Below are positions 1-64,000 of a stretch of DNA of 64,000 nt, piece after piece. The notes under the pieces were generated by a model, which worked only from the letters and a program-made list of their open reading frames with translations, did no database searches and was not told the origin of the DNA. The DNA lies in assembly GCA_964399995.1 (NCBI GenBank), contig CAYNTN010000007.1:226-64225 (forward strand), in the 5' to 3' direction. The translations under genes were made by a program, and so were the position numbers. Every line of letters begins with the position of its first letter. Positions within the stretch are counted from its first letter, which is position 1. Source of the DNA: an uncultured Ignavibacteriaceae bacterium. Lineage in GTDB: Bacteria; Bacteroidota; Ignavibacteria; Tepidaquicellales; Tepidaquicellaceae.

Positions 1-28
1 AATTAACATCTTATCAAAAAATTATAAC

Positions 29-988
29 ATGGGCGAAGTAAAAGAAATTAAAACAGATTTAAAAGATATGATAGAAATCCCCGGCGGAAAATTTCTGATG
101 GGTTCGGATAATTTTTATCCTGAAGAGAAGCCGGTTCACGAAGTTACAGTTGATGGATTTTGGATGGATAAGTATGAAGTTACAAATGAACAGTATGAGA
201 AATTTGTAAATGAAAGCGGTTATGTTACTGTTGCCGAAAGACCTCTGGCGCCGGAAGATTATCCAACGGTTGACCCCGCTTTGTTGGTTCCGGGAGCTTT
301 GGTATTTCAGAAATCCAAGGGACCGGTAAATCTTAATGATTATCATAACTGGTGGAGATGGGTGCCCGGTACATGCTGGAATCATCCGAAGGGACCTGAG
401 AGCAGCATTAAAGGAAGGGAAAAATATCCTGTGGTTCATATAGCTTATGAAGATGCCGAGTCTTATGCAAACTGGATTGGAAAAGAATTGCCGACGGAGG
501 CTGAATGGGAATTTGCTGCACGAGGCGGTCTTGAAGGAAAGAATTTTATCTGGGGTGATCTTGATATTCAATATTCAACTCCGCAGGCAAATACATGGCA
601 GGGAGAATTTCCATATCAGAATTTATTAATAGACGAATATGAAGGAACTTCACCGGTCGGCTCTTTTGCTCCTAACGGTTATGGTCTCTTTGATATGGCA
701 GGAAATGTTTGGGAATGGACAAGCGACTGGTATGTCGCACATCTAGATGACAGCGCAAATGAATTTAAGACTTGCTGCACGCCGGCAGTTAATCCGAGAG
801 TAACTTCTCCCGGGGGAAGCTATGATGTACGCCAGCCGCAAATTAAGATTCCGAGAAAAGTAGTAAAAGGAGGATCACATTTGTGTGCTCCGAATTATTG
901 CTTAAGATACAGACCTGCAGCGAGGCAGCCACAGATGATAGATACAGGGATGAGTCATATCGGGTTCAGGTGTATTGTGAGGAAGTAG
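29..988 (+). CDS. formylglycine-generating enzyme (FGE/SUMF1) family protein
   Basis: 319-aa ORF with FGE-type motifs recognised by eye (WEWTSDWY, GGSHLCAPNYCLRYRPAAR, GFRC). Confidence 0.85.
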   Translation: MGEVKEIKTDLKDMIEIPGGKFLMGSDNFYPEEKPVHEVTVDGFWMDKYEVTNEQYEKFVNESGYVTVAERPLAPEDYPTVDPALLVPGALVFQKSKGPVNLNDYHNWWRWVPGTCWNHPKGPESSIKGREKYPVVHIAYEDAESYANWIGKELPTEAEWEFAARGGLEGKNFIWGDLDIQYSTPQANTWQGEFPYQNLLIDEYEGTSPVGSFAPNGYGLFDMAGNVWEWTSDWYVAHLDDSANEFKTCCTPAVNPRVTSPGGSYDVRQPQIKIPRKVVKGGSHLCAPNYCLRYRPAARQPQMIDTGMSHIGFRCIVRK

Positions 989-989
989 T

Positions 990-1043
990 CGGGTATTGGT
1001 ATTGAGTAAGTCAAATAACTCAAAACTCATAACTCAATACTCC
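990..1043. repeat. short inverted repeat array (GGTATTGAGTA ... ACTCAATACTCC) between convergent genes
   Basis: Starts 2 nt after the FGE stop and ends 1 nt before the S8 gene stop. The arms are built from about 7-nt units (NAWAACT x4 on the right). Confidence 0.7.
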
Positions 1044-2852
1044 TTACTTCAAAAGCAGCATTCTCTTTGTCATAATGAAATTTCCATCCGCTACCATTGA
1101 ATAAAAATAAACGCCGCTTGATAAACCGCCTCCGTTGAATGTAACTGAATAGCTTCCGGCGTTCTGTCTTTCGTTTACAATTGTCGAAACTTCTCTGCCG
1201 AGTGTGTTATAGATCTTTATGCTGATATTGCCGGCATCTTTGAGATTGTAGCTGATTACTGTTGAAGGATTGAACGGGTTAGGGATGTTTTGCTTTAATT
1301 CATAACCTTCAATTATTGATGCACTGCTGCCGGTATTTATTGAGGTCATTATTCTTGCGAGCTTTACAGCTTCCCAGCAGTTTATCAATCCCCAACCTCT
1401 TCTTCTGTTCGGTGCAAATGCACTGTCTGCAGTCTGTGTCAGAAGTTGTCTTACCTGCATTGGAGTGAGACCCGGATTTGCAGAAAGTATTATTGCACAA
1501 ACTCCCGCAGTCATAGGACACGAGAAAGATGTTCCGCTGCCTGAGGAATAACCTGTGTTACCAGATCCTGACTGAGCAACTACATTGCCGTTTCCTAATG
1601 CACAAACATCAGGTTTTATTCTGCCATCAACTGATAATCCGACTGATGAAAATGAAGATCTGTTTTTATTTGCATTTACCGAACCGACACAGATTACACT
1701 GTCGCCGTCTGAAGGAGCGCCGAGAGTGTTGTGAGTTGCGTGGTATCCTTCATTACCGGCTGAGTTACAGACAATTATTCCTTTATTGACAGCAAGATCC
1801 GCACCGATAGTAATGACACAACTGTCTCCGTTCATCCATGTCCAGTCATAAGAACGGATTGAACCCGGATCCATTCCGATGTATCCAAGCGAGCTTGTAA
1901 TAATATCCGCGCCAAGACTGTCAGCCCACTCTGCAGCAGCAATCCAGTTGTCTTCTTCTAGCGGCGTTTCGCTTTCTGTATTTTCTGTCTTTGCTAAAAT
2001 ATACTTAGATCTGAAAGCCGGTGAAATTAAATTCCCCGGTCTGTATCCGCCAACTAAAGATAATGTTGCTGTTCCGTGTGAACCCTCTCCCATCTGTCCA
2101 TTTTCATTAGCTACATTTGTATCATGATTTACAAAGTCATAAGTCCGAAGTCCTCTTGACCTTATCGAATCAAATGAAGGATGCTGAAGATTATCAAATC
2201 CCGCATCAAAAGAAGCAATCAAAACTCCCTGACCTTTGTATCCGCTGTCATGAGCCATAGGTGCATTGATAAGTTCCATTTGCGCAAGCGAGCTACCGTA
2301 GTTAAGCTGATAATCATTATCATCCGAAATCGCATAATTTTCCGGAATAATTTCTTGTAGTTTTTTTAATTCAATATCTTCCGCGTTCTTTTTAAATTTT
2401 ATTACAAGATCAACCTTCTTTACATAATCGTGATGGATAATTTGTTCGAGCTGAACTTTCGTTGCATAGCACGAAACGCTGTTAAACCATTTCGATTTAT
2501 GTTTTATTTCAATGCCTGAGTTTTTCAGACCGGAAATGTAATTATTGCTAACCGGTAGATCGGTAATATCAACTAAAGCATTAACCGGCTTAACTTTTTT
2601 TCTTCTGTCAATCGCCTTTTGAGTAAGATACAATTCAGGATGAGCAAGTAAATAATTCACGTTGGTTCCTTTATCAGCAAAGTTAATCCATACGAGTATC
2701 TTTTCATCATCGGTTCTTACATTCATCTCGGACATAAGATTTTTACCGAGCTTGTATTGACTGCTGAAATTATTGCTTCCGAGAAGAGAAAACATTGTAA
2801 AGAAGGAAGCTATTACAAATATAAAAGAGGGGAACGATTTTTTGCTTTTCAT
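1044..2852 (-). CDS. secreted S8 (subtilisin-family) serine peptidase with T9SS C-terminal sorting domain
   Basis: Signal peptide. Asp/His/Ser triad contexts SFDAGFD, GSHGTATLS, GTSFSCPMTAG. C-terminus NIPNPFNPSTVISYNL...GVYFYSM...KRMLLLK is a type-A T9SS CTD. Confidence 0.9.
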   Translation of the reverse strand: MKSKKSFPSFIFVIASFFTMFSLLGSNNFSSQYKLGKNLMSEMNVRTDDEKILVWINFADKGTNVNYLLAHPELYLTQKAIDRRKKVKPVNALVDITDLPVSNNYISGLKNSGIEIKHKSKWFNSVSCYATKVQLEQIIHHDYVKKVDLVIKFKKNAEDIELKKLQEIIPENYAISDDNDYQLNYGSSLAQMELINAPMAHDSGYKGQGVLIASFDAGFDNLQHPSFDSIRSRGLRTYDFVNHDTNVANENGQMGEGSHGTATLSLVGGYRPGNLISPAFRSKYILAKTENTESETPLEEDNWIAAAEWADSLGADIITSSLGYIGMDPGSIRSYDWTWMNGDSCVITIGADLAVNKGIIVCNSAGNEGYHATHNTLGAPSDGDSVICVGSVNANKNRSSFSSVGLSVDGRIKPDVCALGNGNVVAQSGSGNTGYSSGSGTSFSCPMTAGVCAIILSANPGLTPMQVRQLLTQTADSAFAPNRRRGWGLINCWEAVKLARIMTSINTGSSASIIEGYELKQNIPNPFNPSTVISYNLKDAGNISIKIYNTLGREVSTIVNERQNAGSYSVTFNGGGLSSGVYFYSMVADGNFIMTKRMLLLK

Positions 2853-2950
2853 TTGGATTGGGAAAGTTTGTTTGATACTGTAAAAATTGTTTTGTTAAAA
2901 TTAAGCATTTTAGATTTAATATTCTAAACTTAATTAAATGGTAAAAGATT

Positions 2951-3074
2951 TCGATTAGTTGATTGGTTAATTTATTGATTTCGTTAATTTGTTGATTTGT
3001 TAAAATTAGTTCAGTCACGTACAGACAAACCAATTAACCAGTCAACCAATTAACCAGTTAACCAGTCAACCAAT
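2951..3074. repeat. inverted short-tandem-repeat arrays (TTGATTGGTTAA-like / TTAACCAGTCAA-like)
   Basis: Left arm 2951-3003 and right arm 3028-3074 are approximate reverse complements built from tandem 7-8-nt units. They fill the spacer between the two S8 genes. Confidence 0.7.
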
Positions 3075-3076
3075 AT

Positions 3077-5116
3077 TTAAGGACGATAAACGCTCACAAA
3101 ATTGTAGGAATTTTCATAAGCCAGTAAAATATCATTCAGATCAATTATATTTTCACCCGTCAGGTCAGTATTAACATATCCTGTTACAAAGTTCGAAGCG
3201 TCATTGTAAATTGCAATTACATCCGGAAGCCCGATCACTCCATCTTTAATGACATCCCCGTTATACAAAGTCCATTTCACGCCTGCTTTCTTTAAATTAT
3301 TTCCAAAAGCCTGAGCTGAATCACTTGTGAAATTATAAGATATATTGTTTGTATTAAAACTCAATGGATTTCTGCTCCATGTTTCCAGTCCGCTGCGGTG
3401 TGAGATCTGTAAATAATAATCTGATGCGCTTAAAATATTGTTAAACATTAAAGAAGCATTCCCTGATGAATTCAGAGTCTCTTTTGCAGAATCAATTGTA
3501 TTGAAAGGGGAAACATTACTTCTTAAATAAACTCTTACTGTATCATTAATCATAAAGTTCGATCCTGAATTATAAAGACCTTCAATCAGTAATGTCAGAT
3601 TCAGAGTTTTCGATCTTGCGAGCTTCACCGCTTCCCAGCAGTTTATCAGTCCCCAGCCTCTTCTTCTGTTAGGTGCAAAGGCACTGTCAGCTGTTTGTGT
3701 CAGTAACTGCCATACCTGACGCGGTGTGAGGTTCGGATTTGCAGAAAGTAATACTGCACAAACTCCTGCAGTCATCGGACATGAAAAAGATGTCCCGCTT
3801 CCCGTTGTATATCCTGTACTTCCGGAACCGGGAGCAGCTGTATAATTTCCGCTGCCTAATGCACATACATCCGGTTTGATTCTTCCGTCAACTGACAATC
3901 CTACCGATGAAAATGAAGATCTGTTTTTATTTGAATTCACCGAACCGACACAAATTACACTGTCACCGTCTGAAGGTGCAACGAGTGTGTTATGGGTTGA
4001 ATTAAATCCTTCATTGCCGGCTGAGTTGCAGACAATAATTCCTTTATTCACTGCAAGATCAGCACCGATAGTAATCACACAGCTGTCTCCGTTCATCCAT
4101 GTCCAGTCATACGACCGGATGGATCCGAAATCCATATCAAGATATCCCAGAGAACTTGTAATGATATCGGCTCCAAGACTGTCAGCCCATTCAGCTGCAG
4201 CGATCCAGTTGTCTTCTTCGAGTGGTGTCTCACTGTCTGTATTTTCAGTCTTTGCAACAATATACTTTGATCTGAAAGCAGGTGAGATCAGACTTCCCGG
4301 TCTGTAGCCGCCAACAAGTGAAAGGGTCATCGTTCCGTGCGAGCCTTCACCCATCTGTCCGGATTGGTTGGCTATAATTGTATCATGATTCACAAAGTCA
4401 TATGTTCTTATTCCTCTTGCCCGTATAGAGTCAAATGCAGGATGCTGCAGATTGTCAACTCCGGTATCGAAAGATGCAATCAAAACTCCTTGACCTTTGT
4501 ATCCGCTGTCATGTGCCATTGGAGCATTTATGATCTGCATCTGAGCAAGTGAATTACCATAGTTTAAAATATAGTTGACATTGTTTATACCTCCGCTATT
4601 GTCCTCTTCAGTCAGCGGATATTTTTTTTTTAATTCAATATCTTCAACACTCTTTTTAAATTTCATTACAAGGTCCGCCTTTTTCACATAATCATAATTG
4701 ATAATTTGTTCGAGCTGAACTTTCGTAACATAGCACGAAACCCTGTTAAACCACTTTGATTTATTCTTTACTTCTATGCCGGAATTCTCAAGGTCTGAAA
4801 TGTATACACCATTTAATGGTAAGTCTGTAAAATCTACTAAAGAATTTACGGGTTTGACTTTCTTTCTTCTGTCAATTGCTTTTTGAGTAAGATATAATTC
4901 CGGATGTGTCAACAAATAACTTGTGTTATTTCCTTTATCGGAAAGTTCAAGCCAAACAAGAATTTTTTCATCATCAGTTCTTACATTCATTTCTGACATC
5001 AGACTTTTGCCGAGTTTGTACTGATTACTGAAATTATTGATTCCGGGAAGTAAAAATATTAAAATAAAAGATAATATAGCAAGAAAAAACACAGAGTTGG
5101 AATTTTTGATTTTCAT
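3077..5116 (-). CDS. secreted S8 serine peptidase paralog with C-terminal beta-sandwich plus dockerin-like module
   Basis: Catalytic region near-identical to 1044..2852. The last 175 aa are replaced by LNLTLLIEG...GDVIKDGVIGLPDVIAIYN...TDLTGENIIDLNDILLAYEN...VYRP. Start moved to MKIKNSN (signal peptide); the ORF also opens at 5128. Confidence 0.85.
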   Translation of the reverse strand: MKIKNSNSVFFLAILSFILIFLLPGINNFSNQYKLGKSLMSEMNVRTDDEKILVWLELSDKGNNTSYLLTHPELYLTQKAIDRRKKVKPVNSLVDFTDLPLNGVYISDLENSGIEVKNKSKWFNRVSCYVTKVQLEQIINYDYVKKADLVMKFKKSVEDIELKKKYPLTEEDNSGGINNVNYILNYGNSLAQMQIINAPMAHDSGYKGQGVLIASFDTGVDNLQHPAFDSIRARGIRTYDFVNHDTIIANQSGQMGEGSHGTMTLSLVGGYRPGSLISPAFRSKYIVAKTENTDSETPLEEDNWIAAAEWADSLGADIITSSLGYLDMDFGSIRSYDWTWMNGDSCVITIGADLAVNKGIIVCNSAGNEGFNSTHNTLVAPSDGDSVICVGSVNSNKNRSSFSSVGLSVDGRIKPDVCALGSGNYTAAPGSGSTGYTTGSGTSFSCPMTAGVCAVLLSANPNLTPRQVWQLLTQTADSAFAPNRRRGWGLINCWEAVKLARSKTLNLTLLIEGLYNSGSNFMINDTVRVYLRSNVSPFNTIDSAKETLNSSGNASLMFNNILSASDYYLQISHRSGLETWSRNPLSFNTNNISYNFTSDSAQAFGNNLKKAGVKWTLYNGDVIKDGVIGLPDVIAIYNDASNFVTGYVNTDLTGENIIDLNDILLAYENSYNFVSVYRP

Positions 5117-5296
5117 AGGAATGGGCAAATATTGTTTTTGAAGGAAAATTGTTTTGGTACTTTATACATGTTAAAATTAGAGTACTAAAACCTTAAATTA
5201 AATGTCAAAATACATCGGATTCCGCTGATTGGAATTGATTCGAAGGCTTGTACACTACATTTTTTCTCGAAGATGTTCGCAGATTATTAGATTCAG

Positions 5297-5330
5297 AAAA
5301 AAAACCCGGATGGCTTTTCAGCCAACCGGG
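5297..5330 (-). terminator. rho-independent terminator after 5358..5969
   Basis: Minus strand reads CCCGGTTGGC-tgaaaa-GCCATCCGGG followed by T8, 28 nt downstream of the stop. Confidence 0.7.
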
Positions 5331-5357
5331 CTTGGATTACGATTTACAAAATTAATT

Positions 5358-5969
5358 CTATGGTCTGCGAACCGTAACAAAATTAATGTTATTATTGAAT
5401 GCTATTATTACATCATTTAAATCTAAAACAGCATCTCCGCTTAAATCAGTAACTAATTCTCCGGTGGTAAAGATTGCGGCTTCATTGTATATTTGTAATA
5501 CTTCTGTGAGATCTATTGACCCATTTTGATAAATATCACCCTGATAGATTCTCCAGCCGGGAGCAACAAATGTTTGATTATTTCCAAATGCCTGCCCTGC
5601 GGCAGTCGTGAAATCATAAGCAAAGATACCTCCGCCTACTACCAAAATTGGTACAGAACTCCAGGTTTCAAATAAATTCCAGCCTTTAATTGAAATGTAA
5701 TAAAATCCGCCTATTATAATTGGAAATGGCGGAAAAGCTGCAACAGCATCACCGTTTAAATCTATCACTGCAGGACCTGAAGTTATTACTCCGAATGGTG
5801 CAACACCTGCATGAAGTGACACTTCTATTGGAATTGTATAATTCGTCGGATATGTGTGACCTTGAAGCATACATGTAACAGTTTGAGCGTTAGTTTTCAA
5901 ATTAACAGTTATAAAGATTATACTGAAAGCCACGCATGTTACGATGGTGAATTTAACACGTGTTTTCAT
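5358..5969 (-). CDS. small secreted protein consisting of signal peptide plus beta-sandwich/dockerin-like module
   Basis: 203 aa. C-terminus ETWSSVP...AYDFTTAAGQAFGNN...YQGDIYQNGSIDLTEVLQIYN...TDLSGDAVLDLNDVIIAFNN...VRRP aligns with the modules of 3077, 6925 and 12659. Confidence 0.75.
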   Translation of the reverse strand: MKTRVKFTIVTCVAFSIIFITVNLKTNAQTVTCMLQGHTYPTNYTIPIEVSLHAGVAPFGVITSGPAVIDLNGDAVAAFPPFPIIIGGFYYISIKGWNLFETWSSVPILVVGGGIFAYDFTTAAGQAFGNNQTFVAPGWRIYQGDIYQNGSIDLTEVLQIYNEAAIFTTGELVTDLSGDAVLDLNDVIIAFNNNINFVTVRRP

Positions 5970-5998
5970 TATAGTTTTATTTTTAATTTTATTAATTA

Positions 5999-6032
5999 TT
6001 TGAAATTTGACATTTGAAATTTGTAATTGTAG
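5999..6032. repeat. heptamer tandem array (TTTGAAA/TTTGACA/TTTGTAA)
   Basis: tttgaaa tttgaca tttgaaa tttgtaa ttgtag, read directly; lies just upstream of the 5969 start. Confidence 0.6.
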
Positions 6033-6311
6033 AACCCCGCCCGGCTGTTCTCATTTCCGGAGAAAACCGGACGGGCTTTTCCGTAACTTTTGCAAAAAGT
6101 TTATATGTGAGATGATCATAATTTGTGAGGTTAATGTTTTTACAAATTAACAAAACTTTCCCTTAAGTCAAAAGAAAATTTTTCTCAATTTTCTTTCAAA
6201 TGTAACTGAACTTTTTGTAAATTTCTTTAATTCGAATTCAGAAATTAAAGATTTGTTAATTTGATTTTCACACGAAAATGCTATATTTTATTTATGAAAC
6301 CTTTATGTTAT

Positions 6312-6352
6312 TTGTGAACAAAACCCGGATTACTTTTCAGCCATCCGGGTTT
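6312..6352 (-). terminator. terminator-like hairpin downstream of CTD remnant
   Basis: Minus strand AAACCCGGAT-ggctgaaaagta-ATCCGGGTTT, then TGTTCAC (weak T tract). Near-identical stem to the hairpins at 5297 and 6852. Confidence 0.45.
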
Positions 6353-6384
6353 ACAAACAAGTTACATGCTAGTGGTCAGTTACT

Positions 6385-6560
6385 TTACATTCGTTTAACA
6401 ACAGAGAAATTTCCTGCCGTTATTTTATAAAAGTACTCTCCGCTTGCAAATCTGCTTCCATCAAATTTAAACTTCATATCTTCCCGGTGAAAACTTCTCA
6501 TTAACAAGTACATCAACTTCCTTTCCCGAGATACCATACACCTTCAAAGAAACAAATTCC
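6385..6560 (-). pseudogene. remnant of a T9SS C-terminal sorting domain (frameshifted, no upstream gene body)
   Basis: Minus-strand translation SLKVYGISGKEVDVLVNEKFSPGRYEV / frameshift / KFDGSRFASGEYFYKITAGNFSVVKRM*. No intact ORF in the track. Confidence 0.7.
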
Positions 6561-6851
6561 AAATTCGAAATCTCAAATTCCAAAAATCCTAATCCAGACA
6601 TTCATTCCTCAATATTCAATATCCCTCCACACTTATTTCTGTTATCATATTAATTTTCTTACCATTTGAGATGAATTTGACTTATGACAGTCTAACTGCT
6701 ACAGTCCGATTCAAAATGTTGTCGTTTCGTTTTATCTTAATGGTTATTTCGCTCATTATATTACTTAGATTTAATAATCCGCTTTTTATTTCATCAAAAA
6801 TAATACGAATTTAGATTCTACAATAAAACACTTACTTCATTCTAAAAGCAT

Positions 6852-6890
6852 TAAAATAAAAAACCCGGATTCTTAAAAGCCATCCGGGTT
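6852..6890 (-). terminator. rho-independent terminator after 6925..9672
   Basis: Minus strand AACCCGGAT-ggcttttaaga-ATCCGGGTT followed by TTTTATTTT. Confidence 0.7.
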
Positions 6891-6924
6891 CAATCATCTT
6901 AACGCCATGAAATAAATTCAATTC

Positions 6925-9672
6925 TTACGGGCATGGGCAAGTACAAGGTTTAAAGCATTGAACAAAGATTGTACCATTATTGTATGCTAGAATCAGGTCA
7001 GGCAGATCAACAAAACCATTTGCATTCAGATCTTCCCTCAAACAGCACCCCCGTTTCCATGGATTATTATAAATTTCAACCATATCATTTAAGTTAACAA
7101 AGCCATTACCGTTAACATCTCCATTGTAAATTGCATAGTGACCATTTTCAAGTACCTGATTATCCATGTATGCCTGATTTGCACTTGTCGAGAAATCATA
7201 CGAATAACTTCCGCCTTTTACCATATTCATTGGCAGCTTGCTCCATGTCTCAACTATGCCGTTGCACATTGCCTTTACAACTACATAATATCTCTTATTT
7301 GAATAAGCGCTAGTATTCGGAGGAAGGTTATTAAATTTTATTCCGGGAGTTCCATCCGCATCGTAAGCAATTCCATTTGGCTGTAAAAACACATTTTTCT
7401 CATCCACAAAATTACAGTCTTCATCATACAAACAGACATTAGCTTCAGTTACTCCGGTTCTGCCCTGGACAAATGCAGTTAGGTTTAATGTAGTGTAAGA
7501 TGTCGGAACCGATTTCGATAAATCTAAATATACCGCTCCTGTTACGTTACCGGAAAGATCTTCAGCTCCGGGTGCACTCCATAAAGCATCATTTCTTCCG
7601 TCACCGTTAATATCGCCTGCCCATGAATTTGAATAACCTACCTGCGCTCCGGCTGTTGGACCCGTCATGATATCATAACCTGAAGGAAGATTAACGATAT
7701 TATTTGGTGTAGTAACACCCGGGAATCTATACTCCCTTCCAACATTTTGTAAAATATCGTCATAGCCCCTTCCTCCAATTAGAAAATCATTTAACCCGTC
7801 ACCCGTATAATCACCTATACCTGCTACTGTAGAAGAGAAGTAAGCATAAGGTGCTGAAGTATTTTGCTCATTAATCTCATAAATAAGTGGAGTAATATAC
7901 CCGCTAGGTGCAGGTGAAAGCTGTATGCCGTCATACACATAAGCTTTTCCTTCAGTGTAACTCGGATATTGCCAGTCTCCAACTATAAAGTCCCTGTAAC
8001 CGTTTCCGTTAATATCTCCGAGACCTCCTACAGAAATTCCAAAGTCATTCCCATTTGTATTCTCTCCGAAAAGTACAATACCGATAAAAGTTAAATTACA
8101 ATTGCCTAAGATTATATGAGCCATTCCGCCGGGTAGTAAATTTACAGGTTCACCTATTATTATATCGTCTACTCCATCATTATTTATATCACCCACACTG
8201 GAAGTCGAATAACCGAATAATCCGGAGGCTATAGGCGAATTGTTAGATAGTCTAACTAATTGTGAAATTGCCGGCGGCGGATTAAGATTGCCTCCAAATA
8301 AGATATAAACACTCCCTGACCAATTGATACTGTAAGGTGCGCTCATCATCACATCATCAAGACAATCTCCGTTCAGATCACCGGCTTTTGAAACACAGAA
8401 TCCAAGCCTGTCCCCGGGTGCTCCTCCTTGATAAATCAAATCAGCATTTACAGCCTGACGAGCAGAGGGAAAGTTACATCTTCCATAAAAAATATAAACT
8501 CTTCCTGCATTGCCGCCATATTGTGAGGCACCAATGATTATGTCTTTAAAACCGTCATCGTTAAGATCAAAATTGCCTGCTGCTGAATTTCCAAATCCTT
8601 CACCTGCTTCTCCGGTAATGACAATATCAGGATTGGGTGCATTAACAGGATAGTTTGACTGTCCGAAATAAATTTTTGCAGTCCCGATATTTGTTCCGCC
8701 TCCGTTTACTGATGTTATCAGAAAATCATCGAACCCATCACCGTTAAAATCTCCGATACCGGCTGTTGTTAAACCGTTCCCTTCATTAAGACTACTTCCG
8801 TAAAATGGAACTACCTGTCCGCTTTGATTATTGTTTGGCGGAATATCAGCAAGTCCAAATATGTAATTAGAAGTGTTAGCAGAGAAAGTAATGACTCCGG
8901 ATGCAGTTATTTTATAACCTGCTGTACCGCTTGGGTATTTCACTCCCGATGCGAGAAATTCTCCATTACCGGCATAAAGAGCACCGATAAAATACTTAAT
9001 CGGATCACCTGATTGAAAGACAACTGTTTCGGAAAAGCCGACCGGATCAAATTTGGTTAATCCGGGAAAATCTTCACCATCACCCCATCCATACCAAAGA
9101 TAAATCCTATCATCATCATTGTTGAATGCTAATGTATAATTGAGAATTTTTTCACTGCCAAAATATTTACGGAAAGTAAGTGCTGCGGTTGTTGTATTTA
9201 CCTCAAACATTTTACCCATAGAATGCGGGGTTTGCTCAGCACCTTGGATTGCATATAGTGTCCCGTATAATGCCCCCGTTTTAGTATTGAATGTTAAAGA
9301 TTGAAACCTTTCTCCCAAAATACCAATATAATGACAAGTTCCTGCATTTTGACCCTCAACTTCTACTCTTGCCAGATATGCATTAAGATCGCCACTTACC
9401 CCTACTATAGCGTAATATAAGTTATTGAACGGATTCCTTGAAATTGATCGTAAGGTTACTCCGGAATAACCGGTCATTGTCAATGGAGCCGAAGAAACCT
9501 CACTCCACGTTGTTTCATCAATAATACAGACACTTACACCGTCTGAACCAACAATGTTTGCTCTCATTTGAGCATGCCCTAAACTCAAAATTATTAATAA
9601 AATACCAAACACAGTTCTCATTGTTAACCAATGCTTAGTGATTGACCTTTCTTTATTGACATTTGTTTTCAT
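6925..9672 (-). CDS. large secreted FG-GAP/VCBS (integrin-alpha-like) repeat protein with C-terminal dockerin-like module
   Basis: At least 6 FG-GAP-type Ca-binding repeats (GDFNGDGFDDFLI, GDLNGDCLDDVMM, GDINNDGVDDIIIG, GDINGNGYRDFIVG, GDYTGDGLNDFLIG, GDINGDGRNDALW). C-terminus GDVNGNGFVNLNDMVEIYNN...EDLNANGFVDLPDLILAYNN. AAGGAA SD-like element upstream. Confidence 0.85.
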   Translation of the reverse strand: MKTNVNKERSITKHWLTMRTVFGILLIILSLGHAQMRANIVGSDGVSVCIIDETTWSEVSSAPLTMTGYSGVTLRSISRNPFNNLYYAIVGVSGDLNAYLARVEVEGQNAGTCHYIGILGERFQSLTFNTKTGALYGTLYAIQGAEQTPHSMGKMFEVNTTTAALTFRKYFGSEKILNYTLAFNNDDDRIYLWYGWGDGEDFPGLTKFDPVGFSETVVFQSGDPIKYFIGALYAGNGEFLASGVKYPSGTAGYKITASGVITFSANTSNYIFGLADIPPNNNQSGQVVPFYGSSLNEGNGLTTAGIGDFNGDGFDDFLITSVNGGGTNIGTAKIYFGQSNYPVNAPNPDIVITGEAGEGFGNSAAGNFDLNDDGFKDIIIGASQYGGNAGRVYIFYGRCNFPSARQAVNADLIYQGGAPGDRLGFCVSKAGDLNGDCLDDVMMSAPYSINWSGSVYILFGGNLNPPPAISQLVRLSNNSPIASGLFGYSTSSVGDINNDGVDDIIIGEPVNLLPGGMAHIILGNCNLTFIGIVLFGENTNGNDFGISVGGLGDINGNGYRDFIVGDWQYPSYTEGKAYVYDGIQLSPAPSGYITPLIYEINEQNTSAPYAYFSSTVAGIGDYTGDGLNDFLIGGRGYDDILQNVGREYRFPGVTTPNNIVNLPSGYDIMTGPTAGAQVGYSNSWAGDINGDGRNDALWSAPGAEDLSGNVTGAVYLDLSKSVPTSYTTLNLTAFVQGRTGVTEANVCLYDEDCNFVDEKNVFLQPNGIAYDADGTPGIKFNNLPPNTSAYSNKRYYVVVKAMCNGIVETWSKLPMNMVKGGSYSYDFSTSANQAYMDNQVLENGHYAIYNGDVNGNGFVNLNDMVEIYNNPWKRGCCLREDLNANGFVDLPDLILAYNNGTIFVQCFKPCTCPCP

Positions 9673-9709
9673 TGTAATTTTCCTTATAGTTTAATTTTTT
9701 TTAAAATAT

Positions 9710-10558
9710 TTATTTGATTAAAATCATTCTCTTCACTGAAGAAAAAGAACCTGCTGTGATTTTATAAAAATACATTCCGCTTGCAAAATTGGCTCCGTTG
9801 AATGTTACATCATATCTGCCCGCATTCATGTGCTCATTTACCAGCTTTGCTACTTCACGTCCTGTAATATCATAAATTATTAAAGTAACAAAGTTTGAAA
9901 CCGGCAAGTCATAGCTGATCTTCGTTGAAGGGTTAAAGGGATTCGGATAATTCTGAGAAAGTGCAAATTCCTTAGGAAGTTCTGTTTTATCCTGAACCTG
10001 CTCATTTGCCGGATTAACTCTTTCGGCAACATTGCTTCCGGTGCTCTTCAATTCCACTAATTTACCATCAGCAAATGCAGCTATGCTCGATCTTTGCTTA
10101 TCTGTATCTTCCGACCACTTTAAATCTAAATCTTTGCTGGAGAATCTACCATCCGATGTTTCGAGCTTCATACGATAAATCAATATCCCTTTATCATTAT
10201 TTGGAATTGAAGGATAGCCTTCGACATCCGAACCGGGCAGATTCATTGAAATCCTTAATTGATTTCCAAATACGTCCATCTTTCCAGGTCTCATTGATTC
10301 AGGCAATTCTGATTTAACGACGGATAATTTCAATGATCCTGATTTTGCAATATTTGGATTAAAATGAAGAAAGTATTGACCGGCAGCATATCTTAATTCT
10401 TGTTTTTCGCTTGTATTAATTAAGTAAATATCAAACTCCACTGATTTTTCAGAAGTAAAGTTTATGTTTGTTAAATTAAGCTTGTAGCTTAATTCATCTG
10501 CAAAGCTTGTGTTGATAAGGAATAACATTCCTGCGAATAAATTTATTAATGTTTTCAT
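9710..10558 (-). CDS. T9SS-sorted surface protein with N-terminal about 165-aa beta domain (possible cohesin-like); paralog of 16835..17692
   Basis: Signal peptide and T9SS CTD (QNYPNPFNPSTKISYDL...GMYFYKI...KRMILIK). N-domain shares FDIYL...GQYFL.FN..IA with the paralog. Confidence 0.75.
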   Translation of the reverse strand: MKTLINLFAGMLFLINTSFADELSYKLNLTNINFTSEKSVEFDIYLINTSEKQELRYAAGQYFLHFNPNIAKSGSLKLSVVKSELPESMRPGKMDVFGNQLRISMNLPGSDVEGYPSIPNNDKGILIYRMKLETSDGRFSSKDLDLKWSEDTDKQRSSIAAFADGKLVELKSTGSNVAERVNPANEQVQDKTELPKEFALSQNYPNPFNPSTKISYDLPVSNFVTLIIYDITGREVAKLVNEHMNAGRYDVTFNGANFASGMYFYKITAGSFSSVKRMILIK

Positions 10559-10731
10559 TTTGGTTTAATTTAAAGTTATTATTTAATGTTTTAAAAATTT
10601 TTGAGTATTAATTCTTTGTCATATTTGCCATTCCGTTTAATTAAATCCCGGAATGGCATGATCCGCAACTTTTGTTTTAAGTTTTTATTTTTAATAATTT
10701 TTTTCATGGCTCTTAAATTTTGATTTTATTT

Positions 10732-10899
10732 TCAATATTGTGAATTAAATTTTGCACCGTTGATGCAGTAACTGTGATTCAGATTTTCATCGGATTTTGT
10801 GAATATTGCAGTTTCTCCATCAATAGGATGAGTTACCTGCCAGAGAATCACCATATTGATTACTATGTAAAGCGCGAAATAAATTAGGACCTTTTTCAT
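10732..10899 (-). CDS. small (55 aa) hydrophobic-N-terminus protein, unknown function
   Basis: Below the ORF-track cutoff. MKKVLIYFALYIVINMVILW... preceded by a strong SD (AAGGAGA about 9 nt upstream). Confidence 0.4.
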   Translation of the reverse strand: MKKVLIYFALYIVINMVILWQVTHPIDGETAIFTKSDENLNHSYCINGAKFNSQY

Positions 10900-10981
10900 T
10901 TTTTTTATCTCCTTTTGTTTTTTATTTTTTTAGTGTTTCTTAATCTTTCTGTTCAAATATAAACTTGTACTTTCTGGTTAT

Positions 10982-11011
10982 CAAAGAAACTTTTTCCTGA
11001 TTTCCTCACAA
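10982..11011. promoter_or_regulatory. conserved 30-nt intergenic motif CAAAGAAACTTTTTCCYGATTTMCTCACAA (copy 1)
   Basis: 28/30 identical to 16567..16596. Lies between divergent genes 9710..10558(-) and 11056..12579(+). Confidence 0.5.
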
Positions 11012-11055
11012 TTAATTCTGTGTAATTCCATAAATTCCTTAATTCGAGTTCAGAA

Positions 11056-12579
11056 ATGAAGGATTTTGTGAATTTGTTTTCCTCAGAAAAAACAGTATTT
11101 TTTTCCATGAAAGACACACGATTGCTGAAGCTAATTAAGACATTTAAAAAGGAAGAATTAAAAGCCTTTGAGAAATTTCTTCAGTCACCGTTCTTAAAAC
11201 CCGCTCGAGATACCTCCGAACTTTATTACTACATCATAAAATTTTATCCGGATTACGATACTTCTAAACTGGAAAAGGAAAAGGTGTTTGAAAAACTTTT
11301 TAGAGGCGAAAGCTACAACGAAAAGAAGATGCTGAATCTGATCTTTGATCTGACAAAAGCGGCTGAAGACTTTTTGACACTGTCTACTATGATGGAAGAT
11401 GAGACTGAATTGCTGCTGAACTTAAGCAAAGGCTACATGAAAAAAAATCTTTCGGAAGAGTCGAACAGGATTAATAAACTGATAGAGAAAAAACTTAAGC
11501 CCGGTTTTGCACCCGAGAGAGATTATCTTTCCAAATTCAGACAGCTTATTCTTTTGAAGAGCAATTATTTTGTTGAGGAAAATGATTACGAAAATGTGAT
11601 AGCCTGTAAGAAAGAATATTTCGAAGCTTTGTCGACACAGTTTATTGTTGATTATGCTGACCTGATCGGATCTATAGTGCCGTCAAGATCTACTTACGGA
11701 AAGATCATTAGTGATGAGTTCATCGAAAACGTAATACAATGTTTTGATATAGAAAAGCTTTTGAAAGCTCTTCAGAAATCTGAACATAAGAGTAAAGATC
11801 TGATCCTGTTACATTATTATCTGCTGAAAATGAACACTGAAAAAGAAAGCGCCCCTTTTTATTATTTGTTCAGAGACACTTTCTATGAACTTGCAGAAGG
11901 ACTCGACAGAGCTGAAAGACATATCTTATTTAATAATTTGGTTCATTACTGTGTCACCAATTATGTTGATTCTGAATTCAAAACGGAAATGCTTGATGTT
12001 TATAAGAAGATGCTTGAGACAAAATCATATTCACTTTCGGAAAATGAATACATGCAGGAAATGAACTACCGGAATATTTTCTTCGGATGTATAACGATTG
12101 GAGACACTGATTATCTTGAATATTTTATTGAAAATTATTCAGACAGGATTCAGCCTGAGCTCAGAACGAACATGAAGAATTTTGCATACGGGTATTTGTA
12201 TTATGCAAAAAAGGATTTTGAAAAAGCGCTGGCATATGCATCGAAAATCAATCATGAATTCTTTCTTTTTAAATCAGACCTGAAGAATCTGATGCTGATA
12301 ATTTATTTTGAACTCGGATACATTGAACCGGCTTTCTCTATGATAGATTCTTATAAACATTTCATAGCTAATACAAAAGAACTTACAGATGAATTTAAGG
12401 AAGTCTACAAAAGTTATCTTAAATATTATGCAGATCTTTTAAAGATCAAATGCGGCCAGAGCCGGGAATCACCGGCTTACGTGAAGAAGCAGATTGAAAA
12501 AGAAAAATCCCTGATAAGCCGGAAATGGCTGACTGATAAAGCTGATGAACTGTTAGCCGGAAAGAAATATATAAAGTAA
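11056..12579 (+). CDS. hypothetical all-helical (TPR-like?) cytoplasmic protein
   Basis: 507-aa ORF with no signal peptide and a helical repeat character. No family recognised. An alternative start exists at MKDTRLL. Confidence 0.6.
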   Translation: MKDFVNLFSSEKTVFFSMKDTRLLKLIKTFKKEELKAFEKFLQSPFLKPARDTSELYYYIIKFYPDYDTSKLEKEKVFEKLFRGESYNEKKMLNLIFDLTKAAEDFLTLSTMMEDETELLLNLSKGYMKKNLSEESNRINKLIEKKLKPGFAPERDYLSKFRQLILLKSNYFVEENDYENVIACKKEYFEALSTQFIVDYADLIGSIVPSRSTYGKIISDEFIENVIQCFDIEKLLKALQKSEHKSKDLILLHYYLLKMNTEKESAPFYYLFRDTFYELAEGLDRAERHILFNNLVHYCVTNYVDSEFKTEMLDVYKKMLETKSYSLSENEYMQEMNYRNIFFGCITIGDTDYLEYFIENYSDRIQPELRTNMKNFAYGYLYYAKKDFEKALAYASKINHEFFLFKSDLKNLMLIIYFELGYIEPAFSMIDSYKHFIANTKELTDEFKEVYKSYLKYYADLLKIKCGQSRESPAYVKKQIEKEKSLISRKWLTDKADELLAGKKYIK

Positions 12580-12658
12580 TGGTAATAAGAGAAATTATGC
12601 GAAATTTCTCTTCGAGTCTTTTTAATAAAAAACAATAACCTTTCAAAAAACTAAACCA

Positions 12659-14200
12659 TCACGGCGCTATCGATGAAACAAAAGCTGATGAATTATTATA
12701 ACAAATAAGAACATCCGACAGATCAGCAAGGTTATCTCCATTTAAATCTGAAATAATGTAACCTGTTGAAAAACTATTTGCCGAGTTTTGAATTACTATT
12801 AAATCGGAAAGGTCCACACTGCCTTCACCTGTTACGTCTCCACTGTAAATGCAATACTTGGTTCCCTTAAGTTTCATATTATTCCCGTACGCTTGAGACC
12901 CCGAAGTTGTAAAATTATAAGTAAGATTACCCGAAGTGAATATCAATGGTGATTTGCTCCAGGTACTTATGCTGTTTCTATGTTTCAGCTGAAGGTAATA
13001 TGGAACTCCGTTATTTACATTTGAAAAATTGAACCCTGCAAAACCGTTTGCATGAATATATTTTTTAGCGGAATCTATCAGCAAAAATGGTGATGAGCTG
13101 CTTCTTATATATACTCTCATCGTGTCTCTGACCATTTGGTTTGTAATTTCATTGTAAAAACCTTCTACCAGAGAATTTATATTTAGCTGATCGTATTGAA
13201 TCTTAGGTGAAATATCAATTACAAGATTCTTTGAAGAGTCGCTGAAATCATACCAGATGTTGCCTGTATCAGGTGCTGTAAAGAAAAATGCATTACTGCG
13301 TACAGGGACTTCGGTTTGAAAGGCGGCTCTGATATTTGAACTTGTAGTTTGTCTTAAACCTACAAAAAACTTTTTCCCGGGTAAGATACTTACCGGAGAA
13401 CTTAAATTGTATGAAACTGTTTGGGGCGAATTTGTACCAGCAGGTGAAGTTAATAATGGAGAAATATGCATTAGTGAATCTGGCTTTCCAGCACCATTAC
13501 CTGAATAGACAACAACTTTGTATGGCTTAAATCCGCTTCCTATTGTATCAAAAAAAGTATGCTGAACAGAAGTAACTAAAACATTAGACGGACCCTGGTT
13601 CCTGAATCCTGCAACTATATTTCCAGGTCTTCCTGAAAATACTGTACCTTTCGTTTTTGTTTTACAGGAATCTGCATGATTCCATCCGTCTTTAGTTACT
13701 TTGTAGCAATATTTTAAGAAGTCAGTTTGACCGTTGATAGTCCCTTCGCCTTTTACGGCAGAAACTATTATCAGGTCATTTTCTTTAATTCCTGAATTGT
13801 CAATTTCAAAATTAACAACCGAATCAAATGCATTGTCATTCTCTATGATAATTTCATCAAGAATTTTAGGAGTTCCATCGAAGCATGAATCATCAAGATT
13901 TGTCAGTGGATCACATAAAACTGTTCCATTATTGTACACTAGCAATATAACTCTTTTATCTTCTGGGTTTGGGATATCAGAAGAAACCACAGCCTGAATT
14001 GTATCCGGAACCCCGGCCGGATAGGGCACCATTCCTTTAGCATAAAGGGCTGTTATTTTAAATGAATCATTTTGTGCTGAACTTCTTTTCGGACCTGAAT
14101 CAGAATTGTTTAACAGATAATTTTCGTTCAAAGAATAAAAAGAAAAACTCAGAAAAATCATTAGTATTGGAAGTAATGCATAGTTTACTGCTTTTTTCAT
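12659..14200 (-). CDS. secreted protein with C-terminal beta-sandwich plus dockerin-like module
   Basis: Signal peptide and SD AAAGGAGA. The last 175 aa align without gaps to the last 175 aa of 3077..5116 (83/175 identical by my hand count), including GDVTGEGSVDLSDLIVIQN...SDLNGDNLADLSDVLICYNN. Confidence 0.8.
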   Translation of the reverse strand: MKKAVNYALLPILMIFLSFSFYSLNENYLLNNSDSGPKRSSAQNDSFKITALYAKGMVPYPAGVPDTIQAVVSSDIPNPEDKRVILLVYNNGTVLCDPLTNLDDSCFDGTPKILDEIIIENDNAFDSVVNFEIDNSGIKENDLIIVSAVKGEGTINGQTDFLKYCYKVTKDGWNHADSCKTKTKGTVFSGRPGNIVAGFRNQGPSNVLVTSVQHTFFDTIGSGFKPYKVVVYSGNGAGKPDSLMHISPLLTSPAGTNSPQTVSYNLSSPVSILPGKKFFVGLRQTTSSNIRAAFQTEVPVRSNAFFFTAPDTGNIWYDFSDSSKNLVIDISPKIQYDQLNINSLVEGFYNEITNQMVRDTMRVYIRSSSSPFLLIDSAKKYIHANGFAGFNFSNVNNGVPYYLQLKHRNSISTWSKSPLIFTSGNLTYNFTTSGSQAYGNNMKLKGTKYCIYSGDVTGEGSVDLSDLIVIQNSANSFSTGYIISDLNGDNLADLSDVLICYNNSSAFVSSIAP

Positions 14201-14542
14201 TTTAAATCTCCTTTATTTTTAATTAGGTTTTACGGTTTTAAAAATAAGATTTTTTAAACCCTCTCATTCTCTGTAATTTGTAACTTAAGTTTCAAAATTT
14301 TTTTAAAATTTTAAAGTTTGTAATCGTTCCGGTTAAGCTGGAAACATTAACTAAATAAGTTAGAATTATGAGAAGGTTTGCGGGGAATAAGTATTTCAAT
14401 ATTTGTTTTTCAAATTATGAAAAAATAATTTCTTTGGGTTCAAATTACAAGAGTAATTACATTGGAACAATAAGAATAAATATGAATTGTAAAAAGATTC
14501 TAGCAGTGTAAAAGTATCTTACTTTTAACTGATCTTAACTTT

Positions 14543-14992
14543 TTAAAAATCACCTAATTCCCTCATCTGCTTCACTTCCGAATATCCATCCGCTACAAGA
14601 TTGTAATAATAGTTAAACCGGCTCAATTCCTCATTTTTGATTTCGGTTATGATTGTATGATTACCTGCTTCAAGCTCTTTATTCAAAAGATAAATCGCTT
14701 CTGTTACATCGGAATCCATCAAGACCAACTTCGCATCAGCAGGTCTTGGCAAATAAAATTTTATGACTACATATGTAAGTGTTATGTCTGTCTGATTCGG
14801 ATATAATCTTAATCTCTCATTGGAAAAATAGTTTTTTTCAATTTCATTCTTTCCGGTTGTATGAATAACATCACAATAGTATTTATGTTTTCTCTTCTGT
14901 TTTTTTGATTTGTAAATATAGTTAACTGAACTGATTCCGGTGTTTGATATTGCACAGCTTATCCGTCTGTTAATTGTTTTTTGAGTGTTCAT
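14543..14992 (-). CDS. small basic protein with degenerate T9SS-CTD-like beta-sandwich and no signal peptide; paralog of 16058..16471
   Basis: MNTQKTINRR..KSKKQKRKHK.. then LRLYPNQTD..VVIKFYLPRPADAKLVLMDSD...GNH...YYYNLVADGYSEVKQM. The ORF also opens at TTG 15010. Confidence 0.6.
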   Translation of the reverse strand: MNTQKTINRRISCAISNTGISSVNYIYKSKKQKRKHKYYCDVIHTTGKNEIEKNYFSNERLRLYPNQTDITLTYVVIKFYLPRPADAKLVLMDSDVTEAIYLLNKELEAGNHTIITEIKNEELSRFNYYYNLVADGYSEVKQMRELGDF

Positions 14993-15108
14993 TTTAATTT
15001 TTCTTTTCAATGCTTAAAAGGGCTTTAGTTTAAAATTCCCCGGACAACCAAATCAGCTGCCCGGGTTATTTTGTTTCTTCCTGTTTCTTCCTTTAATGAG
15101 TTTGTATT

Positions 15109-15175
15109 ACAACTTTCAACTTTCAACTTTCAACTTTTACTTTTACTTTTAACTTTCAACTTTCAACTTTTAACT
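15109..15175. repeat. heptamer tandem array (AACTTTC/AACTTTT)
   Basis: caactttcaactttcaactttcaacttttacttttacttttaactttcaactttcaacttttaac, read directly. Same unit family as 24935, 25153 and 28215. Confidence 0.85.
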
Positions 15176-15344
15176 ACACTCTTTTTTGTAATTTATATAA
15201 CATGCTTACCGGAAATCCAACCGGAAAATCCACATTAAGGAATGGATAAATAGCTTCATCAGAATACTCCATTCTTTTTTTTCTGATGCTAATCTTTTTT
15301 TTTCTCGCTATTCCGTTTTGCTTCTTTATTTTTATCTTTCTCAT
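15174..15344 (-). CDS. possible 56-aa Lys/Arg-rich small protein
   Basis: MRKIKIKKQNGIARKKKISIRKKRMEYSDEAIYPFLNVDFPVGFPVSMLYKLQKRV. Below the track cutoff. The N-terminus resembles the basic leaders of 14543 and 16058 ORFs. No SD seen. Confidence 0.25.
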   Translation of the reverse strand: MRKIKIKKQNGIARKKKISIRKKRMEYSDEAIYPFLNVDFPVGFPVSMLYKLQKRV

Positions 15345-15409
15345 GATGTTTTTTAAAGTTTAAAATTTATTTTTTTTCCTAAACCTGCAATGTGGACTTT
15401 GAATTGATA

Positions 15410-16000
15410 TTATTTCTCAAAATCCAAATTTACTGGTTCATTTTTATTTGGTGAGCCAACATTATTTTCAGTATCAGCTTTTAAGTCTGATATACCCGCT
15501 TCCTCAAATTTAATATTGTCAAACCATATCTGACCTGATCCTGCCAGTAATGCTCCGAATGCAATTCTCGAAGCATTTTCCGGAACATCCAGAATAATCT
15601 CATATTTTGTCCAGCCTGTTGTGCCTGTAATTCCTCTGTCATACATATTGTCAAACGAAAGCGGCTGTTGTGAATCTGCCTGGTCTACACGCAGCCATAA
15701 TCCTGTCCATCCATTTACATTCTCGGTTTTTAAATATCCTGACATCCTGATTTTCTTCCCGAGATATTTTCCGGGTCCGGCAGTTTGCATAAGAGTCCCG
15801 AAATCCATACCCTGAATATCCACTTCCTTTGACTTTATTGTTGCAGCATTTTTGCCGTGTTGCCCGGCTCCTTTATCAGTTCCCATTTCATAGCTTTCAG
15901 GTTTACTCCCGGCAATTCGCCAGCCTGTCGGTAAATCGAAAGAGAAAAATGTTAATGCAATAAATAAAACTGCGAAGATGCCTGCGATTTTTGTTTTCAT
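15410..16000 (-). CDS. secreted jelly-roll/CBM-like protein of unknown function
   Basis: Signal peptide plus an all-beta 175-aa domain (GWRIAGSKPESYEMGTDKGAGQHGKNAATIKSK...). The family looks familiar but I cannot name it. Confidence 0.6.
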   Translation of the reverse strand: MKTKIAGIFAVLFIALTFFSFDLPTGWRIAGSKPESYEMGTDKGAGQHGKNAATIKSKEVDIQGMDFGTLMQTAGPGKYLGKKIRMSGYLKTENVNGWTGLWLRVDQADSQQPLSFDNMYDRGITGTTGWTKYEIILDVPENASRIAFGALLAGSGQIWFDNIKFEEAGISDLKADTENNVGSPNKNEPVNLDFEK

Positions 16001-16057
16001 TTTTTGGTCTTGTTTAAATTTTTTTTGATTAATGTTTTTAATGATATTTTATTATGG

Positions 16058-16471
16058 CTATTTATTATTGACAATTTTATATGTGTAACTCATTCTCCTC
16101 GTATCCGAAACTCCGTAAGCTTCCAGCTTATAATAATATTGGTGACTGAGTAATTCTGCATTACTTATCCCGGTTTTCAGTATATGTCTTCCTGCTTTCA
16201 ACTCTTTATTAATAAGATACATTGAATCCGACAGATCAGAGTCCATTAATATAAGTTTTGTTTCAGAGGGTTCAGGAAGATAAAACTCTATTACAACAAA
16301 TGTATTTGTCGAGTCGGTATAATTCTGAAGTAAATTGAATCTCCCTTTTGTCCTTTCAATTGTTTCGCCTGAAGAAAAATGATAAAAGGTCGATCCTGCT
16401 TTCTTTATATTCCTTTTTGACCTCCAGTACTTCCTCCTGTTTATTCTGAATGCTGATTTTTGCGTGCTCAT
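16058..16471 (-). CDS. small basic protein with degenerate T9SS-CTD-like beta-sandwich and no signal peptide; paralog of 14543..14992
   Basis: Start set at MSTQKSAFRINRR (SD AAAGGAGAAG 6 nt upstream). LLQNYTDSTN..VVIEFYLPEPSETKLILMDSD...GRH...YYYKLEAYGVSDTRRM. Confidence 0.6.
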   Translation of the reverse strand: MSTQKSAFRINRRKYWRSKRNIKKAGSTFYHFSSGETIERTKGRFNLLQNYTDSTNTFVVIEFYLPEPSETKLILMDSDLSDSMYLINKELKAGRHILKTGISNAELLSHQYYYKLEAYGVSDTRRMSYTYKIVNNK

Positions 16472-16566
16472 TTGACTTCTCCTTTTCCGGCTCTTCCGGA
16501 TTTTAATTTTCAAGTTGTTTAACTTTAACTTGCTGTTACAAAATTAATCCTGATTTCAATTCATTC

Positions 16567-16596
16567 CAAAGAAACTTTTTCCCGATTTACTCACAA
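16567..16596. promoter_or_regulatory. conserved 30-nt intergenic motif (copy 2)
   Basis: caaagaaactttttcccgatttactcacaa. 28/30 identical to 10982..11011. Lies about 95 nt upstream of the 16471 start on the minus strand. Confidence 0.5.
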
Positions 16597-16770
16597 AATG
16601 ATATGATTAATCATTAAGAATATGCGATTTACGTCAGAAAATTAAGTTTTTTCTAAAAAAATATTCTCAAAATAATCTTAATAACTTAGACCAACCCTGT
16701 GATTTATAAATATGTAAGAAGGACTAAAAAATCGGGAATTTTAGAAAAGATGTGTATTTATGGCTGGGGT

Positions 16771-16811
16771 ATAAAACAAAACACCGGCACGTGAACCCAA
16801 TTGCCGGTGTT
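16771..16811 (-). terminator. rho-independent terminator after 16835..17692
   Basis: Minus strand AACACCGGCA-attgggttcacg-TGCCGGTGTT followed by TTGTTTTAT. Confidence 0.65.
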
Positions 16812-16834
16812 TAAAAAATTTTGTAAGAACAATA

Positions 16835-17692
16835 TTACTTGATCAGAGCCATTTTTCTTGTCTGAATAAATGAACCTGCCTGAACTCTGTAAAAGTAAAT
16901 TCCGCTGGCAAATTGTGAACCGTTCCAGGAGAAACTGTAACTTCCCGGATCTAATTTTTCATTTACCAAAACAGAAACTTCTCTTCCCGTAATATCATAA
17001 ATGGAAAGCTTCACATCCGATAGATTCGGCAAGTCAAAATTAATGCTTGTCGAAGGATTGAATGGGTTCGGATAATTTTGCAATAAGGCATATTCTTTCG
17101 GAATTTCACTGCCTATTTTATTTCCAACCTGAAGCGGCTCATCACTTCCGCCGGATTTTCCTACAACAGTTACATCCTTAATCTTTCCTTCTTCCAATGT
17201 ACTTACCTTTGTAAATGGATTATCAGGACCGGTTCTTAACTTGAGATTTAACGGCGCATCCGAAAATGCTTTTGCCGAAGTCTGAAGTCTTGCTTTAACT
17301 ATTAGTGTTCCCGGTGACTTTGAGGAAATGACAGGAAGATTTTCCATATCAGGGATCGGGTTAACAGCCATTCTCAGTAAGTTTTTATCAATTGATGCAT
17401 TTGTTGGAACTGACCCCTGCGGCAGATCCGAACCGATGATTGAAAATGTCAGCTGTCCTCCGTTGGCTATATCAGAATTGAAATCCAGAAAATACTGGCC
17501 TAATACATAAGGAAATTCCGAATCACCTGCATTTGTATGCAGAAGGTAAATGTCGAACTCATATGTATTTGGTGAAGTCTTCGTCAGGTTTTGAACTTCA
17601 AGAACGTAAGTTGGATCTTTGGCAATCCCAAAATCCATTGCTAGTACAGTTATTAAAACTGCAAGCGCTAACTTTGAAATTAAATTTTTCAT
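16835..17692 (-). CDS. T9SS-sorted surface protein, paralog of 9710..10558 (possible cohesin-like N-domain)
   Basis: Signal peptide. YEFDIYLLHTN...GQYFLDFNSDIANGG. T9SS CTD QNYPNPFNPSTSINFDL...GIYFYRV...RKMALIK. Confidence 0.75.
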   Translation of the reverse strand: MKNLISKLALAVLITVLAMDFGIAKDPTYVLEVQNLTKTSPNTYEFDIYLLHTNAGDSEFPYVLGQYFLDFNSDIANGGQLTFSIIGSDLPQGSVPTNASIDKNLLRMAVNPIPDMENLPVISSKSPGTLIVKARLQTSAKAFSDAPLNLKLRTGPDNPFTKVSTLEEGKIKDVTVVGKSGGSDEPLQVGNKIGSEIPKEYALLQNYPNPFNPSTSINFDLPNLSDVKLSIYDITGREVSVLVNEKLDPGSYSFSWNGSQFASGIYFYRVQAGSFIQTRKMALIK

Positions 17693-17868
17693 AATTACTC
17701 TGTTGGTTAAATTTTAAAAGAATAATTTTTAATATTTTGAGATATTAGAGGTTTTGAGTTTTACCTACATTAATAAAAAAATATGAAAGTATATATGCTA
17801 AAATCATTCTTTTTCAGGGCACCCGGGCACACGGTTTGAGTGTTAATGTGGAAATGATTTGGAGAATG

Positions 17869-19026
17869 TCATAGATTTACCAGACTCTTCTCAATGCCGC
17901 TTTTGAAAAGTAATTTCTTAAGTTCATTTAAAAATTCATTTACTCCGTAGTTCACAAATTTAATTCTCCCGTTCACATTCACTTCGTCAAATTTAACGCC
18001 TTTAGTCATTTCCCTAAAACCTTTAACGGATTCATCAAATAAAATTATCTTCCCGCTTTTCATGATCAATAGAATATCTTCAGGATTATTCCGGTAAAAT
18101 GATTCAAAAGAGTTTTCGGATTTTTTTGCAGTTATGACTAAGTCGGCAATCCTTCCCTCAGAAATATCACCATTGTTTTTTAATCCCCAGACATGTGCCG
18201 GAGTTTTATTTACTGAATCAAATAGCTCTGCATCAGTTAAATGATTCATCTTTCTTGCTGCTCGTAAGTGATCCCAGATATTCGCGCCTGCAGTAAGTGT
18301 AGAATCAGTTCCGAATAGAATTTTTGTATGCTTCTTTAATTCGCTGACAGCGGCAGTTTTATTAAACAGAAACAGATTTGAAACCGGGCACCAGATTAAG
18401 GCTTCAAAATTCTTCGACTGCTCCGGTGTCATTGCAATTCCGTGTATGCCTATTATCTTTCGTTTAAATAAATTCCATAAATTAAGCTCATTGATTTCAT
18501 CATATGATTCTTTGTTCAGACCTTCTCCTGCATGAATTACATAAGGTGCAAGATTCTTCGGCCAGTTCAGCTTAATCTTCCACTTGTTTCCGAGGCGAAC
18601 GGAATGAATGCAAGTTCCTTTCTGAATGATGTATACAGGTGAATTTTCAAAACATTCATGATACGCTCCGTGATGTGCGACTGCTGTAACTCCGTTAAGG
18701 AGATTCTTAATGATCCCGAACTTCATTCTTAATTCAACCGGAATGGCTTCGATCGACTTGATTAATTCTGTATCCTTTGCATGTATGTCTTTCCCCCATT
18801 CAGTATAATCATTATAAATCCGGTGTCTGAGCTGAGGATACAAATTGAATTCAAGATGATCGTGAGAATTGATAATTCCGGGAAATGCAATTGAACCTTC
18901 AAAGTCATTTGAATATTCATTGCTTTCTGTACCTGCCGGTTTGATTTCTGATATTATTCCTCTCTCGATTTTTATGTCAAATAAATTCGTTTCTCTTCCG
19001 ACAATTCGTAAATTCTTTAAGATCAA
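17869..19026 (-). CDS. amidohydrolase-superfamily metal-dependent hydrolase
   Basis: 385 aa. N-terminal beta-sandwich then the HxH metal motif (PGIINSHDHLEF). 4-nt overlap with the upstream methyltransferase gene. Confidence 0.75.
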   Translation of the reverse strand: MILKNLRIVGRETNLFDIKIERGIISEIKPAGTESNEYSNDFEGSIAFPGIINSHDHLEFNLYPQLRHRIYNDYTEWGKDIHAKDTELIKSIEAIPVELRMKFGIIKNLLNGVTAVAHHGAYHECFENSPVYIIQKGTCIHSVRLGNKWKIKLNWPKNLAPYVIHAGEGLNKESYDEINELNLWNLFKRKIIGIHGIAMTPEQSKNFEALIWCPVSNLFLFNKTAAVSELKKHTKILFGTDSTLTAGANIWDHLRAARKMNHLTDAELFDSVNKTPAHVWGLKNNGDISEGRIADLVITAKKSENSFESFYRNNPEDILLIMKSGKIILFDESVKGFREMTKGVKFDEVNVNGRIKFVNYGVNEFLNELKKLLFKSGIEKSLVNL

Positions 19027-19760
19027 TTTTTTATAAGATGAATTCCGAGAATGAGAGGTTTCTCATAATATCTATTGAATGCATCAACATAATTATTTCT
19101 GACAAAAAGATGTCTTACATCTTCATTTATTAATTTTTCATCAACCGAGACTGTTTTCCAGTTCATTGAATCAAAGACTTTCCTCAGATATTCTTTTCCG
19201 TAAAAATAATTCTCTACTTCAATTACTTCATTATTATAGACAAAACTTCTTTTCATTCCGATTGAAAATGCCTCCGGATGAAAGTCTGTGATCAGAATCT
19301 CTGCCCCGCTCTTAAGAACGCGGTTCCATTCCCAGAGATAATCTTCAATTTCCCTTATATGCCCGATTGTCAGCGTTGAAATTATTACATCATAAGAATT
19401 ATCTTGAATCCCTTTGAGCTGGTTATCATCTGAAATAATGATTTCAGCATCGGCAAACTTCGCCTTTAACTTTTCCGTCATTTCCCTTGAGTTATCAAAC
19501 CCTGTTAGTCTTAAAGGACCTTTGCTAAGTATTTCCTGCCAGTGTCTGCCCGTTCCGCAGCCGATGTCGAGAATTGCCTTGGATGAAATATCAACTTTTG
19601 AAAGCATTTCAGAAAACAATTTTTCTTCCAGATACAATACAACATTATCGGGTTGATCATCATACAATTCCGACCATAATTTGTAAGCGTCAACTGATGG
19701 AAGTTTTCGGTGTGTTTTCTTATTAAAGAGTTTGCTCAGGATTTTAATAATGTGAGTCAT
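19023..19760 (-). CDS. class I SAM-dependent methyltransferase
   Basis: Motif I ILDIGCGTGRHW, then acidic loop GFDNS and ISTLTIGH. Confidence 0.8.
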   Translation of the reverse strand: MTHIIKILSKLFNKKTHRKLPSVDAYKLWSELYDDQPDNVVLYLEEKLFSEMLSKVDISSKAILDIGCGTGRHWQEILSKGPLRLTGFDNSREMTEKLKAKFADAEIIISDDNQLKGIQDNSYDVIISTLTIGHIREIEDYLWEWNRVLKSGAEILITDFHPEAFSIGMKRSFVYNNEVIEVENYFYGKEYLRKVFDSMNWKTVSVDEKLINEDVRHLFVRNNYVDAFNRYYEKPLILGIHLIKN

Positions 19761-19781
19761 CAGTTCTGACCATGAATTGGT

Positions 19782-20543
19782 TTAATTGTAAATTACATAG
19801 TTCTCCGACAAAAACTTTTTCAATTGATAATCCGCTATAGTAATTCTTTCTCCGGAATTAATTTTATCGAGAATACCGTGAACACTCTTCGTAATTTTCT
19901 TAAAATCAATATCTTCCTTATGACCGCTCAGCAGATAATAACAGTCTTCCTGTTTTAGCTCCTCCGGCGGTTGTTTGTGATCATATAAGTATTCAATTAA
20001 AGCAAACGGATTAAATGAAAACTTAAGAATTGCAACCAGAGGATGAAGTCTTAAGCATTTTTTTTGTTCATTGACATTTGTGCTTTTTGAAAGTTCAGCA
20101 AGTATTTTCCGTCTCGGAGAAAACCGAAGTTTATTCATTGCTAATTCCAGATTTAATATCTCATCCAGATAAATATTTTCAATTTCTCCTTTTTCAATTT
20201 TCATTTTAATGAAATTGCCGAAAGCTTCGACTTCATTTTTAAACTGAAGGTCTGACTTATCAAAAAATTTCCAGAATTCTTCTACATAATAAATAAAATC
20301 TGAATCCAGTAGCAGACTTGAATACGGCAGCAGCGTGTGAAGCGGCGTTATTCTGTTTGCCTTGTATAGGGTACAGTTTGTTGACATTCCTTTCTGCCAG
20401 ACAACTGTTTTAAGACGGTGAAGCTCTCTATCGGTTAAATCATATTTTGAAAAAAAAATTTCAGGGCTTATCCTGGCTTCGATGCATAAATCGGGAGATG
20501 CTATTAAATCACTCAGGGCAAGTTGAAACGACTTAAGTGACAT
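19782..20543 (-). CDS. DUF2063-like MNIO partner protein (MbnC/BufC/TglI-type role inferred)
   Basis: 253 aa immediately downstream of the DUF692 gene (6-nt gap). N-terminus LKSFQLALSDLIASPD and LYKANRITPLHTLLPYSSLLLDSDF..FWKF resemble the DUF2063 pattern. Confidence 0.5.
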   Translation of the reverse strand: MSLKSFQLALSDLIASPDLCIEARISPEIFFSKYDLTDRELHRLKTVVWQKGMSTNCTLYKANRITPLHTLLPYSSLLLDSDFIYYVEEFWKFFDKSDLQFKNEVEAFGNFIKMKIEKGEIENIYLDEILNLELAMNKLRFSPRRKILAELSKSTNVNEQKKCLRLHPLVAILKFSFNPFALIEYLYDHKQPPEELKQEDCYYLLSGHKEDIDFKKITKSVHGILDKINSGERITIADYQLKKFLSENYVIYN

Positions 20544-20549
20544 TCCGAG

Positions 20550-21473
20550 TTAGAGTTTATTCTTGTTTAATATTTTTCTTGCTCTTTCCAAGTGGTTATT
20601 TATTCCATCAAACTTCAGGAAGGGAAAATATGATTCGTTGAATTCAAACGTGACTCCTTTTATATTCGGAGTCTTTGCAACGGTAAACTCCAGCAAATCC
20701 CATACAGGTTCGGGACACGGTCCGGCATGCGAATCCGTGTACATTCCCCCCAATTCACTTCCACCTGCAATATGAATTTCAATCACTCTTTCAAGGTCAA
20801 GACTCTCAACAAATTCAAACGGACTGAATTTGTGATTAACTGAATTTGCATACACATTGTGCAGATCAAGAAGAAGTCCGCAGCCTGATTTCGCTGATAA
20901 CTGATTTAAAAATTCGGGTTCGGTAAAATCCTGATCCGGTATATCAATGAAATAAACGTTGTTCTCTATTAGAAATTTTTTGGGGACATACTGCTGAACT
21001 ATTTTAATTCTTTCGACAATCATATCGAGCACTTCTTTGTCATAAGGAACAGGTACCGCCAGGCCGGCGTTATGATCATGTCCATTATTCCCTTTTACTT
21101 TTACAAAAGATAAATGATCGCTGTGCCAGGCAAAGTCATAACGTTCATTCCATTTCTGAAGCTGCTTTAAATATTCCGTTTCAAAATACTCCGCGCTGCC
21201 GAGAGATATTCCGAGATTATGCGAAACAAGCGGGAATTTACTCTTCATCCATTCAAGAATTTCCAACCATGCTTCTATCTCCTCAAAGTGAAAACCTTCC
21301 TGTGTTTTCGACTCAGTCCAGAATATATCGGGTATGATTTCAATATAATCACAATTCTGATGATTCTCCTTAAGAAAATCAGGTAATGACGGATTATAAA
21401 GCAATCCGGCACCCAGGTAAGGAAGGTCGTTAAAAAAGTTTTTAGTTTTTATTTTTTCTATTTCTGCTATCAT
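20550..21473 (-). CDS. DUF692 / MNIO (multinuclear non-heme iron oxidative enzyme) family protein
   Basis: TIM-barrel DUF692 hallmarks: YLGAGL, HNLGISLGS, WHSDHLSF, FLIENNVYF, GCGLLLDLHNVYANSVNH, EIHIAGG..YTDSHAGP.PEPVWDLL, GVTFEFNE. Confidence 0.85.
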   Translation of the reverse strand: MIAEIEKIKTKNFFNDLPYLGAGLLYNPSLPDFLKENHQNCDYIEIIPDIFWTESKTQEGFHFEEIEAWLEILEWMKSKFPLVSHNLGISLGSAEYFETEYLKQLQKWNERYDFAWHSDHLSFVKVKGNNGHDHNAGLAVPVPYDKEVLDMIVERIKIVQQYVPKKFLIENNVYFIDIPDQDFTEPEFLNQLSAKSGCGLLLDLHNVYANSVNHKFSPFEFVESLDLERVIEIHIAGGSELGGMYTDSHAGPCPEPVWDLLEFTVAKTPNIKGVTFEFNESYFPFLKFDGINNHLERARKILNKNKL

Positions 21474-21480
21474 TGACTTT

Positions 21481-21519
21481 AATAAAAAAAGAGCTTGAAA
21501 ATAAAAAATTCAAGCTCTT
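21481..21519 (-). terminator. intrinsic terminator/attenuator between peptide gene and MNIO gene
   Basis: Minus strand AAGAGCTTGAA-ttttttatt-TTCAAGCTCTT (11-bp perfect stem) followed by TTTTTATT. Lies 20 nt after the peptide stop and 8 nt before the MNIO start. Confidence 0.7.
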
Positions 21520-21538
21520 AACTTTACAAAAAAAAAAT

Positions 21539-21766
21539 TTATTTTATAATCATCTTGTCAAGATCCACCACCAGATCTCTTTCAAATTTCTCGTGAATGA
21601 TGTAATTGATCCCTGATAAACAGGCAAGACAGCCTCTTGGAAGAATTTTTTTCTTAAGAGCTTCAATTAGATTATTTGTCACTCTTAGAGATGTTTTCTT
21701 TGGAACTGATACTACAACGTTATATGAAGTACCAATTTTTTTTACTCTTACTTCTGCAGTTTTCAT
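21539..21766 (-). CDS. 75-aa candidate RiPP precursor peptide with single CxxC (GCLACLSG)
   Basis: Start set at MKTAEV because AAGGAG lies 5 nt upstream; the track ORF extends to 21820. No signal peptide and only two Cys. First gene of the MNIO operon. Confidence 0.55.
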   Translation of the reverse strand: MKTAEVRVKKIGTSYNVVVSVPKKTSLRVTNNLIEALKKKILPRGCLACLSGINYIIHEKFERDLVVDLDKMIIK

Positions 21767-21875
21767 TATGCTCCTTTTTTGATTTAAAGGCAAAGTAGTA
21801 AATAGCATTTTGTATTTCAAGTATTATAAATTTCAAAGCAATACAAGCCCCGTAGGTTTTGCAGACCGCAATCGT

Positions 21876-24761
21876 TCAGAAATCAAATCCGAAATAAAAC
21901 TGCTGGAATATATCTCCCTGTATCTGTGTAAAATTATTCTCGATTCTTTTTCCAATATCATATCTGAGGACAACCAAACCCAATGCATTCAGTCTCACAC
22001 CCACACCAAAATCTCCGTATGTAATTCTTTCACCGTATTGATAATCCCAGGCTTTTCCTGCATCAAAAAAAACTGCACCTCTAATGCCGGGAAAATCAAA
22101 TCCGATTCCTAAAGGAAATCTTATCGCAACTATATTCAACAAAGGAAATCTGAACTCTGCATTTGCCTGCCACATCTTGCTTCCTCTGATTGAATTTATC
22201 GGCCATCCGCGTAGAGACCAGCTTCCGCCCATGAAAAATCTTCTTGGCTCCTTACCTTCATTAAAAAAAAACTGTGTCCGAAGTGCAAGTGCAGAAGGCG
22301 CTCCGACTCTGATATATTTTCTGAAATCAAAAAATATGGAATAATAATTTATATTGGAACTGGCAATATCTGTCGTGTAACCCAAAGTTAAATTAAGCCT
22401 TTCCCCGTCAAGAGGTCCTGTATAAGCCCAGAGTGTATTGTCTCTGACATAGCTGATTAAATTTGTAAGTAGCAGAGACCTGCTGTTATCGTAGAAATCA
22501 TAGCTTCTGATGGACTGTGAGAGTCCAGTAGTCAGCTCTATTCTTCTGAAAAACGAAAGAGGATATGAAAGGCTGAGATATCCCCCGTAAAGTCTTTCGT
22601 AATAGGATGAGTTATAATCCTGGAGATCGTATCTTCTTCCTGAAAGGTGATAAACTCCGTAAGAATAATTCATACGTTTCTCGGTTGAAATCTTTGATAT
22701 TGCAATGTTAAAGCTCTTCCAGAATTCAGCGTCACCGGTTGAATTGTTGAATACAAGAAAATAATATTTTTCATTTCCGAGCAGATCACTTAAAGAAATT
22801 ATTCCTCCGGTATTTGCACCGAAAACAGGATCCACAGTTAAAGCAGTAGTAGCAACATCAAGTGAAAACTTTTTCTCATACACAAGCGAATTCTTCTTTG
22901 GAACACTTTTGATTTTATCAGCAGTCCAGTTTTCACCTTTCAAGCTGAGATCTATCTTCATGACAGTTTTGCTGCTGTCATATCTCTCCTGTATGCTTCT
23001 CAGCATTCTTATATTAATGGATCCTTTTTCAAATGTTGAAAAGACTATTTTATCTTTACCGCACCACTTCGGATCATAAGCAGCAGTTATAAAATTAGTA
23101 ATCTGTCTCATTTCAAGATTGTCATAATTGATTTTTACATCAGCTGCAAGCGAGTTGCTCCCGGATTTCACTGAAGGAACAGAGGTAAGCATTGATCCAA
23201 GTTTTATCATCCATATGTTCTGTTCTCCGCTGACTGTTGAAGTAAATACTATTCTTTCACCATCGCTGGAAAAGTGAGGAGAATAATCTATTTGCTTTCC
23301 AAGGGTAAGGTAATCAATGTTTCCTGAGTGAACATTGTATAAAAATAAATTATAGCTTTTTTCATTACCGTAAGTTGTCCTGTCGGATGAAAATACTATA
23401 AAATTTCCATCGGGTGAAAAATCCGGATCGCGGTCATCATAATAATCATTAGTTAACCTTTTAAGATCATTGGCCGGAATATCGAGGATATATAAATCTG
23501 TTCTCCCCCCGTAATCAGATCCGGGAAAAACAATTTTATTATTATCCGAGCTCCACGATGGTGAACCTATACTTACAATATCTTTAAAAGAATAATCCGT
23601 TATTTTCTTTTTTGTCTTTGTATCATACAGGTGAAGCGCATCCTGATCACCCTGCTGCGTTATAAATAACAGCTGACCGGAGTTTGAAACATCAAGCCCT
23701 GTACGAAAGAAATGAAATTCTTCAAACTCATCGCTCGACTCCCCTTCTATTACAAGGTCAGGTCCTTCACGGGAGTTTAATGCAATTTTATAAATGCTGG
23801 TGAAACCGGTTTGATTTCCTATGTAGTATATTTCTTTTTTCCCGTTTGCATTGGAATAAGTCGGCTTGTGAGCAAAAGATTCGGTGTGAATACTTTCAGT
23901 AACCTGTGAAGGATTATCCAGGTCTTTAAGCTGAGGATAGTACAGTTTTTCAAGGTAATACAAAAAATCTTTATCAAACGAGGCATAATCTTTTCCTATA
24001 GTCATCTGCATTACATTTGAAAAATTCTCATCCTTCCAGAAATTTTCAATGAGCTGCAGAATTTTGTCTTCTCCGTATTTTTCCACAATGTATTCGCAGA
24101 CTCGCTGACCCATTTTATACATAAGATAGGTTCCGTATATTCTTTCCCAGTTATTAAGCCCCGGTAAATAACCCGTAAGAACTGCGTCTTTCAAGACCAT
24201 ATCAGCCTGCGTGTCCCATTCGGTTGACCATAATTCAGCGAGTCCTTCGGTAAACCAAAGCGGAGGTGATTGTCCGGGAGTCTTCCGGTGTACTGTGAGG
24301 ATGTTATTTATCTTGCTCATCATGAAAACGTGAGTAAGTTCGTGCCTGATTACGTGCCTGAACTGTGATAATGAACCTTCGAACGGAATTACAACTCTCC
24401 CTTTGATGAATTCAAAAAACCCGCCGACTCCGTCGGGAATCAGACCCGGTGTTGTATTTGTCTGCTTGAAATGCAGAGGTGATGCATAAAAAATCATAGG
24501 AACAGTATCAGTCAATGAATGATTGAAATCCTGCATATGCTCTTTATAACTTTCTTCAGCGTAGTAAGCACCGATTTCAGCCAGTTCCTTTGCTTCTTTA
24601 TAGTAATATATCTGGAAATGTTCGGTCTGCAAAATGTTCCATTCAAAATCCGTGTATTGAACTTTATTTCTTCCAAAGTCAACAAATTGAGATTGTGAAA
24701 CTGAAGCTATAAAAATAAGAAATAATGTAAGCGAAAGTCTTAATTTGTTATCCATAATCAA
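21876..24761 (-). CDS. outer-membrane Omp85/D15-family protein fused to HExxH peptidase-like and PD40 beta-propeller domains
   Basis: 961 aa. Signal peptide, HELTHVF zinc motif, TolB-like PD40 repeats (DPDFSPDGNFIVFSSDR, YSPHFSSDGERIVFTS), C-terminal beta-barrel ending ...QQFYFGFDF. Confidence 0.75.
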   Translation of the reverse strand: MIMDNKLRLSLTLFLIFIASVSQSQFVDFGRNKVQYTDFEWNILQTEHFQIYYYKEAKELAEIGAYYAEESYKEHMQDFNHSLTDTVPMIFYASPLHFKQTNTTPGLIPDGVGGFFEFIKGRVVIPFEGSLSQFRHVIRHELTHVFMMSKINNILTVHRKTPGQSPPLWFTEGLAELWSTEWDTQADMVLKDAVLTGYLPGLNNWERIYGTYLMYKMGQRVCEYIVEKYGEDKILQLIENFWKDENFSNVMQMTIGKDYASFDKDFLYYLEKLYYPQLKDLDNPSQVTESIHTESFAHKPTYSNANGKKEIYYIGNQTGFTSIYKIALNSREGPDLVIEGESSDEFEEFHFFRTGLDVSNSGQLLFITQQGDQDALHLYDTKTKKKITDYSFKDIVSIGSPSWSSDNNKIVFPGSDYGGRTDLYILDIPANDLKRLTNDYYDDRDPDFSPDGNFIVFSSDRTTYGNEKSYNLFLYNVHSGNIDYLTLGKQIDYSPHFSSDGERIVFTSTVSGEQNIWMIKLGSMLTSVPSVKSGSNSLAADVKINYDNLEMRQITNFITAAYDPKWCGKDKIVFSTFEKGSINIRMLRSIQERYDSSKTVMKIDLSLKGENWTADKIKSVPKKNSLVYEKKFSLDVATTALTVDPVFGANTGGIISLSDLLGNEKYYFLVFNNSTGDAEFWKSFNIAISKISTEKRMNYSYGVYHLSGRRYDLQDYNSSYYERLYGGYLSLSYPLSFFRRIELTTGLSQSIRSYDFYDNSRSLLLTNLISYVRDNTLWAYTGPLDGERLNLTLGYTTDIASSNINYYSIFFDFRKYIRVGAPSALALRTQFFFNEGKEPRRFFMGGSWSLRGWPINSIRGSKMWQANAEFRFPLLNIVAIRFPLGIGFDFPGIRGAVFFDAGKAWDYQYGERITYGDFGVGVRLNALGLVVLRYDIGKRIENNFTQIQGDIFQQFYFGFDF

Positions 24762-24934
24762 TGGAATTTACAGGATAATTGATAGTTGATTTAATTCTGA
24801 TTCATTGTATTGATTTACTTAACAACACGAAATGAATTTAAATTACAATCGAATGATTTTTTCCGAGGGTTTGATTTACTTCTATATCTTAAAATATAAA
24901 ACAAAAAATTAAATTGCCATAGCAAATGTAAAAA

Positions 24935-25012
24935 AGTTGAAAGTTGAAAGTTGAAAGTTGAAAGTTAAAAGTTGAAAGTTGAAAGTTAAAAGTTGAAAGT
25001 TAAAAGTTAAAA
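24935..25012. repeat. heptamer array (GTTGAAA/GTTAAAA), left arm of large inverted pair
   Basis: About 11 tandem units. Reverse complement of the 25153..25267 array. Confidence 0.9.
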
Positions 25013-25152
25013 GGCGAAATGCTAAATATTTTAAAGTATAGCGTGAAAGGTCAAATTTTGTGTAAATTGTACTTTAGTTCAAAATAGTTCACGTTATTCA
25101 TATTTGAGAATTAACATTTTGTATTTAAAATCCTATTTTTAAGTTAAACATC

Positions 25153-25267
25153 TTTTACTTTCAACTTTTAACTTTTAACTTTCAACTTTCAACCTTTAAC
25201 TTTTAACTTTTTAACTTTCAACTTTTAACTTTCAACTTTTAACTTTCAACTTTTAACTTTCAACTTT
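25153..25267. repeat. heptamer array (AACTTTC/AACTTTT), right arm of large inverted pair
   Basis: About 16 tandem units ending 9 nt before the ATG at 25276. Confidence 0.9.
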
Positions 25268-25275
25268 TTTTCATT

Positions 25276-25752
25276 ATGACCGATTTTTCAAAAGAATGCA
25301 TGCTTGAGGCAATCCGTTATTCAAAACAAAATGTTGAAGACGGAAGCGGAGGTCCTTTCGGAGCTGTTATTGCAAAGGACGGTAAAATAATTTCCGGCGC
25401 TTCGAATAAGGTTACTTCTGCAAATGACCCTACAGCACACGCAGAGATTGAAGCTATCAGGTCAGCCTGTAAAATTCTGAACACATTTTCTTTAGCCGGA
25501 TGTGAAATTTACACAAGCTGCGAGCCGTGTCCTATGTGTCTCTCTGCTATTCACTGGGCGCGGATTGAAAAGATATATTATGCCAATACAAGGAAAGATG
25601 CAGCGGATATAAATTTTGATGATGATTTTATTTATAATGAAGTTTCGAAATCAGTAGATGAACGTTTTATCCCAATGATTCAGATAATGAATCAGGAAGC
25701 TAAGAAAGTTTTTATGGAGTGGAAAGAAAAGGAAGACAAGATCCATTATTGA
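25276..25752 (+). CDS. guanine/nucleoside deaminase (CDA-fold zinc deaminase)
   Basis: GGPFGAVIAKDG...NDPTAHAEIEAIR and CEPCPMC zinc motifs. Size and N-terminus match GuaD-type guanine deaminases. Confidence 0.8.
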   Translation: MTDFSKECMLEAIRYSKQNVEDGSGGPFGAVIAKDGKIISGASNKVTSANDPTAHAEIEAIRSACKILNTFSLAGCEIYTSCEPCPMCLSAIHWARIEKIYYANTRKDAADINFDDDFIYNEVSKSVDERFIPMIQIMNQEAKKVFMEWKEKEDKIHY

Positions 25753-25892
25753 AATTTGGGATTTGGGATTTTGAATTTGGGATTTGTAAATATTAGATTC
25801 TTAGATTATAAATTTTTTAAATATTGATCCAGATTTTTTTTTAGTATCTCCTGTCAAAAATTCCAAATTCAAAATCCCAAATTCCAAATTTC
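25753..25892. repeat. inverted heptamer arrays (AATTTGG/GATTTGG ... CCAAATT/CCCAAAT) between convergent genes
   Basis: Arms 25753-25786 and 25857-25892 are reverse complements. The left arm starts 1 nt after the deaminase stop and the right arm ends 8 nt before the glnA stop. Confidence 0.85.
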
Positions 25893-25899
25893 CCGAAAA

Positions 25900-27354
25900 T
25901 TACACTTCATAGTACAGATGAAACTCATACGGATGCGGTCTGAGCTGAACTTCCTTAATCTCTTTCTTCGTTTTATAATCTATCCATGTTTCTATCAAGT
26001 GATCATCGAAGACCCCTCCCTGTTTTAAATAATCATTATCATTCTCAAGTTTATGCAAAGCCACGGTCAGATCTTCCGGAGCGTGAGGAATTTTTTTCAG
26101 CTCCTTTTCATCAAGATGGAAAATATCTTTATCCATTGGATCACCGGGATGTATTTTGTTTAATATTCCGTCAATACCTGCAAGAAGAATTGCAGAAAAG
26201 CCGAGATACGGATTGGATGTTCCGTCCGGACATCTGAATTCAATTCTTTTTGACTTTGGATTATCAGAATACATCGGAATCCTGATGGCTGCGCTCCGAT
26301 TACTTTTGGAATAAGCAAGATTGACAGGAGCTTCATATCCCGGAACAAGTCGTTTATATGAATTAGTTGTAGGATTGGTAAAAGCAAGTATAGAAGGTGC
26401 ATGTTTCAGAAGCCCGCCGATAAAAAACAATGCAGTCTCGCTCAGTCCTGCATAACCTTCTCCGGAAAACAATGGCTTTCCTTCTTTCCATAAACTCACA
26501 TGAGTATGCATTCCGCTTCCGTTGTCTCCGAATAAAGGCTTCGGCATGAATGTAGCCGTCTTGCCGACAGCCCTCGCTGTATTCTTTACAATATATTTAA
26601 ACATCTGGAGCTGGTCGGCACAATCAAGCATCGGACAATATTTGAAATCTATCTCAGCCTGACCGCCTGTGGCAACTTCATGATGATGCATTTCCACATC
26701 TATTCCAACGTTTATCAGATTTTCCACCATCAGGCTTCTTAAGTCATTTGTCGAATCCGAAGGGGGGACAGGAAAATATCCTTCTTTAAGCCTGATCTTA
26801 TGTCCGAGATTCAGCTCTTTCTCACTTCCGGTATTCCAGAAACCCTCGGTTGAATCTATTCTATACCAGCTTGAATATTCATTTATATTATAAGCAACAT
26901 GATCCAGAATAAAAAATTCGGCTTCGGGTCCGAAATAAGCAGTGTCGGCAATTCCCGTTGATTTCAGATACTCGATGGCTTTCTTCGCTATATTCCTCGG
27001 ATCCATTGCATAAATGGTCTTCGATTCAGGTTCATACACATTAGAAATCAGACTCATTGTCTTAATTGTCATGAACGGATCAATATTCGCCGTTGAAGGA
27101 TCAGGAATTATCAACATATCCGACTCATTGATATTTTTGAACCCGCGGATGGATGAACCGTCAAAACCTATTCCTTCATAAAATACAGCTTCATTCAGCT
27201 TTGAAACCGGAATGGTCAAGTGCTGCCATTGACCCGGAAGATCTGTAAACCGGAGATCAATCATTTTAACTTCTTTTTCTTTTATAAGCTTAAATACATC
27301 GTTAATTTTTTTAAGCTTTTCCTTTTGTTCCTCAATTGTTGTTTTCTCTGACAT
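25900..27354 (-). CDS. glnA: glutamine synthetase, type I
   Basis: 484 aa. GS beta-grasp plus catalytic domain motifs (GSGMHTHVSLW, NPTTNSYKRLVPGYEAP, IRIP...RIEFRCPD). Confidence 0.9.
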   Translation of the reverse strand: MSEKTTIEEQKEKLKKINDVFKLIKEKEVKMIDLRFTDLPGQWQHLTIPVSKLNEAVFYEGIGFDGSSIRGFKNINESDMLIIPDPSTANIDPFMTIKTMSLISNVYEPESKTIYAMDPRNIAKKAIEYLKSTGIADTAYFGPEAEFFILDHVAYNINEYSSWYRIDSTEGFWNTGSEKELNLGHKIRLKEGYFPVPPSDSTNDLRSLMVENLINVGIDVEMHHHEVATGGQAEIDFKYCPMLDCADQLQMFKYIVKNTARAVGKTATFMPKPLFGDNGSGMHTHVSLWKEGKPLFSGEGYAGLSETALFFIGGLLKHAPSILAFTNPTTNSYKRLVPGYEAPVNLAYSKSNRSAAIRIPMYSDNPKSKRIEFRCPDGTSNPYLGFSAILLAGIDGILNKIHPGDPMDKDIFHLDEKELKKIPHAPEDLTVALHKLENDNDYLKQGGVFDDHLIETWIDYKTKKEIKEVQLRPHPYEFHLYYEV

Positions 27355-27420
27355 TTTTATTTAATTTTAGATTTTTGATTTTAGATTTTGATTTATTCGG
27401 TGGTTTAAAACTTTCACCAT

Positions 27421-27600
27421 TCACGATTGACGATTATGATTCACGATTGACGATTCACGATTCACAATTAACGATTCACGATTCACGATTGACGATTCAC
27501 GATTCACGATTGACGATTCACGATTGACGATTCACGATTAACGATTAACGATTCACGATTTTCGATTAACGATTTTCGATTAACGATTTTCGATTAACGA
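27421..27600. repeat. heptamer array (NACGATT) of about 26 units
   Basis: tcacgat tgacgat ... ttaacga, read directly. Lies upstream of the glnA start and overlaps the last 21 nt of the Lrp gene. A second short array (TTTAGAT/TTTTGAT) sits at 27365-27395. Confidence 0.9.
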
Positions 27601-28029
27601 CCTCACATCAATTTCTGAAGTCTCTTTATGTGAAGATAAAACAATATTAGTTTTAGTTGACTTAACTCCGGGCCAGCTCTGTATCTTTGCCAGAAGTTTT
27701 TCCAGTGAGCCCGTATTCTCGGTTCTGATCTTTAAAATGTGTGAACCGTCTCCTGTAATTGAATGACATTCAAGTATATCTTTGTTACTTATGCAGTGCT
27801 CAATGAATTGTTTATAATGCTTGGATGATTCACTTACAACAAAAATGAAGCAGGTAATGTCATGCCTAAGTTTTTTATGATTCAACACAGCATTATAGGA
27901 AGTTATATAACCGTGAGATTCAAGTTTTGAAATTCTTTCAATTGTAGAAGGCAGAGACAAACCTACAATTTCTGCAAGCTCATTTTTTTTAATTTGTGAA
28001 TTTTTCTGAAGTTCATCAAGCAGCTTCAA
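27580..28029 (-). CDS. Lrp/AsnC-family transcriptional regulator
   Basis: N-terminal HTH (LLDELQKNSQIKKNELAEIVGLSLPSTIERISKLE) plus RAM/ACT-like C-domain. TTG start. The last codons LIENR* are encoded by the heptamer array. Confidence 0.8.
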   Translation of the reverse strand: MKLLDELQKNSQIKKNELAEIVGLSLPSTIERISKLESHGYITSYNAVLNHKKLRHDITCFIFVVSESSKHYKQFIEHCISNKDILECHSITGDGSHILKIRTENTGSLEKLLAKIQSWPGVKSTKTNIVLSSHKETSEIDVRSLIENR

Positions 28030-28214
28030 ATCTATCTGATCCAGTCTGAGATCTTCGGTATGTTTAATCTGAACTGTAATGGCTTAAAAAATTAGGTTAT
28101 ATAACAGATTTGCCTTACAAAATAAGGCAATTAATAATTTATGTCAAGTTCATTATGGTAATCCGATAGATTTTTTATAAATGAATTGATATAAACTCAT
28201 TACAAATTTAAATT

Positions 28215-28275
28215 ACTTTTAACTTTTAACTTTTAACTTTTAACTTTTAACTTTTAACTTTTAACTTTTAACTTT
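28215..28275. repeat. perfect heptamer array (ACTTTTA) x8.7 abutting a start codon
   Basis: 8 perfect copies plus a partial copy. The last base is immediately 5' of the ATG at 28276. Confidence 0.95.
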
Positions 28276-28611
28276 ATGAATATTTATAAAATCATGCTTG
28301 CCAATGCTTTTGTTCTTATAGTGTTGGGAGTTTACGGATACTTTTCATCCGGGAGTCCGACAGCTTTAATAGCTCCGGCAATCGGAGTAATACTTGTCAT
28401 ACTTTCTTTTTCGGTAAAGAAAGAAAACAAGACTTCAACTCACATTGCGGTGGGACTTACTTTAGTTGCAACGATAATGTTCTTTGTAACCGGGTTTATG
28501 AGAAGCAACTGGATAGTAATAGTAATGGCTGTCTTTACTTTATTTGCATTTATTATTTATGTAATGGATTTTATGAGAAGGAAACAGGAACGTGAGAATA
28601 CTAAGCAATAA
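28276..28611 (+). CDS. small integral membrane protein (3-4 TM)
   Basis: 111 aa with four hydrophobic segments and a basic tail. Confidence 0.6.
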   Translation: MNIYKIMLANAFVLIVLGVYGYFSSGSPTALIAPAIGVILVILSFSVKKENKTSTHIAVGLTLVATIMFFVTGFMRSNWIVIVMAVFTLFAFIIYVMDFMRRKQERENTKQ

Positions 28612-28704
28612 GCTCGGCAGGTACTTTGCGTTTTACAGGACTTTTATCAAAGTCAGAATCAAAACTTACTAAAGTTAGATTATATTTATTTACGCAAGAT
28701 ACAA

Positions 28705-28944
28705 TTACTTTTTCTTGTATTTTAACGCATCCTGAATTCTCCATTCATTCGCTTTATGCTGTAATTCTACAGAAGTATATTTTTTGTTTAATTCCTTCAA
28801 AGCTCCTGCTGGATACAATTTCATTTTTTTCTTTTTAGGATTTTTATTTAAAGTTAATATCTTTTCAATAAACTCATCTACAGAATCTAAATCTTTTGGA
28901 GAAATTTTTTTTAATTTTTTCTCAACTAATTCTAATTTTGTCAT
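28705..28944 (-). CDS. hypothetical 79-aa Lys-rich protein
   Basis: ORF only. The N-terminus is vaguely antitoxin-like (LELVEKKLKKISPKDLDSVDEFIEKIL). No partner gene is present. Confidence 0.35.
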   Translation of the reverse strand: MTKLELVEKKLKKISPKDLDSVDEFIEKILTLNKNPKKKKMKLYPAGALKELNKKYTSVELQHKANEWRIQDALKYKKK

Positions 28945-28990
28945 AATTTTATTTTTTCCAAAGCAATATTAAGTAATATATTTAAAATAC

Positions 28991-29017
28991 AAAAGGACGT
29001 TTACCAAACGTCCTTTT
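28991..29017 (-). terminator. rho-independent terminator after livH-like gene
   Basis: AAAAGGACGTTT-acc-AAACGTCCTTTT perfect 12-bp stem. The minus strand is followed by GTATTTT. Confidence 0.7.
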
Positions 29018-29045
29018 GTTAAACAACTAAAATCCAATAAGTGAT

Positions 29046-29942
29046 CTAAACTTTCTCTATATCCTTCTTCCCGAATAATCCTGTTGGCTTTACAAGCAAT
29101 ATTAAAATCAGTATTGCAAACGCAATAGCGTCCCTGTATGTCGGGGATAAATATCCGACTGTAAAAGTTTCTACCAATCCTATTATCAAACCGCCGACCG
29201 CAGCTCCCGGAAAATTTCCTATACCCCCGAGTACTGCCGCAATGAATGCCTTCAGACCGGGTAACATTCCCATAAGCGGATCAATGCTGGGATAGTTAAT
29301 ACTGTAAAGAATACCTGCCGCTCCGGCAAGTGATGAGCCGATAGCAAATGTGAAAGAGATTACATTATTAATGTTAATTCCCATCAGTGAAGCAGCTGTG
29401 AGATTGTTTGAGACTGCCCTGATTGCTATTCCCATTATTGTTCTCATTACAATGAATCTTAATGCAAGCATTAGAACTAATGCAGATACTATTACAACTA
29501 TCTGATTGGATCCTATGGTCGCTCCGAAAACATTAAAGCTCACATTTTCTATTATTGTAGGAAAAGATTTAGGATCAGCCCCGAATACAAGCTGACCTGT
29601 GTACTGAAGAAATAATGAAACTCCTATTGCAGTAATTAATACTGTAAGTTTTGATGAATTGCGAAGAGGTTTGTAAGCAAGCTTTTCAATAGTTACACCG
29701 ACTACCGCAGTAGCAATCATTGTCAAAAGCAAAATAACTAATGCAACCGGGATATCAGGGGAATCCACTCCCAGTGATTTTGCAATATAATAACCAAAGA
29801 ATGCGCCGAGCATGAATATCTCACCATGAGCAAAGTTTATGAACTTAAGAATTCCGTAAACCATTGTGTACCCAAGCGCAATCAGTGCATAGATGCTTCC
29901 GAGTGATAAACCGTTTATTAATTGTTGTATGAATTCAGACAA
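29046..29942 (-). CDS. livH: branched-chain amino acid ABC transporter permease (LivH family)
   Basis: 298 aa, 8-TM LivH-like pattern (GLSLGSIYALIALGYTMVYG, FAHGE). Confidence 0.85.
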   Translation of the reverse strand: MSEFIQQLINGLSLGSIYALIALGYTMVYGILKFINFAHGEIFMLGAFFGYYIAKSLGVDSPDIPVALVILLLTMIATAVVGVTIEKLAYKPLRNSSKLTVLITAIGVSLFLQYTGQLVFGADPKSFPTIIENVSFNVFGATIGSNQIVVIVSALVLMLALRFIVMRTIMGIAIRAVSNNLTAASLMGININNVISFTFAIGSSLAGAAGILYSINYPSIDPLMGMLPGLKAFIAAVLGGIGNFPGAAVGGLIIGLVETFTVGYLSPTYRDAIAFAILILILLVKPTGLFGKKDIEKV

Positions 29943-29950
29943 GTTTTTTA

Positions 29951-30055
29951 AGTTACAAGTTACAAGTTACAAGTTACAAGTTACAAATCATAAATTATTA
30001 AATTAATTAGTAAATTAGTAATTATTCGTAACTTGTAACTTGAAACTTGTAACTG
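29951..30055. repeat. inverted heptamer arrays (AGTTACA x5 ... TGTAACT-like x4) inside the liv operon
   Basis: Left arm 29951-29985 and right arm 30027-30055. Fills the spacer between the binding-protein stop and the permease start. Confidence 0.9.
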
Positions 30056-30057
30056 AA

Positions 30058-31203
30058 TTAAGGGGCTATAGTTTCCTTATAAACAAACTTCCCATCTTTT
30101 ATCTCAAGTACTACAGCTGGTTTGACAGCGTTTCTTTGCTGATTGATTGTAATGATTCCTGTGACTCCGGGAAAGTCTTTTGTTTTTGCAAGCTCATTTT
30201 TAATTTTTTCACCTTCGGTGGAGTTTGCTTTTTTAATAGCGTCAAATAAGATCATCCCGGCATCATAAGCTAAGAAGCTCATTGCATCGGGTTCTTTCTC
30301 ATACTTAGCTTTATACTTCTTAATAAACTCCTGAATTTTCGGTGAAGGATCATCTGCTGATACGTGTGTTGAAAAGAAGCTTCCTTCGAGTGCATCCTTT
30401 GCTTTGCCTTCGGTCAGCTTTTCGGATTCCCAGCCGTCACTGCCGAAGAGCGGACAGGTCAGACCTATTTCTCTTGCCTGAATTGAAATTAAATTAACAT
30501 CAGTATAATAACCGGGAATGAAAATCGCTTCAGGGTTTTTTGCCTTTATTGCAGTTAACTGTGCTTTAAAATCTTTATCACCGGCAGAATATTTTTGCTC
30601 TTCAACAATCTCTCCTCCCATGCTTGTAAAAATCTGACGGAAATTGTCAGCAAGACCGGTTGAGTAAGCATTCTTCTGATCGATCAATAATGCGATCTTT
30701 TTTACTTTCATAGAATTGATTGCAAACTTACTCATCACTGTCGCCTGAAACGGATCAATGAAACAGACTCTGAATATATAATCACCAATTGTTGTAACTT
30801 CGGGATTCGTAGAAGCAGGAGTGATCATCGGGATCTTGTTCTGCTGGCAAATCGGCGCGCCGGCTTTGCTTCTTGATGAAGCGACTTCACCTATTACGGC
30901 AACTACTTTGTCCCTGTTAATGAGTTTTTGTACAACTGTCTGTGTCTCCGATGGTTTTCCCTGATTATCCTCAGTAATAAGGTTAATTTTTTTCCCAAGC
31001 AATCCTCCGGCATTGTTTACTTCTTCAACTGCAAGCACAAGTCCGTTATGGGAAGACTGTCCGAATGTCGCTTCGCTTCCTGTAAGGGATTCGTATTCGC
31101 CGATATTGATCATATCCGACCCGGATTTATTGCATGAAGTCAGTGTTATACCTGAAGACATTATTATGCAGAAAACAGCCAGGACTTTATAAATATTTTT
31201 CAT
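30058..31203 (-). CDS. ABC transporter substrate-binding lipoprotein (LivJ/LivK-like, type I PBP)
   Basis: Lipobox LTSC. Leu/Ile/Val-binding protein family pattern (VVAVIGEVASSRS, IFIPGYY). Confidence 0.8.
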   Translation of the reverse strand: MKNIYKVLAVFCIIMSSGITLTSCNKSGSDMINIGEYESLTGSEATFGQSSHNGLVLAVEEVNNAGGLLGKKINLITEDNQGKPSETQTVVQKLINRDKVVAVIGEVASSRSKAGAPICQQNKIPMITPASTNPEVTTIGDYIFRVCFIDPFQATVMSKFAINSMKVKKIALLIDQKNAYSTGLADNFRQIFTSMGGEIVEEQKYSAGDKDFKAQLTAIKAKNPEAIFIPGYYTDVNLISIQAREIGLTCPLFGSDGWESEKLTEGKAKDALEGSFFSTHVSADDPSPKIQEFIKKYKAKYEKEPDAMSFLAYDAGMILFDAIKKANSTEGEKIKNELAKTKDFPGVTGIITINQQRNAVKPAVVLEIKDGKFVYKETIAP

Positions 31204-31320
31204 AAATTTTTAGGTTGTTGGAATTAAAAGATGATTAAAATAATTTTAATAGTTTATAAAAACAATTTAATTCAAAAATGCCATTTAATTAATGCTGTAT
31301 AATAATTAAATTGCACCCAT

Positions 31321-31599
31321 ATGGCACGAATAAACATTACTATTGTAGACGCGACAGGCAACAAGGAACAGCAGGCGACTCTGCCGGATGATGCATCCGT
31401 AAAGAGAATCATGGAAGTTCTTCTTCCGAAAATGAAAATGCCGGTTACCGGACCTGACGGTGAACCGCTTTCCTATAAATTTCATCATAAAGCATCAGGT
31501 AAACAGCTTACCGAATCACAAACTCTATCCGAAGCCGGTGTAAAAGAAGGTGATGTGCTAAGACTGCATCCGGAAATCACGGCTGGAATTAGGAATTAA
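31321..31599 (+). CDS. ubiquitin-like beta-grasp protein (YukD/prokaryotic Ubl-like)
   Basis: 92 aa. Pattern INITIVD..G...ATLPDD.SV..IM..LL......Y.F.H...GKQL...QTLSEAGVKEGDVLRL. Ends ...EITAG-IRN. Adjacent to the E1-like gene. Confidence 0.6.
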   Translation: MARINITIVDATGNKEQQATLPDDASVKRIMEVLLPKMKMPVTGPDGEPLSYKFHHKASGKQLTESQTLSEAGVKEGDVLRLHPEITAGIRN

Positions 31600-31613
31600 G
31601 AATTAGGAATTAA
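31585..31613. repeat. heptamer array (GGAATTA/AGAATTA), left arm
   Basis: ggaatta ggaatta agaatta ggaatta. Overlaps the last 5 codons, including the stop, of the Ubl gene. Confidence 0.85.
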
Positions 31614-31800
31614 AAGTTTTAGAAACTTAAGGACAATTTATCTTTTCGACTCACACTTCTGCTATCTAAATTTCACAATTAGACTTCCTTAGATTAATTA
31701 AAAGATTCCGTATATCAACATATGCTTGTATAAAATTTTAGATGTCAATTTTATCATTTAATATTCATATTTGTTAAAAGAACTTTAGCAAAGTAGTTTT

Positions 31801-31838
31801 TTAATTCTTAATTCTTAATTCCTAATTCTTAATTCTTA
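31801..31838. repeat. heptamer array (TAATTCT/TAATTCC), right arm
   Basis: Reverse complement of 31585-31613. Ends 4 nt before the E1-like ATG. Confidence 0.85.
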
Positions 31839-31842
31839 AAAA

Positions 31843-33006
31843 ATGCCTATAGAGATAAAAGATGACCGTTACTCACGTTTAGAATTAATTACATGGTGGG
31901 ATCAGGAGATATTAAGAAATTCCAGGATTCTCGTCGCCGGCTGCGGCGCTTTGGGAAATGAAATTGTTAAGAATCTTGTCATGCTTGGAGTAGGTAATAT
32001 TTGCGTAGTGGATATGGATAAAGTTGAAAAAAGCAATCTGTCAAGGAGTGTACTTTTCAGAAAAGAAGATGAAGGAAAATCAAAAGCTCAGGTTATTTGT
32101 GAAAGAGCAAAGGAAGTGAACGACGAAATTAACATAAAGTATTTCGACGGGAATATTTTCAATCTCGGACTCGGAGTTTTTAAAAGCTTTGATCTTGTAA
32201 TCGGCGGACTGGATAACCGTGAAGCAAGACTTTTTATCAATCAATCCTGCTGGAAAGTAAATAAACCATGGATAGACGGCGCAATTGAAGTTCTCACCGG
32301 AGTTGCACGAATGTTCATGCCTCCGGATAATGCATGTTACGAATGCACAATGTCGGAGGTAGATTATAAATTAATCAACAAGAGAAAATCCTGTATGCTT
32401 CTCGGACTCGATGAAATCAATGAAGGAAAAATTCCAACGACACCAACCATTGCCTCAATCATAGCTGGTGTACAGGTGCAGGAAGCCGTTAAGTATTTAC
32501 ATAATCGAGATGATCTGATCTTTCTAAACGGCAAAGGTTTTATTTTCAACGGAAATAATAATGATTCTTACTTAGTGGAATATCAGAAAAATGAAGACTG
32601 CCCGTCACATTACACATTTGAGAATATTAAAAAACTGAATAAAAAATTTGATGAAGTGAAGTTATCGGACGTTTTTGATTTCGGGAAAAAATATTTTAAT
32701 GATGATACTTTTCAGGTTGAGTTTAACAATGAAGTTGTATTTGAACTGGTGGATGAAAGCAAAAAAGAAGTAAAGGAATTTTTCGGAAACATGAATCTGA
32801 TGTCGGTAAAGGATGTTAAGCTTGATGACGGGAATCTTTTAAAAATGAAATCATTTCATAATCTGAACTCCCGGTCCGGATTGTCAAAGAAATTATCTGA
32901 TAAGAAATTAACCGGGCTGAAAATACCATTTAACGATATATTGATATTAAGGAAAGGCGAAGAGGAAGTTCAGGTTGAGTTTGAAGAAGCTGAAGTGTTT
33001 AAATAG
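31843..33006 (+). CDS. ThiF/MoeB/E1-like adenylyltransferase with 135-aa C-terminal extension
   Basis: DRYSRLEL, Rossmann loop VAGCGALGNEIVKNL, SNLSRS, crossover-loop CYEC plus CPSH (Zn ligands), TTPTIASIIAGVQVQEAVKYL. Confidence 0.8.
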   Translation: MPIEIKDDRYSRLELITWWDQEILRNSRILVAGCGALGNEIVKNLVMLGVGNICVVDMDKVEKSNLSRSVLFRKEDEGKSKAQVICERAKEVNDEINIKYFDGNIFNLGLGVFKSFDLVIGGLDNREARLFINQSCWKVNKPWIDGAIEVLTGVARMFMPPDNACYECTMSEVDYKLINKRKSCMLLGLDEINEGKIPTTPTIASIIAGVQVQEAVKYLHNRDDLIFLNGKGFIFNGNNNDSYLVEYQKNEDCPSHYTFENIKKLNKKFDEVKLSDVFDFGKKYFNDDTFQVEFNNEVVFELVDESKKEVKEFFGNMNLMSVKDVKLDDGNLLKMKSFHNLNSRSGLSKKLSDKKLTGLKIPFNDILILRKGEEEVQVEFEEAEVFK

Positions 33007-33092
33007 ATCAGCAGGGACAGGAGTTTTGTATACAAGTCCGGCTGTTTAAAATTCTTTACTTTATGATTTGTTCAAAAAGCCAATATTATTTT

Positions 33093-33148
33093 ACCACTAA
33101 GGCACTAAGATCACAAAGGACACTTAGGTTGATTTTTTTTCTTAGTGC
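33093..33148. repeat. CACTAAG-family short inverted repeat
   Basis: accactaaggcactaagatcac...cacttagg...cttagtgc. The first about 25 nt nearly match 60664-60690. Confidence 0.7.
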
Positions 33149-33201
33149 ATTCAATGACTAATTCGTGATAATGAAGAAAGCAAAAATAAATTTTCCATTA
33201 T

Positions 33202-34119
33202 TTGAGTGATCCCGGCAGAACATATGATTTCATCAAAAACAAAACCTGTCCTTATTGCCAGTCAAAGCTAAAGCAGGGAGCAGATTTCATTGTCTGCTCT
33301 AACTGCGGCACGCCTCATCATAAAGAATGCTGGAATGAAAATCTCGGATGCACCACATATGGCTGTATTAACAATCCATTAACAGACAAGAAAGTCGAGA
33401 TTGACTCTCAGGATGTCGGAAATCAAACCGTTGAGAATTTAAGAGCATCATTACAAACTCCCCGCTCACAAAATTTTATTAAATGCCCAAACTGCAAATC
33501 TGAGATCGAAGAAGGTTCGGTTTACTGTAAATTCTGCGGATACAATGTTGCTGAGAATAAATTTCCCGACGAGAAGAAAACTGATGCTAAGAAGGAGTTT
33601 GAAAAAGAATTCAAAAAGAGATATAAGGAAAAGATCAGTGTTACCAGGAAAAGATTATTTATTACAATTGGAAGTTTTACATTTTTAATAGCTGTTGTTA
33701 CACTGCTGTTTTATTTGACAGTCAATAAATTGAATGAGTATTTTTCATCCGATGAGTATGTATTGAAAGGAGTGGTGAATGAATGGCGTGATGCTTGGCA
33801 GGATAAGGATTTTGAAAAGTATAAAAGTTATCTTACGGAAGATTACACATACTACGGAAAGGACGGCAGGAAAATTGATTTAAAGGAAAAGCTCAGGAGG
33901 ATAGAATTTACTTTTAAGAATTATAAAAAAATCAGTATTGATATTTCTGATTTTAAGGTTGTTAACGATTCCACAACAACACAAAACAATAAGAAGGTTA
34001 AGTTTATTGAGAATTATGAATCAGAAAAGTTTAAAGAGAGAGGAATGAAAACTCTTAGTATGATTAAAGACGAAGAGACCGGTGGTGAATGGAAGATATA
34101 CCGGGAGATATTTGAGTAG
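33202..34119 (+). CDS. membrane-anchored protein with N-terminal prokaryotic RING-like treble-clef, zinc ribbon, TM helix and NTF2/SnoaL-like domain
   Basis: CPYCQ-x11-CSNCGTPHHKECW..GCTTYGC. Second ribbon CPNC..CKFCG. TM LFITIGSFTFLIAVVTLLFYL. C-terminus WRDAWQDKDFEKYKSYL. TTG start. Confidence 0.6.
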   Translation: MSDPGRTYDFIKNKTCPYCQSKLKQGADFIVCSNCGTPHHKECWNENLGCTTYGCINNPLTDKKVEIDSQDVGNQTVENLRASLQTPRSQNFIKCPNCKSEIEEGSVYCKFCGYNVAENKFPDEKKTDAKKEFEKEFKKRYKEKISVTRKRLFITIGSFTFLIAVVTLLFYLTVNKLNEYFSSDEYVLKGVVNEWRDAWQDKDFEKYKSYLTEDYTYYGKDGRKIDLKEKLRRIEFTFKNYKKISIDISDFKVVNDSTTTQNNKKVKFIENYESEKFKERGMKTLSMIKDEETGGEWKIYREIFE

Positions 34120-34135
34120 AACAGTGAGTTAATTT

Positions 34136-34262
34136 AACCTTATTACCTTATTAAATTATTATTAAATAGTGCGAAATTGAATTTAGAATTTTAGAGGAAT
34201 ATTTGCATTTTATGGAATTTTAATTAAATGACACTTAAGCTCAAGAAATAAGGTAATAAGGT
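34136..34262. repeat. inverted short repeats (CCTTATTA ... TAAGGTAA)
   Basis: aaccttattaccttattaa (34136-34154) versus aataaggtaataaggt (34247-34262). Further TAAGGTT copies run to 34314. Confidence 0.7.
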
Positions 34263-34400
34263 CAACTTCAAAAGGATTTATTTTCTATTAAGGTTAAAAA
34301 AGAAAATAAGGTTTTTGGGGTTATGTTGGTAGCCCCGAGTGAGGTATTTTTTAATGAACATTTATTATAACAGAATGAAACTTTTTGGTACTGGCTATGA

Positions 34401-34458
34401 CGGTTTACGAATTGCGAAAAATTGTAACCCGTAATTCGTAACTCGTAATCCGTAACCT
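34401..34458. repeat. heptamer array (CGTAAYY) with short inverted partner
   Basis: aacccgt aattcgt aactcgt aatccgt aacc. An upstream ggtttacgaatt is complementary. Confidence 0.75.
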
Positions 34459-34480
34459 AAAGATACACAATGCCCAATGC

Positions 34481-35440
34481 TTAAACAAAAAAGAAATACG
34501 ATATCAGCAATCCGATCACGAGTGTCAGCCCGAACATCATATTCAATTGCGCTGTCATCATGATATGCTTAGTACCGTATTCAAATCTTGCGTGAGCTTC
34601 TTCGGGAAATCCGTCTGACATTTTGACTATCTTCAGAGCTAACGGTAAAGTCACAAGCGCAAGTAAAGCAAACCACGGAAGCATTTTCAATGCAACAAAA
34701 ATAATCAGGGAAAGGTAAGCTCCGAGAACCATAACATAAAACAATTTCACTGAAGCTTTTTCACCGACGAGTATCGGCAGAGTTTTCACACCGAACTTTC
34801 CGTCAAAATTTATATCCCGAATATTATTTGAATGTAAGATCGCGTCTATCAGTAAGCCTATCGGAATTGAAAATAACAGCGGCATCCATGAGAACTGATG
34901 TGTCTGAACGATATATGAGCCGAGTGTCATTCCAAGACCGAAAGAAATAATCACCTGCAGATCTCCGAGAGCTTTGTATTTCAATGCAAGTGGTTTTGCA
35001 GTATAAAAGATTGCTGACAAAAGTCCGAAAATACTCAAATACAGGATCCATGCTCCGGCTTGTGTAAACAGATAAACTCCAATTAAGAATGCGATAAGCA
35101 ATGAAATGACGGCTGCCTTCTTCATTTGCTTAATGCTGACAAGACCCATTGAGATCACCATCGAGCCCCCGTGAGGAATGCCGATTTCTTTGTCTTCTTT
35201 GTCAATGCCTTTATCGTAATCATAAATGTCGTTGATAATGTTTGTTCCGACCTGAACAAGTATACATCCTATCAGGCAAAGAAAAAAATTCAGGAAGTTA
35301 AATTGCAGTCCGGGATTAAGCAAGACAGCAAGCACGGATCCGAACAGAACCGGAATGATCGAAGCCGGGAAAGAATATGCACGTGCAGCCATTAGCCAGA
35401 GGCTAATGCCTTTCGGCGGTGAACTAATATTTTCTGACAT
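34481..35440 (-). CDS. menA: UbiA-family prenyltransferase (MenA-like, 1,4-dihydroxy-2-naphthoate polyprenyltransferase)
   Basis: About 8 TM. Asp-rich motif NDIYDYDKGID. Start moved to MSENISS; the 57-codon upstream extension in the track looks non-coding. Confidence 0.7.
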   Translation of the reverse strand: MSENISSPPKGISLWLMAARAYSFPASIIPVLFGSVLAVLLNPGLQFNFLNFFLCLIGCILVQVGTNIINDIYDYDKGIDKEDKEIGIPHGGSMVISMGLVSIKQMKKAAVISLLIAFLIGVYLFTQAGAWILYLSIFGLLSAIFYTAKPLALKYKALGDLQVIISFGLGMTLGSYIVQTHQFSWMPLLFSIPIGLLIDAILHSNNIRDINFDGKFGVKTLPILVGEKASVKLFYVMVLGAYLSLIIFVALKMLPWFALLALVTLPLALKIVKMSDGFPEEAHARFEYGTKHIMMTAQLNMMFGLTLVIGLLISYFFFV

Positions 35441-35604
35441 AAATTTATTTTGATTTTTAATTTGCAAAAATAGGTATAATAAGGATTGAAATAAATATAG
35501 AAAATAGAGTTGGAGATTCGAGAGATTCGAGAAGACCCGGAGTGATATATTATTTAAACTTTTTAAACGTAGCTGTCCCTGAAGTTTTATCTTTTTCCAG
35601 GTTA

Positions 35605-35660
35605 TTATCAATAGTCAACTATCAATTACCAATTATCAAATATCAATTATCAATTGTCGT
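35605..35660. repeat. heptamer array (TATCAAT/TACCAAT/AGTCAAC)
   Basis: tatcaat agtcaac tatcaat taccaat tatcaaa tatcaat tatcaat tgtcgtc. Confidence 0.8.
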
Positions 35661-35771
35661 CAGGTAACTGAACCAAAACTACCAGAACTCTACATTACTC
35701 CTCAATCAGTGCTTGGTTTTGGAATTATTATTTACTAATTTATTTCTAAAATTTCTCAAGACTAATTGCAC

Positions 35772-36689
35772 ATGAATTTACTAAAAGAAAATATAATCAG
35801 GACGCTTCTTTACTATGATATATTCAAGCATCCGTTGAACCGTTATGAGATATTTTCCCTGCTTCCGCAAAATTCAATCAGTAAATCGGATTTGATCAGG
35901 ACACTTGAAGAAAATTTAAATTCACAGGTCTCATCGAAAGATAATTTTTATTTTATTGGACAGAATGAAAATTATATAGAGCTGAGAAAATTCAGAGAAT
36001 CATATTCAAAGAAAAGCTGGAAGCTTGCGAGAGCTGTGACTCATCTCATAAAAAGATTCCCGTTCGTCAGAGCTGTATTTGTTACCGGCAGTCTCTCGAA
36101 GAACAGCTCAGAGCCAGACAGTGACCTTGACTTTATGATCGTAGCTGCAGATAAACGCCTCTGGATCTGCCGTACTTTGTTAATGCTCTTTAAAAAAATA
36201 TTTCTCTTTAACAGTTATAAATTTTTCTGCATAAATTATTTCGTGTCTGAGAGTTCACTGACGATCGAAGAGAGAAATATTTTTACGGCTACGGAAATCA
36301 TTTATATTAAATCTACATTTAATTCTTGTCTGATGAATAAATTTCTTGAGTCAAATTTATGGATAAAGAATTATTTTCCCAATTATAAAACCGGTGATCC
36401 TTATTTTAATTCATCGGGAGTCAAAATTAATGACAGGAAAAGTTTTATGCAAAAGATGTTTGAAATTTTCTTTATGGGAAAACCCGGGGACAGGCTGGAC
36501 AAATATTTCAGAGAAAAAACCGTTCAGCACTGGAAGAATAAATATTCTCATTTCAATGAAAAGGAAAGAGAGCAAATGTTCAAATCTACTATCAGCGTTT
36601 CAAGAACACATCCGGGAAATATGCAGAAGGTAATCTTAAATAATTACAGAGAGCGTTTGAAAAAATTCAATATCGAATATAATGAATAA
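35772..36689 (+). CDS. nucleotidyltransferase-fold (Pol-beta superfamily) protein
   Basis: GS..x..DSDLD motif (VTGSLSKNSSEPDSDLDFMIV). First gene of a tightly packed operon. Confidence 0.5.
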   Translation: MNLLKENIIRTLLYYDIFKHPLNRYEIFSLLPQNSISKSDLIRTLEENLNSQVSSKDNFYFIGQNENYIELRKFRESYSKKSWKLARAVTHLIKRFPFVRAVFVTGSLSKNSSEPDSDLDFMIVAADKRLWICRTLLMLFKKIFLFNSYKFFCINYFVSESSLTIEERNIFTATEIIYIKSTFNSCLMNKFLESNLWIKNYFPNYKTGDPYFNSSGVKINDRKSFMQKMFEIFFMGKPGDRLDKYFREKTVQHWKNKYSHFNEKEREQMFKSTISVSRTHPGNMQKVILNNYRERLKKFNIEYNE

Positions 36690-38157
36690 GATTCTATTAG
36701 CAAGCTCATATTTTCTAAGACAGGATCCGAAAGAATACAATGCTATGAATCTTTATGCTCCGCTCGGAACTCTTTATGCTGCTTCTTATCTGAAGCAAAA
36801 AGGATACAGTGTTTCTCTCTTTGATACAATGCTCGCAGATTCGGAATCGGATTTAAAAGAATCATTAAATATTCACAAACCGGATATATTTGTGATATAT
36901 GATGACGGCTTTAACTACCTTACCAAAATGTGTCTGACAAGAATGAGAGGAGCTGCTTTTAAGATGAGTGAAATCGCAAATGAATACGGATGCAAAGTAA
37001 TCATATCAGGCTCTGATGCAACGGATCATCTCGATAAATATTTTCAGCACAAAGCAGATTACATTATATGCGGTGAAGGCGAAGTCACGCTTGGAGAGAT
37101 TACAGATAAACTTAACAATGCTTCCGGTAAAGATATAAATGAAATTGACGGGCTGGCTTTTATTAAAAATAACGAGATAAAAAAAACAAATAAGCGGTCA
37201 GTAATTAAAGATCCCGATTCACTACCTTTTCCGGAATGGAGTCTTATAAATGTTGAAAGATACAGAGAGCTCTGGCTAAAGCATCACGGATATTTTTCAA
37301 TGAATATAGTGACTACAAGAGGCTGTCCTTTTCATTGCAACTGGTGTGCGAAGCCGATCTACGGGCAAGTATATAACTCGCGGAGCCCCGAGAATGTAGT
37401 TTCTGAAATGAAATTTCTGAAAGAAAAATATTCTCCCGATCATTTCTGGTTTTGTGACGACATATTCGGGCTAAAGCCGAACTGGATAATAAAGTTTGAT
37501 GAGGTCGTCAACAAAAAAAATGCAAAGACAAATTTCAAATGTCTTTCAAGAGCGGATCTGCTTTTAAAAGAAGATAATGTAAGACATCTCGCTTCGGCAG
37601 GATGTGATTCGGTCTGGATAGGCACTGAATCCGGCTCGCAGAAAATTCTTGATGCAATGGATAAAGGAACTACAATTAAACAGATATATGAATCACGAAA
37701 TCTTTTGAAAAAAAATAAAATAAAAACCGGTTTCTTTCTTCAGTTCGGATATACAGGTGAAACCAAGGACGACATTGATCTGACTTTACAAATGGTGAGA
37801 GACCTGATGCCGGATGATATTGGAATTTCAGTTTCATATCCGCTGCCGGGCACAAAATTCTATGAAAGAGTTTTGTCTCAAATGAAATTTAAACAGAACT
37901 GGGAAAAATCTGATGATTTTGAAATGATGTTTGACGGTGAATACTCGAGCAAATATTATAGAATACTGCATAAGAGAGTGCATAAGGAATTTCGTTCGAG
38001 GCAGCTGCTGGAAAAACCGTTTAAACGGTTTTTTTCGCTATGGAAGCTGCCGTATTATTTAACAGGCTGGTGGTGGAATGCCATTAAGCTGAAGAAGTCG
38101 GAGAAAAGTGAAAGAAGGGATCAAAACAATTCAAAACTAATTGAAGCTTTAAACTAA
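36682..38157 (+). CDS. B12-binding-domain radical SAM enzyme
   Basis: N-terminal cobalamin-binding Rossmann-like region plus TTRGCPFHCNWCAKP (CxxxCxxC). Overlaps the upstream gene by 8 nt. Confidence 0.85.
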   Translation: MNKILLASSYFLRQDPKEYNAMNLYAPLGTLYAASYLKQKGYSVSLFDTMLADSESDLKESLNIHKPDIFVIYDDGFNYLTKMCLTRMRGAAFKMSEIANEYGCKVIISGSDATDHLDKYFQHKADYIICGEGEVTLGEITDKLNNASGKDINEIDGLAFIKNNEIKKTNKRSVIKDPDSLPFPEWSLINVERYRELWLKHHGYFSMNIVTTRGCPFHCNWCAKPIYGQVYNSRSPENVVSEMKFLKEKYSPDHFWFCDDIFGLKPNWIIKFDEVVNKKNAKTNFKCLSRADLLLKEDNVRHLASAGCDSVWIGTESGSQKILDAMDKGTTIKQIYESRNLLKKNKIKTGFFLQFGYTGETKDDIDLTLQMVRDLMPDDIGISVSYPLPGTKFYERVLSQMKFKQNWEKSDDFEMMFDGEYSSKYYRILHKRVHKEFRSRQLLEKPFKRFFSLWKLPYYLTGWWWNAIKLKKSEKSERRDQNNSKLIEALN

Positions 38158-38160
38158 ATC

Positions 38161-38970
38161 TTGGAAGATTATTTAATTCATACAAAAGAATCATTCAACA
38201 GGATCGCGGGCAATTTCGATGAAGAAGATTCTTCAAATGAAATCCTGCAGTGGATGAGAAATACGGTTTACGGAATTTATCTTTCATATTTTGCAAAAGG
38301 TGATAAGCTGCTTGAGCTCAATGCAGGGACCGGAATTGATGCAGTATACCTTGCTTCTAAAGACATTAAGGTTTTTGCAACTGATATTTCAAATGAAATG
38401 ATAGGTAAGCTTAAATCAAAAATTGAAAAAAATAATCTTCAAGAAATGATCAAAGCTGAGAACATTTCTTTTGATGAATTAAATAATATCAGTGAAAATA
38501 ATTTTGACGGAGCCGTTTCAAATTTCGGCGGACTGAATTGTATTAATAATTTTGACATTCTTTCGGATTCCTTAGCCGGTAAAATCAAACCCGGAGGAAA
38601 ATTTATAGCGGCAGTCATGAATTCATTTTGCCCGTGGGAGATTTTTTATTACTTGTTGAAGTTCGACCCGCGAAATGCTTTCAGAAGATTTAATAAGGGA
38701 GGAATAGACGCAAATCTGAGCGAGTTCAAAATCAAATCATTTTATTTCACTCCAAAAGAGTTTGCACTAAGATTTCAGAAGTATTTTGAAACTGAAAAAA
38801 TATATTCACTCGGTTTGTTTACTCCGTCACCTTATTTATATGGAATTTATAATAAAGCTAAACCACTGGTCAGATTTTGCATGAAGATTGATAATACTGT
38901 AAAAGAACGTTTTCCATTCAACCGAGCCGGTGATCATTTTGTAATTGTAATGAAACGGAAGCAAAGTTGA
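38161..38970 (+). CDS. class I SAM-dependent methyltransferase
   Basis: LLELNAGTGIDAVYLA motif I, ATDIS, VSNFGGLN. TTG start 3 nt after the previous stop. Confidence 0.75.
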   Translation: MEDYLIHTKESFNRIAGNFDEEDSSNEILQWMRNTVYGIYLSYFAKGDKLLELNAGTGIDAVYLASKDIKVFATDISNEMIGKLKSKIEKNNLQEMIKAENISFDELNNISENNFDGAVSNFGGLNCINNFDILSDSLAGKIKPGGKFIAAVMNSFCPWEIFYYLLKFDPRNAFRRFNKGGIDANLSEFKIKSFYFTPKEFALRFQKYFETEKIYSLGLFTPSPYLYGIYNKAKPLVRFCMKIDNTVKERFPFNRAGDHFVIVMKRKQS

Positions 38971-40805
38971 AATCAATGGCGGAATTAATTAACAATAAAC
39001 TTTTTCATGTCACCTGCTTTATTGTTCTCAATATTATATTTTTTATCTTTGTCTTCCTCCCCTCAGTTAAAAAAGTCAACACTGATTTTCCGAATTATTA
39101 TGTAAGTTCAAATATGTTTTTAGACGGAAAGGATCTGAAACAGGCTTATGATAATGTTGAATTCAATAAGCAGGTACTGCTTTACGGAATTGAGAATCAG
39201 TTCGTGTCATTCATTCCGTATCCGCCGGTTAATGCTTTGCTAATGATTCCGTTTGCGCGGATCGAGCCTCTAACTGCAAAATTTTGCTGGAATATTTTAA
39301 ACTATGCTTTCTTCATGCTGAGTGTATATTTTATTTCTAAAATATCAGGTCTGAATTTTTACCTGACTGGAATAATATTTTTTATATCCGGCTATGCATT
39401 TGTAAATAATTTTTTCTTCGGTCAGGCTTATCTTCTGGTCTTAATACTTTTCTCAGCCTCAGTATATTATTTATTCAACGGGAAAGATATCCAGTCTGCA
39501 TTACTTTTATCCATTAGTGTACTCTTAAAATTTTATACAATTTTTTTTCTGATTATATTTTTATGCAGAAGAAAGTACAGAATGGTAATAGCTTCGGTTT
39601 CCTTTATTGTTCTTTTAAACCTGTTGGTTTTTATTATAACAGGTTTTGACATAAATTTTTTCTATTACAACAAAATAATGCCGCGAATCAGTGACGGCTG
39701 GGTTGGAACAGTCTATGCTTCAGAGTTTCAGTCCGTACTGTCACTGCTTCATACTTTGTTTTATTTTGAGCCTTCACTCAATCCATTTCCGTTGACTGAA
39801 AGTCCGGAGCTTTACTTTATTCTAAAATATTTTTTCTACTTTGGAATATTAATGTCATCTGTATTCATTGTTTTGAATTCCAAAAAGGATTCAGATAAAA
39901 ATATTTTCAATCTTCAAATATCACTTTTTTGTTTTGTCTGCATTCTGCTTCTCCCTGTGAATGCATCCTATCAATATGTAATTTTAATTCCGGCAATTAC
40001 GATACTCGTGAAATATTATGTACTGTCGAAAAAGTATTTTATGACCGGACTAATTTTATGTCTTTTCTTAATTATGAATAGTCCTTTAGCAGTGTACATT
40101 GTAAGCATTACGAAAAATCAGCCTTATTTTTTTCTCGGATATATAAAGTTGTTTATAGTGTTTTTTTTCTGGCTGAATAATATTTTTCTTCTGAAAAAAC
40201 TGAGTCTGCAGTTTATAAAAAGGAGTACTGTTCTAAGATACTCATTCGTCTATGTGTTTTTAGTTTTGGTAATTTCGAGAATGTCCCTTTCTTTGAACAG
40301 ACTTAATCATGACGGAGCAAGTAATTTGCTTACAAATCCGAGCTATCTTATCTCAATGCCGGCATCTTACTATGATAAAATCATTTTTACGGAATGTCTG
40401 AATGAAAAATTCACTTTGAGTTCTAACTTTGGATTCAGATTTGACAGAGAAAATGTCTTTGATCCGGGATTTATAAACGAAGAGGAAATTTATTACCAAA
40501 CCATTGATGGTAAAAAAATCTCATTTAAAAAGATTAATACTGAATATAAAAATGAAATACAGACAATACTCAAACCGGATCCGTTTGAAGTACAACTGTC
40601 AAATGACAAATCAATGAAATGTTTTTCAAAAGAAGGTCAGATATTTTTAACACATATTCCTTCCGGTAAAACAATTCAAATGACCTCCGATAATTCATTT
40701 AACACAAAACCTGTATTTTATGATAATGACTCGAAAATATTATTTTGTTCGGACAGAAAACGCGGTGTCGGATTCACAACTTTGTATGAAATAAAAATTA
40801 AATAA
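38967..40805 (+). CDS. polytopic GT-C-type glycosyltransferase (GT87/DUF2029-like) with C-terminal soluble beta-rich domain
   Basis: About 12 TM in the first 430 aa. C-terminal 170 aa has PD40-like sequence (LFCSDRKRGVGFTTLYE). 4-nt overlap with the upstream gene. Confidence 0.5.
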   Translation: MKSMAELINNKLFHVTCFIVLNIIFFIFVFLPSVKKVNTDFPNYYVSSNMFLDGKDLKQAYDNVEFNKQVLLYGIENQFVSFIPYPPVNALLMIPFARIEPLTAKFCWNILNYAFFMLSVYFISKISGLNFYLTGIIFFISGYAFVNNFFFGQAYLLVLILFSASVYYLFNGKDIQSALLLSISVLLKFYTIFFLIIFLCRRKYRMVIASVSFIVLLNLLVFIITGFDINFFYYNKIMPRISDGWVGTVYASEFQSVLSLLHTLFYFEPSLNPFPLTESPELYFILKYFFYFGILMSSVFIVLNSKKDSDKNIFNLQISLFCFVCILLLPVNASYQYVILIPAITILVKYYVLSKKYFMTGLILCLFLIMNSPLAVYIVSITKNQPYFFLGYIKLFIVFFFWLNNIFLLKKLSLQFIKRSTVLRYSFVYVFLVLVISRMSLSLNRLNHDGASNLLTNPSYLISMPASYYDKIIFTECLNEKFTLSSNFGFRFDRENVFDPGFINEEEIYYQTIDGKKISFKKINTEYKNEIQTILKPDPFEVQLSNDKSMKCFSKEGQIFLTHIPSGKTIQMTSDNSFNTKPVFYDNDSKILFCSDRKRGVGFTTLYEIKIK

Positions 40806-40810
40806 ATAGA

Positions 40811-42037
40811 ATGTCAGTTTCCTTTATGAAAATAATTGATGAATACCTCGGAAAGGTGATAGTCTTTTTCATTTCAATTATCAGAAGAAGAAAAAGCATC
40901 TCAGCAAGCAGTCGTTTAAAAAGTATTTTATTCATAAAGTTCTGGGGAATCGGCAGTATTGTTTTAACAACTCCTGCATTGAGTAGAGTCAAAGCAGCAT
41001 ATCCGGATTCAAAAATCTATTTTCTTACCCTGAAAAATAATATTGAAATTTGCAGTGAAATCAAAATCATAGATGAAATCATAACCATAGACATTGATAA
41101 TCCTGCTAAGTTCCTATCGGATCTCATGAGTAAAATCAAATCATTAAGAAAATTAAGTTTCGATATCGTATTTGACTTTGAATTCTATACATATTTTTCA
41201 GCCGTTATTGTATCACTGCTGAAAGCTGGCAGAAGTTGCGGGTTTGATAATTTAAAGAATAACAGAAATGTACTATTCAGTAAAACTATTTTATTTGATG
41301 ACAAGATTCATACTAAGGAAAATTTCCTTAACCTCATTAATGCAGATGAAACGGTAAACGGAGTAACAGCAGAGTCTTCCGGATTCAATAGCATAAATAT
41401 TATTACAAACATTAAAAACAGCGAACCCGGATTTGCAGTTAATCCGAATGCAAGCCGGCTGGCTTATGAAAGAAGGCTGCCTCAGGAAAACTTCATTGAG
41501 ATCATTAGTCATTTTACTGAAAAATATAATTGCAAAATTTCGTTGATCGGTTCAAAGGAGGAAGTGCCATATGTTGAAAAAATTTTCAGCCGGCTTAAAA
41601 ATAAAAACTCAGTAAACAATTTATGCGGCAAGACTTCAGTTAAGGAATTGATTACATTGATAAATTCCTCTGCCTGTCTTATAACAAATGACAGCGGACC
41701 TTTGCATATTGCTTCAGCTCTGAATATTCCCGTTGTTGCTTTCTTCGGTCCCGAATCACCGCAGCGATACGGACCTCTGAGCGAAAAGAAATTGGTTTTT
41801 TATAAAGGACTTAAATGCAGTCCGTGCATGAGTATAAACAATTCTAAAACGGTGAACTGCATCTATAATTCACCTGAATGCATGAAGCAGTTTGAAATGG
41901 AAAATATGCTGAAGAAAATTGATGAGTTCATTAAGGAGATTTTATCAAACCATGAGTTATCATTAAATCACGTGGCTGTCCCAAAAGTTACAACTTTCCA
42001 AAAACACGGTTTTGGCAAGTTACCGGATGCGATTTAG
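40811..42037 (+). CDS. glycosyltransferase family 9 (heptosyltransferase-like)
   Basis: ILFIKFWGIGSIVLTTPA and ITNDSGPLHIASALNIPVVAFFGP are typical GT9 motifs. Confidence 0.8.
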   Translation: MSVSFMKIIDEYLGKVIVFFISIIRRRKSISASSRLKSILFIKFWGIGSIVLTTPALSRVKAAYPDSKIYFLTLKNNIEICSEIKIIDEIITIDIDNPAKFLSDLMSKIKSLRKLSFDIVFDFEFYTYFSAVIVSLLKAGRSCGFDNLKNNRNVLFSKTILFDDKIHTKENFLNLINADETVNGVTAESSGFNSINIITNIKNSEPGFAVNPNASRLAYERRLPQENFIEIISHFTEKYNCKISLIGSKEEVPYVEKIFSRLKNKNSVNNLCGKTSVKELITLINSSACLITNDSGPLHIASALNIPVVAFFGPESPQRYGPLSEKKLVFYKGLKCSPCMSINNSKTVNCIYNSPECMKQFEMENMLKKIDEFIKEILSNHELSLNHVAVPKVTTFQKHGFGKLPDAI

Positions 42038-42065
42038 ACAACCCAAGCTGAAATCAATAATCAAA

Positions 42066-43337
42066 ATGGTTAAAGAGCACATAAAAAAAATATCGAAGGA
42101 TACTTTATTGGTTCTTTTATTCAACACAATAAATTATCTTTGTTCATTCATACTTGCAATTCTTGTTTCAAGATTTTTAGGGATCGGGAGCTTCGGGGAG
42201 TACAGTTTTATTTTTGCATTAATTCTGATACTTGGTATAATTTCCGACTTCGGTCTTTCAACTTTACTAATCAGGAAAATAAATGAAAACAGGTTTGCAG
42301 TAAAAAATTTAATTATTAACTTTAATGTGTTGAAATCAATATTGTCTTTGATATTGATTATGATTGTTTTCTTGACGGTTTTCCTTTTCTTTGAAAAATT
42401 TTTTTATCCGGCATTCCTGACAGGTATTCTGATAATACTTCCGCGCTCATTAATATCAACCTATGAAGCTTCTTTAAGAAGTTTCCTTAATCAGAAGTAT
42501 CCTGTTTTAATTATAAGTTTAAATTCTGTTTTGCAGCTTGTCTGTTCATATGGACTTTTGTTAAAAGGTTCAGCACTGACAGAATTATTTCTTTGCATAC
42601 TGGCATTGGATATTCTGACTTCCGTGATTTTATATTTTGCCAACAACAAAGTTGTTAATAAATATTCAGCATTTAAAGGTAGTGAGCAGGTTAGTTTCAA
42701 TTTCAATCCGGTCCCTTCTCTCAGGGAAAGTTCGGTGTTTTTTTATAACAATTTTTTAATGTTGTCGATAAAGAGTCTTAATGTAATACTGCTCGGATAT
42801 TTCTCAACCGCTGCTTCGGTTGGGATATACTCTGCAGGTTCGAAATTTATAAACGGTGTAGGTTTATTTTCAGGAGCTTTGTTCAATTCATTTTATCCCG
42901 CGATAGCAAAGTTAAAAGACAGCTTAAAGATAAAACTGGAAGTGACTAAAAAAATGATTTTATATACTTTTATCGGTGGTGCAATAGTAACTGCGGCAGT
43001 TTACTTTTTATCTGAAGAATTAATTGCTTTGACTTTCAAAACTGAAGAGTCGGTCTTTGTTTTGAAAATACTTTCATTAACAATATTGCCTGTACTGATA
43101 TACACTGTTACACAGTCATTCTTATTTTCAGTTTACGGAGAAAAATATCTGACTAAAATTCTGGTATTGGCATGGAGTTTAAATATTTTTTTAAGCATTA
43201 TTCTGATAACTTTATTTGACTACGCAGGATGTGCAGCTGCATTAGCATCAACTGAAATATTTTTAATGCTGACTCAGATTTACAAATTTTATTCGGATGT
43301 TATATTTTTTGAAAATCAAAAAGTAAATTTAACCTGA
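42066..43337 (+). CDS. oligosaccharide flippase (Wzx/MOP superfamily)
   Basis: About 12-14 TM with the polysaccharide-biosynthesis-protein pattern. Start moved to MVKEHIKK; the track ORF opens at 42012. Confidence 0.7.
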   Translation: MVKEHIKKISKDTLLVLLFNTINYLCSFILAILVSRFLGIGSFGEYSFIFALILILGIISDFGLSTLLIRKINENRFAVKNLIINFNVLKSILSLILIMIVFLTVFLFFEKFFYPAFLTGILIILPRSLISTYEASLRSFLNQKYPVLIISLNSVLQLVCSYGLLLKGSALTELFLCILALDILTSVILYFANNKVVNKYSAFKGSEQVSFNFNPVPSLRESSVFFYNNFLMLSIKSLNVILLGYFSTAASVGIYSAGSKFINGVGLFSGALFNSFYPAIAKLKDSLKIKLEVTKKMILYTFIGGAIVTAAVYFLSEELIALTFKTEESVFVLKILSLTILPVLIYTVTQSFLFSVYGEKYLTKILVLAWSLNIFLSIILITLFDYAGCAAALASTEIFLMLTQIYKFYSDVIFFENQKVNLT

Positions 43338-44836
43338 TGATCATACTATTAAATCCTAAGAGCGCGAGGTACGGATTCAGAGTACCGAACAGCCTGCTGT
43401 ATCTGGGAGCATTTCTTGAAAATAAATATGAGTATGAAATTGTAGATGAAAATCTTGATGAGGATGTTGAGAATACTCTTATAAAATTAATAAGGGCAAA
43501 AGATGTCAGGTATCTTGGAATTACTGTTATGCCCGGTCCGCAATTACACAGAGCAGTTCCGATAAGCAAAAAAATAAAATCATTATTCCCGGAAATTAAA
43601 ATTTTATGGGGAGGATACTTTCCTTCACTTCACAGAAATACAGTCCTCAAGTCGGATTACGTTGATGTAATTTTCCGCGGGCATGCGGAAATTTCGCTTC
43701 CGGAATATTTAGACTGCATGCAATGCAAACCCGGAGCGAGAAAGCTTTCTGAAATAAAAGGTATTTCCTATAAATCCGAAGGGAAAATTTTTCACAATCC
43801 TGATATAGATAATATAGATCCTGATATGATACCGTTGCTGCCTTATTATAAAGTAGAACCTGAGAAGTATCTTAAGCTTGGCAAAACTTATTTAGGTAAA
43901 AGAACAATTGCATATATCTCGAGTATCGGCTGTCCGTTCACCTGCGGCTTCTGTGCAATAGCAGGAATTTATAAAGGGAAATGGAAAGGGAGAAATGCCG
44001 ATTTGGTTGCAAATGATCTGAGATTTCTTTATGACAGATATAAAGTTGATGCTGTAGAATTTCATGATGACAATATGTTCGTTTCCGAAAAAAGAATTTA
44101 TGCCATTGCCGATAAAATAAAGGACATGAAACTCGGATGGTGGGGTGAAGCGCGTCCGGATACAATGCTGAAATATTCCGATGAGACTTTAGAGCTTATG
44201 CAGAGATCAGGTGTGAAAATGATCTTTTACGGAGCGGAGTCAAGTTCGGAGGAAACTTTGAGGCTTATGAATAAAGGAGGAACTCAGACTCCCGATACAG
44301 TTATAAAGTTAGCGGAGCGTTTGAAAAATTTTAATATCGTTCCGGAGTTTTCATTTGTTATGGGCAGTCCTTCCGATGATGTTGACAAAAGCATTGATGA
44401 AGACATAAATTATATCAGAAAGATCAAACAGATCAATCCACGTGCTGAGATAATTATATATGTATACTCACCCGTAAACTTTGAGGATTCTGAAATAACA
44501 CTCGCATCAAAGATGAAGGGATTCGATTATCCGGAATCACTTGAAGAATGGACCTCGGGAAAATGGAAGAATTTTGATCTGAGAAAAGAGACACTAACAC
44601 CGTGGCTTAAGCCACATCACATAAAAAGAATCCTTAATTTTGATAGAGTACTCAATGCATATTATCCGACAGCAAGTGATCTGAAGATCATCGGGTGGAA
44701 AAAAAAGCTGCTAAATACTTTAGGGGGCTGGAGATATGCGTCGTCTTTTTACAATGCTCCGTATGAAGTCCGTCTGGCTTTGAAATTATTACGATACCGT
44801 CAGCCGGAAACGGAAGGATTTTCTTTCCAGGATTAG
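43337..44836 (+). CDS. B12-binding-domain radical SAM enzyme (second copy)
   Basis: MIILLNPKS... cobalamin-domain-like N-terminus plus SSIGCPFTCGFCAIAG. Confidence 0.85.
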   Translation: MIILLNPKSARYGFRVPNSLLYLGAFLENKYEYEIVDENLDEDVENTLIKLIRAKDVRYLGITVMPGPQLHRAVPISKKIKSLFPEIKILWGGYFPSLHRNTVLKSDYVDVIFRGHAEISLPEYLDCMQCKPGARKLSEIKGISYKSEGKIFHNPDIDNIDPDMIPLLPYYKVEPEKYLKLGKTYLGKRTIAYISSIGCPFTCGFCAIAGIYKGKWKGRNADLVANDLRFLYDRYKVDAVEFHDDNMFVSEKRIYAIADKIKDMKLGWWGEARPDTMLKYSDETLELMQRSGVKMIFYGAESSSEETLRLMNKGGTQTPDTVIKLAERLKNFNIVPEFSFVMGSPSDDVDKSIDEDINYIRKIKQINPRAEIIIYVYSPVNFEDSEITLASKMKGFDYPESLEEWTSGKWKNFDLRKETLTPWLKPHHIKRILNFDRVLNAYYPTASDLKIIGWKKKLLNTLGGWRYASSFYNAPYEVRLALKLLRYRQPETEGFSFQD

Positions 44837-44891
44837 GAAATAGATTTAAGAACTTCAACCGGTGGAGTAATAAAAAAGTCAAGGATTAAAC

Positions 44892-45542
44892 CTACATAAA
44901 TGAAACACTGCTGCGATTCAACAAGTCAAGTACTCTGCCTGCTATGTGGTCTGCCAGATCATTAAAATCTCTCGGATTGTATTCGAAGCTTGGCATTGCA
45001 GGTACAATCTTACCTCCGGCATCAAGAATTCTCAGCATATTTTCAAGATGAATCTTATTTACAGGAGTTTCCCTAGGGACAACTATCAGCGGTTTGGAGT
45101 ACGAGAAAGCGTAGTCAGCAGATTTTTCAATTAGTGTCTTACACTCCCCGTTTGCGATCCCGCCAAGAACACCCATGGAGCATGGCGATACAATCATACC
45201 TGTACATATATACTTGTTTGTGAAAATTTCAGATTTAAGATCAAGGTTATTATGAAAAGTGATGGTTGATTTCAAAAGCAATATTTCGGGAAAAAGTGAT
45301 GTAATGTTCGACTGCTTGATTTCAACTCCGCATTCCTTGTATAAAGTAAACACTGCATATTCGGAAAGAATGAGATCAACATTAAAGTCATTTATAAGAA
45401 GAGCCCTGAGCATTCTCAATCCGTATACTGCACCGCTAGTACCTGTAATTGCAAGAATAACATTTTTACCTTCACCGTTACATTCTCTGATCAGAGGTGA
45501 TGTTTCCGTCTGTGTTACTGCTGAAGCTTTTTCCTTTGCCAT
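44892..45542 (-). CDS. ubiX: UbiX-family flavin prenyltransferase
   Basis: ILAITGTSGAVYGLRMLRAL, SPCSMGVLGGIANG, VVPRETP. Confidence 0.85.
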   Translation of the reverse strand: MAKEKASAVTQTETSPLIRECNGEGKNVILAITGTSGAVYGLRMLRALLINDFNVDLILSEYAVFTLYKECGVEIKQSNITSLFPEILLLKSTITFHNNLDLKSEIFTNKYICTGMIVSPCSMGVLGGIANGECKTLIEKSADYAFSYSKPLIVVPRETPVNKIHLENMLRILDAGGKIVPAMPSFEYNPRDFNDLADHIAGRVLDLLNRSSVSFM

Positions 45543-45550
45543 ATTATTTT

Positions 45551-47101
45551 TTAATTTCGGTTTAAAAGAATTGAAACAATGATAAAAATCATTATAGAGA
45601 TCATTACAAATATAATGTTTTGAAAAACAAAAATCTGAATCAAAAATAAAATCAATCCAAGAAACATTGAAAATATAACCTCAATGAACTTGGAAGCCGA
45701 ACTGAACTTTGTACTTTCCAGAGTAAACGGATAAACCTTGTCAAACATCATCGAAATGGAATTGATCAGATAAATTCCGGCGGAGATAAATAAAATATTA
45801 ATAATAACTGTACCGGGATCAGCTTTAAAGCATAGTAAAACAGTCATTGCAATTATTACGGGCAAAATAAACGCTGCATATATAAACTTGGCAGCTCCTT
45901 TAAGTATAGAAGCTTTTTCCTTTATGGGAACAGAATTGTAAATCCATTCGGTATTTAAAGAACTGTCATCAAGTATTTTGGTATTGGACACAAGCAGTCG
46001 CGAACACATAATCAATGTAAATGTGACAGACGGACTGATGACAGGAATGAAAGTTTTAAAAAAAGCTCCTATCCCCGTAGTTTTATTAAAAAAAAGAAGA
46101 TGCGGCAAATCCGAGATTATACCAATGATTACAAACAAAAGCGGCATGACTGCAATAGGAAAGTATTTCACTCTCAGAAATTTCGAATTTTGAAGTTGTT
46201 CCTTTACAAGATAAAACGAAGCTCTTTCATAATTATCGGACAGAATGTAATTATCAATACAACTTTTTATAAAAGGGAAATTGAACCCTGGCTTTAATAG
46301 TGAACGGTTTGATTTCAATACCTTTATCTTCCCGGAAAGTGTGTAATAGTTTTTTGAAATCAAAAAATAAACTAACCCAAAAACCGAAGCCGAAAGCATT
46401 AAGCAAATCAGAAAATCGGGTAAATTATAGACTGCACTTGAGAATAATGTTTGAGGTAGAAATTTTACAGGACCATATTCTAAAATGCTTGCTCTGATAA
46501 AAAGTTCTTTGGGTACGGATACTGCCTTTGAAGCAAGGGTAGATGAATAAAATATAAATACGAAGAATAATATCTGAAGAAGATTTAATACCAATGAGGC
46601 TTTTGCTTTAAAATACTTAAGGGCAAAAACATAAATTAAAATAAGAATACCCGAGGAAAAGTAACAAAACAATAAATTTGAAACTAAAAAAAAAACTGTC
46701 CTGAGCAGGTCACCGCTAAAAAAATAAAAAAAGATAATTTGAGGCAACGAAGATGAGAGCATGAAAAACAAAAGAAAAATGATCGCCGATAAAAATTTGG
46801 CTTTAAAAACTGCCGAGCTGCTGACCGGTAATGTAATGAGAACTTCCATGCTTCGTGAAGCAAGAAACAGATTGTCAAAATCCGTCAAGATAATAAGAGC
46901 CAGCAGGAACAAATTGGAGGTAAACGCTAGAATGATAAAACTGTGCTCATCGAATGATATAAAATAATTATACGACAGAATTGTGTTTGCAAACAAGTAT
47001 GCTACCAGAATCCCGAATATTTTTTTCTTCGCCGAACTTTCCCTATCTCTGTAATCGAGCTTCTGAAATAATGAAAATAAATTTAACGTTACCCTGTTCA
47101 A
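45551..47101 (-). CDS. polytopic membrane protein of unknown function
   Basis: 516 aa with more than 10 hydrophobic segments. No family recognised. Confidence 0.55.
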   Translation of the reverse strand: MNRVTLNLFSLFQKLDYRDRESSAKKKIFGILVAYLFANTILSYNYFISFDEHSFIILAFTSNLFLLALIILTDFDNLFLASRSMEVLITLPVSSSAVFKAKFLSAIIFLLFFMLSSSLPQIIFFYFFSGDLLRTVFFLVSNLLFCYFSSGILILIYVFALKYFKAKASLVLNLLQILFFVFIFYSSTLASKAVSVPKELFIRASILEYGPVKFLPQTLFSSAVYNLPDFLICLMLSASVFGLVYFLISKNYYTLSGKIKVLKSNRSLLKPGFNFPFIKSCIDNYILSDNYERASFYLVKEQLQNSKFLRVKYFPIAVMPLLFVIIGIISDLPHLLFFNKTTGIGAFFKTFIPVISPSVTFTLIMCSRLLVSNTKILDDSSLNTEWIYNSVPIKEKASILKGAAKFIYAAFILPVIIAMTVLLCFKADPGTVIINILFISAGIYLINSISMMFDKVYPFTLESTKFSSASKFIEVIFSMFLGLILFLIQIFVFQNIIFVMISIMIFIIVSILLNRN

Positions 47102-47110
47102 GAATTTCTT

Positions 47111-48160
47111 CTATTTGTTTTTTAATTTATTCTGTTTAAGCTTTGCTTTGTATTCCTTAATTGCCTGCTGGTGATGAGCAAAATTTTCGGTGAATTTATG
47201 TCCCCCGTCACCCGTGGCAACAAAAAACAAGTAATTATGCCGGGCAGGATTCAGAGCAGCTCTGATGGCAGAAATTCCGGGATTATTTATGGGTCCCGGC
47301 GGAAGCCCTTTATTCAGATATGTATTATAGGGAGATTTAACTTTTAAATCCTCAAACAGCAGTCTCGGTTTAGGACCGCCCGGCAGAATGTATTGAATGG
47401 TCGGATCAGCTTCAAGCCGCATTCCTTTATTGAGCCGGTTTATATAAACTCCCGCAATGACAGGCTTCTCTTCATCAATCATTGTCTCACCCTCTATGAT
47501 TGATGCGAGAATAATTGTGTTTAGCAATGTAGTTTGTCTTTCAGCAATTTCAGATTGGATATCTTTTTCTTCGAGTATCTTTTTCCTGAATTCATTAAAT
47601 AATATCTGTACCAGTTTTTTTTCAGTAACAGAAGGTGAGACATCATAAGTATCCGGATAAAGAAACCCTTCAAGATTTTTTATCTTACCCGAAAGACCTA
47701 ATATATTTATTAACGAATCATTTGTTGCTTCTTTTAAGAATTTTTCTCCTGTCAGTGAAAGTTTTTTTTCTGAAATTTTTGCTATCTGTCTGAGAGTTGA
47801 GCCGGGGGGTATTGTAATTCTGACCAGCTGCTGGACCGTTTTATCTGTTAATATTGAAATCAAATCAGAATTATTCATTCCATTTTTTAAAAGATAACTA
47901 TTGGATATAATCTGATTTTCTTTACCGGAAAGTTTTACAGCCAGTTTAAACAAAAACGGATCTGCAATTATGTCAGCTGATTTGAGTTCTGAAATTATCT
48001 CATCTAAATTTTTACCTGATTCAACGTTGAATTTTTTTTCCCCCTCACCTATCCAGTAATATCTTGAATAAAAAAGCTGGTAACCAATGAAGCACAAGAG
48101 CAGTAAATCAATAAGCAAAACTGCCTTGTAAAACTTCTTCAGATTAGAAATGAATAGCAA
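47111..48160 (-). CDS. mltG: endolytic murein transglycosylase MltG (YceG family)
   Basis: N-terminal TM plus YceG motifs (LASIIEGE, RLEADPTIQY, SPYNTY...GLPPGPI.NPG). Confidence 0.85.
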   Translation of the reverse strand: MLFISNLKKFYKAVLLIDLLLLCFIGYQLFYSRYYWIGEGEKKFNVESGKNLDEIISELKSADIIADPFLFKLAVKLSGKENQIISNSYLLKNGMNNSDLISILTDKTVQQLVRITIPPGSTLRQIAKISEKKLSLTGEKFLKEATNDSLINILGLSGKIKNLEGFLYPDTYDVSPSVTEKKLVQILFNEFRKKILEEKDIQSEIAERQTTLLNTIILASIIEGETMIDEEKPVIAGVYINRLNKGMRLEADPTIQYILPGGPKPRLLFEDLKVKSPYNTYLNKGLPPGPINNPGISAIRAALNPARHNYLFFVATGDGGHKFTENFAHHQQAIKEYKAKLKQNKLKNK

Positions 48161-48223
48161 TGTCGTTTTATCAGTTATGAAAAAATTTTAGCGCACGGTC
48201 TTGTTATACTAAAATTAATAAAC

Positions 48224-50212
48224 CTATTTTTTTTGAGGAATCTGATCAGTATTCATCAACCTGTCTACTTCATTTAAATTCCTTTTGATTTCATTATTGT
48301 TCGGATCAATTGCGAGAGCTTTTTCAAGCTGAACTTTAGCTTCGTCGTACCTTTTATTGTTCTTATAAAATACTCCTAAAACAACCAGTGCTTCTTTAAA
48401 GTCAGGATACAGCTGAAGGGCTTTAAATAAGTTTTTTTCGACGCCGGCATTATCTTTGTCTATTAAACTTGCCTGTGCCAGATAAAAATAAGCCAATGAA
48501 CTGTTCGGATCAGTTCCCAGTATGCGGTTCATAACATATTTGATCTGAGGAGAGGCTTTTTGTTTTACTAATGAAGGAGCATTCATCAGAAGAGAGTTTG
48601 CTTCTCTTGATAATATTTGTGTATCGGGATTGAATTTGTAGATCTCCATTATTTCCGGAGGAAGGGTATAGGCAGTTGTTAGCAAAGGTGTCTGGTTTGA
48701 AACCCGGTACCACTCACGAAGAAAGGCAAGATATGTAACCTTATTATCTTTAAGATACTTTGTCATGAAATTCACGTAATTAGCATCATTAATTTTATTA
48801 ATCAGCTCCGGTGTAACGAGTCCGGCTATATCGACAATTTTTCGACCGCTGTAATAACCGATAGCTCCTACATCATGTGTTGCAATTACATCATTTTCAT
48901 CAGTGTTTTTCTTCAGCCATAGTGCCGCCGTGACCTGTCTCTGATATATATATTTGCATTCCTTTGCATATGTTTTCTTGGATTCATCATAGTCTTTCAC
49001 ACTCATAAAGTATACAATGGCAACCCATGCATAGAAAATTATTTTCGCAAATAGGGAATTATCTGAAATTTTATTCAGAAATTTTGCAAAATCCCTGAAT
49101 CCGATGGTTGACAGTAAAATAAAAAAAGGAATGACAGGCATCAAATACCTTCCGAATCTGTGTGCATAAGGGAGTTTTAGCCAATAGATAAAAATTAAAG
49201 CAAATATAAAGAGAACGTATACTGTGTTAGGATTATATGTCTTCTTATAAACATCATAAATAACTTTCAAAACGGAAAAAATAAATCCGATCATCAGAAC
49301 AAGATATGCCCCTGTTTTAAAATAATCCCAGACTTCGTATTTAAGAAAATCAGTTCTGCTTCTGAACTCGGGAGAATAATATGTCAGCTTTGCATTATAT
49401 GTATTCGGTAAAAGAGAACCTGATAAAGAGTAATTCATAATAAAATACAGACCTACTATACCGGCAAAAATCAATAAGATTTTCTTTAGCTCACTGCCTG
49501 AGAATAAAATCAAATCCGAGTGATCTTTTGAATAGTATATAACTAAAATATAATCAATTATAAGTGCTGCGATAAATGCAACTCCGTCAGGTCTTGTCCA
49601 TAAAATAAGACCCAGCATAATTGCAAACGGAACTGCGCTTCTTTTTTTATAAAAATAAATGCAAAGAATAAGGATCAAAATATACATCATAGTTTCCATT
49701 CCGGATCCGGTAATAAAATTCATCCATTTATCTATGATGAAAAGTCCCGAGCACAGAAGTGCAAAGATAATTTCATTGTCAAACTCTAAGCTGCAAAGTT
49801 TATAAAATGCAAAAGAAGCAGCTCCAAAAAATATCATTCCGAGAATATAACTTATTTCCATTTCGTTCCCGCTTACAAAAAATGCCAAAGCAAGAATAAA
49901 AGTATATAATGGTGAAGTTGAACCCGCAGTCACCATTTCTGTTTTGAAATATGAAAAGCTAAAGTAATGAGCAAGGTTTTTTGCAAACGTAAGGTGTATC
50001 CATGGGTCGTCCAATGGAAAACTCAAGAACTTATTCTCTTGCTGAGCAAATCTTATGAATAAAAAGGAAAGAATGAGTGGTACAATTACTACAAGAACAT
50101 TTATTATTATTTTGAGAGGTTTTTTGGGTTTAAAATGATTTTCAAAGTTATATTTTGTATAATCATCTCTGCTTGTTCTCTTTTTTTTTACCGGGATTTT
50201 TATATTTTTCAT
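48224..50212 (-). CDS. polytopic membrane protein (GT-C/ArnT-like?) with C-terminal TPR repeats
   Basis: 662 aa. About 11 TM in the N-terminal 400 aa. C-terminal TPR-like repeats (AYFYLAQASL..., ALQLYPDFKEA, ALAIDPNNNE). Confidence 0.6.
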   Translation of the reverse strand: MKNIKIPVKKKRTSRDDYTKYNFENHFKPKKPLKIIINVLVVIVPLILSFLFIRFAQQENKFLSFPLDDPWIHLTFAKNLAHYFSFSYFKTEMVTAGSTSPLYTFILALAFFVSGNEMEISYILGMIFFGAASFAFYKLCSLEFDNEIIFALLCSGLFIIDKWMNFITGSGMETMMYILILILCIYFYKKRSAVPFAIMLGLILWTRPDGVAFIAALIIDYILVIYYSKDHSDLILFSGSELKKILLIFAGIVGLYFIMNYSLSGSLLPNTYNAKLTYYSPEFRSRTDFLKYEVWDYFKTGAYLVLMIGFIFSVLKVIYDVYKKTYNPNTVYVLFIFALIFIYWLKLPYAHRFGRYLMPVIPFFILLSTIGFRDFAKFLNKISDNSLFAKIIFYAWVAIVYFMSVKDYDESKKTYAKECKYIYQRQVTAALWLKKNTDENDVIATHDVGAIGYYSGRKIVDIAGLVTPELINKINDANYVNFMTKYLKDNKVTYLAFLREWYRVSNQTPLLTTAYTLPPEIMEIYKFNPDTQILSREANSLLMNAPSLVKQKASPQIKYVMNRILGTDPNSSLAYFYLAQASLIDKDNAGVEKNLFKALQLYPDFKEALVVLGVFYKNNKRYDEAKVQLEKALAIDPNNNEIKRNLNEVDRLMNTDQIPQKK

Positions 50213-50494
50213 ATCTTTTAAAATAAATATTTAACGTCGTAATTTCAATTTTAAATCATTTATTTTTAAAATTTTGCATTATTTGCTTACCCTTTCAGTG
50301 ATTTTTAATGTAATTGATATTAACAGGTAACGCAGTGATGAGCTATTTATCTGCTGAAAATTAGATAAAAATAAAAAAAAACTGTGATTAAAATGAATAT
50401 CAACAGGAGAAAATGTTTGCTTGCCGTTATCCAATGTTAACTCTAATATTAAATATGAATCAATATTACGGCAGATTTCCAAAACAAGAAGGTC

Positions 50495-50827
50495 TTACGT
50501 CTTTCTTTCCACAACGACAGCAGTCCCGTAAGCAAGCACTTCCGTCACTCCGGCTGATATTTCATTTGCATCATATCTCATTCCAATGATTGCATTTGCT
50601 CCGACCTCTTCGGCATGCTGCACCATCAGATCAAATGCATCGGCTCTGGTCTTTTCGCAGAGTTCGGTGTAAAGAGTAATATCTCCTCCAACCAGTGTCT
50701 GAAATCCGGCTCCGATATTTGCAAATATATTTCTCGACCTTACTATTATTCCTCTCACAACACCGAGATTTTTTGTAATTGTACATCCTTCAAAATTAAA
50801 TGCAGTAGTAATAAAACTTTTATCCAT
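50495..50827 (-). CDS. YbjQ/UPF0145-family protein
   Basis: 110 aa. GVVRGIIVRSR...GG....Y..L....R..A...M...A...GANAIIGMRYD. Confidence 0.75.
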   Translation of the reverse strand: MDKSFITTAFNFEGCTITKNLGVVRGIIVRSRNIFANIGAGFQTLVGGDITLYTELCEKTRADAFDLMVQHAEEVGANAIIGMRYDANEISAGVTEVLAYGTAVVVERKT

Positions 50828-50880
50828 GGCTTATAATTTTTTTACAAAGATATTGAATTCATCACTTACTTGCTATTAAT

Positions 50881-51019
50881 TCAAATGTCAGATGTCAGAA
50901 GTCAAACGTCAGAAGTCAAACGTCAGAAGTCAGAAGTCAGAGGCAAATGCCAGATGTCAAATGTCAAATGTCTGACGTCTGACATCTGACGTTTCACGTT
51001 TGACGTTTGACGTTTGACG
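50881..51019. repeat. back-to-back inverted heptamer arrays (GTCAGAA/GTCAAAC x about 13 then TCTGACG/TTTGACG x about 7)
   Basis: The arrays switch to their reverse complement at about 50970 with no spacer. Lies between divergent ybjQ-like and ndh genes. Confidence 0.9.
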
Positions 51020-51077
51020 ATACTTATTTCAATGTTTAATTAAAAAATTAGAAAGATTAATTTCGCCAAATATTAAA

Positions 51078-52388
51078 ATGGAAAATAAAAAACACGTTGT
51101 CGTAGTCGGTGCAGGTTTCGGAGGACTGCAGGCGGTAAAAAAGTTAGCTAAAGATAAATCATTGCATATCACTTTGATTGACAGATCAAATCATCATTTG
51201 TTTCAACCGCTGCTTTATCAGGTTGCTACTGCTGTGTTAAGTCCTGCCGATATTGCAATACCCATCAGATCTTTAATGCACCGTAAAAAAAACGTGACAG
51301 TATTAATGGATGAAGTGACAGGTGTTGACAAAGAAAATAAAACGTTAATTCTTGGAGATAAAAAAATCTCCTATGATTATCTTGTTTTGGCAGCCGGCGC
51401 AAAGACCGGATATTTCGGAAAAAATGACTGGATGAAATATACATTGGGCTTAAAGAATCTTCTCAATGCTTTGAGAATAAGAAATAAAATTCTAATCTCT
51501 TTTGAAGAAGCTGAAAATCATCCGGAAAGATCGGCTGAGCTTCTGAAATATGTGATAATCGGCGGAGGTCCGACGGGAGTTGAGCTAGCCGGGTCTATTG
51601 CAGAGCTTGCGCACAGTATTATCAATGATGACTTCAGAAATATTGACACAAAAAAAGCGCAGATAATCCTTATAGAAGCAGGTTCAGACCTGCTTCCGAC
51701 ATTTGAACGTGAATTGTCAGTGTATGCTAAAAGACGTCTCGAAAAAAGAAACGTCAATGTAAAACTTAATTCCAGGGTTTTAAACATAGAAGATCACAAA
51801 ATTTTTATTAAAACTCCTGAAGGTGAAAAAGTGATCACTGCGGATATCATTATATGGGCTGCCGGTGTCGAAGCAGTTAACCTTACAAAAACATTCGGAC
51901 TTCCGACAGACAGGCAGAAAAGACTTTTGGTAAACGAGTACTGTTCATTTGATGATTATCCTGAAATATTTGCAATCGGAGATATATCTGATTTCAAAGA
52001 TGAAAACGGAAAATCACTTCCCGGTGTATCTGCAGTCGCAATGCAGGAAGGACGCTATGTAGCCTCGGTAATCATTGACAGATTAAAGAATAAAATAGTA
52101 AAACCGTTTAAATATCTTGATAAAGGCAGCATGGCGACAATCGGCAGAAAGGATGCTGTAGCCGATGTGTTCGGAATTAAGTTCACGGGATTTTTCGGAT
52201 GGATAATGTGGCTGCTTCTGCATTTGTTTTACCAAGTAGGATTTAAGAACAAAGTATCAATTCTCATTACATGGATATGGAGTTATCTTACTTTCGGTGC
52301 GAGTGCCAGACTGATTCAGGAATCTCTGTCTGAGGAAGAAAAGCAGAGTTTGCTCTATAGTTTGAATCCGAAAAAGCCGGTTAAGTAA
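51078..52388 (+). CDS. ndh: type II NADH:quinone oxidoreductase (NDH-2)
   Basis: VVVVGAGFGGL and IIGGGPTGVELAG dinucleotide folds, IFAIGD, C-terminal membrane-anchoring helices. Confidence 0.85.
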   Translation: MENKKHVVVVGAGFGGLQAVKKLAKDKSLHITLIDRSNHHLFQPLLYQVATAVLSPADIAIPIRSLMHRKKNVTVLMDEVTGVDKENKTLILGDKKISYDYLVLAAGAKTGYFGKNDWMKYTLGLKNLLNALRIRNKILISFEEAENHPERSAELLKYVIIGGGPTGVELAGSIAELAHSIINDDFRNIDTKKAQIILIEAGSDLLPTFERELSVYAKRRLEKRNVNVKLNSRVLNIEDHKIFIKTPEGEKVITADIIIWAAGVEAVNLTKTFGLPTDRQKRLLVNEYCSFDDYPEIFAIGDISDFKDENGKSLPGVSAVAMQEGRYVASVIIDRLKNKIVKPFKYLDKGSMATIGRKDAVADVFGIKFTGFFGWIMWLLLHLFYQVGFKNKVSILITWIWSYLTFGASARLIQESLSEEEKQSLLYSLNPKKPVK

Positions 52389-52431
52389 TTGAGTTGATTG
52401 AAAATTTTAATTATATAATTTTAAGTTCATC

Positions 52432-52761
52432 TTGAATAAAAAGAAAAAACATTACTGCTATTTTCTTCATCTCTATCCGCAGTACTATGATCACAGCAAA
52501 TGGACAGAGAAGGAAGACGAGCTTATAGGAATTCATTTTAGATATTTACAGAATCTGCTTGAAAGGAAAATTTTATTTCTTGCCGGGCGAACTGTGAATG
52601 AACCAATGACAGAAAAAGATTGCGGTATTGCTATTCTTGAAGTTGATAGTTTAGAAGAAGCACGAAGCATTATGGAAAATGATCCGGCTGTGAAAGGCAA
52701 ACTTATGCTTGCAGAAGTGTTTGAATTCTCTTTAGCTTTGTTCCGTGACAGTATTGACTAG
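52432..52761 (+). CDS. YciI-family protein
   Basis: 109 aa. HF.YL..L...G.....GR......G.AI.E..S.EEA..IM..DPAV pattern. TTG start. Confidence 0.6.
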   Translation: MNKKKKHYCYFLHLYPQYYDHSKWTEKEDELIGIHFRYLQNLLERKILFLAGRTVNEPMTEKDCGIAILEVDSLEEARSIMENDPAVKGKLMLAEVFEFSLALFRDSID

Positions 52762-52851
52762 TAAGTATTGGGTATTGAGTAGTGAGTATTTGTAATTTGT
52801 AATTTGTAATTTGTAATTTGTAATTTGTAACTCGTAATCTGTAATTTGAAA
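52762..52851. repeat. heptamer array (NTGAGTA then TTTGTAA x5, CTCGTAA, TCTGTAA)
   Basis: Begins the base after the YciI stop. About 12 units. The first units resemble the 990-1012 array. Confidence 0.9.
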
Positions 52852-52862
52852 TTAAAAAAACC

Positions 52863-53183
52863 ATGCTGAATCAAAACTACATGTCAACCTTGTCACAAGT
52901 CATTCCTGCTCTTAGAGAAAAAGGATATATAAATGACTTCGAACTTATCGAGGGCGGAATGCTTTCAAAACAAACCAATGAAATATTTCAGCCTTCAGAG
53001 CTCATTATAGAAAGAGCATACAGATTCGAAGGTGATTCGAATCCTGATGATATGTCTGTCCTTTACGGCATAAGATCAATCAGCGGAACGAAGGGAATAG
53101 TCATTGATGCTTACGGAACTTATGACAATGATGAACTCGGAGATTTTCTAAGAAATGTGAAAATAGAAGAAGTTACAGATTAG
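52863..53183 (+). CDS. conserved hypothetical protein
   Basis: 106-aa ORF. The sequence looks like a recurrent small FCB-group family but I cannot name it. Confidence 0.5.
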   Translation: MLNQNYMSTLSQVIPALREKGYINDFELIEGGMLSKQTNEIFQPSELIIERAYRFEGDSNPDDMSVLYGIRSISGTKGIVIDAYGTYDNDELGDFLRNVKIEEVTD

Positions 53184-53185
53184 CA

Positions 53186-53243
53186 TTTTACGTCTTGCGT
53201 TCACGTCTTACGTCTTACGTCTTACGTTTCACGTTTACGTTCC
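53186..53243. repeat. heptamer array (CGTCTTA/CGTTTCA)
   Basis: ttttacg tcttgcg ttcacg tcttacg tcttacg tcttacg tttcacg tttacg. Overlaps the dinB stop codon (53235-53237). Confidence 0.85.
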
Positions 53244-54419
53244 AATCCCGACTCTAATTATCCCTTCACCATACTTTGATTTTATTTTATCAAGCGCATA
53301 GTAAGGTAAAATGATCTTTTTTTCAAAGAGATTCAGATTGCATTCACGCGTGTCGAGATGCAGATCGTAAACTCCCATTCCGAACTGGCGTGCCATCAAT
53401 TCCTTACAAGGCTTACGGAACTTACCATATATTTTTACTGCTGCATTAAAAATTTCCCTGTCATCATTTGTAAAGAAGGGCAGCTTTACAATATGCGAGG
53501 CATAGGTTAAGTTTTCGAATCTTACGGAAAGATGCATGTAGCCGGCGGTCAGATCTTTAGAACGCAGCTTACGGCAGATGTACTCCCCTATCCTTCTGAT
53601 CTCTTTTATGACATCCTCAGGCTTATAGATAGGTTCGGATAAAGTGTGATAATGATTTAAGGACTTTTCCTTTTTTTCTTTGAGGACTATCTCAGAAGTA
53701 TCTTCGCCGCGCGCAAGCTTGCGGAAAATTATCCCGTTGACACCGAATTCTTTTTTAAGCAGACGCTCGTTTGAATTTGCAAGCTCACCGATGGTCTTAA
53801 TTCCCAGCGTACACATGCGAATCTCGATTCTCCTTCCGATTCCCCAGAGCTTATTCGCAGGCATTGAATATATTTTATCTTTATTCTCCTGTGTCACTAC
53901 CGAAAGTCCGTCCGGCTTCTGAAGCTTTGTTGCAAGCTTTGCAAAAGTTTTGTTGTATGAAAGACCTATTGATGCAGTAAGATTTTCGAGCTCGCGGATC
54001 TTTCTTTTAATGGCATTGGCAATTCTCGTTGCTTCATAGAAATTCTTTGCAACTCCCGAGAGATCAGCAAAGCACTCGTCTATGCTGTACTGTTCAATGC
54101 ATTCAGCCGGCACGAACTCCTTCAGCGCCTCAAGAAGATTCAGCATGATCGCTTCATACTTTGGACCGTAACATGGGAGCGAGATCAGTTCCGGACAGAT
54201 CTTTTTTGCTTCGACAACTGACATTCCCGTATCCACACCCATTGCTCTTGCTTCATAAGATGCAGTCATCACGATCCCTTTCTTGCCCTCCATTCCGCCG
54301 ACAGAAACCGGCTTTCCCCGAAGCTTCAGATTATCACGCTGTTCGACCTGAGCAAAGAATGCATCGAAGTCAATGTGAACAAAGAATCTCTTCTGATGCG
54401 ACACGATTTTGAAATTCAT
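53235..54419 (-). CDS. dinB: Y-family DNA polymerase IV
   Basis: FFVHIDFDAFFAQVEQRDNLKLRGKPVSVGG, SIDECFADL, little-finger region. Start set at MNFKIV; the track ORF has a 37-codon non-conserved extension. Confidence 0.85.
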   Translation of the reverse strand: MNFKIVSHQKRFFVHIDFDAFFAQVEQRDNLKLRGKPVSVGGMEGKKGIVMTASYEARAMGVDTGMSVVEAKKICPELISLPCYGPKYEAIMLNLLEALKEFVPAECIEQYSIDECFADLSGVAKNFYEATRIANAIKRKIRELENLTASIGLSYNKTFAKLATKLQKPDGLSVVTQENKDKIYSMPANKLWGIGRRIEIRMCTLGIKTIGELANSNERLLKKEFGVNGIIFRKLARGEDTSEIVLKEKKEKSLNHYHTLSEPIYKPEDVIKEIRRIGEYICRKLRSKDLTAGYMHLSVRFENLTYASHIVKLPFFTNDDREIFNAAVKIYGKFRKPCKELMARQFGMGVYDLHLDTRECNLNLFEKKIILPYYALDKIKSKYGEGIIRVGIGT

Positions 54420-54578
54420 GTCTTTGATATGCGGGAAAGAATAAAGCGGCATTATGCGCACGCGCTTGAATAGATTGCTGAAATCATTTCCCTCGCGGGG
54501 AATAAAATATGACGAACTGTGTAACTGCATACCGTAATAATATAGGGTATGTAGAAAAGATTAAAGAGAAAAATAATT
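54293..54578. repeat. direct repeat, left copy (dinB codons 1-42 plus about 160 bp upstream)
   Basis: Aligns with 58968..59252. The first 127 nt (coding) are identical. The upstream part has about 10 substitutions and one small indel by hand alignment. Confidence 0.9.
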
Positions 54579-54670
54579 ATACAGGGTTGGTATTGAATGG
54601 AAGCGAAATGTTAATTAATTTTGAAAGGTAATTGTGTAGAGCTAGTCTTTATGAATATATTTTGAAAATT

Positions 54671-54997
54671 ATGTCAGTGAATTTCGATAAAGTTATAATT
54701 GACACCCTTAAGTTAAGAGATTATTGTCTGAATCATCCGGTTGGTAAACATAAGGCGATTGTATTCAGGAATAAACTAGGACTTACTTCTGATGATGCTG
54801 ACGAATTGAAAGAATTAATTATTGAAAAAATAAATTTCAGTGAAGCAATACGATCCTTTTCAGATGAATATGGCGATAGGTATTATACAGATATAATCCT
54901 TACTAAGCATAATAATGCTGAAACAATCAGAACATTATGGATTGTAAAAAGAGATGAAATTATTCCCAGATTTGTAAGCTGTTACATAAAAAACTAA
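54671..54997 (+). CDS. DUF6883-like protein (module 1)
   Basis: KLRDYCLNHPVGKHKAIVF...YGDRYYTDIIL...IRTLWIV...PRFVSCY. Start set at MSVNF. Confidence 0.6.
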   Translation: MSVNFDKVIIDTLKLRDYCLNHPVGKHKAIVFRNKLGLTSDDADELKELIIEKINFSEAIRSFSDEYGDRYYTDIILTKHNNAETIRTLWIVKRDEIIPRFVSCYIKN

Positions 54998-55007
54998 GAA
55001 TATTATT

Positions 55008-55223
55008 ATGAATGACGAGTTCAAATTATTAGACGTGATTGCATTGCTCAGAGACATCCCCGAGAAAAACCTGCGTAAAGGTCAGGTTGGGACTATTGTA
55101 GAAATGTATGACAATAAAAATTTTGAAGTAGAATTCTGCAACAAAAAGGGAGAAACAATTGCTTTGCTTCATTTGAATTCGAAAGATGTGCTGCTGCTGC
55201 GTTATGAATTGGAAGTAGTATGA
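55008..55223 (+). CDS. DUF4926-like protein (module 1)
   Basis: FKLLDVIALLRDIPEKNLRKGQVGTIVEMYDNKNFEVEF....GETIALLHL. Confidence 0.6.
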   Translation: MNDEFKLLDVIALLRDIPEKNLRKGQVGTIVEMYDNKNFEVEFCNKKGETIALLHLNSKDVLLLRYELEVV

Positions 55224-55501
55224 AAGATTGCATTTTTGATACTAATGAGAAATAGAAAAAGCAAAACAATTAAGACGGAAATATTATGAAAGTAAAACAA
55301 AAAGATAACAGTCTTGTGTCCTGGGATGATCATCTTGATAAAAGTATGGAAAGAGAGGAACGGTAAGACGGGAAAAATAGAGCAGAATTTAAACCTTTAA
55401 AATCGGAGTACTGATTCAGGAGACACGTAAAGAGTTGAGTGGATATTCCAAATTTCTGTTGATTTATTTTTTTCATAGAGGTATTTTAATCTAAAAAAGA
55501 T

Positions 55502-55741
55502 ATGACAATTCCTGATTTAAAATCGGATATAAAAAGAAAGATTGACGAAATTGATAATGTTAAGCTCCTTGAAGAGTTTAATATTATAATGAATTACCTG
55601 ACTTCCGAAAAAGAAGATTGGAATAATTTAGCACCTGAGTTAAAAGAAGCAATCGAAGAGGGTTTGGAGCAATTAGACAGGGGAAACAAAGTATCCTATG
55701 AAGAGGTAAAGAAAATAAATTCGAGATGGTTTTCGACATAG
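55502..55741 (+). CDS. putative antitoxin (precedes ParE/RelE remnant)
   Basis: 79 aa. LKEAIEEGLEQLDRGNKVSYEEVKKINSRW C-terminus is typical of small FCB-group antitoxins. Overlaps the toxin remnant start. Confidence 0.5.
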   Translation: MTIPDLKSDIKRKIDEIDNVKLLEEFNIIMNYLTSEKEDWNNLAPELKEAIEEGLEQLDRGNKVSYEEVKKINSRWFST

Positions 55742-56024
55742 TTTTTTCAGAAAGAGCTTCAAGAGATTTGAATTCAACTTTACATTAACTGGAAGACAAG
55801 CGGTCATTCCATGTTGCAGATGAATTTGCAAAGAGAATTGATTCAAAGATTGGTTTTATAAAAGAAAATCCATATCAATACCCTCCCTTTAAAAATAAAA
55901 AACAGGTTCGTAGATGTGTTGTCAATGAGCAAGTTTCTTATTATATAGAATTCTTCCTGATGAAGTTGAGATAATTACTTTATTTGATAATCGGCAGAAT
56001 CCATCAAAACTCAAATTGAAGTGA
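55726..56024 (+). pseudogene. RelE/ParE-family toxin pseudogene (in-frame TAA plus frameshift)
   Basis: MVFDIVFSERASRDLNSTLH*LEDK..VADEFAKRIDSKIGFIKENPYQYPPFKNKKQVRRCVVNEQVS.. then a +1 shift to RILPDEVEIITLFDNRQNPSKLKLK*. Confidence 0.7.
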
Positions 56025-56081
56025 AAAACCGAAGAAATAAAATCATCGGTTATCATTGGAATAACATAAACTTATACTTGT

Positions 56082-56720
56082 TTATCTATCTCTTTTACTC
56101 AATGTAATTATTAAACGGGTAGTAATGGAAGTGCTATATACATTGCCTACAGTCTTACTTTCATTTTTCGCACCTATGAATCCTGATTTGAATGTCAAAT
56201 TATAATTTCCACTGGAAAAATCATTTTCCTGAAACCTTGTAAAGTCATTTGCACCTTTTCTTTCTGCATGATAAAATTTGTCATTGTTTCCGGGAAGATC
56301 AAGAGTCAAGTCCAACGGCGGTGATGACCAGGAATTAAGATCACCACTTATTTTAATTTCTGCTTCCCATCTTTCATCATCAATTATTGAAGGAATAATG
56401 AGATTACCGGTTATTAAAGGTGAGGACTGACATTCGTACCGATAACCAGCGCCTCTGCTTTCAGAAGTAAATAATGTGGTTATTTCCAAATCAAATTCGA
56501 AAAAGTCACGATTTGCATTATTAATAGCATATCTGCCTTTAGTTATTACTGTACTATTTGGAGGTCCAATACCTTCAATCTGTAAAGGTCTATCAATCGG
56601 AGACTTCAATTTGTAAATAGCTTTTTTGTCAGCTAAAGTAAGTGGTCCTGCTTTGAATTCCTCACCGCCAGGTTCTCCTTCTTTATGATACACAACAGAT
56701 GCTAAGCTTGCAATATCCAT
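56082..56720 (-). CDS. hypothetical protein (island cargo, gene 2 of 2)
   Basis: 212-aa ORF, beta-rich, no signal peptide, no family recognised. Confidence 0.55.
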   Translation of the reverse strand: MDIASLASVVYHKEGEPGGEEFKAGPLTLADKKAIYKLKSPIDRPLQIEGIGPPNSTVITKGRYAINNANRDFFEFDLEITTLFTSESRGAGYRYECQSSPLITGNLIIPSIIDDERWEAEIKISGDLNSWSSPPLDLTLDLPGNNDKFYHAERKGANDFTRFQENDFSSGNYNLTFKSGFIGAKNESKTVGNVYSTSITTRLIITLSKRDR

Positions 56721-56772
56721 TTTTATATTTTTTTAATTTGAAAATCATTTTTTAAAATATTTATAAAAAATC

Positions 56773-57540
56773 TTAATTCGCTTTGAAATAAAAATCTTTA
56801 AGAGGAATTGAATGAACGTTAATTACTATTTCTTGATTGTATAAGGGTTTATGCCGCAAAATAATCTTTGCTTGTGGAGTTGAGTCATAGTTTTTATCAA
56901 AACTTATTTTTAGTGGAATGTTAATATGAGTTTCATCATTTATCGAAACATTTTTGTCAGCAGGTTTTACTAATTGGACTAAATTATCATACTTCGGTTC
57001 ACTTCCTTCCATTTTAATTTCGAAATTATAATTACCCGAAGTTTTTTTTCTGATTGTTAAGTATTTTGACTGATCAACTTTTCCCACAGCTTTAGTCCCA
57101 TCAAAAAACACAAACATATTTCTTGAGTTAACATAGAACTCATCTTCAAATGTATTCCTGACTGGAGATCCAAAAAAACCGCCAGCTAGTTGTCTCATTA
57201 CCCTCTCATATGAATCGAAAGCAACTAATTTTGCAGGGTCAGTAGATCCATCACCCAATAATTGACAATATGCAAAAGCAATTTCGGCAATAATTTGTGC
57301 TTTTTCATTTTTCAGTTCTGATTGAACATAATTAACAGCTTCGGCTTCATTACTTGCACTATCTTCCTTATCGTAATTCTCGTTCGAATAATTACCTGTT
57401 AACCCAATGGGAATCCCTTTAATTGGGACAGTGAGAGAGACATCACCTTTAGTTGTTACATGTTTCTCCATGAAGAATTTTTGAGCTTTATAAAAATTTT
57501 TACTAAAGGTTACATTCCGGGGAGGTGATTGGCAGTTCAT
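56773..57540 (-). CDS. hypothetical protein (island cargo, gene 1 of 2)
   Basis: 255 aa from MNCQSPP. The track ORF extends into an AC/AT microsatellite. No family recognised. Confidence 0.55.
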   Translation of the reverse strand: MNCQSPPRNVTFSKNFYKAQKFFMEKHVTTKGDVSLTVPIKGIPIGLTGNYSNENYDKEDSASNEAEAVNYVQSELKNEKAQIIAEIAFAYCQLLGDGSTDPAKLVAFDSYERVMRQLAGGFFGSPVRNTFEDEFYVNSRNMFVFFDGTKAVGKVDQSKYLTIRKKTSGNYNFEIKMEGSEPKYDNLVQLVKPADKNVSINDETHINIPLKISFDKNYDSTPQAKIILRHKPLYNQEIVINVHSIPLKDFYFKAN

Positions 57541-57592
57541 ATTTGTATTTTTAATTAGGGGAAAAATCCTTTCGTGCAATATACACACATAC

Positions 57593-57608
57593 ATATATAT
57601 ATATATAT
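57593..57608. repeat. (AT)8 dinucleotide microsatellite, preceded by AC-rich tract
   Basis: atacacacatac-atatatatatatatat-c, about 55 nt upstream of the 57540 start. Confidence 0.9.
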
Positions 57609-57672
57609 CAAGTTACATTCTTCTTCTCTCAAAAAATTTTTACTTTTTTATTAACATTCGATAATTTATTCC

Positions 57673-57738
57673 GTGGATTAGTGGAATGATATGGAATGAT
57701 TTGGAAAATTGGAAAAAATTGGAAACCATTCCATATCA
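57673..57738. repeat. short tandem/inverted repeats (TGGAATGAT, TTGGAAAA; ATATGGAATG/CATTCCATAT)
   Basis: gtggattagtggaatgatatggaatgatttggaaaattggaaaaaattggaaaccattccatatc. Confidence 0.7.
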
Positions 57739-57786
57739 CAACTTTGAATTGACATAAACTAACTTAAATTATATTTTATAAAAGCT

Positions 57787-57969
57787 ATGACGGCAGTTAA
57801 ACTAAAAAATATTATCAGAAAAAAACTCTCAATGATTGATGATGTCGAAATTCTAAATTCTATTAATTTATTCCTTGAATCTGCAAATGATAATTCAGGA
57901 CTGTATAAGCTAAATGATGAGCAAAGAAAAAGAATAAAAAAAGTAAATCGCAATTTAGGGAAGGTATAA
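57787..57969 (+). pseudogene. antitoxin-like gene, paralog of 55502..55741, C-terminally frameshifted
   Basis: VKLKNIIRKKLSMIDDVEILNSINLFLES..LNDEQRKRIKK. The expected C-terminus ISLSNEKVFDGIEQWLTKR* continues in another frame (57965-58024). Confidence 0.5.
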
Positions 57970-58051
57970 GTTTGTCTAATGAAAAGGTATTTGATGGGAT
58001 TGAACAGTGGTTAACAAAACGATAAAGTGGTCCGACGAAGCAAACAGTCGA

Positions 58052-58378
58052 ATGAATCTTCCATTTTCAAACAATATAATAATTGAAGACAGTAAGTTAA
58101 CAGATTATCTTTTGAATATTCACCATCCCGATGGAAGCACAAAAGCAAAATTTCTAATTGATAGAAAATTTGATAAAGATTCATTGCGAAAAACACTCAT
58201 TAAACAAGTTAAGGAGGAGGAAGTAAAAACGATGAAGGAGTCAACATTTGGGAAAAAATACATTATTGAAAGTGAAGTGCACTCGCCTGATAATACGAAA
58301 TTTATACTTAGAAGTGTTTGGATAGTGTATTTAAATGAAAATTTTATTAAGTTAGTAACAGCTTATCCTATAAAATAG
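58052..58378 (+). CDS. DUF6883-like protein (module 2)
   Basis: KLTDYLLNIHHPDGSTKAKFL...FGKKYIIESEV...LRSVWIV...KLVTAYP. Start set at MNLPF. Confidence 0.6.
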   Translation: MNLPFSNNIIIEDSKLTDYLLNIHHPDGSTKAKFLIDRKFDKDSLRKTLIKQVKEEEVKTMKESTFGKKYIIESEVHSPDNTKFILRSVWIVYLNENFIKLVTAYPIK

Positions 58379-58379
58379 C

Positions 58380-58610
58380 ATGATAAGAGAATTTGAAAGA
58401 ATAATATTAACAAAAAATTTAAAAAGTACTCCTTTTGTCAAGGGTGATGTAGGAACTGTGGTTATGATTCATCCCGGTGGAAAAGGGTTTGAAATTGAAT
58501 TTTTTGCCCTTGATGGAAGTACCCTTGGTGTAGAAACCGTGTTAGCAGATCACGTGAAGTCTGCTAATGGAATAAAAAAAGTAATTCATATTGATGAAAT
58601 AGCGGCATAA
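58380..58610 (+). CDS. DUF4926-like protein (module 2)
   Basis: FERIILTKNLKSTPFVKGDVGTVVMIHPGGKGFEIEFFALDGSTLGVETV. Confidence 0.6.
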   Translation: MIREFERIILTKNLKSTPFVKGDVGTVVMIHPGGKGFEIEFFALDGSTLGVETVLADHVKSANGIKKVIHIDEIAA

Positions 58611-58620
58611 ATTTTCCAAC

Positions 58621-59205
58621 TCACAAACTTTTATAAATCCCCATAACTTCATCTTTTCCGTATTTATTCTCCAGCTGCTTCACCGTAAAGTGACCTTCCG
58701 CCATTCTCTGAAAGTGATTCATGAATACCAGATTTATTGCTCCTCCTGATGCAGCGCCCATTACAGGAACAGACTTCGCTGCCGCTCCTTCGGAAATTAT
58801 TATTCCAAATCGCGAAGCTACTTTTGAAATAAAACTGACTAATGCCGGCGCGCTTTCTCTTACCATCCCCTTATGCAGTAGGTATTTATTAGCCTCAGTA
58901 ACCGCCTGTGCAAGTGCTCCTCTTGTAACATAATATGCGCTGTCTGAAAAATCATCTCTCTTTGAATTTCCGCCGACAGAAACCGGCTTTCCCCGAAGCT
59001 TCAGATTATCACGCTGTTCGACCTGAGCAAAGAATGCATCGAAGTCAATGTGAACAAAGAATCTCTTCTGATGCGACACGATTTTGAAATTCATATCTTT
59101 AATATGCGGGAAATAATACAGCGGCATTAAGCGCACGTGCTTGAATAGATTGCTTAAATCATTTCCCTCGCGGGGAATAAAGTATGACGAACTGTGTAAT
59201 TGCAT
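58621..59205 (-). pseudogene. chimeric ORF: duplicated dinB 5' end (42 codons) fused in frame to the 3' part of an EcsC-family gene
   Basis: N-terminus MNFKIVSHQKRFFVHIDFDAFFAQVEQRDNLKLRGKPVSVGG is identical to dinB. The remainder ...GAASGGAINLVFMNHFQRMAEGHFTVKQLENKYG is an EcsC-type C-terminus. Confidence 0.7.
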
Positions 59206-59252
59206 ACCTTAATAATATAGGGTGAGAAAAGAGATTAAAGAGAAAAATAATT
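58968..59252. repeat. direct repeat, right copy (dinB 5' end plus upstream region)
   Basis: See 54293..54578. Confidence 0.9.
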
Positions 59253-59364
59253 GCAGTGTCTTGAAAATTTTTGAAAATTAAATCAGCGTTCCAAATTATT
59301 CTATCAAATTTCTTAATTCTTATAAGTATATTTGCAGTACACACAAACTTAAATTCATTTCTCA

Positions 59365-60657
59365 ATGAGCACAGAATTATTGGAAATAAAAGAAAAGTAT
59401 CTTGCTGTATCGACAATGGCTGAAAATCTAATCGGCTCCGAGATAATACAGCTTGCCTGGCAGATAAATGAGAAGATAGCCAAAGGTCAGAAAATATATA
59501 ATCTTACAATCGGTGATTTTGATCCGAAAATTTTTCCTATCCCTGAATTACTGACAGAGGAAATCAAAAATGCTTATGATGATCATCAAACAAATTATCC
59601 GCCCGCGGAAGGCACTGCTGCTTTGAGAAAAGTAATTTCCGGTTATATACTTAAAAAAGGAAATCTCGATTATAGCCCCGATGAAATATTAGTTACAAGC
59701 GGCGCGCGTCCGGTTATATTTGCCGCTTATAATACAATAGTAGATTTAGATGAAATTGTAATTTTTCCCGTTCCGTCATGGAATAATAATCACTACTGCC
59801 ATCTTACAAGATCAAGAGTAATTACAGTGGAAACAAAACCGGAGGATAATTTCATGCCGACGGCAAAAGAACTCGAGCCGCATATCAAAAAAGCCACTCT
59901 TATATCTCTTTGCTCGCCGCTTAATCCGACCGGTACCTGTTTTACGGAATCAGAGATAAAAAATATTACCGACATGGTTGTTGATGAAAATATCAGAAGG
60001 AAAGATAATCAAAAACCTTTGTATGTTTTGTTTGATCAGATATACTGGCAGCTTACTCTCGGTGACACTGAACATTACAATCCTGTCGTGCTGAACCCTG
60101 CAATGAGAGATTATACGATCTTTGTTGACGGTATAAGCAAGGTTTTTGCGGCTACCGGCGTTAGAGTCGGATGGGGCTACGGTCCGAAAAGAATTATTGA
60201 TAAGATGAAATCAATAACCTCACACATGGGAGCATGGGCTCCGAAAGCTGAACAGGTAGCAGTTTCAAAATATCTTATGAATGAAAAGCACGTTGATTCA
60301 TATCTTGATATGTTTAAAGATGAACTTTACAAAAGAGTCCATAAATTTTACCAGAAATTTTCGGAACTGAAGAACGAAGGTTTTAATGTTGACGTTATTG
60401 ATCCGCAGGCTGCGCTTTATGTTACAGTTAAAATTGATCTGATAGGATTAAAGAAAGAAGACGGAACAGTAATCAAGACTACAAAAGATACTACAGAATT
60501 TCTTATTGAAGAAGGTAAGGTTGCTCTCGTACCGTTCTCATGCTTTGGATCATCACCTGATTCGACATGGTACAGAGTTTCTGTCGGCACATGCACAGTC
60601 GAACAGATAGACGATATAATGAAAAATCTCAGAAATGCTCTGGTAAAACTGTCATAG
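59365..60657 (+). CDS. PLP-dependent aminotransferase, class I/II (aspartate aminotransferase-like)
   Basis: 430 aa. NYPP.EG, SPLNPTG, PLP-lysine context DGISKVFAATGVRVGW. Confidence 0.8.
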   Translation: MSTELLEIKEKYLAVSTMAENLIGSEIIQLAWQINEKIAKGQKIYNLTIGDFDPKIFPIPELLTEEIKNAYDDHQTNYPPAEGTAALRKVISGYILKKGNLDYSPDEILVTSGARPVIFAAYNTIVDLDEIVIFPVPSWNNNHYCHLTRSRVITVETKPEDNFMPTAKELEPHIKKATLISLCSPLNPTGTCFTESEIKNITDMVVDENIRRKDNQKPLYVLFDQIYWQLTLGDTEHYNPVVLNPAMRDYTIFVDGISKVFAATGVRVGWGYGPKRIIDKMKSITSHMGAWAPKAEQVAVSKYLMNEKHVDSYLDMFKDELYKRVHKFYQKFSELKNEGFNVDVIDPQAALYVTVKIDLIGLKKEDGTVIKTTKDTTEFLIEEGKVALVPFSCFGSSPDSTWYRVSVGTCTVEQIDDIMKNLRNALVKLS

Positions 60658-60663
60658 TTATAT

Positions 60664-61006
60664 TTACCACTAAGGTACTAAGATCACTAAGAAAAATATT
60701 TTATCAAATGTGAGATTATTTGTAATTTCACTATAGAAGCAATAATTGAATTTCGACGTTTATCATTCTGAACGAATGGAGCGCGAAGCGGAGTGATTTA
60801 AAGAATCCAAATATAAGGTAGAATAGATTAATTTAATTGGATTCTTGCTCAGAATGATAAAAAAAATGTGTTTTGTGTTTTTTATATTACTAACAACATT
60901 TTCTACTTAGTGCCCTTAGTGTCTTCTATATAACTTCAAAAAATTTCTTCATTTTTGAAGTTATTTTTCAATAAACATAGGCTCCCTATCGGATACTTAG
61001 TGGTAA
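60664..61006. repeat. MITE-like element bounded by CACTAAG-family inverted repeats
   Basis: TTACCACTAAG (60664-60674) and CTTAGTGGTAA (60996-61006) form a perfect 11-bp IR. Further CACTAAG/CTTAGTG units lie inside both ends. Internal hairpins sit at 60763-60859 and 60932-60962. Confidence 0.6.
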
Positions 61007-61019
61007 AACCAATCTTAAT

Positions 61020-61520
61020 ATGCAGTCACAAATACAATTAATGAAATGGATGCTTGAAGATGTCAGAAAGGAAATGCTGGCAGGAGTTAATCATCTTACA
61101 AAGGAGCAATTGTTTCAATCCTCTGTTGATGGCGAATCTTCGATCGGTGCTTATCTCATGCATTTAGCCGAATGTGATCTCAGCTGGCTTGAAATACTTT
61201 CCGGTAAGGAGCAGCCGGGGGATTTAAAAAAGCGTGCTTACTTTGACAAATGGTTTGATGTTCCTGAGCCTGAACCACCGAAAGAACCGTTGGAAGTGAA
61301 TGAATATCTTGAAACAATAGCCCAGACAAGAAAAAATTTCATAGACTACATTTTAACACTGGATGACGAAGAACTTGAAAATGAAGTTACGATACAAAGA
61401 AAATCAGGAGAGCGAAAATTTAAAAAGAAATGGATCATATATCACATCATTGAACACGAAGCGCATCACCGCGGTCAGATGTTTATGATGATACGAAAAG
61501 CAGGCTGGAATAAAAACTAA
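61020..61520 (+). CDS. DinB/YfiT-fold (DinB_2) metal-dependent protein
   Basis: Four-helix pattern with His triad contexts (YLMHLAECD, HIIEHEAHHRGQ). Confidence 0.7.
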   Translation: MQSQIQLMKWMLEDVRKEMLAGVNHLTKEQLFQSSVDGESSIGAYLMHLAECDLSWLEILSGKEQPGDLKKRAYFDKWFDVPEPEPPKEPLEVNEYLETIAQTRKNFIDYILTLDDEELENEVTIQRKSGERKFKKKWIIYHIIEHEAHHRGQMFMMIRKAGWNKN

Positions 61521-61667
61521 AAATGTAATAACATCAGCATTCACAATCATACAATTCTAAAAAAATATATACCCGAAGAATCTGTTCAGTTTGCACTGGA
61601 ATGGCTTGAAGAATATAAATTTCATTTCAAAATTACCAGATCAAGAACCAGCAAGGATGGCGATTTC

Positions 61668-62150
61668 ATGCCGGCACACCGCGGAAAACCTCACCGCATA
61701 ACCGTCAATCATAATCTGAATAAATATTCATTCCTTATTACACTTACACATGAAGTTGCTCACCTGATAGCATGGAATAAATTCCAAAACCGGATTCTAC
61801 CGCACGGCAAGGAATGGAAGGAGGAATTCAGATTATTATTGCTTCCCTTTTTTACGCTTAAAATTTTTCCTGAAGATGTTTTAAAATGTCTTAACCATTA
61901 TTCGCTGAATCCGAAAGCTTCAAGCTGCACTGACTTACATTTGATGAAAGTACTGAAAAAGTATGATGAAAATTCCGCTTACATACACCTTGAAGATATA
62001 CCGGCGGGCAGCATTTTCCGTTTAAGGAATGGAAGGGAATTCATTAAAGGAGAGAGATTAAGGAAAAGATTTTTGTGCACTAATCTTAAAAACAGAAAAG
62101 AATATCTCGTCAGCCCGGTAGCAGAAGTGATTCAGACGACTTTGTTCTGA
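61668..62150 (+). CDS. SprT-like zinc metallopeptidase-domain protein (5' end uncertain)
   Basis: HRITVNHNLNKYSFLITLTHEVAHL (HExxH). The frame stays open and family-like back to 61521, with no ATG/GTG/TTG. Confidence 0.65.
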   Translation: MPAHRGKPHRITVNHNLNKYSFLITLTHEVAHLIAWNKFQNRILPHGKEWKEEFRLLLLPFFTLKIFPEDVLKCLNHYSLNPKASSCTDLHLMKVLKKYDENSAYIHLEDIPAGSIFRLRNGREFIKGERLRKRFLCTNLKNRKEYLVSPVAEVIQTTLF

Positions 62151-62245
62151 AATAGTTTGAATAAACCTGACAGGTTTCAGAGCCTATACGTGAAAAATAT
62201 TTGTGATGTCTTCAAAAACCTGTCAGGTTTAAAATATTTACAAAA

Positions 62246-63016
62246 TTGAAAAATCACAAATCAATATTCTCGCGAAATTCATTTGTTTATATCAGCTCAA
62301 TCCTAAGTTTTTTAATTCTTACAGTAATTGTTTTTCTGTTTCCTGTCGGGTTCAGCTCTTACCGTAACACTGATACTTTGGCACCGATTTGGTATGTGAT
62401 TACAAATACCGGAGCAGTTTACGGAGCAGCTGTAATTATTATTTCACTGACTATTTATATGTTCACACATTTCACAAGGACCAAAAGGAAAAGAAGAAAT
62501 GTTTTCATGTTTACTTCATTTATTTTCATTGTTCAGGTCTTTATAGCAGGCTCAACGCTGTTATATTTCAAAGATATTTTTCAGAATCCAAGACCTTCAC
62601 AACTTTACTTTGTTGAAAAAGGATTTATTGGCAATCATGGAAATGAGTTTTTCTCTATGCCACTCGAAGAAAAAAGTAAGTTCATGAGAAAAACAATTGA
62701 GGAGAATGAAAAAAAGTTTGAAGACATTTACCCACCTATACTTAACAGCTGGGTGAATGAATCAGGTTATTCATTTCCTTCCGGTCATGCTGAGACGGGC
62801 TTTTTCCTCGGTACTATCCTTGCGTTCGTGATTTACAGAACTCAAACAAAAAAATATTATGCTCTCATTCCGCTTTTATGGGCTGTGATTGTTGCTTTGT
62901 CGAGAGTTGTAATAGGAGTGCACTTTCCGTTTGATGTTGTCGCCGGTGCATTCATAGGGTTGAGTGCTGCATTTTTAATTATAAGTTTAAAGAGAGTTAA
63001 TAAAATATTTTATTAA
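62246..63016 (+). CDS. PAP2-family lipid phosphatase
   Basis: KD.FQNPRP, SFPSGHA, SRVVIGVHFPFDVVAG. 6 TM. TTG start. Confidence 0.8.
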   Translation: MKNHKSIFSRNSFVYISSILSFLILTVIVFLFPVGFSSYRNTDTLAPIWYVITNTGAVYGAAVIIISLTIYMFTHFTRTKRKRRNVFMFTSFIFIVQVFIAGSTLLYFKDIFQNPRPSQLYFVEKGFIGNHGNEFFSMPLEEKSKFMRKTIEENEKKFEDIYPPILNSWVNESGYSFPSGHAETGFFLGTILAFVIYRTQTKKYYALIPLLWAVIVALSRVVIGVHFPFDVVAGAFIGLSAAFLIISLKRVNKIFY

Positions 63017-63112
63017 ATTATTAAATTAGATGACAGACTTTCGATTGAAATGTGTGATAGTCTTAGGTATTTTATTCAGCAATGTTAAAAGCTTTAACTC
63101 AAAACAAAATTT

Positions 63113-63910
63113 ATGGAATACATACTGGGAGTAAATCAGACTGAACTCGAACGACTTGAGTTTCAGCATAAAGTCTGGAAAGATATAACGGATAATTTTT
63201 TTGAAAGAATACAAATTCAGAAAGGTTGGAAATGTCTTGATGTAGGTTCCGGTCCGGGATTTGTTTCAATGGACCTGAGAAAGCTCACAGGAGATGAAGG
63301 GGAAGTTACAGCACTTGAACCTTCTGAATTGTATCTAAATCATTTCAAAGAGGTCAGCAAAAAGAATAGCTGGCGGAATGTAAAATTTCTTCATGGGAAT
63401 CTTGAGGATTTAAATCTTGAGAATGAATATTATGATCTTATCTATCTTCGCTGGGTAATAGACTTCGTTCCGGAGCCTGAAAAGTTCTTGCTCAAACTTC
63501 TCGGAGCTTTGAAGAAAGAAGGTGTAATAGCAATTCAGGATTATGCTTATGAAGGCATTGCATTGTTTCCAAAGGGCGGTGCGTTTGATAATATTGCAGA
63601 CGTAGTGAGAGCATACTGGCGTGCCGGAGGAGGAGACCCTTATTTCACAGTAAAGATTCCTTCAATATTCAGAAAAAATAATATTGAACTTGTTGAATTC
63701 AAACCTGTCAGCCTTGCAGGTGACAAAGACAGCGGAGTTATCGAATGGGCTCACAGATTTTTTACTGTTCATCTTCAGCTGATGGCTGATAAGAAAATCA
63801 TTTCACAAAAGGAATCAGATGCTCTATTGGAAGACTGGTTACATCACAGAGACAAACTTGATACGATTTTCTTTTCACCGGTTGTTGTGGATCTGATTGG
63901 AAAAAAATAA
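63113..63910 (+). CDS. class I SAM-dependent methyltransferase
   Basis: CLDVGSGPGFVSMDL motif I, ALEPS, IYLRWVIDF. Confidence 0.8.
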   Translation: MEYILGVNQTELERLEFQHKVWKDITDNFFERIQIQKGWKCLDVGSGPGFVSMDLRKLTGDEGEVTALEPSELYLNHFKEVSKKNSWRNVKFLHGNLEDLNLENEYYDLIYLRWVIDFVPEPEKFLLKLLGALKKEGVIAIQDYAYEGIALFPKGGAFDNIADVVRAYWRAGGGDPYFTVKIPSIFRKNNIELVEFKPVSLAGDKDSGVIEWAHRFFTVHLQLMADKKIISQKESDALLEDWLHHRDKLDTIFFSPVVVDLIGKK

Positions 63911-63915
63911 AGTTT

Positions 63916-64000
63916 TCAGATCAAACCCTTCGCCTTTAATATCATATCAATGATCTCTCTTACCGCACCTTCGCCGCCGTTCTTTTTACACACATAATCA
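63916..64000 (-). CDS. kdsC: 3' end of KdsC-like (KDO 8-phosphate phosphatase, HAD-IIIA) gene, truncated by the window edge
   Basis: Minus-strand translation ..DYVCKKNGGEGAVREIIDMILKAKGLI* matches the KdsC C-terminal GG.GAVRE motif. Confidence 0.55.
   Translation of the reverse strand, partial: DYVCKKNGGEGAVREIIDMILKAKGLI

Follow-up and report, generated by a model that had tools for sequence, protein, structure and literature searches.

Tandem heptanucleotide arrays in the intergenic DNA of one Ignavibacteria subclade

The intergenic DNA of the Ignavibacteria contig analysed here contains numerous tandem arrays of 7-nt units, which we regard, with moderate confidence, as STRR-like simple-sequence repeats born by slippage that proliferated in one Ignavibacteria subclade and of which some were co-opted. 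In the window, the entire 64-kb stretch of DNA analysed, a detector scoring matches +1 and mismatches -2 with a threshold score of at least 10 revealed 23 period-7 arrays, compared with 0.1 in Markov shuffles; at the same threshold each of the other periods within 4-13 yielded 0-6 arrays. At a stricter setting, 13 period-7 arrays were retained and none with periods of 3, 5, 6 or 8-13. A Tandem Repeats Finder listing run alongside contained essentially all of the arrays noted in a preliminary description of this DNA, confirming them as real and non-random; the T9SS and FCB-group context given there was also correct. Of the 1237 array bases, 1183 (96%) are not part of any ORF with 100 aa or more. 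The arrays were, however, said to occupy each spacer and most of the non-coding DNA, which is an overstatement: of the 37 spacers measuring 30 nt or more, 17 contain arrays, and arrays make up about 11% of the non-coding DNA (crudely defined) and 22-88% of single array-bearing spacers. Most of the loci listed have a 7-nt period, but those at 2953-3074 and 34137/34247 have a period of 8 and the CACTAAG locus one of 8-9. As described, arrays adjoin start and stop codons: the array ending at 28275 directly abuts the ATG at 28276, that ending at 31839 is followed 3 nt further by the ATG at 31843, that starting at 25754 lies 1 nt past the cda stop codon, and the edge at 30054 is 3 nt from the stop codon of a binding-protein gene (sbp).

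The 110 arrays at 31 loci in the window and its relatives can be grouped into no more than 40 unit classes, which are AT-rich (25% G+C). The AAAAGTT/AAAGTTG family (AAAGTTR) accounts for 20 of the 110 arrays and recurs at no fewer than five non-orthologous spacers. The units are thus not unrelated, contrary to what had been proposed, and of the suggested length-specific, sequence-independent amplification the first half stands while the second is too strong. Length specificity is evident from 601 kb of window and close-relative DNA, in which 41 of 164 perfect period-7 repeats (25%) have at least three copies, compared with 2 of 952 for period 4, 2 of 480 for period 5 and 1 of 195 for period 6. 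Slippage alone explains neither the preference of 7 over 5 or 6 nor the recurring units. The window contains 28 period-7 arrays per 100 kb, and two sets of close relatives, independent of each other, have 11.1 and 19.4; the values drop to 2.5 and 0 in Ignavibacteria further removed and are 1.7-1.8 for the outgroups. High array density (11-28 versus 0-2.5 per 100 kb) is a trait of one Ignavibacteria subclade.

Comparison with relatives reveals how arrays arise. In most relatives, asnC and glnA are 9-45 nt apart; L001 has a spacer of 125 nt containing 5 units, and in the window 27 TTCACGA-type units (27413-27600; direct-array units are given as read on the + strand) fill a spacer of 246 nt. L050 carries nine copies of a different unit at this position and L002 two copies of the L050 unit. 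The window array supplies the final codons and the stop codon of asnC (27580-28029, - strand) and, having overrun the original stop, endows AsnC with an additional 5-aa tail (SLIENR*). Similarly, the ubiquitin-like protein ends with ITAG* in relatives and with ITAG-IRN* in the window, where an array extends past the stop codon. Copy-number change of direct arrays, predicted earlier, was seen in comparisons between species (27 versus 5, 16.7 versus 6.5 and 8.7 versus 7 copies), a search for same-species contigs having yielded none. The regulatory motifs flanking the arrays are conserved among relatives while the arrays vary. Arrays are therefore born locally in formerly short spacers, after which the copy number and, more slowly, the unit change; growth is halted only by coding sequence that resists it and sometimes passes a stop codon and supplies a new one.

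Several direct arrays occupy 5' leaders. The completely pure ACTTTTA array (8.7 copies, 28215-28275) makes up the predicted 5' UTR of the Tmemb_14 gene in its entirety and begins directly after a promoter-like site, TTGATA-17-TAAATT, that is conserved across relatives and ends at 28214. L001 has seven copies of the unit, and period-8 arrays take this place in L002, L007, L014 and L044. Upstream of the Omp85/PD40 gene (21876-24761, - strand), AAAGTTG/AAAGTTA (11.6 copies, 24933-25013) reads ACUUUYA on the sense strand and lies downstream, in the direction of the gene, of promoter-like sites at 25025-25064; L001 contains 4.4 copies of TTGATAA instead. CTTTTAA/CTTTCAA (16.7 copies, 25152-25268; 6.5 copies in L001) forms the cytidine deaminase leader and ends 8 nt short of the ATG at 25276. 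Three leaders carry the pyrimidine-rich unit ACUUUYA in their sense strand. The 24933/25152 pair was considered as one RNA hairpin, but it flanks back-to-back promoter-like sites and is better read as two sense-oriented leader arrays. The ATTTTAG/ATTTTTG array (5 copies, 27360-27394), whose unit is also present in L001, approaches the start of glnA (27354, - strand) from upstream to within 9 nt, an ATTTGAA array (4.4 copies, 5998-6028) precedes the start of gene 5358-5969 (- strand) by 28 nt, and ATTATCA (7.4 copies, 35604-35655) is at the 5' end of a UbiA-family gene (34481-35611, - strand). GTATTGR (3-6 copies) followed by ATTTGTA (9.4 copies) at 52750-52853 takes up 88% of a spacer of 101 nt, leaving free 3 nt next to a stop codon and 9 nt in front of the ATG at 52863, and folds with -5.9 kcal/mol. 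No RNA structure is predicted (0.0 kcal/mol) for 28205-28275 or for 15100-15180, which includes a CAACTTT array (9.7 copies, 15110-15175). Only 3 of 33 ATG genes are preceded by a Shine-Dalgarno-like motif. Further direct arrays are TTACGTC (7.9 copies, 53188-53240), between convergent genes and overlapping the stop codon of a Y-family polymerase gene (53235-54530, - strand), the degenerate GTAACCC/GTAATTC (4.9 copies, 34424-34457) and the short, degenerate CAAATTC (4.6 copies, 6553-6584) inside a 955-nt stretch without a called ORF.

Inverted pairs are confirmed at 989-1043, 25754/25858, 29950/30028, 31585/31801, 50881/50973 and 24933/25152, and the long hairpins expected of them are borne out by predicted RNA folding energies between -14 and -66 kcal/mol (z -4 to -9). 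GGTATTG (2.5 copies) and its inverse AACTCAA/ACTCAAT (3.7 copies) at 991-1043 fill the 55-nt spacer of convergent genes and fold with -14.4/-17.5 kcal/mol (z -4.3/-5.4). Between the convergent genes cda and glnA, the arms ATTTGGG (4.7 copies, 25754-25786, + strand) and AAATTCC/AAATCCC (4.7 copies, 25858-25890, + strand) are mutually inverse, even a variant unit, TCAAAAT, in the right arm mirroring ATTTTGA in the left; the + strand folds with -47.7 kcal/mol, G-U pairs included. This hairpin is kept in L001, L002 and L044, and in L012 and L018 a canonical bidirectional terminator is in its position. A period-8 pair at 2953-3074, GATTTGTT (6 copies) and AACCAGTT (5.6 copies), listed with tandem periods of 8, 16 and 24, begins 2 nt beyond the stop codon that closes a subtilase gene (3077-5128, - strand) and folds with -34 to -36 kcal/mol; in the paralogous spacer (5241-5357), a canonical GC hairpin with a T run is found instead. 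A canonical terminator thus takes the hairpin's place at two positions, one identified from relatives and one from a paralogous spacer, and ordinary terminators of this kind also occur in the same genome. The hairpins themselves, suggested to be terminators or mRNA stabilizers, are not canonical terminators, since their 25- to 35-bp stems are AT-rich, their loops span 12-190 nt and no U tract follows. GGAATTA (4 copies, 31585-31612, + strand) overlaps the final five codons of the ubiquitin-like ORF (31321-31599), and its inverse TTAATTC (5.6 copies, 31801-31839, + strand) precedes a ThiF-family gene (31843); in L001 the latter position has the unrelated units TAATTAC and AATACTC. A second period-8 pair, ACCTTATT (3 copies) and AATAAGGT (2 copies) at 34137-34262, folds with -28.1 kcal/mol. 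A near-palindrome in a divergent spacer (50881-51019) consists of 13.3 copies of TCAGAAG/TCAAATG directly followed by 6.7 copies of the inverse TGACGTT/TCTGACG; it matches its own inverse in BLAST and folds with -65.6 kcal/mol (z -8.8).

The arms AAGTTAC (5.3 copies) and GTAACTT (3.9 copies) at 29950-30054 (- strand) separate the binding-protein gene (30058-31203) from the permease gene (29046-29942). The spacer (29943-30057) folds with -39.4 kcal/mol as RNA (z -9.3) and -27.3 kcal/mol as DNA (z -8.3). In an eight-species alignment, 89% of the cells are paired compared with 28-50% when the partners are slid, and the 18 compensatory cells, a number matched by none of 500 shuffles, recur every seven columns through concerted evolution and represent only about 3-4 independent events. 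The alignment indicates that both arms change unit together across the eight species, with predicted pairing kept. Complementary arms made of five different units are found in 9 of 22 species; the hairpin is missing from about half of the relatives and is therefore dispensable.

According to the explanation we favor, growth would occur by replication slippage with a strong preference for 7-nt steps, 8 and 9 being minor, and for some units. The majority of the arrays are probably near-neutral filler. Two subsets have the anatomy of working parts, as judged from position and conservation. Inverted pairs past stop codons or between cistrons would form long AT-rich hairpins that may serve on the transcript as 3'-end or intercistronic stabilizers or as substitutes for terminators, by analogy with the malE-malF REP. 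Direct arrays between promoter and start may provide structure-free, A/U-rich 5' leaders in a host that hardly uses Shine-Dalgarno sites. The arms could remain complementary because pairing is selected for or because the replicating strand switches templates between them. If inverted pairs both originate and stay complementary only through the latter, acting within one molecule at hairpins of single-stranded DNA (quasipalindrome correction), the arrays would be purely neutral or selfish repeats that expand anywhere selection permits and have no co-opted function, which we consider rather unlikely but a serious alternative. It would account for arrays being gained, lost and swapped freely between species at about 80% nucleotide identity, for the hairpin's absence from about half of the relatives, for the damaged 3' ends of the AsnC and ubiquitin-like genes, and for folding energies without a consistent bias between sense and antisense strands, which makes selection at the RNA level inseparable from a DNA-level process. 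Arguing against it are the persistence of inverted pairs at one spacer while the unit turns over, in species with 86-93% glnA (GS) protein identity to the window, the occupation by hairpins of canonical-terminator positions of relatives or paralogous spacers, and the retention of a tandem array in the Tmemb_14 leader of many species despite differing units and periods.

It is doubtful that the arrays are multivalent binding sites of a modular protein, each module of which recognizes about 7 nt, be it a cold-shock- or S1-type binder of RNA or single-stranded DNA on 5' leaders, a role already proposed for TAACTGA repeats, or a nucleoid protein on DNA. Cold-shock domains bind T-rich heptamers, the unit repertoire is limited, with ACUUUYA recurring in the sense strand in three leaders, and array ends lie 0-9 nt from start codons, as do those of TAACTGA in Beggiatoaceae (PMC4679880). 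However, 40 unit classes and orthologous leaders that differ in unit, and even have period 8, are hard to reconcile with one sequence-specific binder; moreover, L050 and the window carry one and the same unit in opposite orientations with respect to the gene that follows, and no candidate protein was identified. Spread by transposition of a MITE or a REP/RAYT-type element is very improbable: unit families do recur at several loci and many arrays are inverted pairs, but loci with the same unit lack common flanks, terminal repeats and target duplications, self-BLAST shows no dispersed copies besides the arrays themselves, growth took place in situ (2 to 9 or 5 to 27 copies) and no transposase was found among 30 scanned proteins. 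An assembly or sequencing artefact, against which the preliminary description had cautioned, can practically be dismissed, since orthologous arrays are present in many independent long- and short-read assemblies and a Logan contig matches 25239-27467, which includes the 25754/25858 pair, at 100% identity, although short-read contigs end inside long arrays (Logan contig L081 begins within 25152-25268), such that copies in the longest arrays could have been miscounted.

Tandem heptamer repeats as a type are already known from cyanobacteria, Xanthomonas and a few Bacteroidetes; they are found here in Ignavibacteria, for which our literature search on 7-base arrays returned no paper. The STRR sequences of heterocystous cyanobacteria, reportedly described by Mazel and coworkers in 1990, likewise are heptanucleotide arrays throughout non-coding DNA, with several units per genome and no established function. 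They belong to another phylum, the units here are AT-rich and many are in inverted pairs, and none of the STRR units searched for is present in the window. In the enterobacterial REP/BIME elements, such as the malE-malF intercistronic REP, a stable hairpin likewise lies directly past a stop codon or, in an ABC-transporter operon, between the genes for the binding protein and the permease. The arrays are not members of that family: they have no genome-wide consensus palindrome, their stems are locus-specific tandem units, and no RAYT gene was seen. The earlier statement that such arrays lack a description in FCB-group bacteria is incorrect, as long arrays with several heptamers per spacer occur in Gramella forsetii and Aequorivita sublithincola (MacGregor 2015; PMC4679880). 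TAACTGA repeats, known from marine Beggiatoaceae, cyanobacteria and five members of the Bacteroidetes, resemble ours as direct heptamers that end a few nucleotides upstream of start codons and are missing from orthologous spacers of close relatives (MacGregor 2015; PMC4679880); TAACTGA is absent from the window, where arrays additionally occur at 3' ends and as hairpin pairs. The GGGAATC repeats of Xanthomonas, with 70-75 inverted heptamer pairs per genome, are also intergenic near ORF ends, with the repeat type (single or inverted pair) held between species and the length variable (Rehm et al. 2015; PMC4692102). Xanthomonas and Nostoc (GGGGAYT), however, use a single G-rich unit genome-wide with quadruplex potential (PMC4692102), unlike the many AT-rich units here, among which only ATTTGGG has G tracts and whose arms change unit jointly. 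Mrazek et al. (2007), as cited in PMC4679880 and PMC4692102, described long simple repeats with 5- to 11-nt units, heptanucleotides being dominant. As far as those citing accounts go, the arrays here agree in being tandem 7-nt units, mainly intergenic, far above chance length and dominated by period 7, and in their suggested cause, polymerase slippage with a 7-nt preference; they differ in occurring in Ignavibacteria with a low G+C content of 35%, whereas large, G+C-rich genomes are emphasized there, and in their very high density of 28 arrays per 100 kb. At our outgroup loci, too, period 7 is the commonest long repeat. A set of CACTAAG-type units with a period of 8-9 (60668-60692, + strand), with inverse copies at 60906-60921 and 60996, is resembled by another at 33095-33147.

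Tandem Repeats Finder recovered period-7 arrays, head-to-tail runs of one heptanucleotide unit, where the preliminary description of the window had placed them, with scores of up to 229. The largest, at 27413-27600, consists of 27 copies of a TTCACGA-type unit; others comprise 16.7, 13.3, 11.6, 9.7, 9.4 and 8.7 copies. At a strict threshold, a simple score-based detector found 13 arrays in the window at period 7 and none at periods 3, 5, 6 and 8-13. At a looser threshold (score of at least 10), 23 period-7 arrays were obtained compared with 0.1 expected from Markov-1 shuffles, and of the 1237 bases in arrays 1183 fall outside any ORF of 100 aa or more; the heptanucleotide arrays are therefore real. 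They are less pervasive than originally described, when they were assigned to each spacer and to most of the non-coding DNA: they occur in only 17 of the 37 spacers that are 30 nt or longer and make up about 11% of the crudely defined non-coding DNA of the window, with 22-88% reached within single spacers. Most of the loci listed at that time have 7-nt units, but the period is 8 in the arrays at 2953-3074 and 34137/34247 and 8-9 at the CACTAAG locus. As in long simple repeats, units of no more than 11 nt are joined head to tail over lengths exceeding chance and, as in the 5-11-nt repeat class, heptanucleotide units outnumber other periods and units that are not multiples of 3 lie mostly in non-coding DNA. 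Within the window the arrays occupy leaders and 3' regions, not the stretch between -35 and -10 hexamers. Searches of the window against Rfam with gathering thresholds, and for tRNA and tmRNA genes, gave no hit.

The closest relatives of glnA, the glutamine synthetase gene (25900-27354, minus strand), are found in metagenome-assembled genomes of Ignavibacteria, at protein identities reaching 93%. Ignavibacteria are part of the FCB group and Pfam places a T9SS sorting domain on a subtilase of the window, so that the initial guess of a T9SS-bearing FCB-group bacterium was broadly right. Synteny with the closest genomes extends over about 18 kb; contig JADJTX010000007.1 (L001) is syntenic with 21876-35499 and 44916-50273 at 74-86% nucleotide identity. 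When contigs were grouped by the identity of their glutamine synthetase (GS) to that of the window, the number of period-7 arrays per 100 kb was 28 in the window, 11.1 in genome contigs with at least 83% GS identity, 19.4 in an independent set of metagenome contigs with at least 83% GS identity, 2.5 and 0 in more distant Ignavibacteria, and 1.7-1.8 in outgroups. L001 contains 18 such arrays in 21 kb, many other relatives 2-4. The arrays are specific in period and in lineage, and they are intergenic. Periods 8 and 9 form minor classes among the arrays. In contig L012, the spacer between the cytidine deaminase gene (cda) and the Omp85/PD40 gene (omp) contains an array spanning about 370 nt, with roughly 40 copies of the 9-nt unit CNCACTCYA, beside a GTATTGA heptamer array, which indicates that periods other than 7 can also expand in related genomes.

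In 601 kb of DNA from the window and close relatives, 41 of the 164 perfect tandem repeats of period 7 exceed two copies, compared with 2 of 952, 2 of 480 and 1 of 195 at periods 4, 5 and 6. The process is thus length-specific, as had been proposed. Two-copy repeats of period 7 are themselves about three-fold more frequent than in the null. The companion claim of a sequence-independent process goes too far, since the 110 arrays at 31 loci of the window and its relatives fall into just 40 unit classes and a single family, AAAAGTT/AAAGTTG, supplies 20 of these arrays and occurs in at least five non-orthologous spacers. In the window this family occurs in the leader of the Tmemb_14 gene (tm14), on both sides of the cda/omp spacer and at 15110; in relatives it occurs between asnC and glnA in L050 and, in L014, L017 and L084, between the periplasmic binding-protein and permease genes of an ABC transporter (the sbp-perm spacer). 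Judged within the window alone, a relatedness of the units is suggestive only (33 pairs differ by one mismatch or none, where the null averages 15.8 and reaches 43 at most); the limited repertoire appears more clearly in the 31-locus set. The G+C content of the units is 25%, and a run of three G occurs only in ATTTGGG. Planar bending of the DNA was dismissed because A-tracts spaced 7 bp fall out of helix phase.

Many arrays are followed by their reverse complement, and these inverted pairs are predicted to form strong hairpins, as had been expected from their sequences, with folding energies of -14 to -65.6 kcal/mol. The individual values are -14 to -17 kcal/mol at 989-1043, -34 to -36 kcal/mol at 2945-3076, -47.7 kcal/mol at 25753-25899 and -65.6 kcal/mol at 50875-51025; the pair at 29943-30057 is predicted to fold with -39.4 kcal/mol as RNA (z -9.3) and with -27.3 kcal/mol as DNA (z -8.3). 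Their suggested role as terminators is not borne out in the canonical sense. Intrinsic (Rho-independent) terminators have a short GC-rich stem, a loop of 3-8 nt and a U tract, all wanting in the array hairpins, in which AT-rich stems of 25-35 bp enclose loops of 12-190 nt. Other parts of the window do contain canonical terminators, such as the one at 28989-29019, and at two positions an ordinary terminator takes the place of an array hairpin: in the convergent glnA/cda spacer of L012 and L018, where a GC hairpin lies between A and T runs, and in the spacer paralogous to 2853-3076, where a CCCGGAT...CCGGG hairpin is followed by a T run.

The hairpin at 29943-30057 lies in the sbp-perm spacer, between the binding-protein gene (30058-31203) and the permease gene (29046-29942). 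In 9 of 22 species this spacer contains complementary array pairs, in which the left unit departs from the reverse-complemented right unit at no more than one position. They are built from five units (AGTTACA, AATTACA, AGTTACG, AAGAATT/AGGAATT and AAGTTAA/AAGTTGA/AAAAGTT), and degenerate versions occur in several further species. In an alignment of eight species 89% of the cells pair, compared with 28-50% when the partners are slid by 1-3 columns; changes on both sides affect 9 of the 19 pairs, and the 18 compensatory cells were equalled in none of 500 shuffles. Because each arm is homogenised, compensatory changes recur every seven columns and represent just a few independent events. Pure neutrality, according to which the arrays would serve no function, was weighed here: the hairpin is absent from about half of the relatives, yet the pairing pattern argues for its conservation as a structure. 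The folding energies of the sense and antisense strands, compared in ten species, reveal no consistent bias and hence do not tell RNA-level and DNA-level explanations apart.

Direct arrays are essentially without predicted structure (0.0 kcal/mol at 28205-28275 and at 15100-15180, -5.9 kcal/mol at 52762-52862). They end 0, 3, 8, 9 and 9 nt before the start codons at 28276, 31843, 25276, 27354 and 52863, respectively. A promoter scan of the window yielded no enrichment over shuffles (26 versus 25.8), and only two promoter-like sites, those also conserved in relatives, were relied on. Upstream of tm14 the conserved promoter-like site ends at 28214 and the array spans 28215 up to the ATG at 28276, from which it follows that the array is the whole predicted 5' UTR. 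Between the arrays at 24933 and 25152 promoter-like sites lie back to back (25025-25131), and in each case the sense strand of the adjoining gene carries the array as ACUUUYA; the pair is read as two putative leader arrays rather than as one RNA hairpin. Only 3 of the 33 genes of the window with an ATG start are preceded by a Shine-Dalgarno-like motif, so that initiation in this genome is consistent with a leader that is A/U-rich and free of structure, as it is in Bacteroidota generally. The more distant Ignavibacteria L034 and L040 have AAGGAG upstream of glnA. Two regularities suggested by the units were abandoned: an avoidance of G in the leader arrays (about 6 of 10 have no G, not a significant share) and a fixed orientation relative to the downstream gene, to which L050 is opposite. 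Protein binding, in which the units would be repeated recognition sites, was weighed as well; one unit family recurs in several spacers, and the tm14 leaders of L002, L007, L014 and L044 contain period-8 arrays.

Orthologous spacers reveal the turnover of the arrays. In most relatives the asnC-to-glnA spacer is 9-45 nt long. Its length is 125 nt in L001, where it includes 5 units, and 246 nt in the window, where 27 units of that family are present; in L050 it contains nine copies of another unit, two copies of which are present in L002. In the window and in L001, heptamer units make up the stop codon of asnC and the 21 coding bases before it, resulting in a 5-aa tail (SLIENR*), and AsnC of L050 has a different array-encoded tail. 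In this AsnC/Lrp-family regulator (27580-27600; L001, L050) the ancestral stop position of about 25 relatives is overrun. Similarly, a ubiquitin-like protein (31321-31599) that ends with ...ITAG* in seven relatives has array-encoded tails in L008 and in the window (IRN*, 3 aa past the terminal Gly). That units adjacent to stop codons always contain a stop triplet is contradicted by the ATTTGGG, AGTTACA and TTACGTC arrays. The motifs flanking the arrays are kept while the arrays vary: TTGACA-17-TATTTT and TTGCCTTATTTTGTAAGGCAA before asnC, and TTGATA-17-TAAATT before tm14. TTGCCTTATTTTGTAAGGCAA, at 28110-28130 beside the promoter-like site upstream of asnC, is a perfect palindrome conserved in almost every relative; it probably serves as the operator of the AsnC regulator itself. 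Arrays are born in place, change in copy number and overrun stop codons, and the arms of inverted pairs stay complementary.

These patterns fit in-place birth and slippage rather than the insertion of a mobile element. Loci with the same unit exist, but they share no flanks, and self-BLAST revealed no dispersed element; the terminal inverted repeats, target-site duplication and common body of a MITE were not found, nor was a RAYT (Y1 transposase) among the 30 proteins scanned in the 64-kb window. In L001 (locus coordinates 2281-4121) GTATTGR arrays and inverse CTCAATAC arrays, together about 600 nt, lie on both sides of a RING-finger gene, unlike the orthologous spacer of the window (33007-33201), which has no array. 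An assembly artefact is rejected by the arrays in relatives and by a 2.2-kb Logan contig (run SRR14932511) that is 100% identical to 25239-27467. Phase-variable contingency repeats differ in copy number among cells or strains of one species and thereby turn a gene on or off; for a comparison within the species, exact-protein look-up retrieved this contig alone, the metagenome scan contained no contig with more than 92% GS protein identity, and no same-species contig spanning an array was found. Both ends of the Logan contig fall inside long arrays, which implies that short-read assemblies break there. Gene callers will mis-set ORF starts and 3' ends nearby: a 404-aa ORF of L001 passes through an array, compared with 305 aa in the window homologue, so that over-extended ORF calls are to be expected at arrays.

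Tandem heptanucleotide arrays scattered over many non-coding loci, as in the window, are known as STRR from heterocystous cyanobacteria, where the STRR1-3 units are CCCCAGT, TTGGTCA and CAACAGT. None of the 26 consensus units of the window equals these sequences, and its host is not a heterocystous cyanobacterium, the closest genomes at 93% GS identity being those of Ignavibacteria. REP/BIME elements resemble the inverted pairs in forming stable predicted hairpins at 3' ends or between cistrons; the arms in the window, however, consist of locus-specific units and not of a single reused palindrome. As cited in PMC4679880, no long simple repeat is commoner in bacteria than the heptanucleotide type (Mrazek 2007). 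Xanthomonas contains GGGAATC arrays with 70-75 inverted pairs per genome, the type being kept between species (PMC4692102); unlike the G-rich heptamers of Xanthomonas and Nostoc, the AT-rich units of the window have no quadruplex-capable G tracts. In Beggiatoaceae TAACTGA arrays stop just upstream of start codons (PMC4679880), as do five arrays of the window, although TAACTGA is missing from its units. The view that such arrays had not been described in the FCB group must be withdrawn, since Gramella forsetii and Aequorivita sublithincola (Bacteroidetes) contain long heptamer arrays with other heptamers alongside (PMC4679880). The kind is therefore already known, the FCB group included. New are the Ignavibacteria lineage, for which a literature search on heptamer or tandem repeats returned nothing relevant, the density, the graded series of relatives, and the joint turnover of units in both arms together with the stop overruns.

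We infer that the arrays grow by replication slippage in steps of 7 nt. Inverted pairs would then have been co-opted as 3'-end or intercistronic stabilisers or as substitutes for terminators, like REP between malE and malF, and direct arrays as unstructured leaders; the arms may be homogenised through selection for pairing or through template switching. Loops of 7-nt size evade MutS-type mismatch repair, which leaves the non-expansion of periods 5 and 6 unexplained. According to a proposal of Mrazek et al., as cited in PMC4679880 and PMC4692102, 7 nt corresponds to the DNA segment held by the polymerase. It is rather improbable, in our estimate, that the arrays, instead of being mere by-products of slippage, constitute an actively maintained regulatory layer with a dedicated 7-nt-step activity, register-tolerant hairpin and leader blocks and joint rewriting of the arms. 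Such an activity might reside in a variant polymerase or repair function, or in a factor binding 7 nt per module, and a comparison of array-rich with array-poor sisters would then reveal the determinant of the 7-nt preference. The main interest of the clade lies in its tractability for the unsolved question of period 7: with array densities from 0 to 28 per 100 kb near one set of syntenic genes it is a comparative system in which births, expansions, unit turnover and stop-codon overruns are legible straight from alignments, and one hairpin displays arm-to-arm compensatory change.

Several other features of the window were noted. A conserved three-gene set at 31321-34119 looks like a bacterial ubiquitin-like conjugation module; it encodes a ubiquitin/YukD-fold protein (31321-31599, 92 aa, 95-100% identical in relatives), a ThiF/E1-like protein (31843-33006) and a protein with a prokaryotic RING finger, a zinc ribbon and an NTF2-like domain (33202-34119). 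The GC-rich hairpin AAAACCCGGATnnnTTTTnAGCCAnCCGGGTT, flanked by A and T runs, is present in three copies (5297-5340, 6316-6356 and 6856-6895), which form a dispersed family of canonical terminator-like sequences separate from the heptamer arrays. CACTAAG-type units of period 8-9 are common to 33095-33147 and to 60668-60692, 60906-60921 and 60996, with inverse copies nearby, and may represent a dispersed inverted-repeat element of small size instead of an array peculiar to one locus. The cumulative GC skew has its minimum at about 31000, where the genes turn from mostly minus to mostly plus; a replication origin was rejected owing to this coincidence, and the minimum is probably a coding-strand effect. 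A 286-nt sequence at 54293-54578, which takes in the 5' leader of a Y-family polymerase gene (53235-54530) together with its N-terminal coding region, is duplicated with 95% identity at 58968-59252, where it stands at the head of a truncated ORF of 194 aa; the intervening DNA of roughly 4.4 kb, with DUF6883 and small unannotated ORFs, may be an insertion. Two subtilase paralogues in tandem (1353-2976 and 3614-5240) are 78% identical in nucleotide sequence, with homology reaching about 120 nt into the upstream spacers, and Pfam matches the T9SS sorting domain only in the downstream copy.
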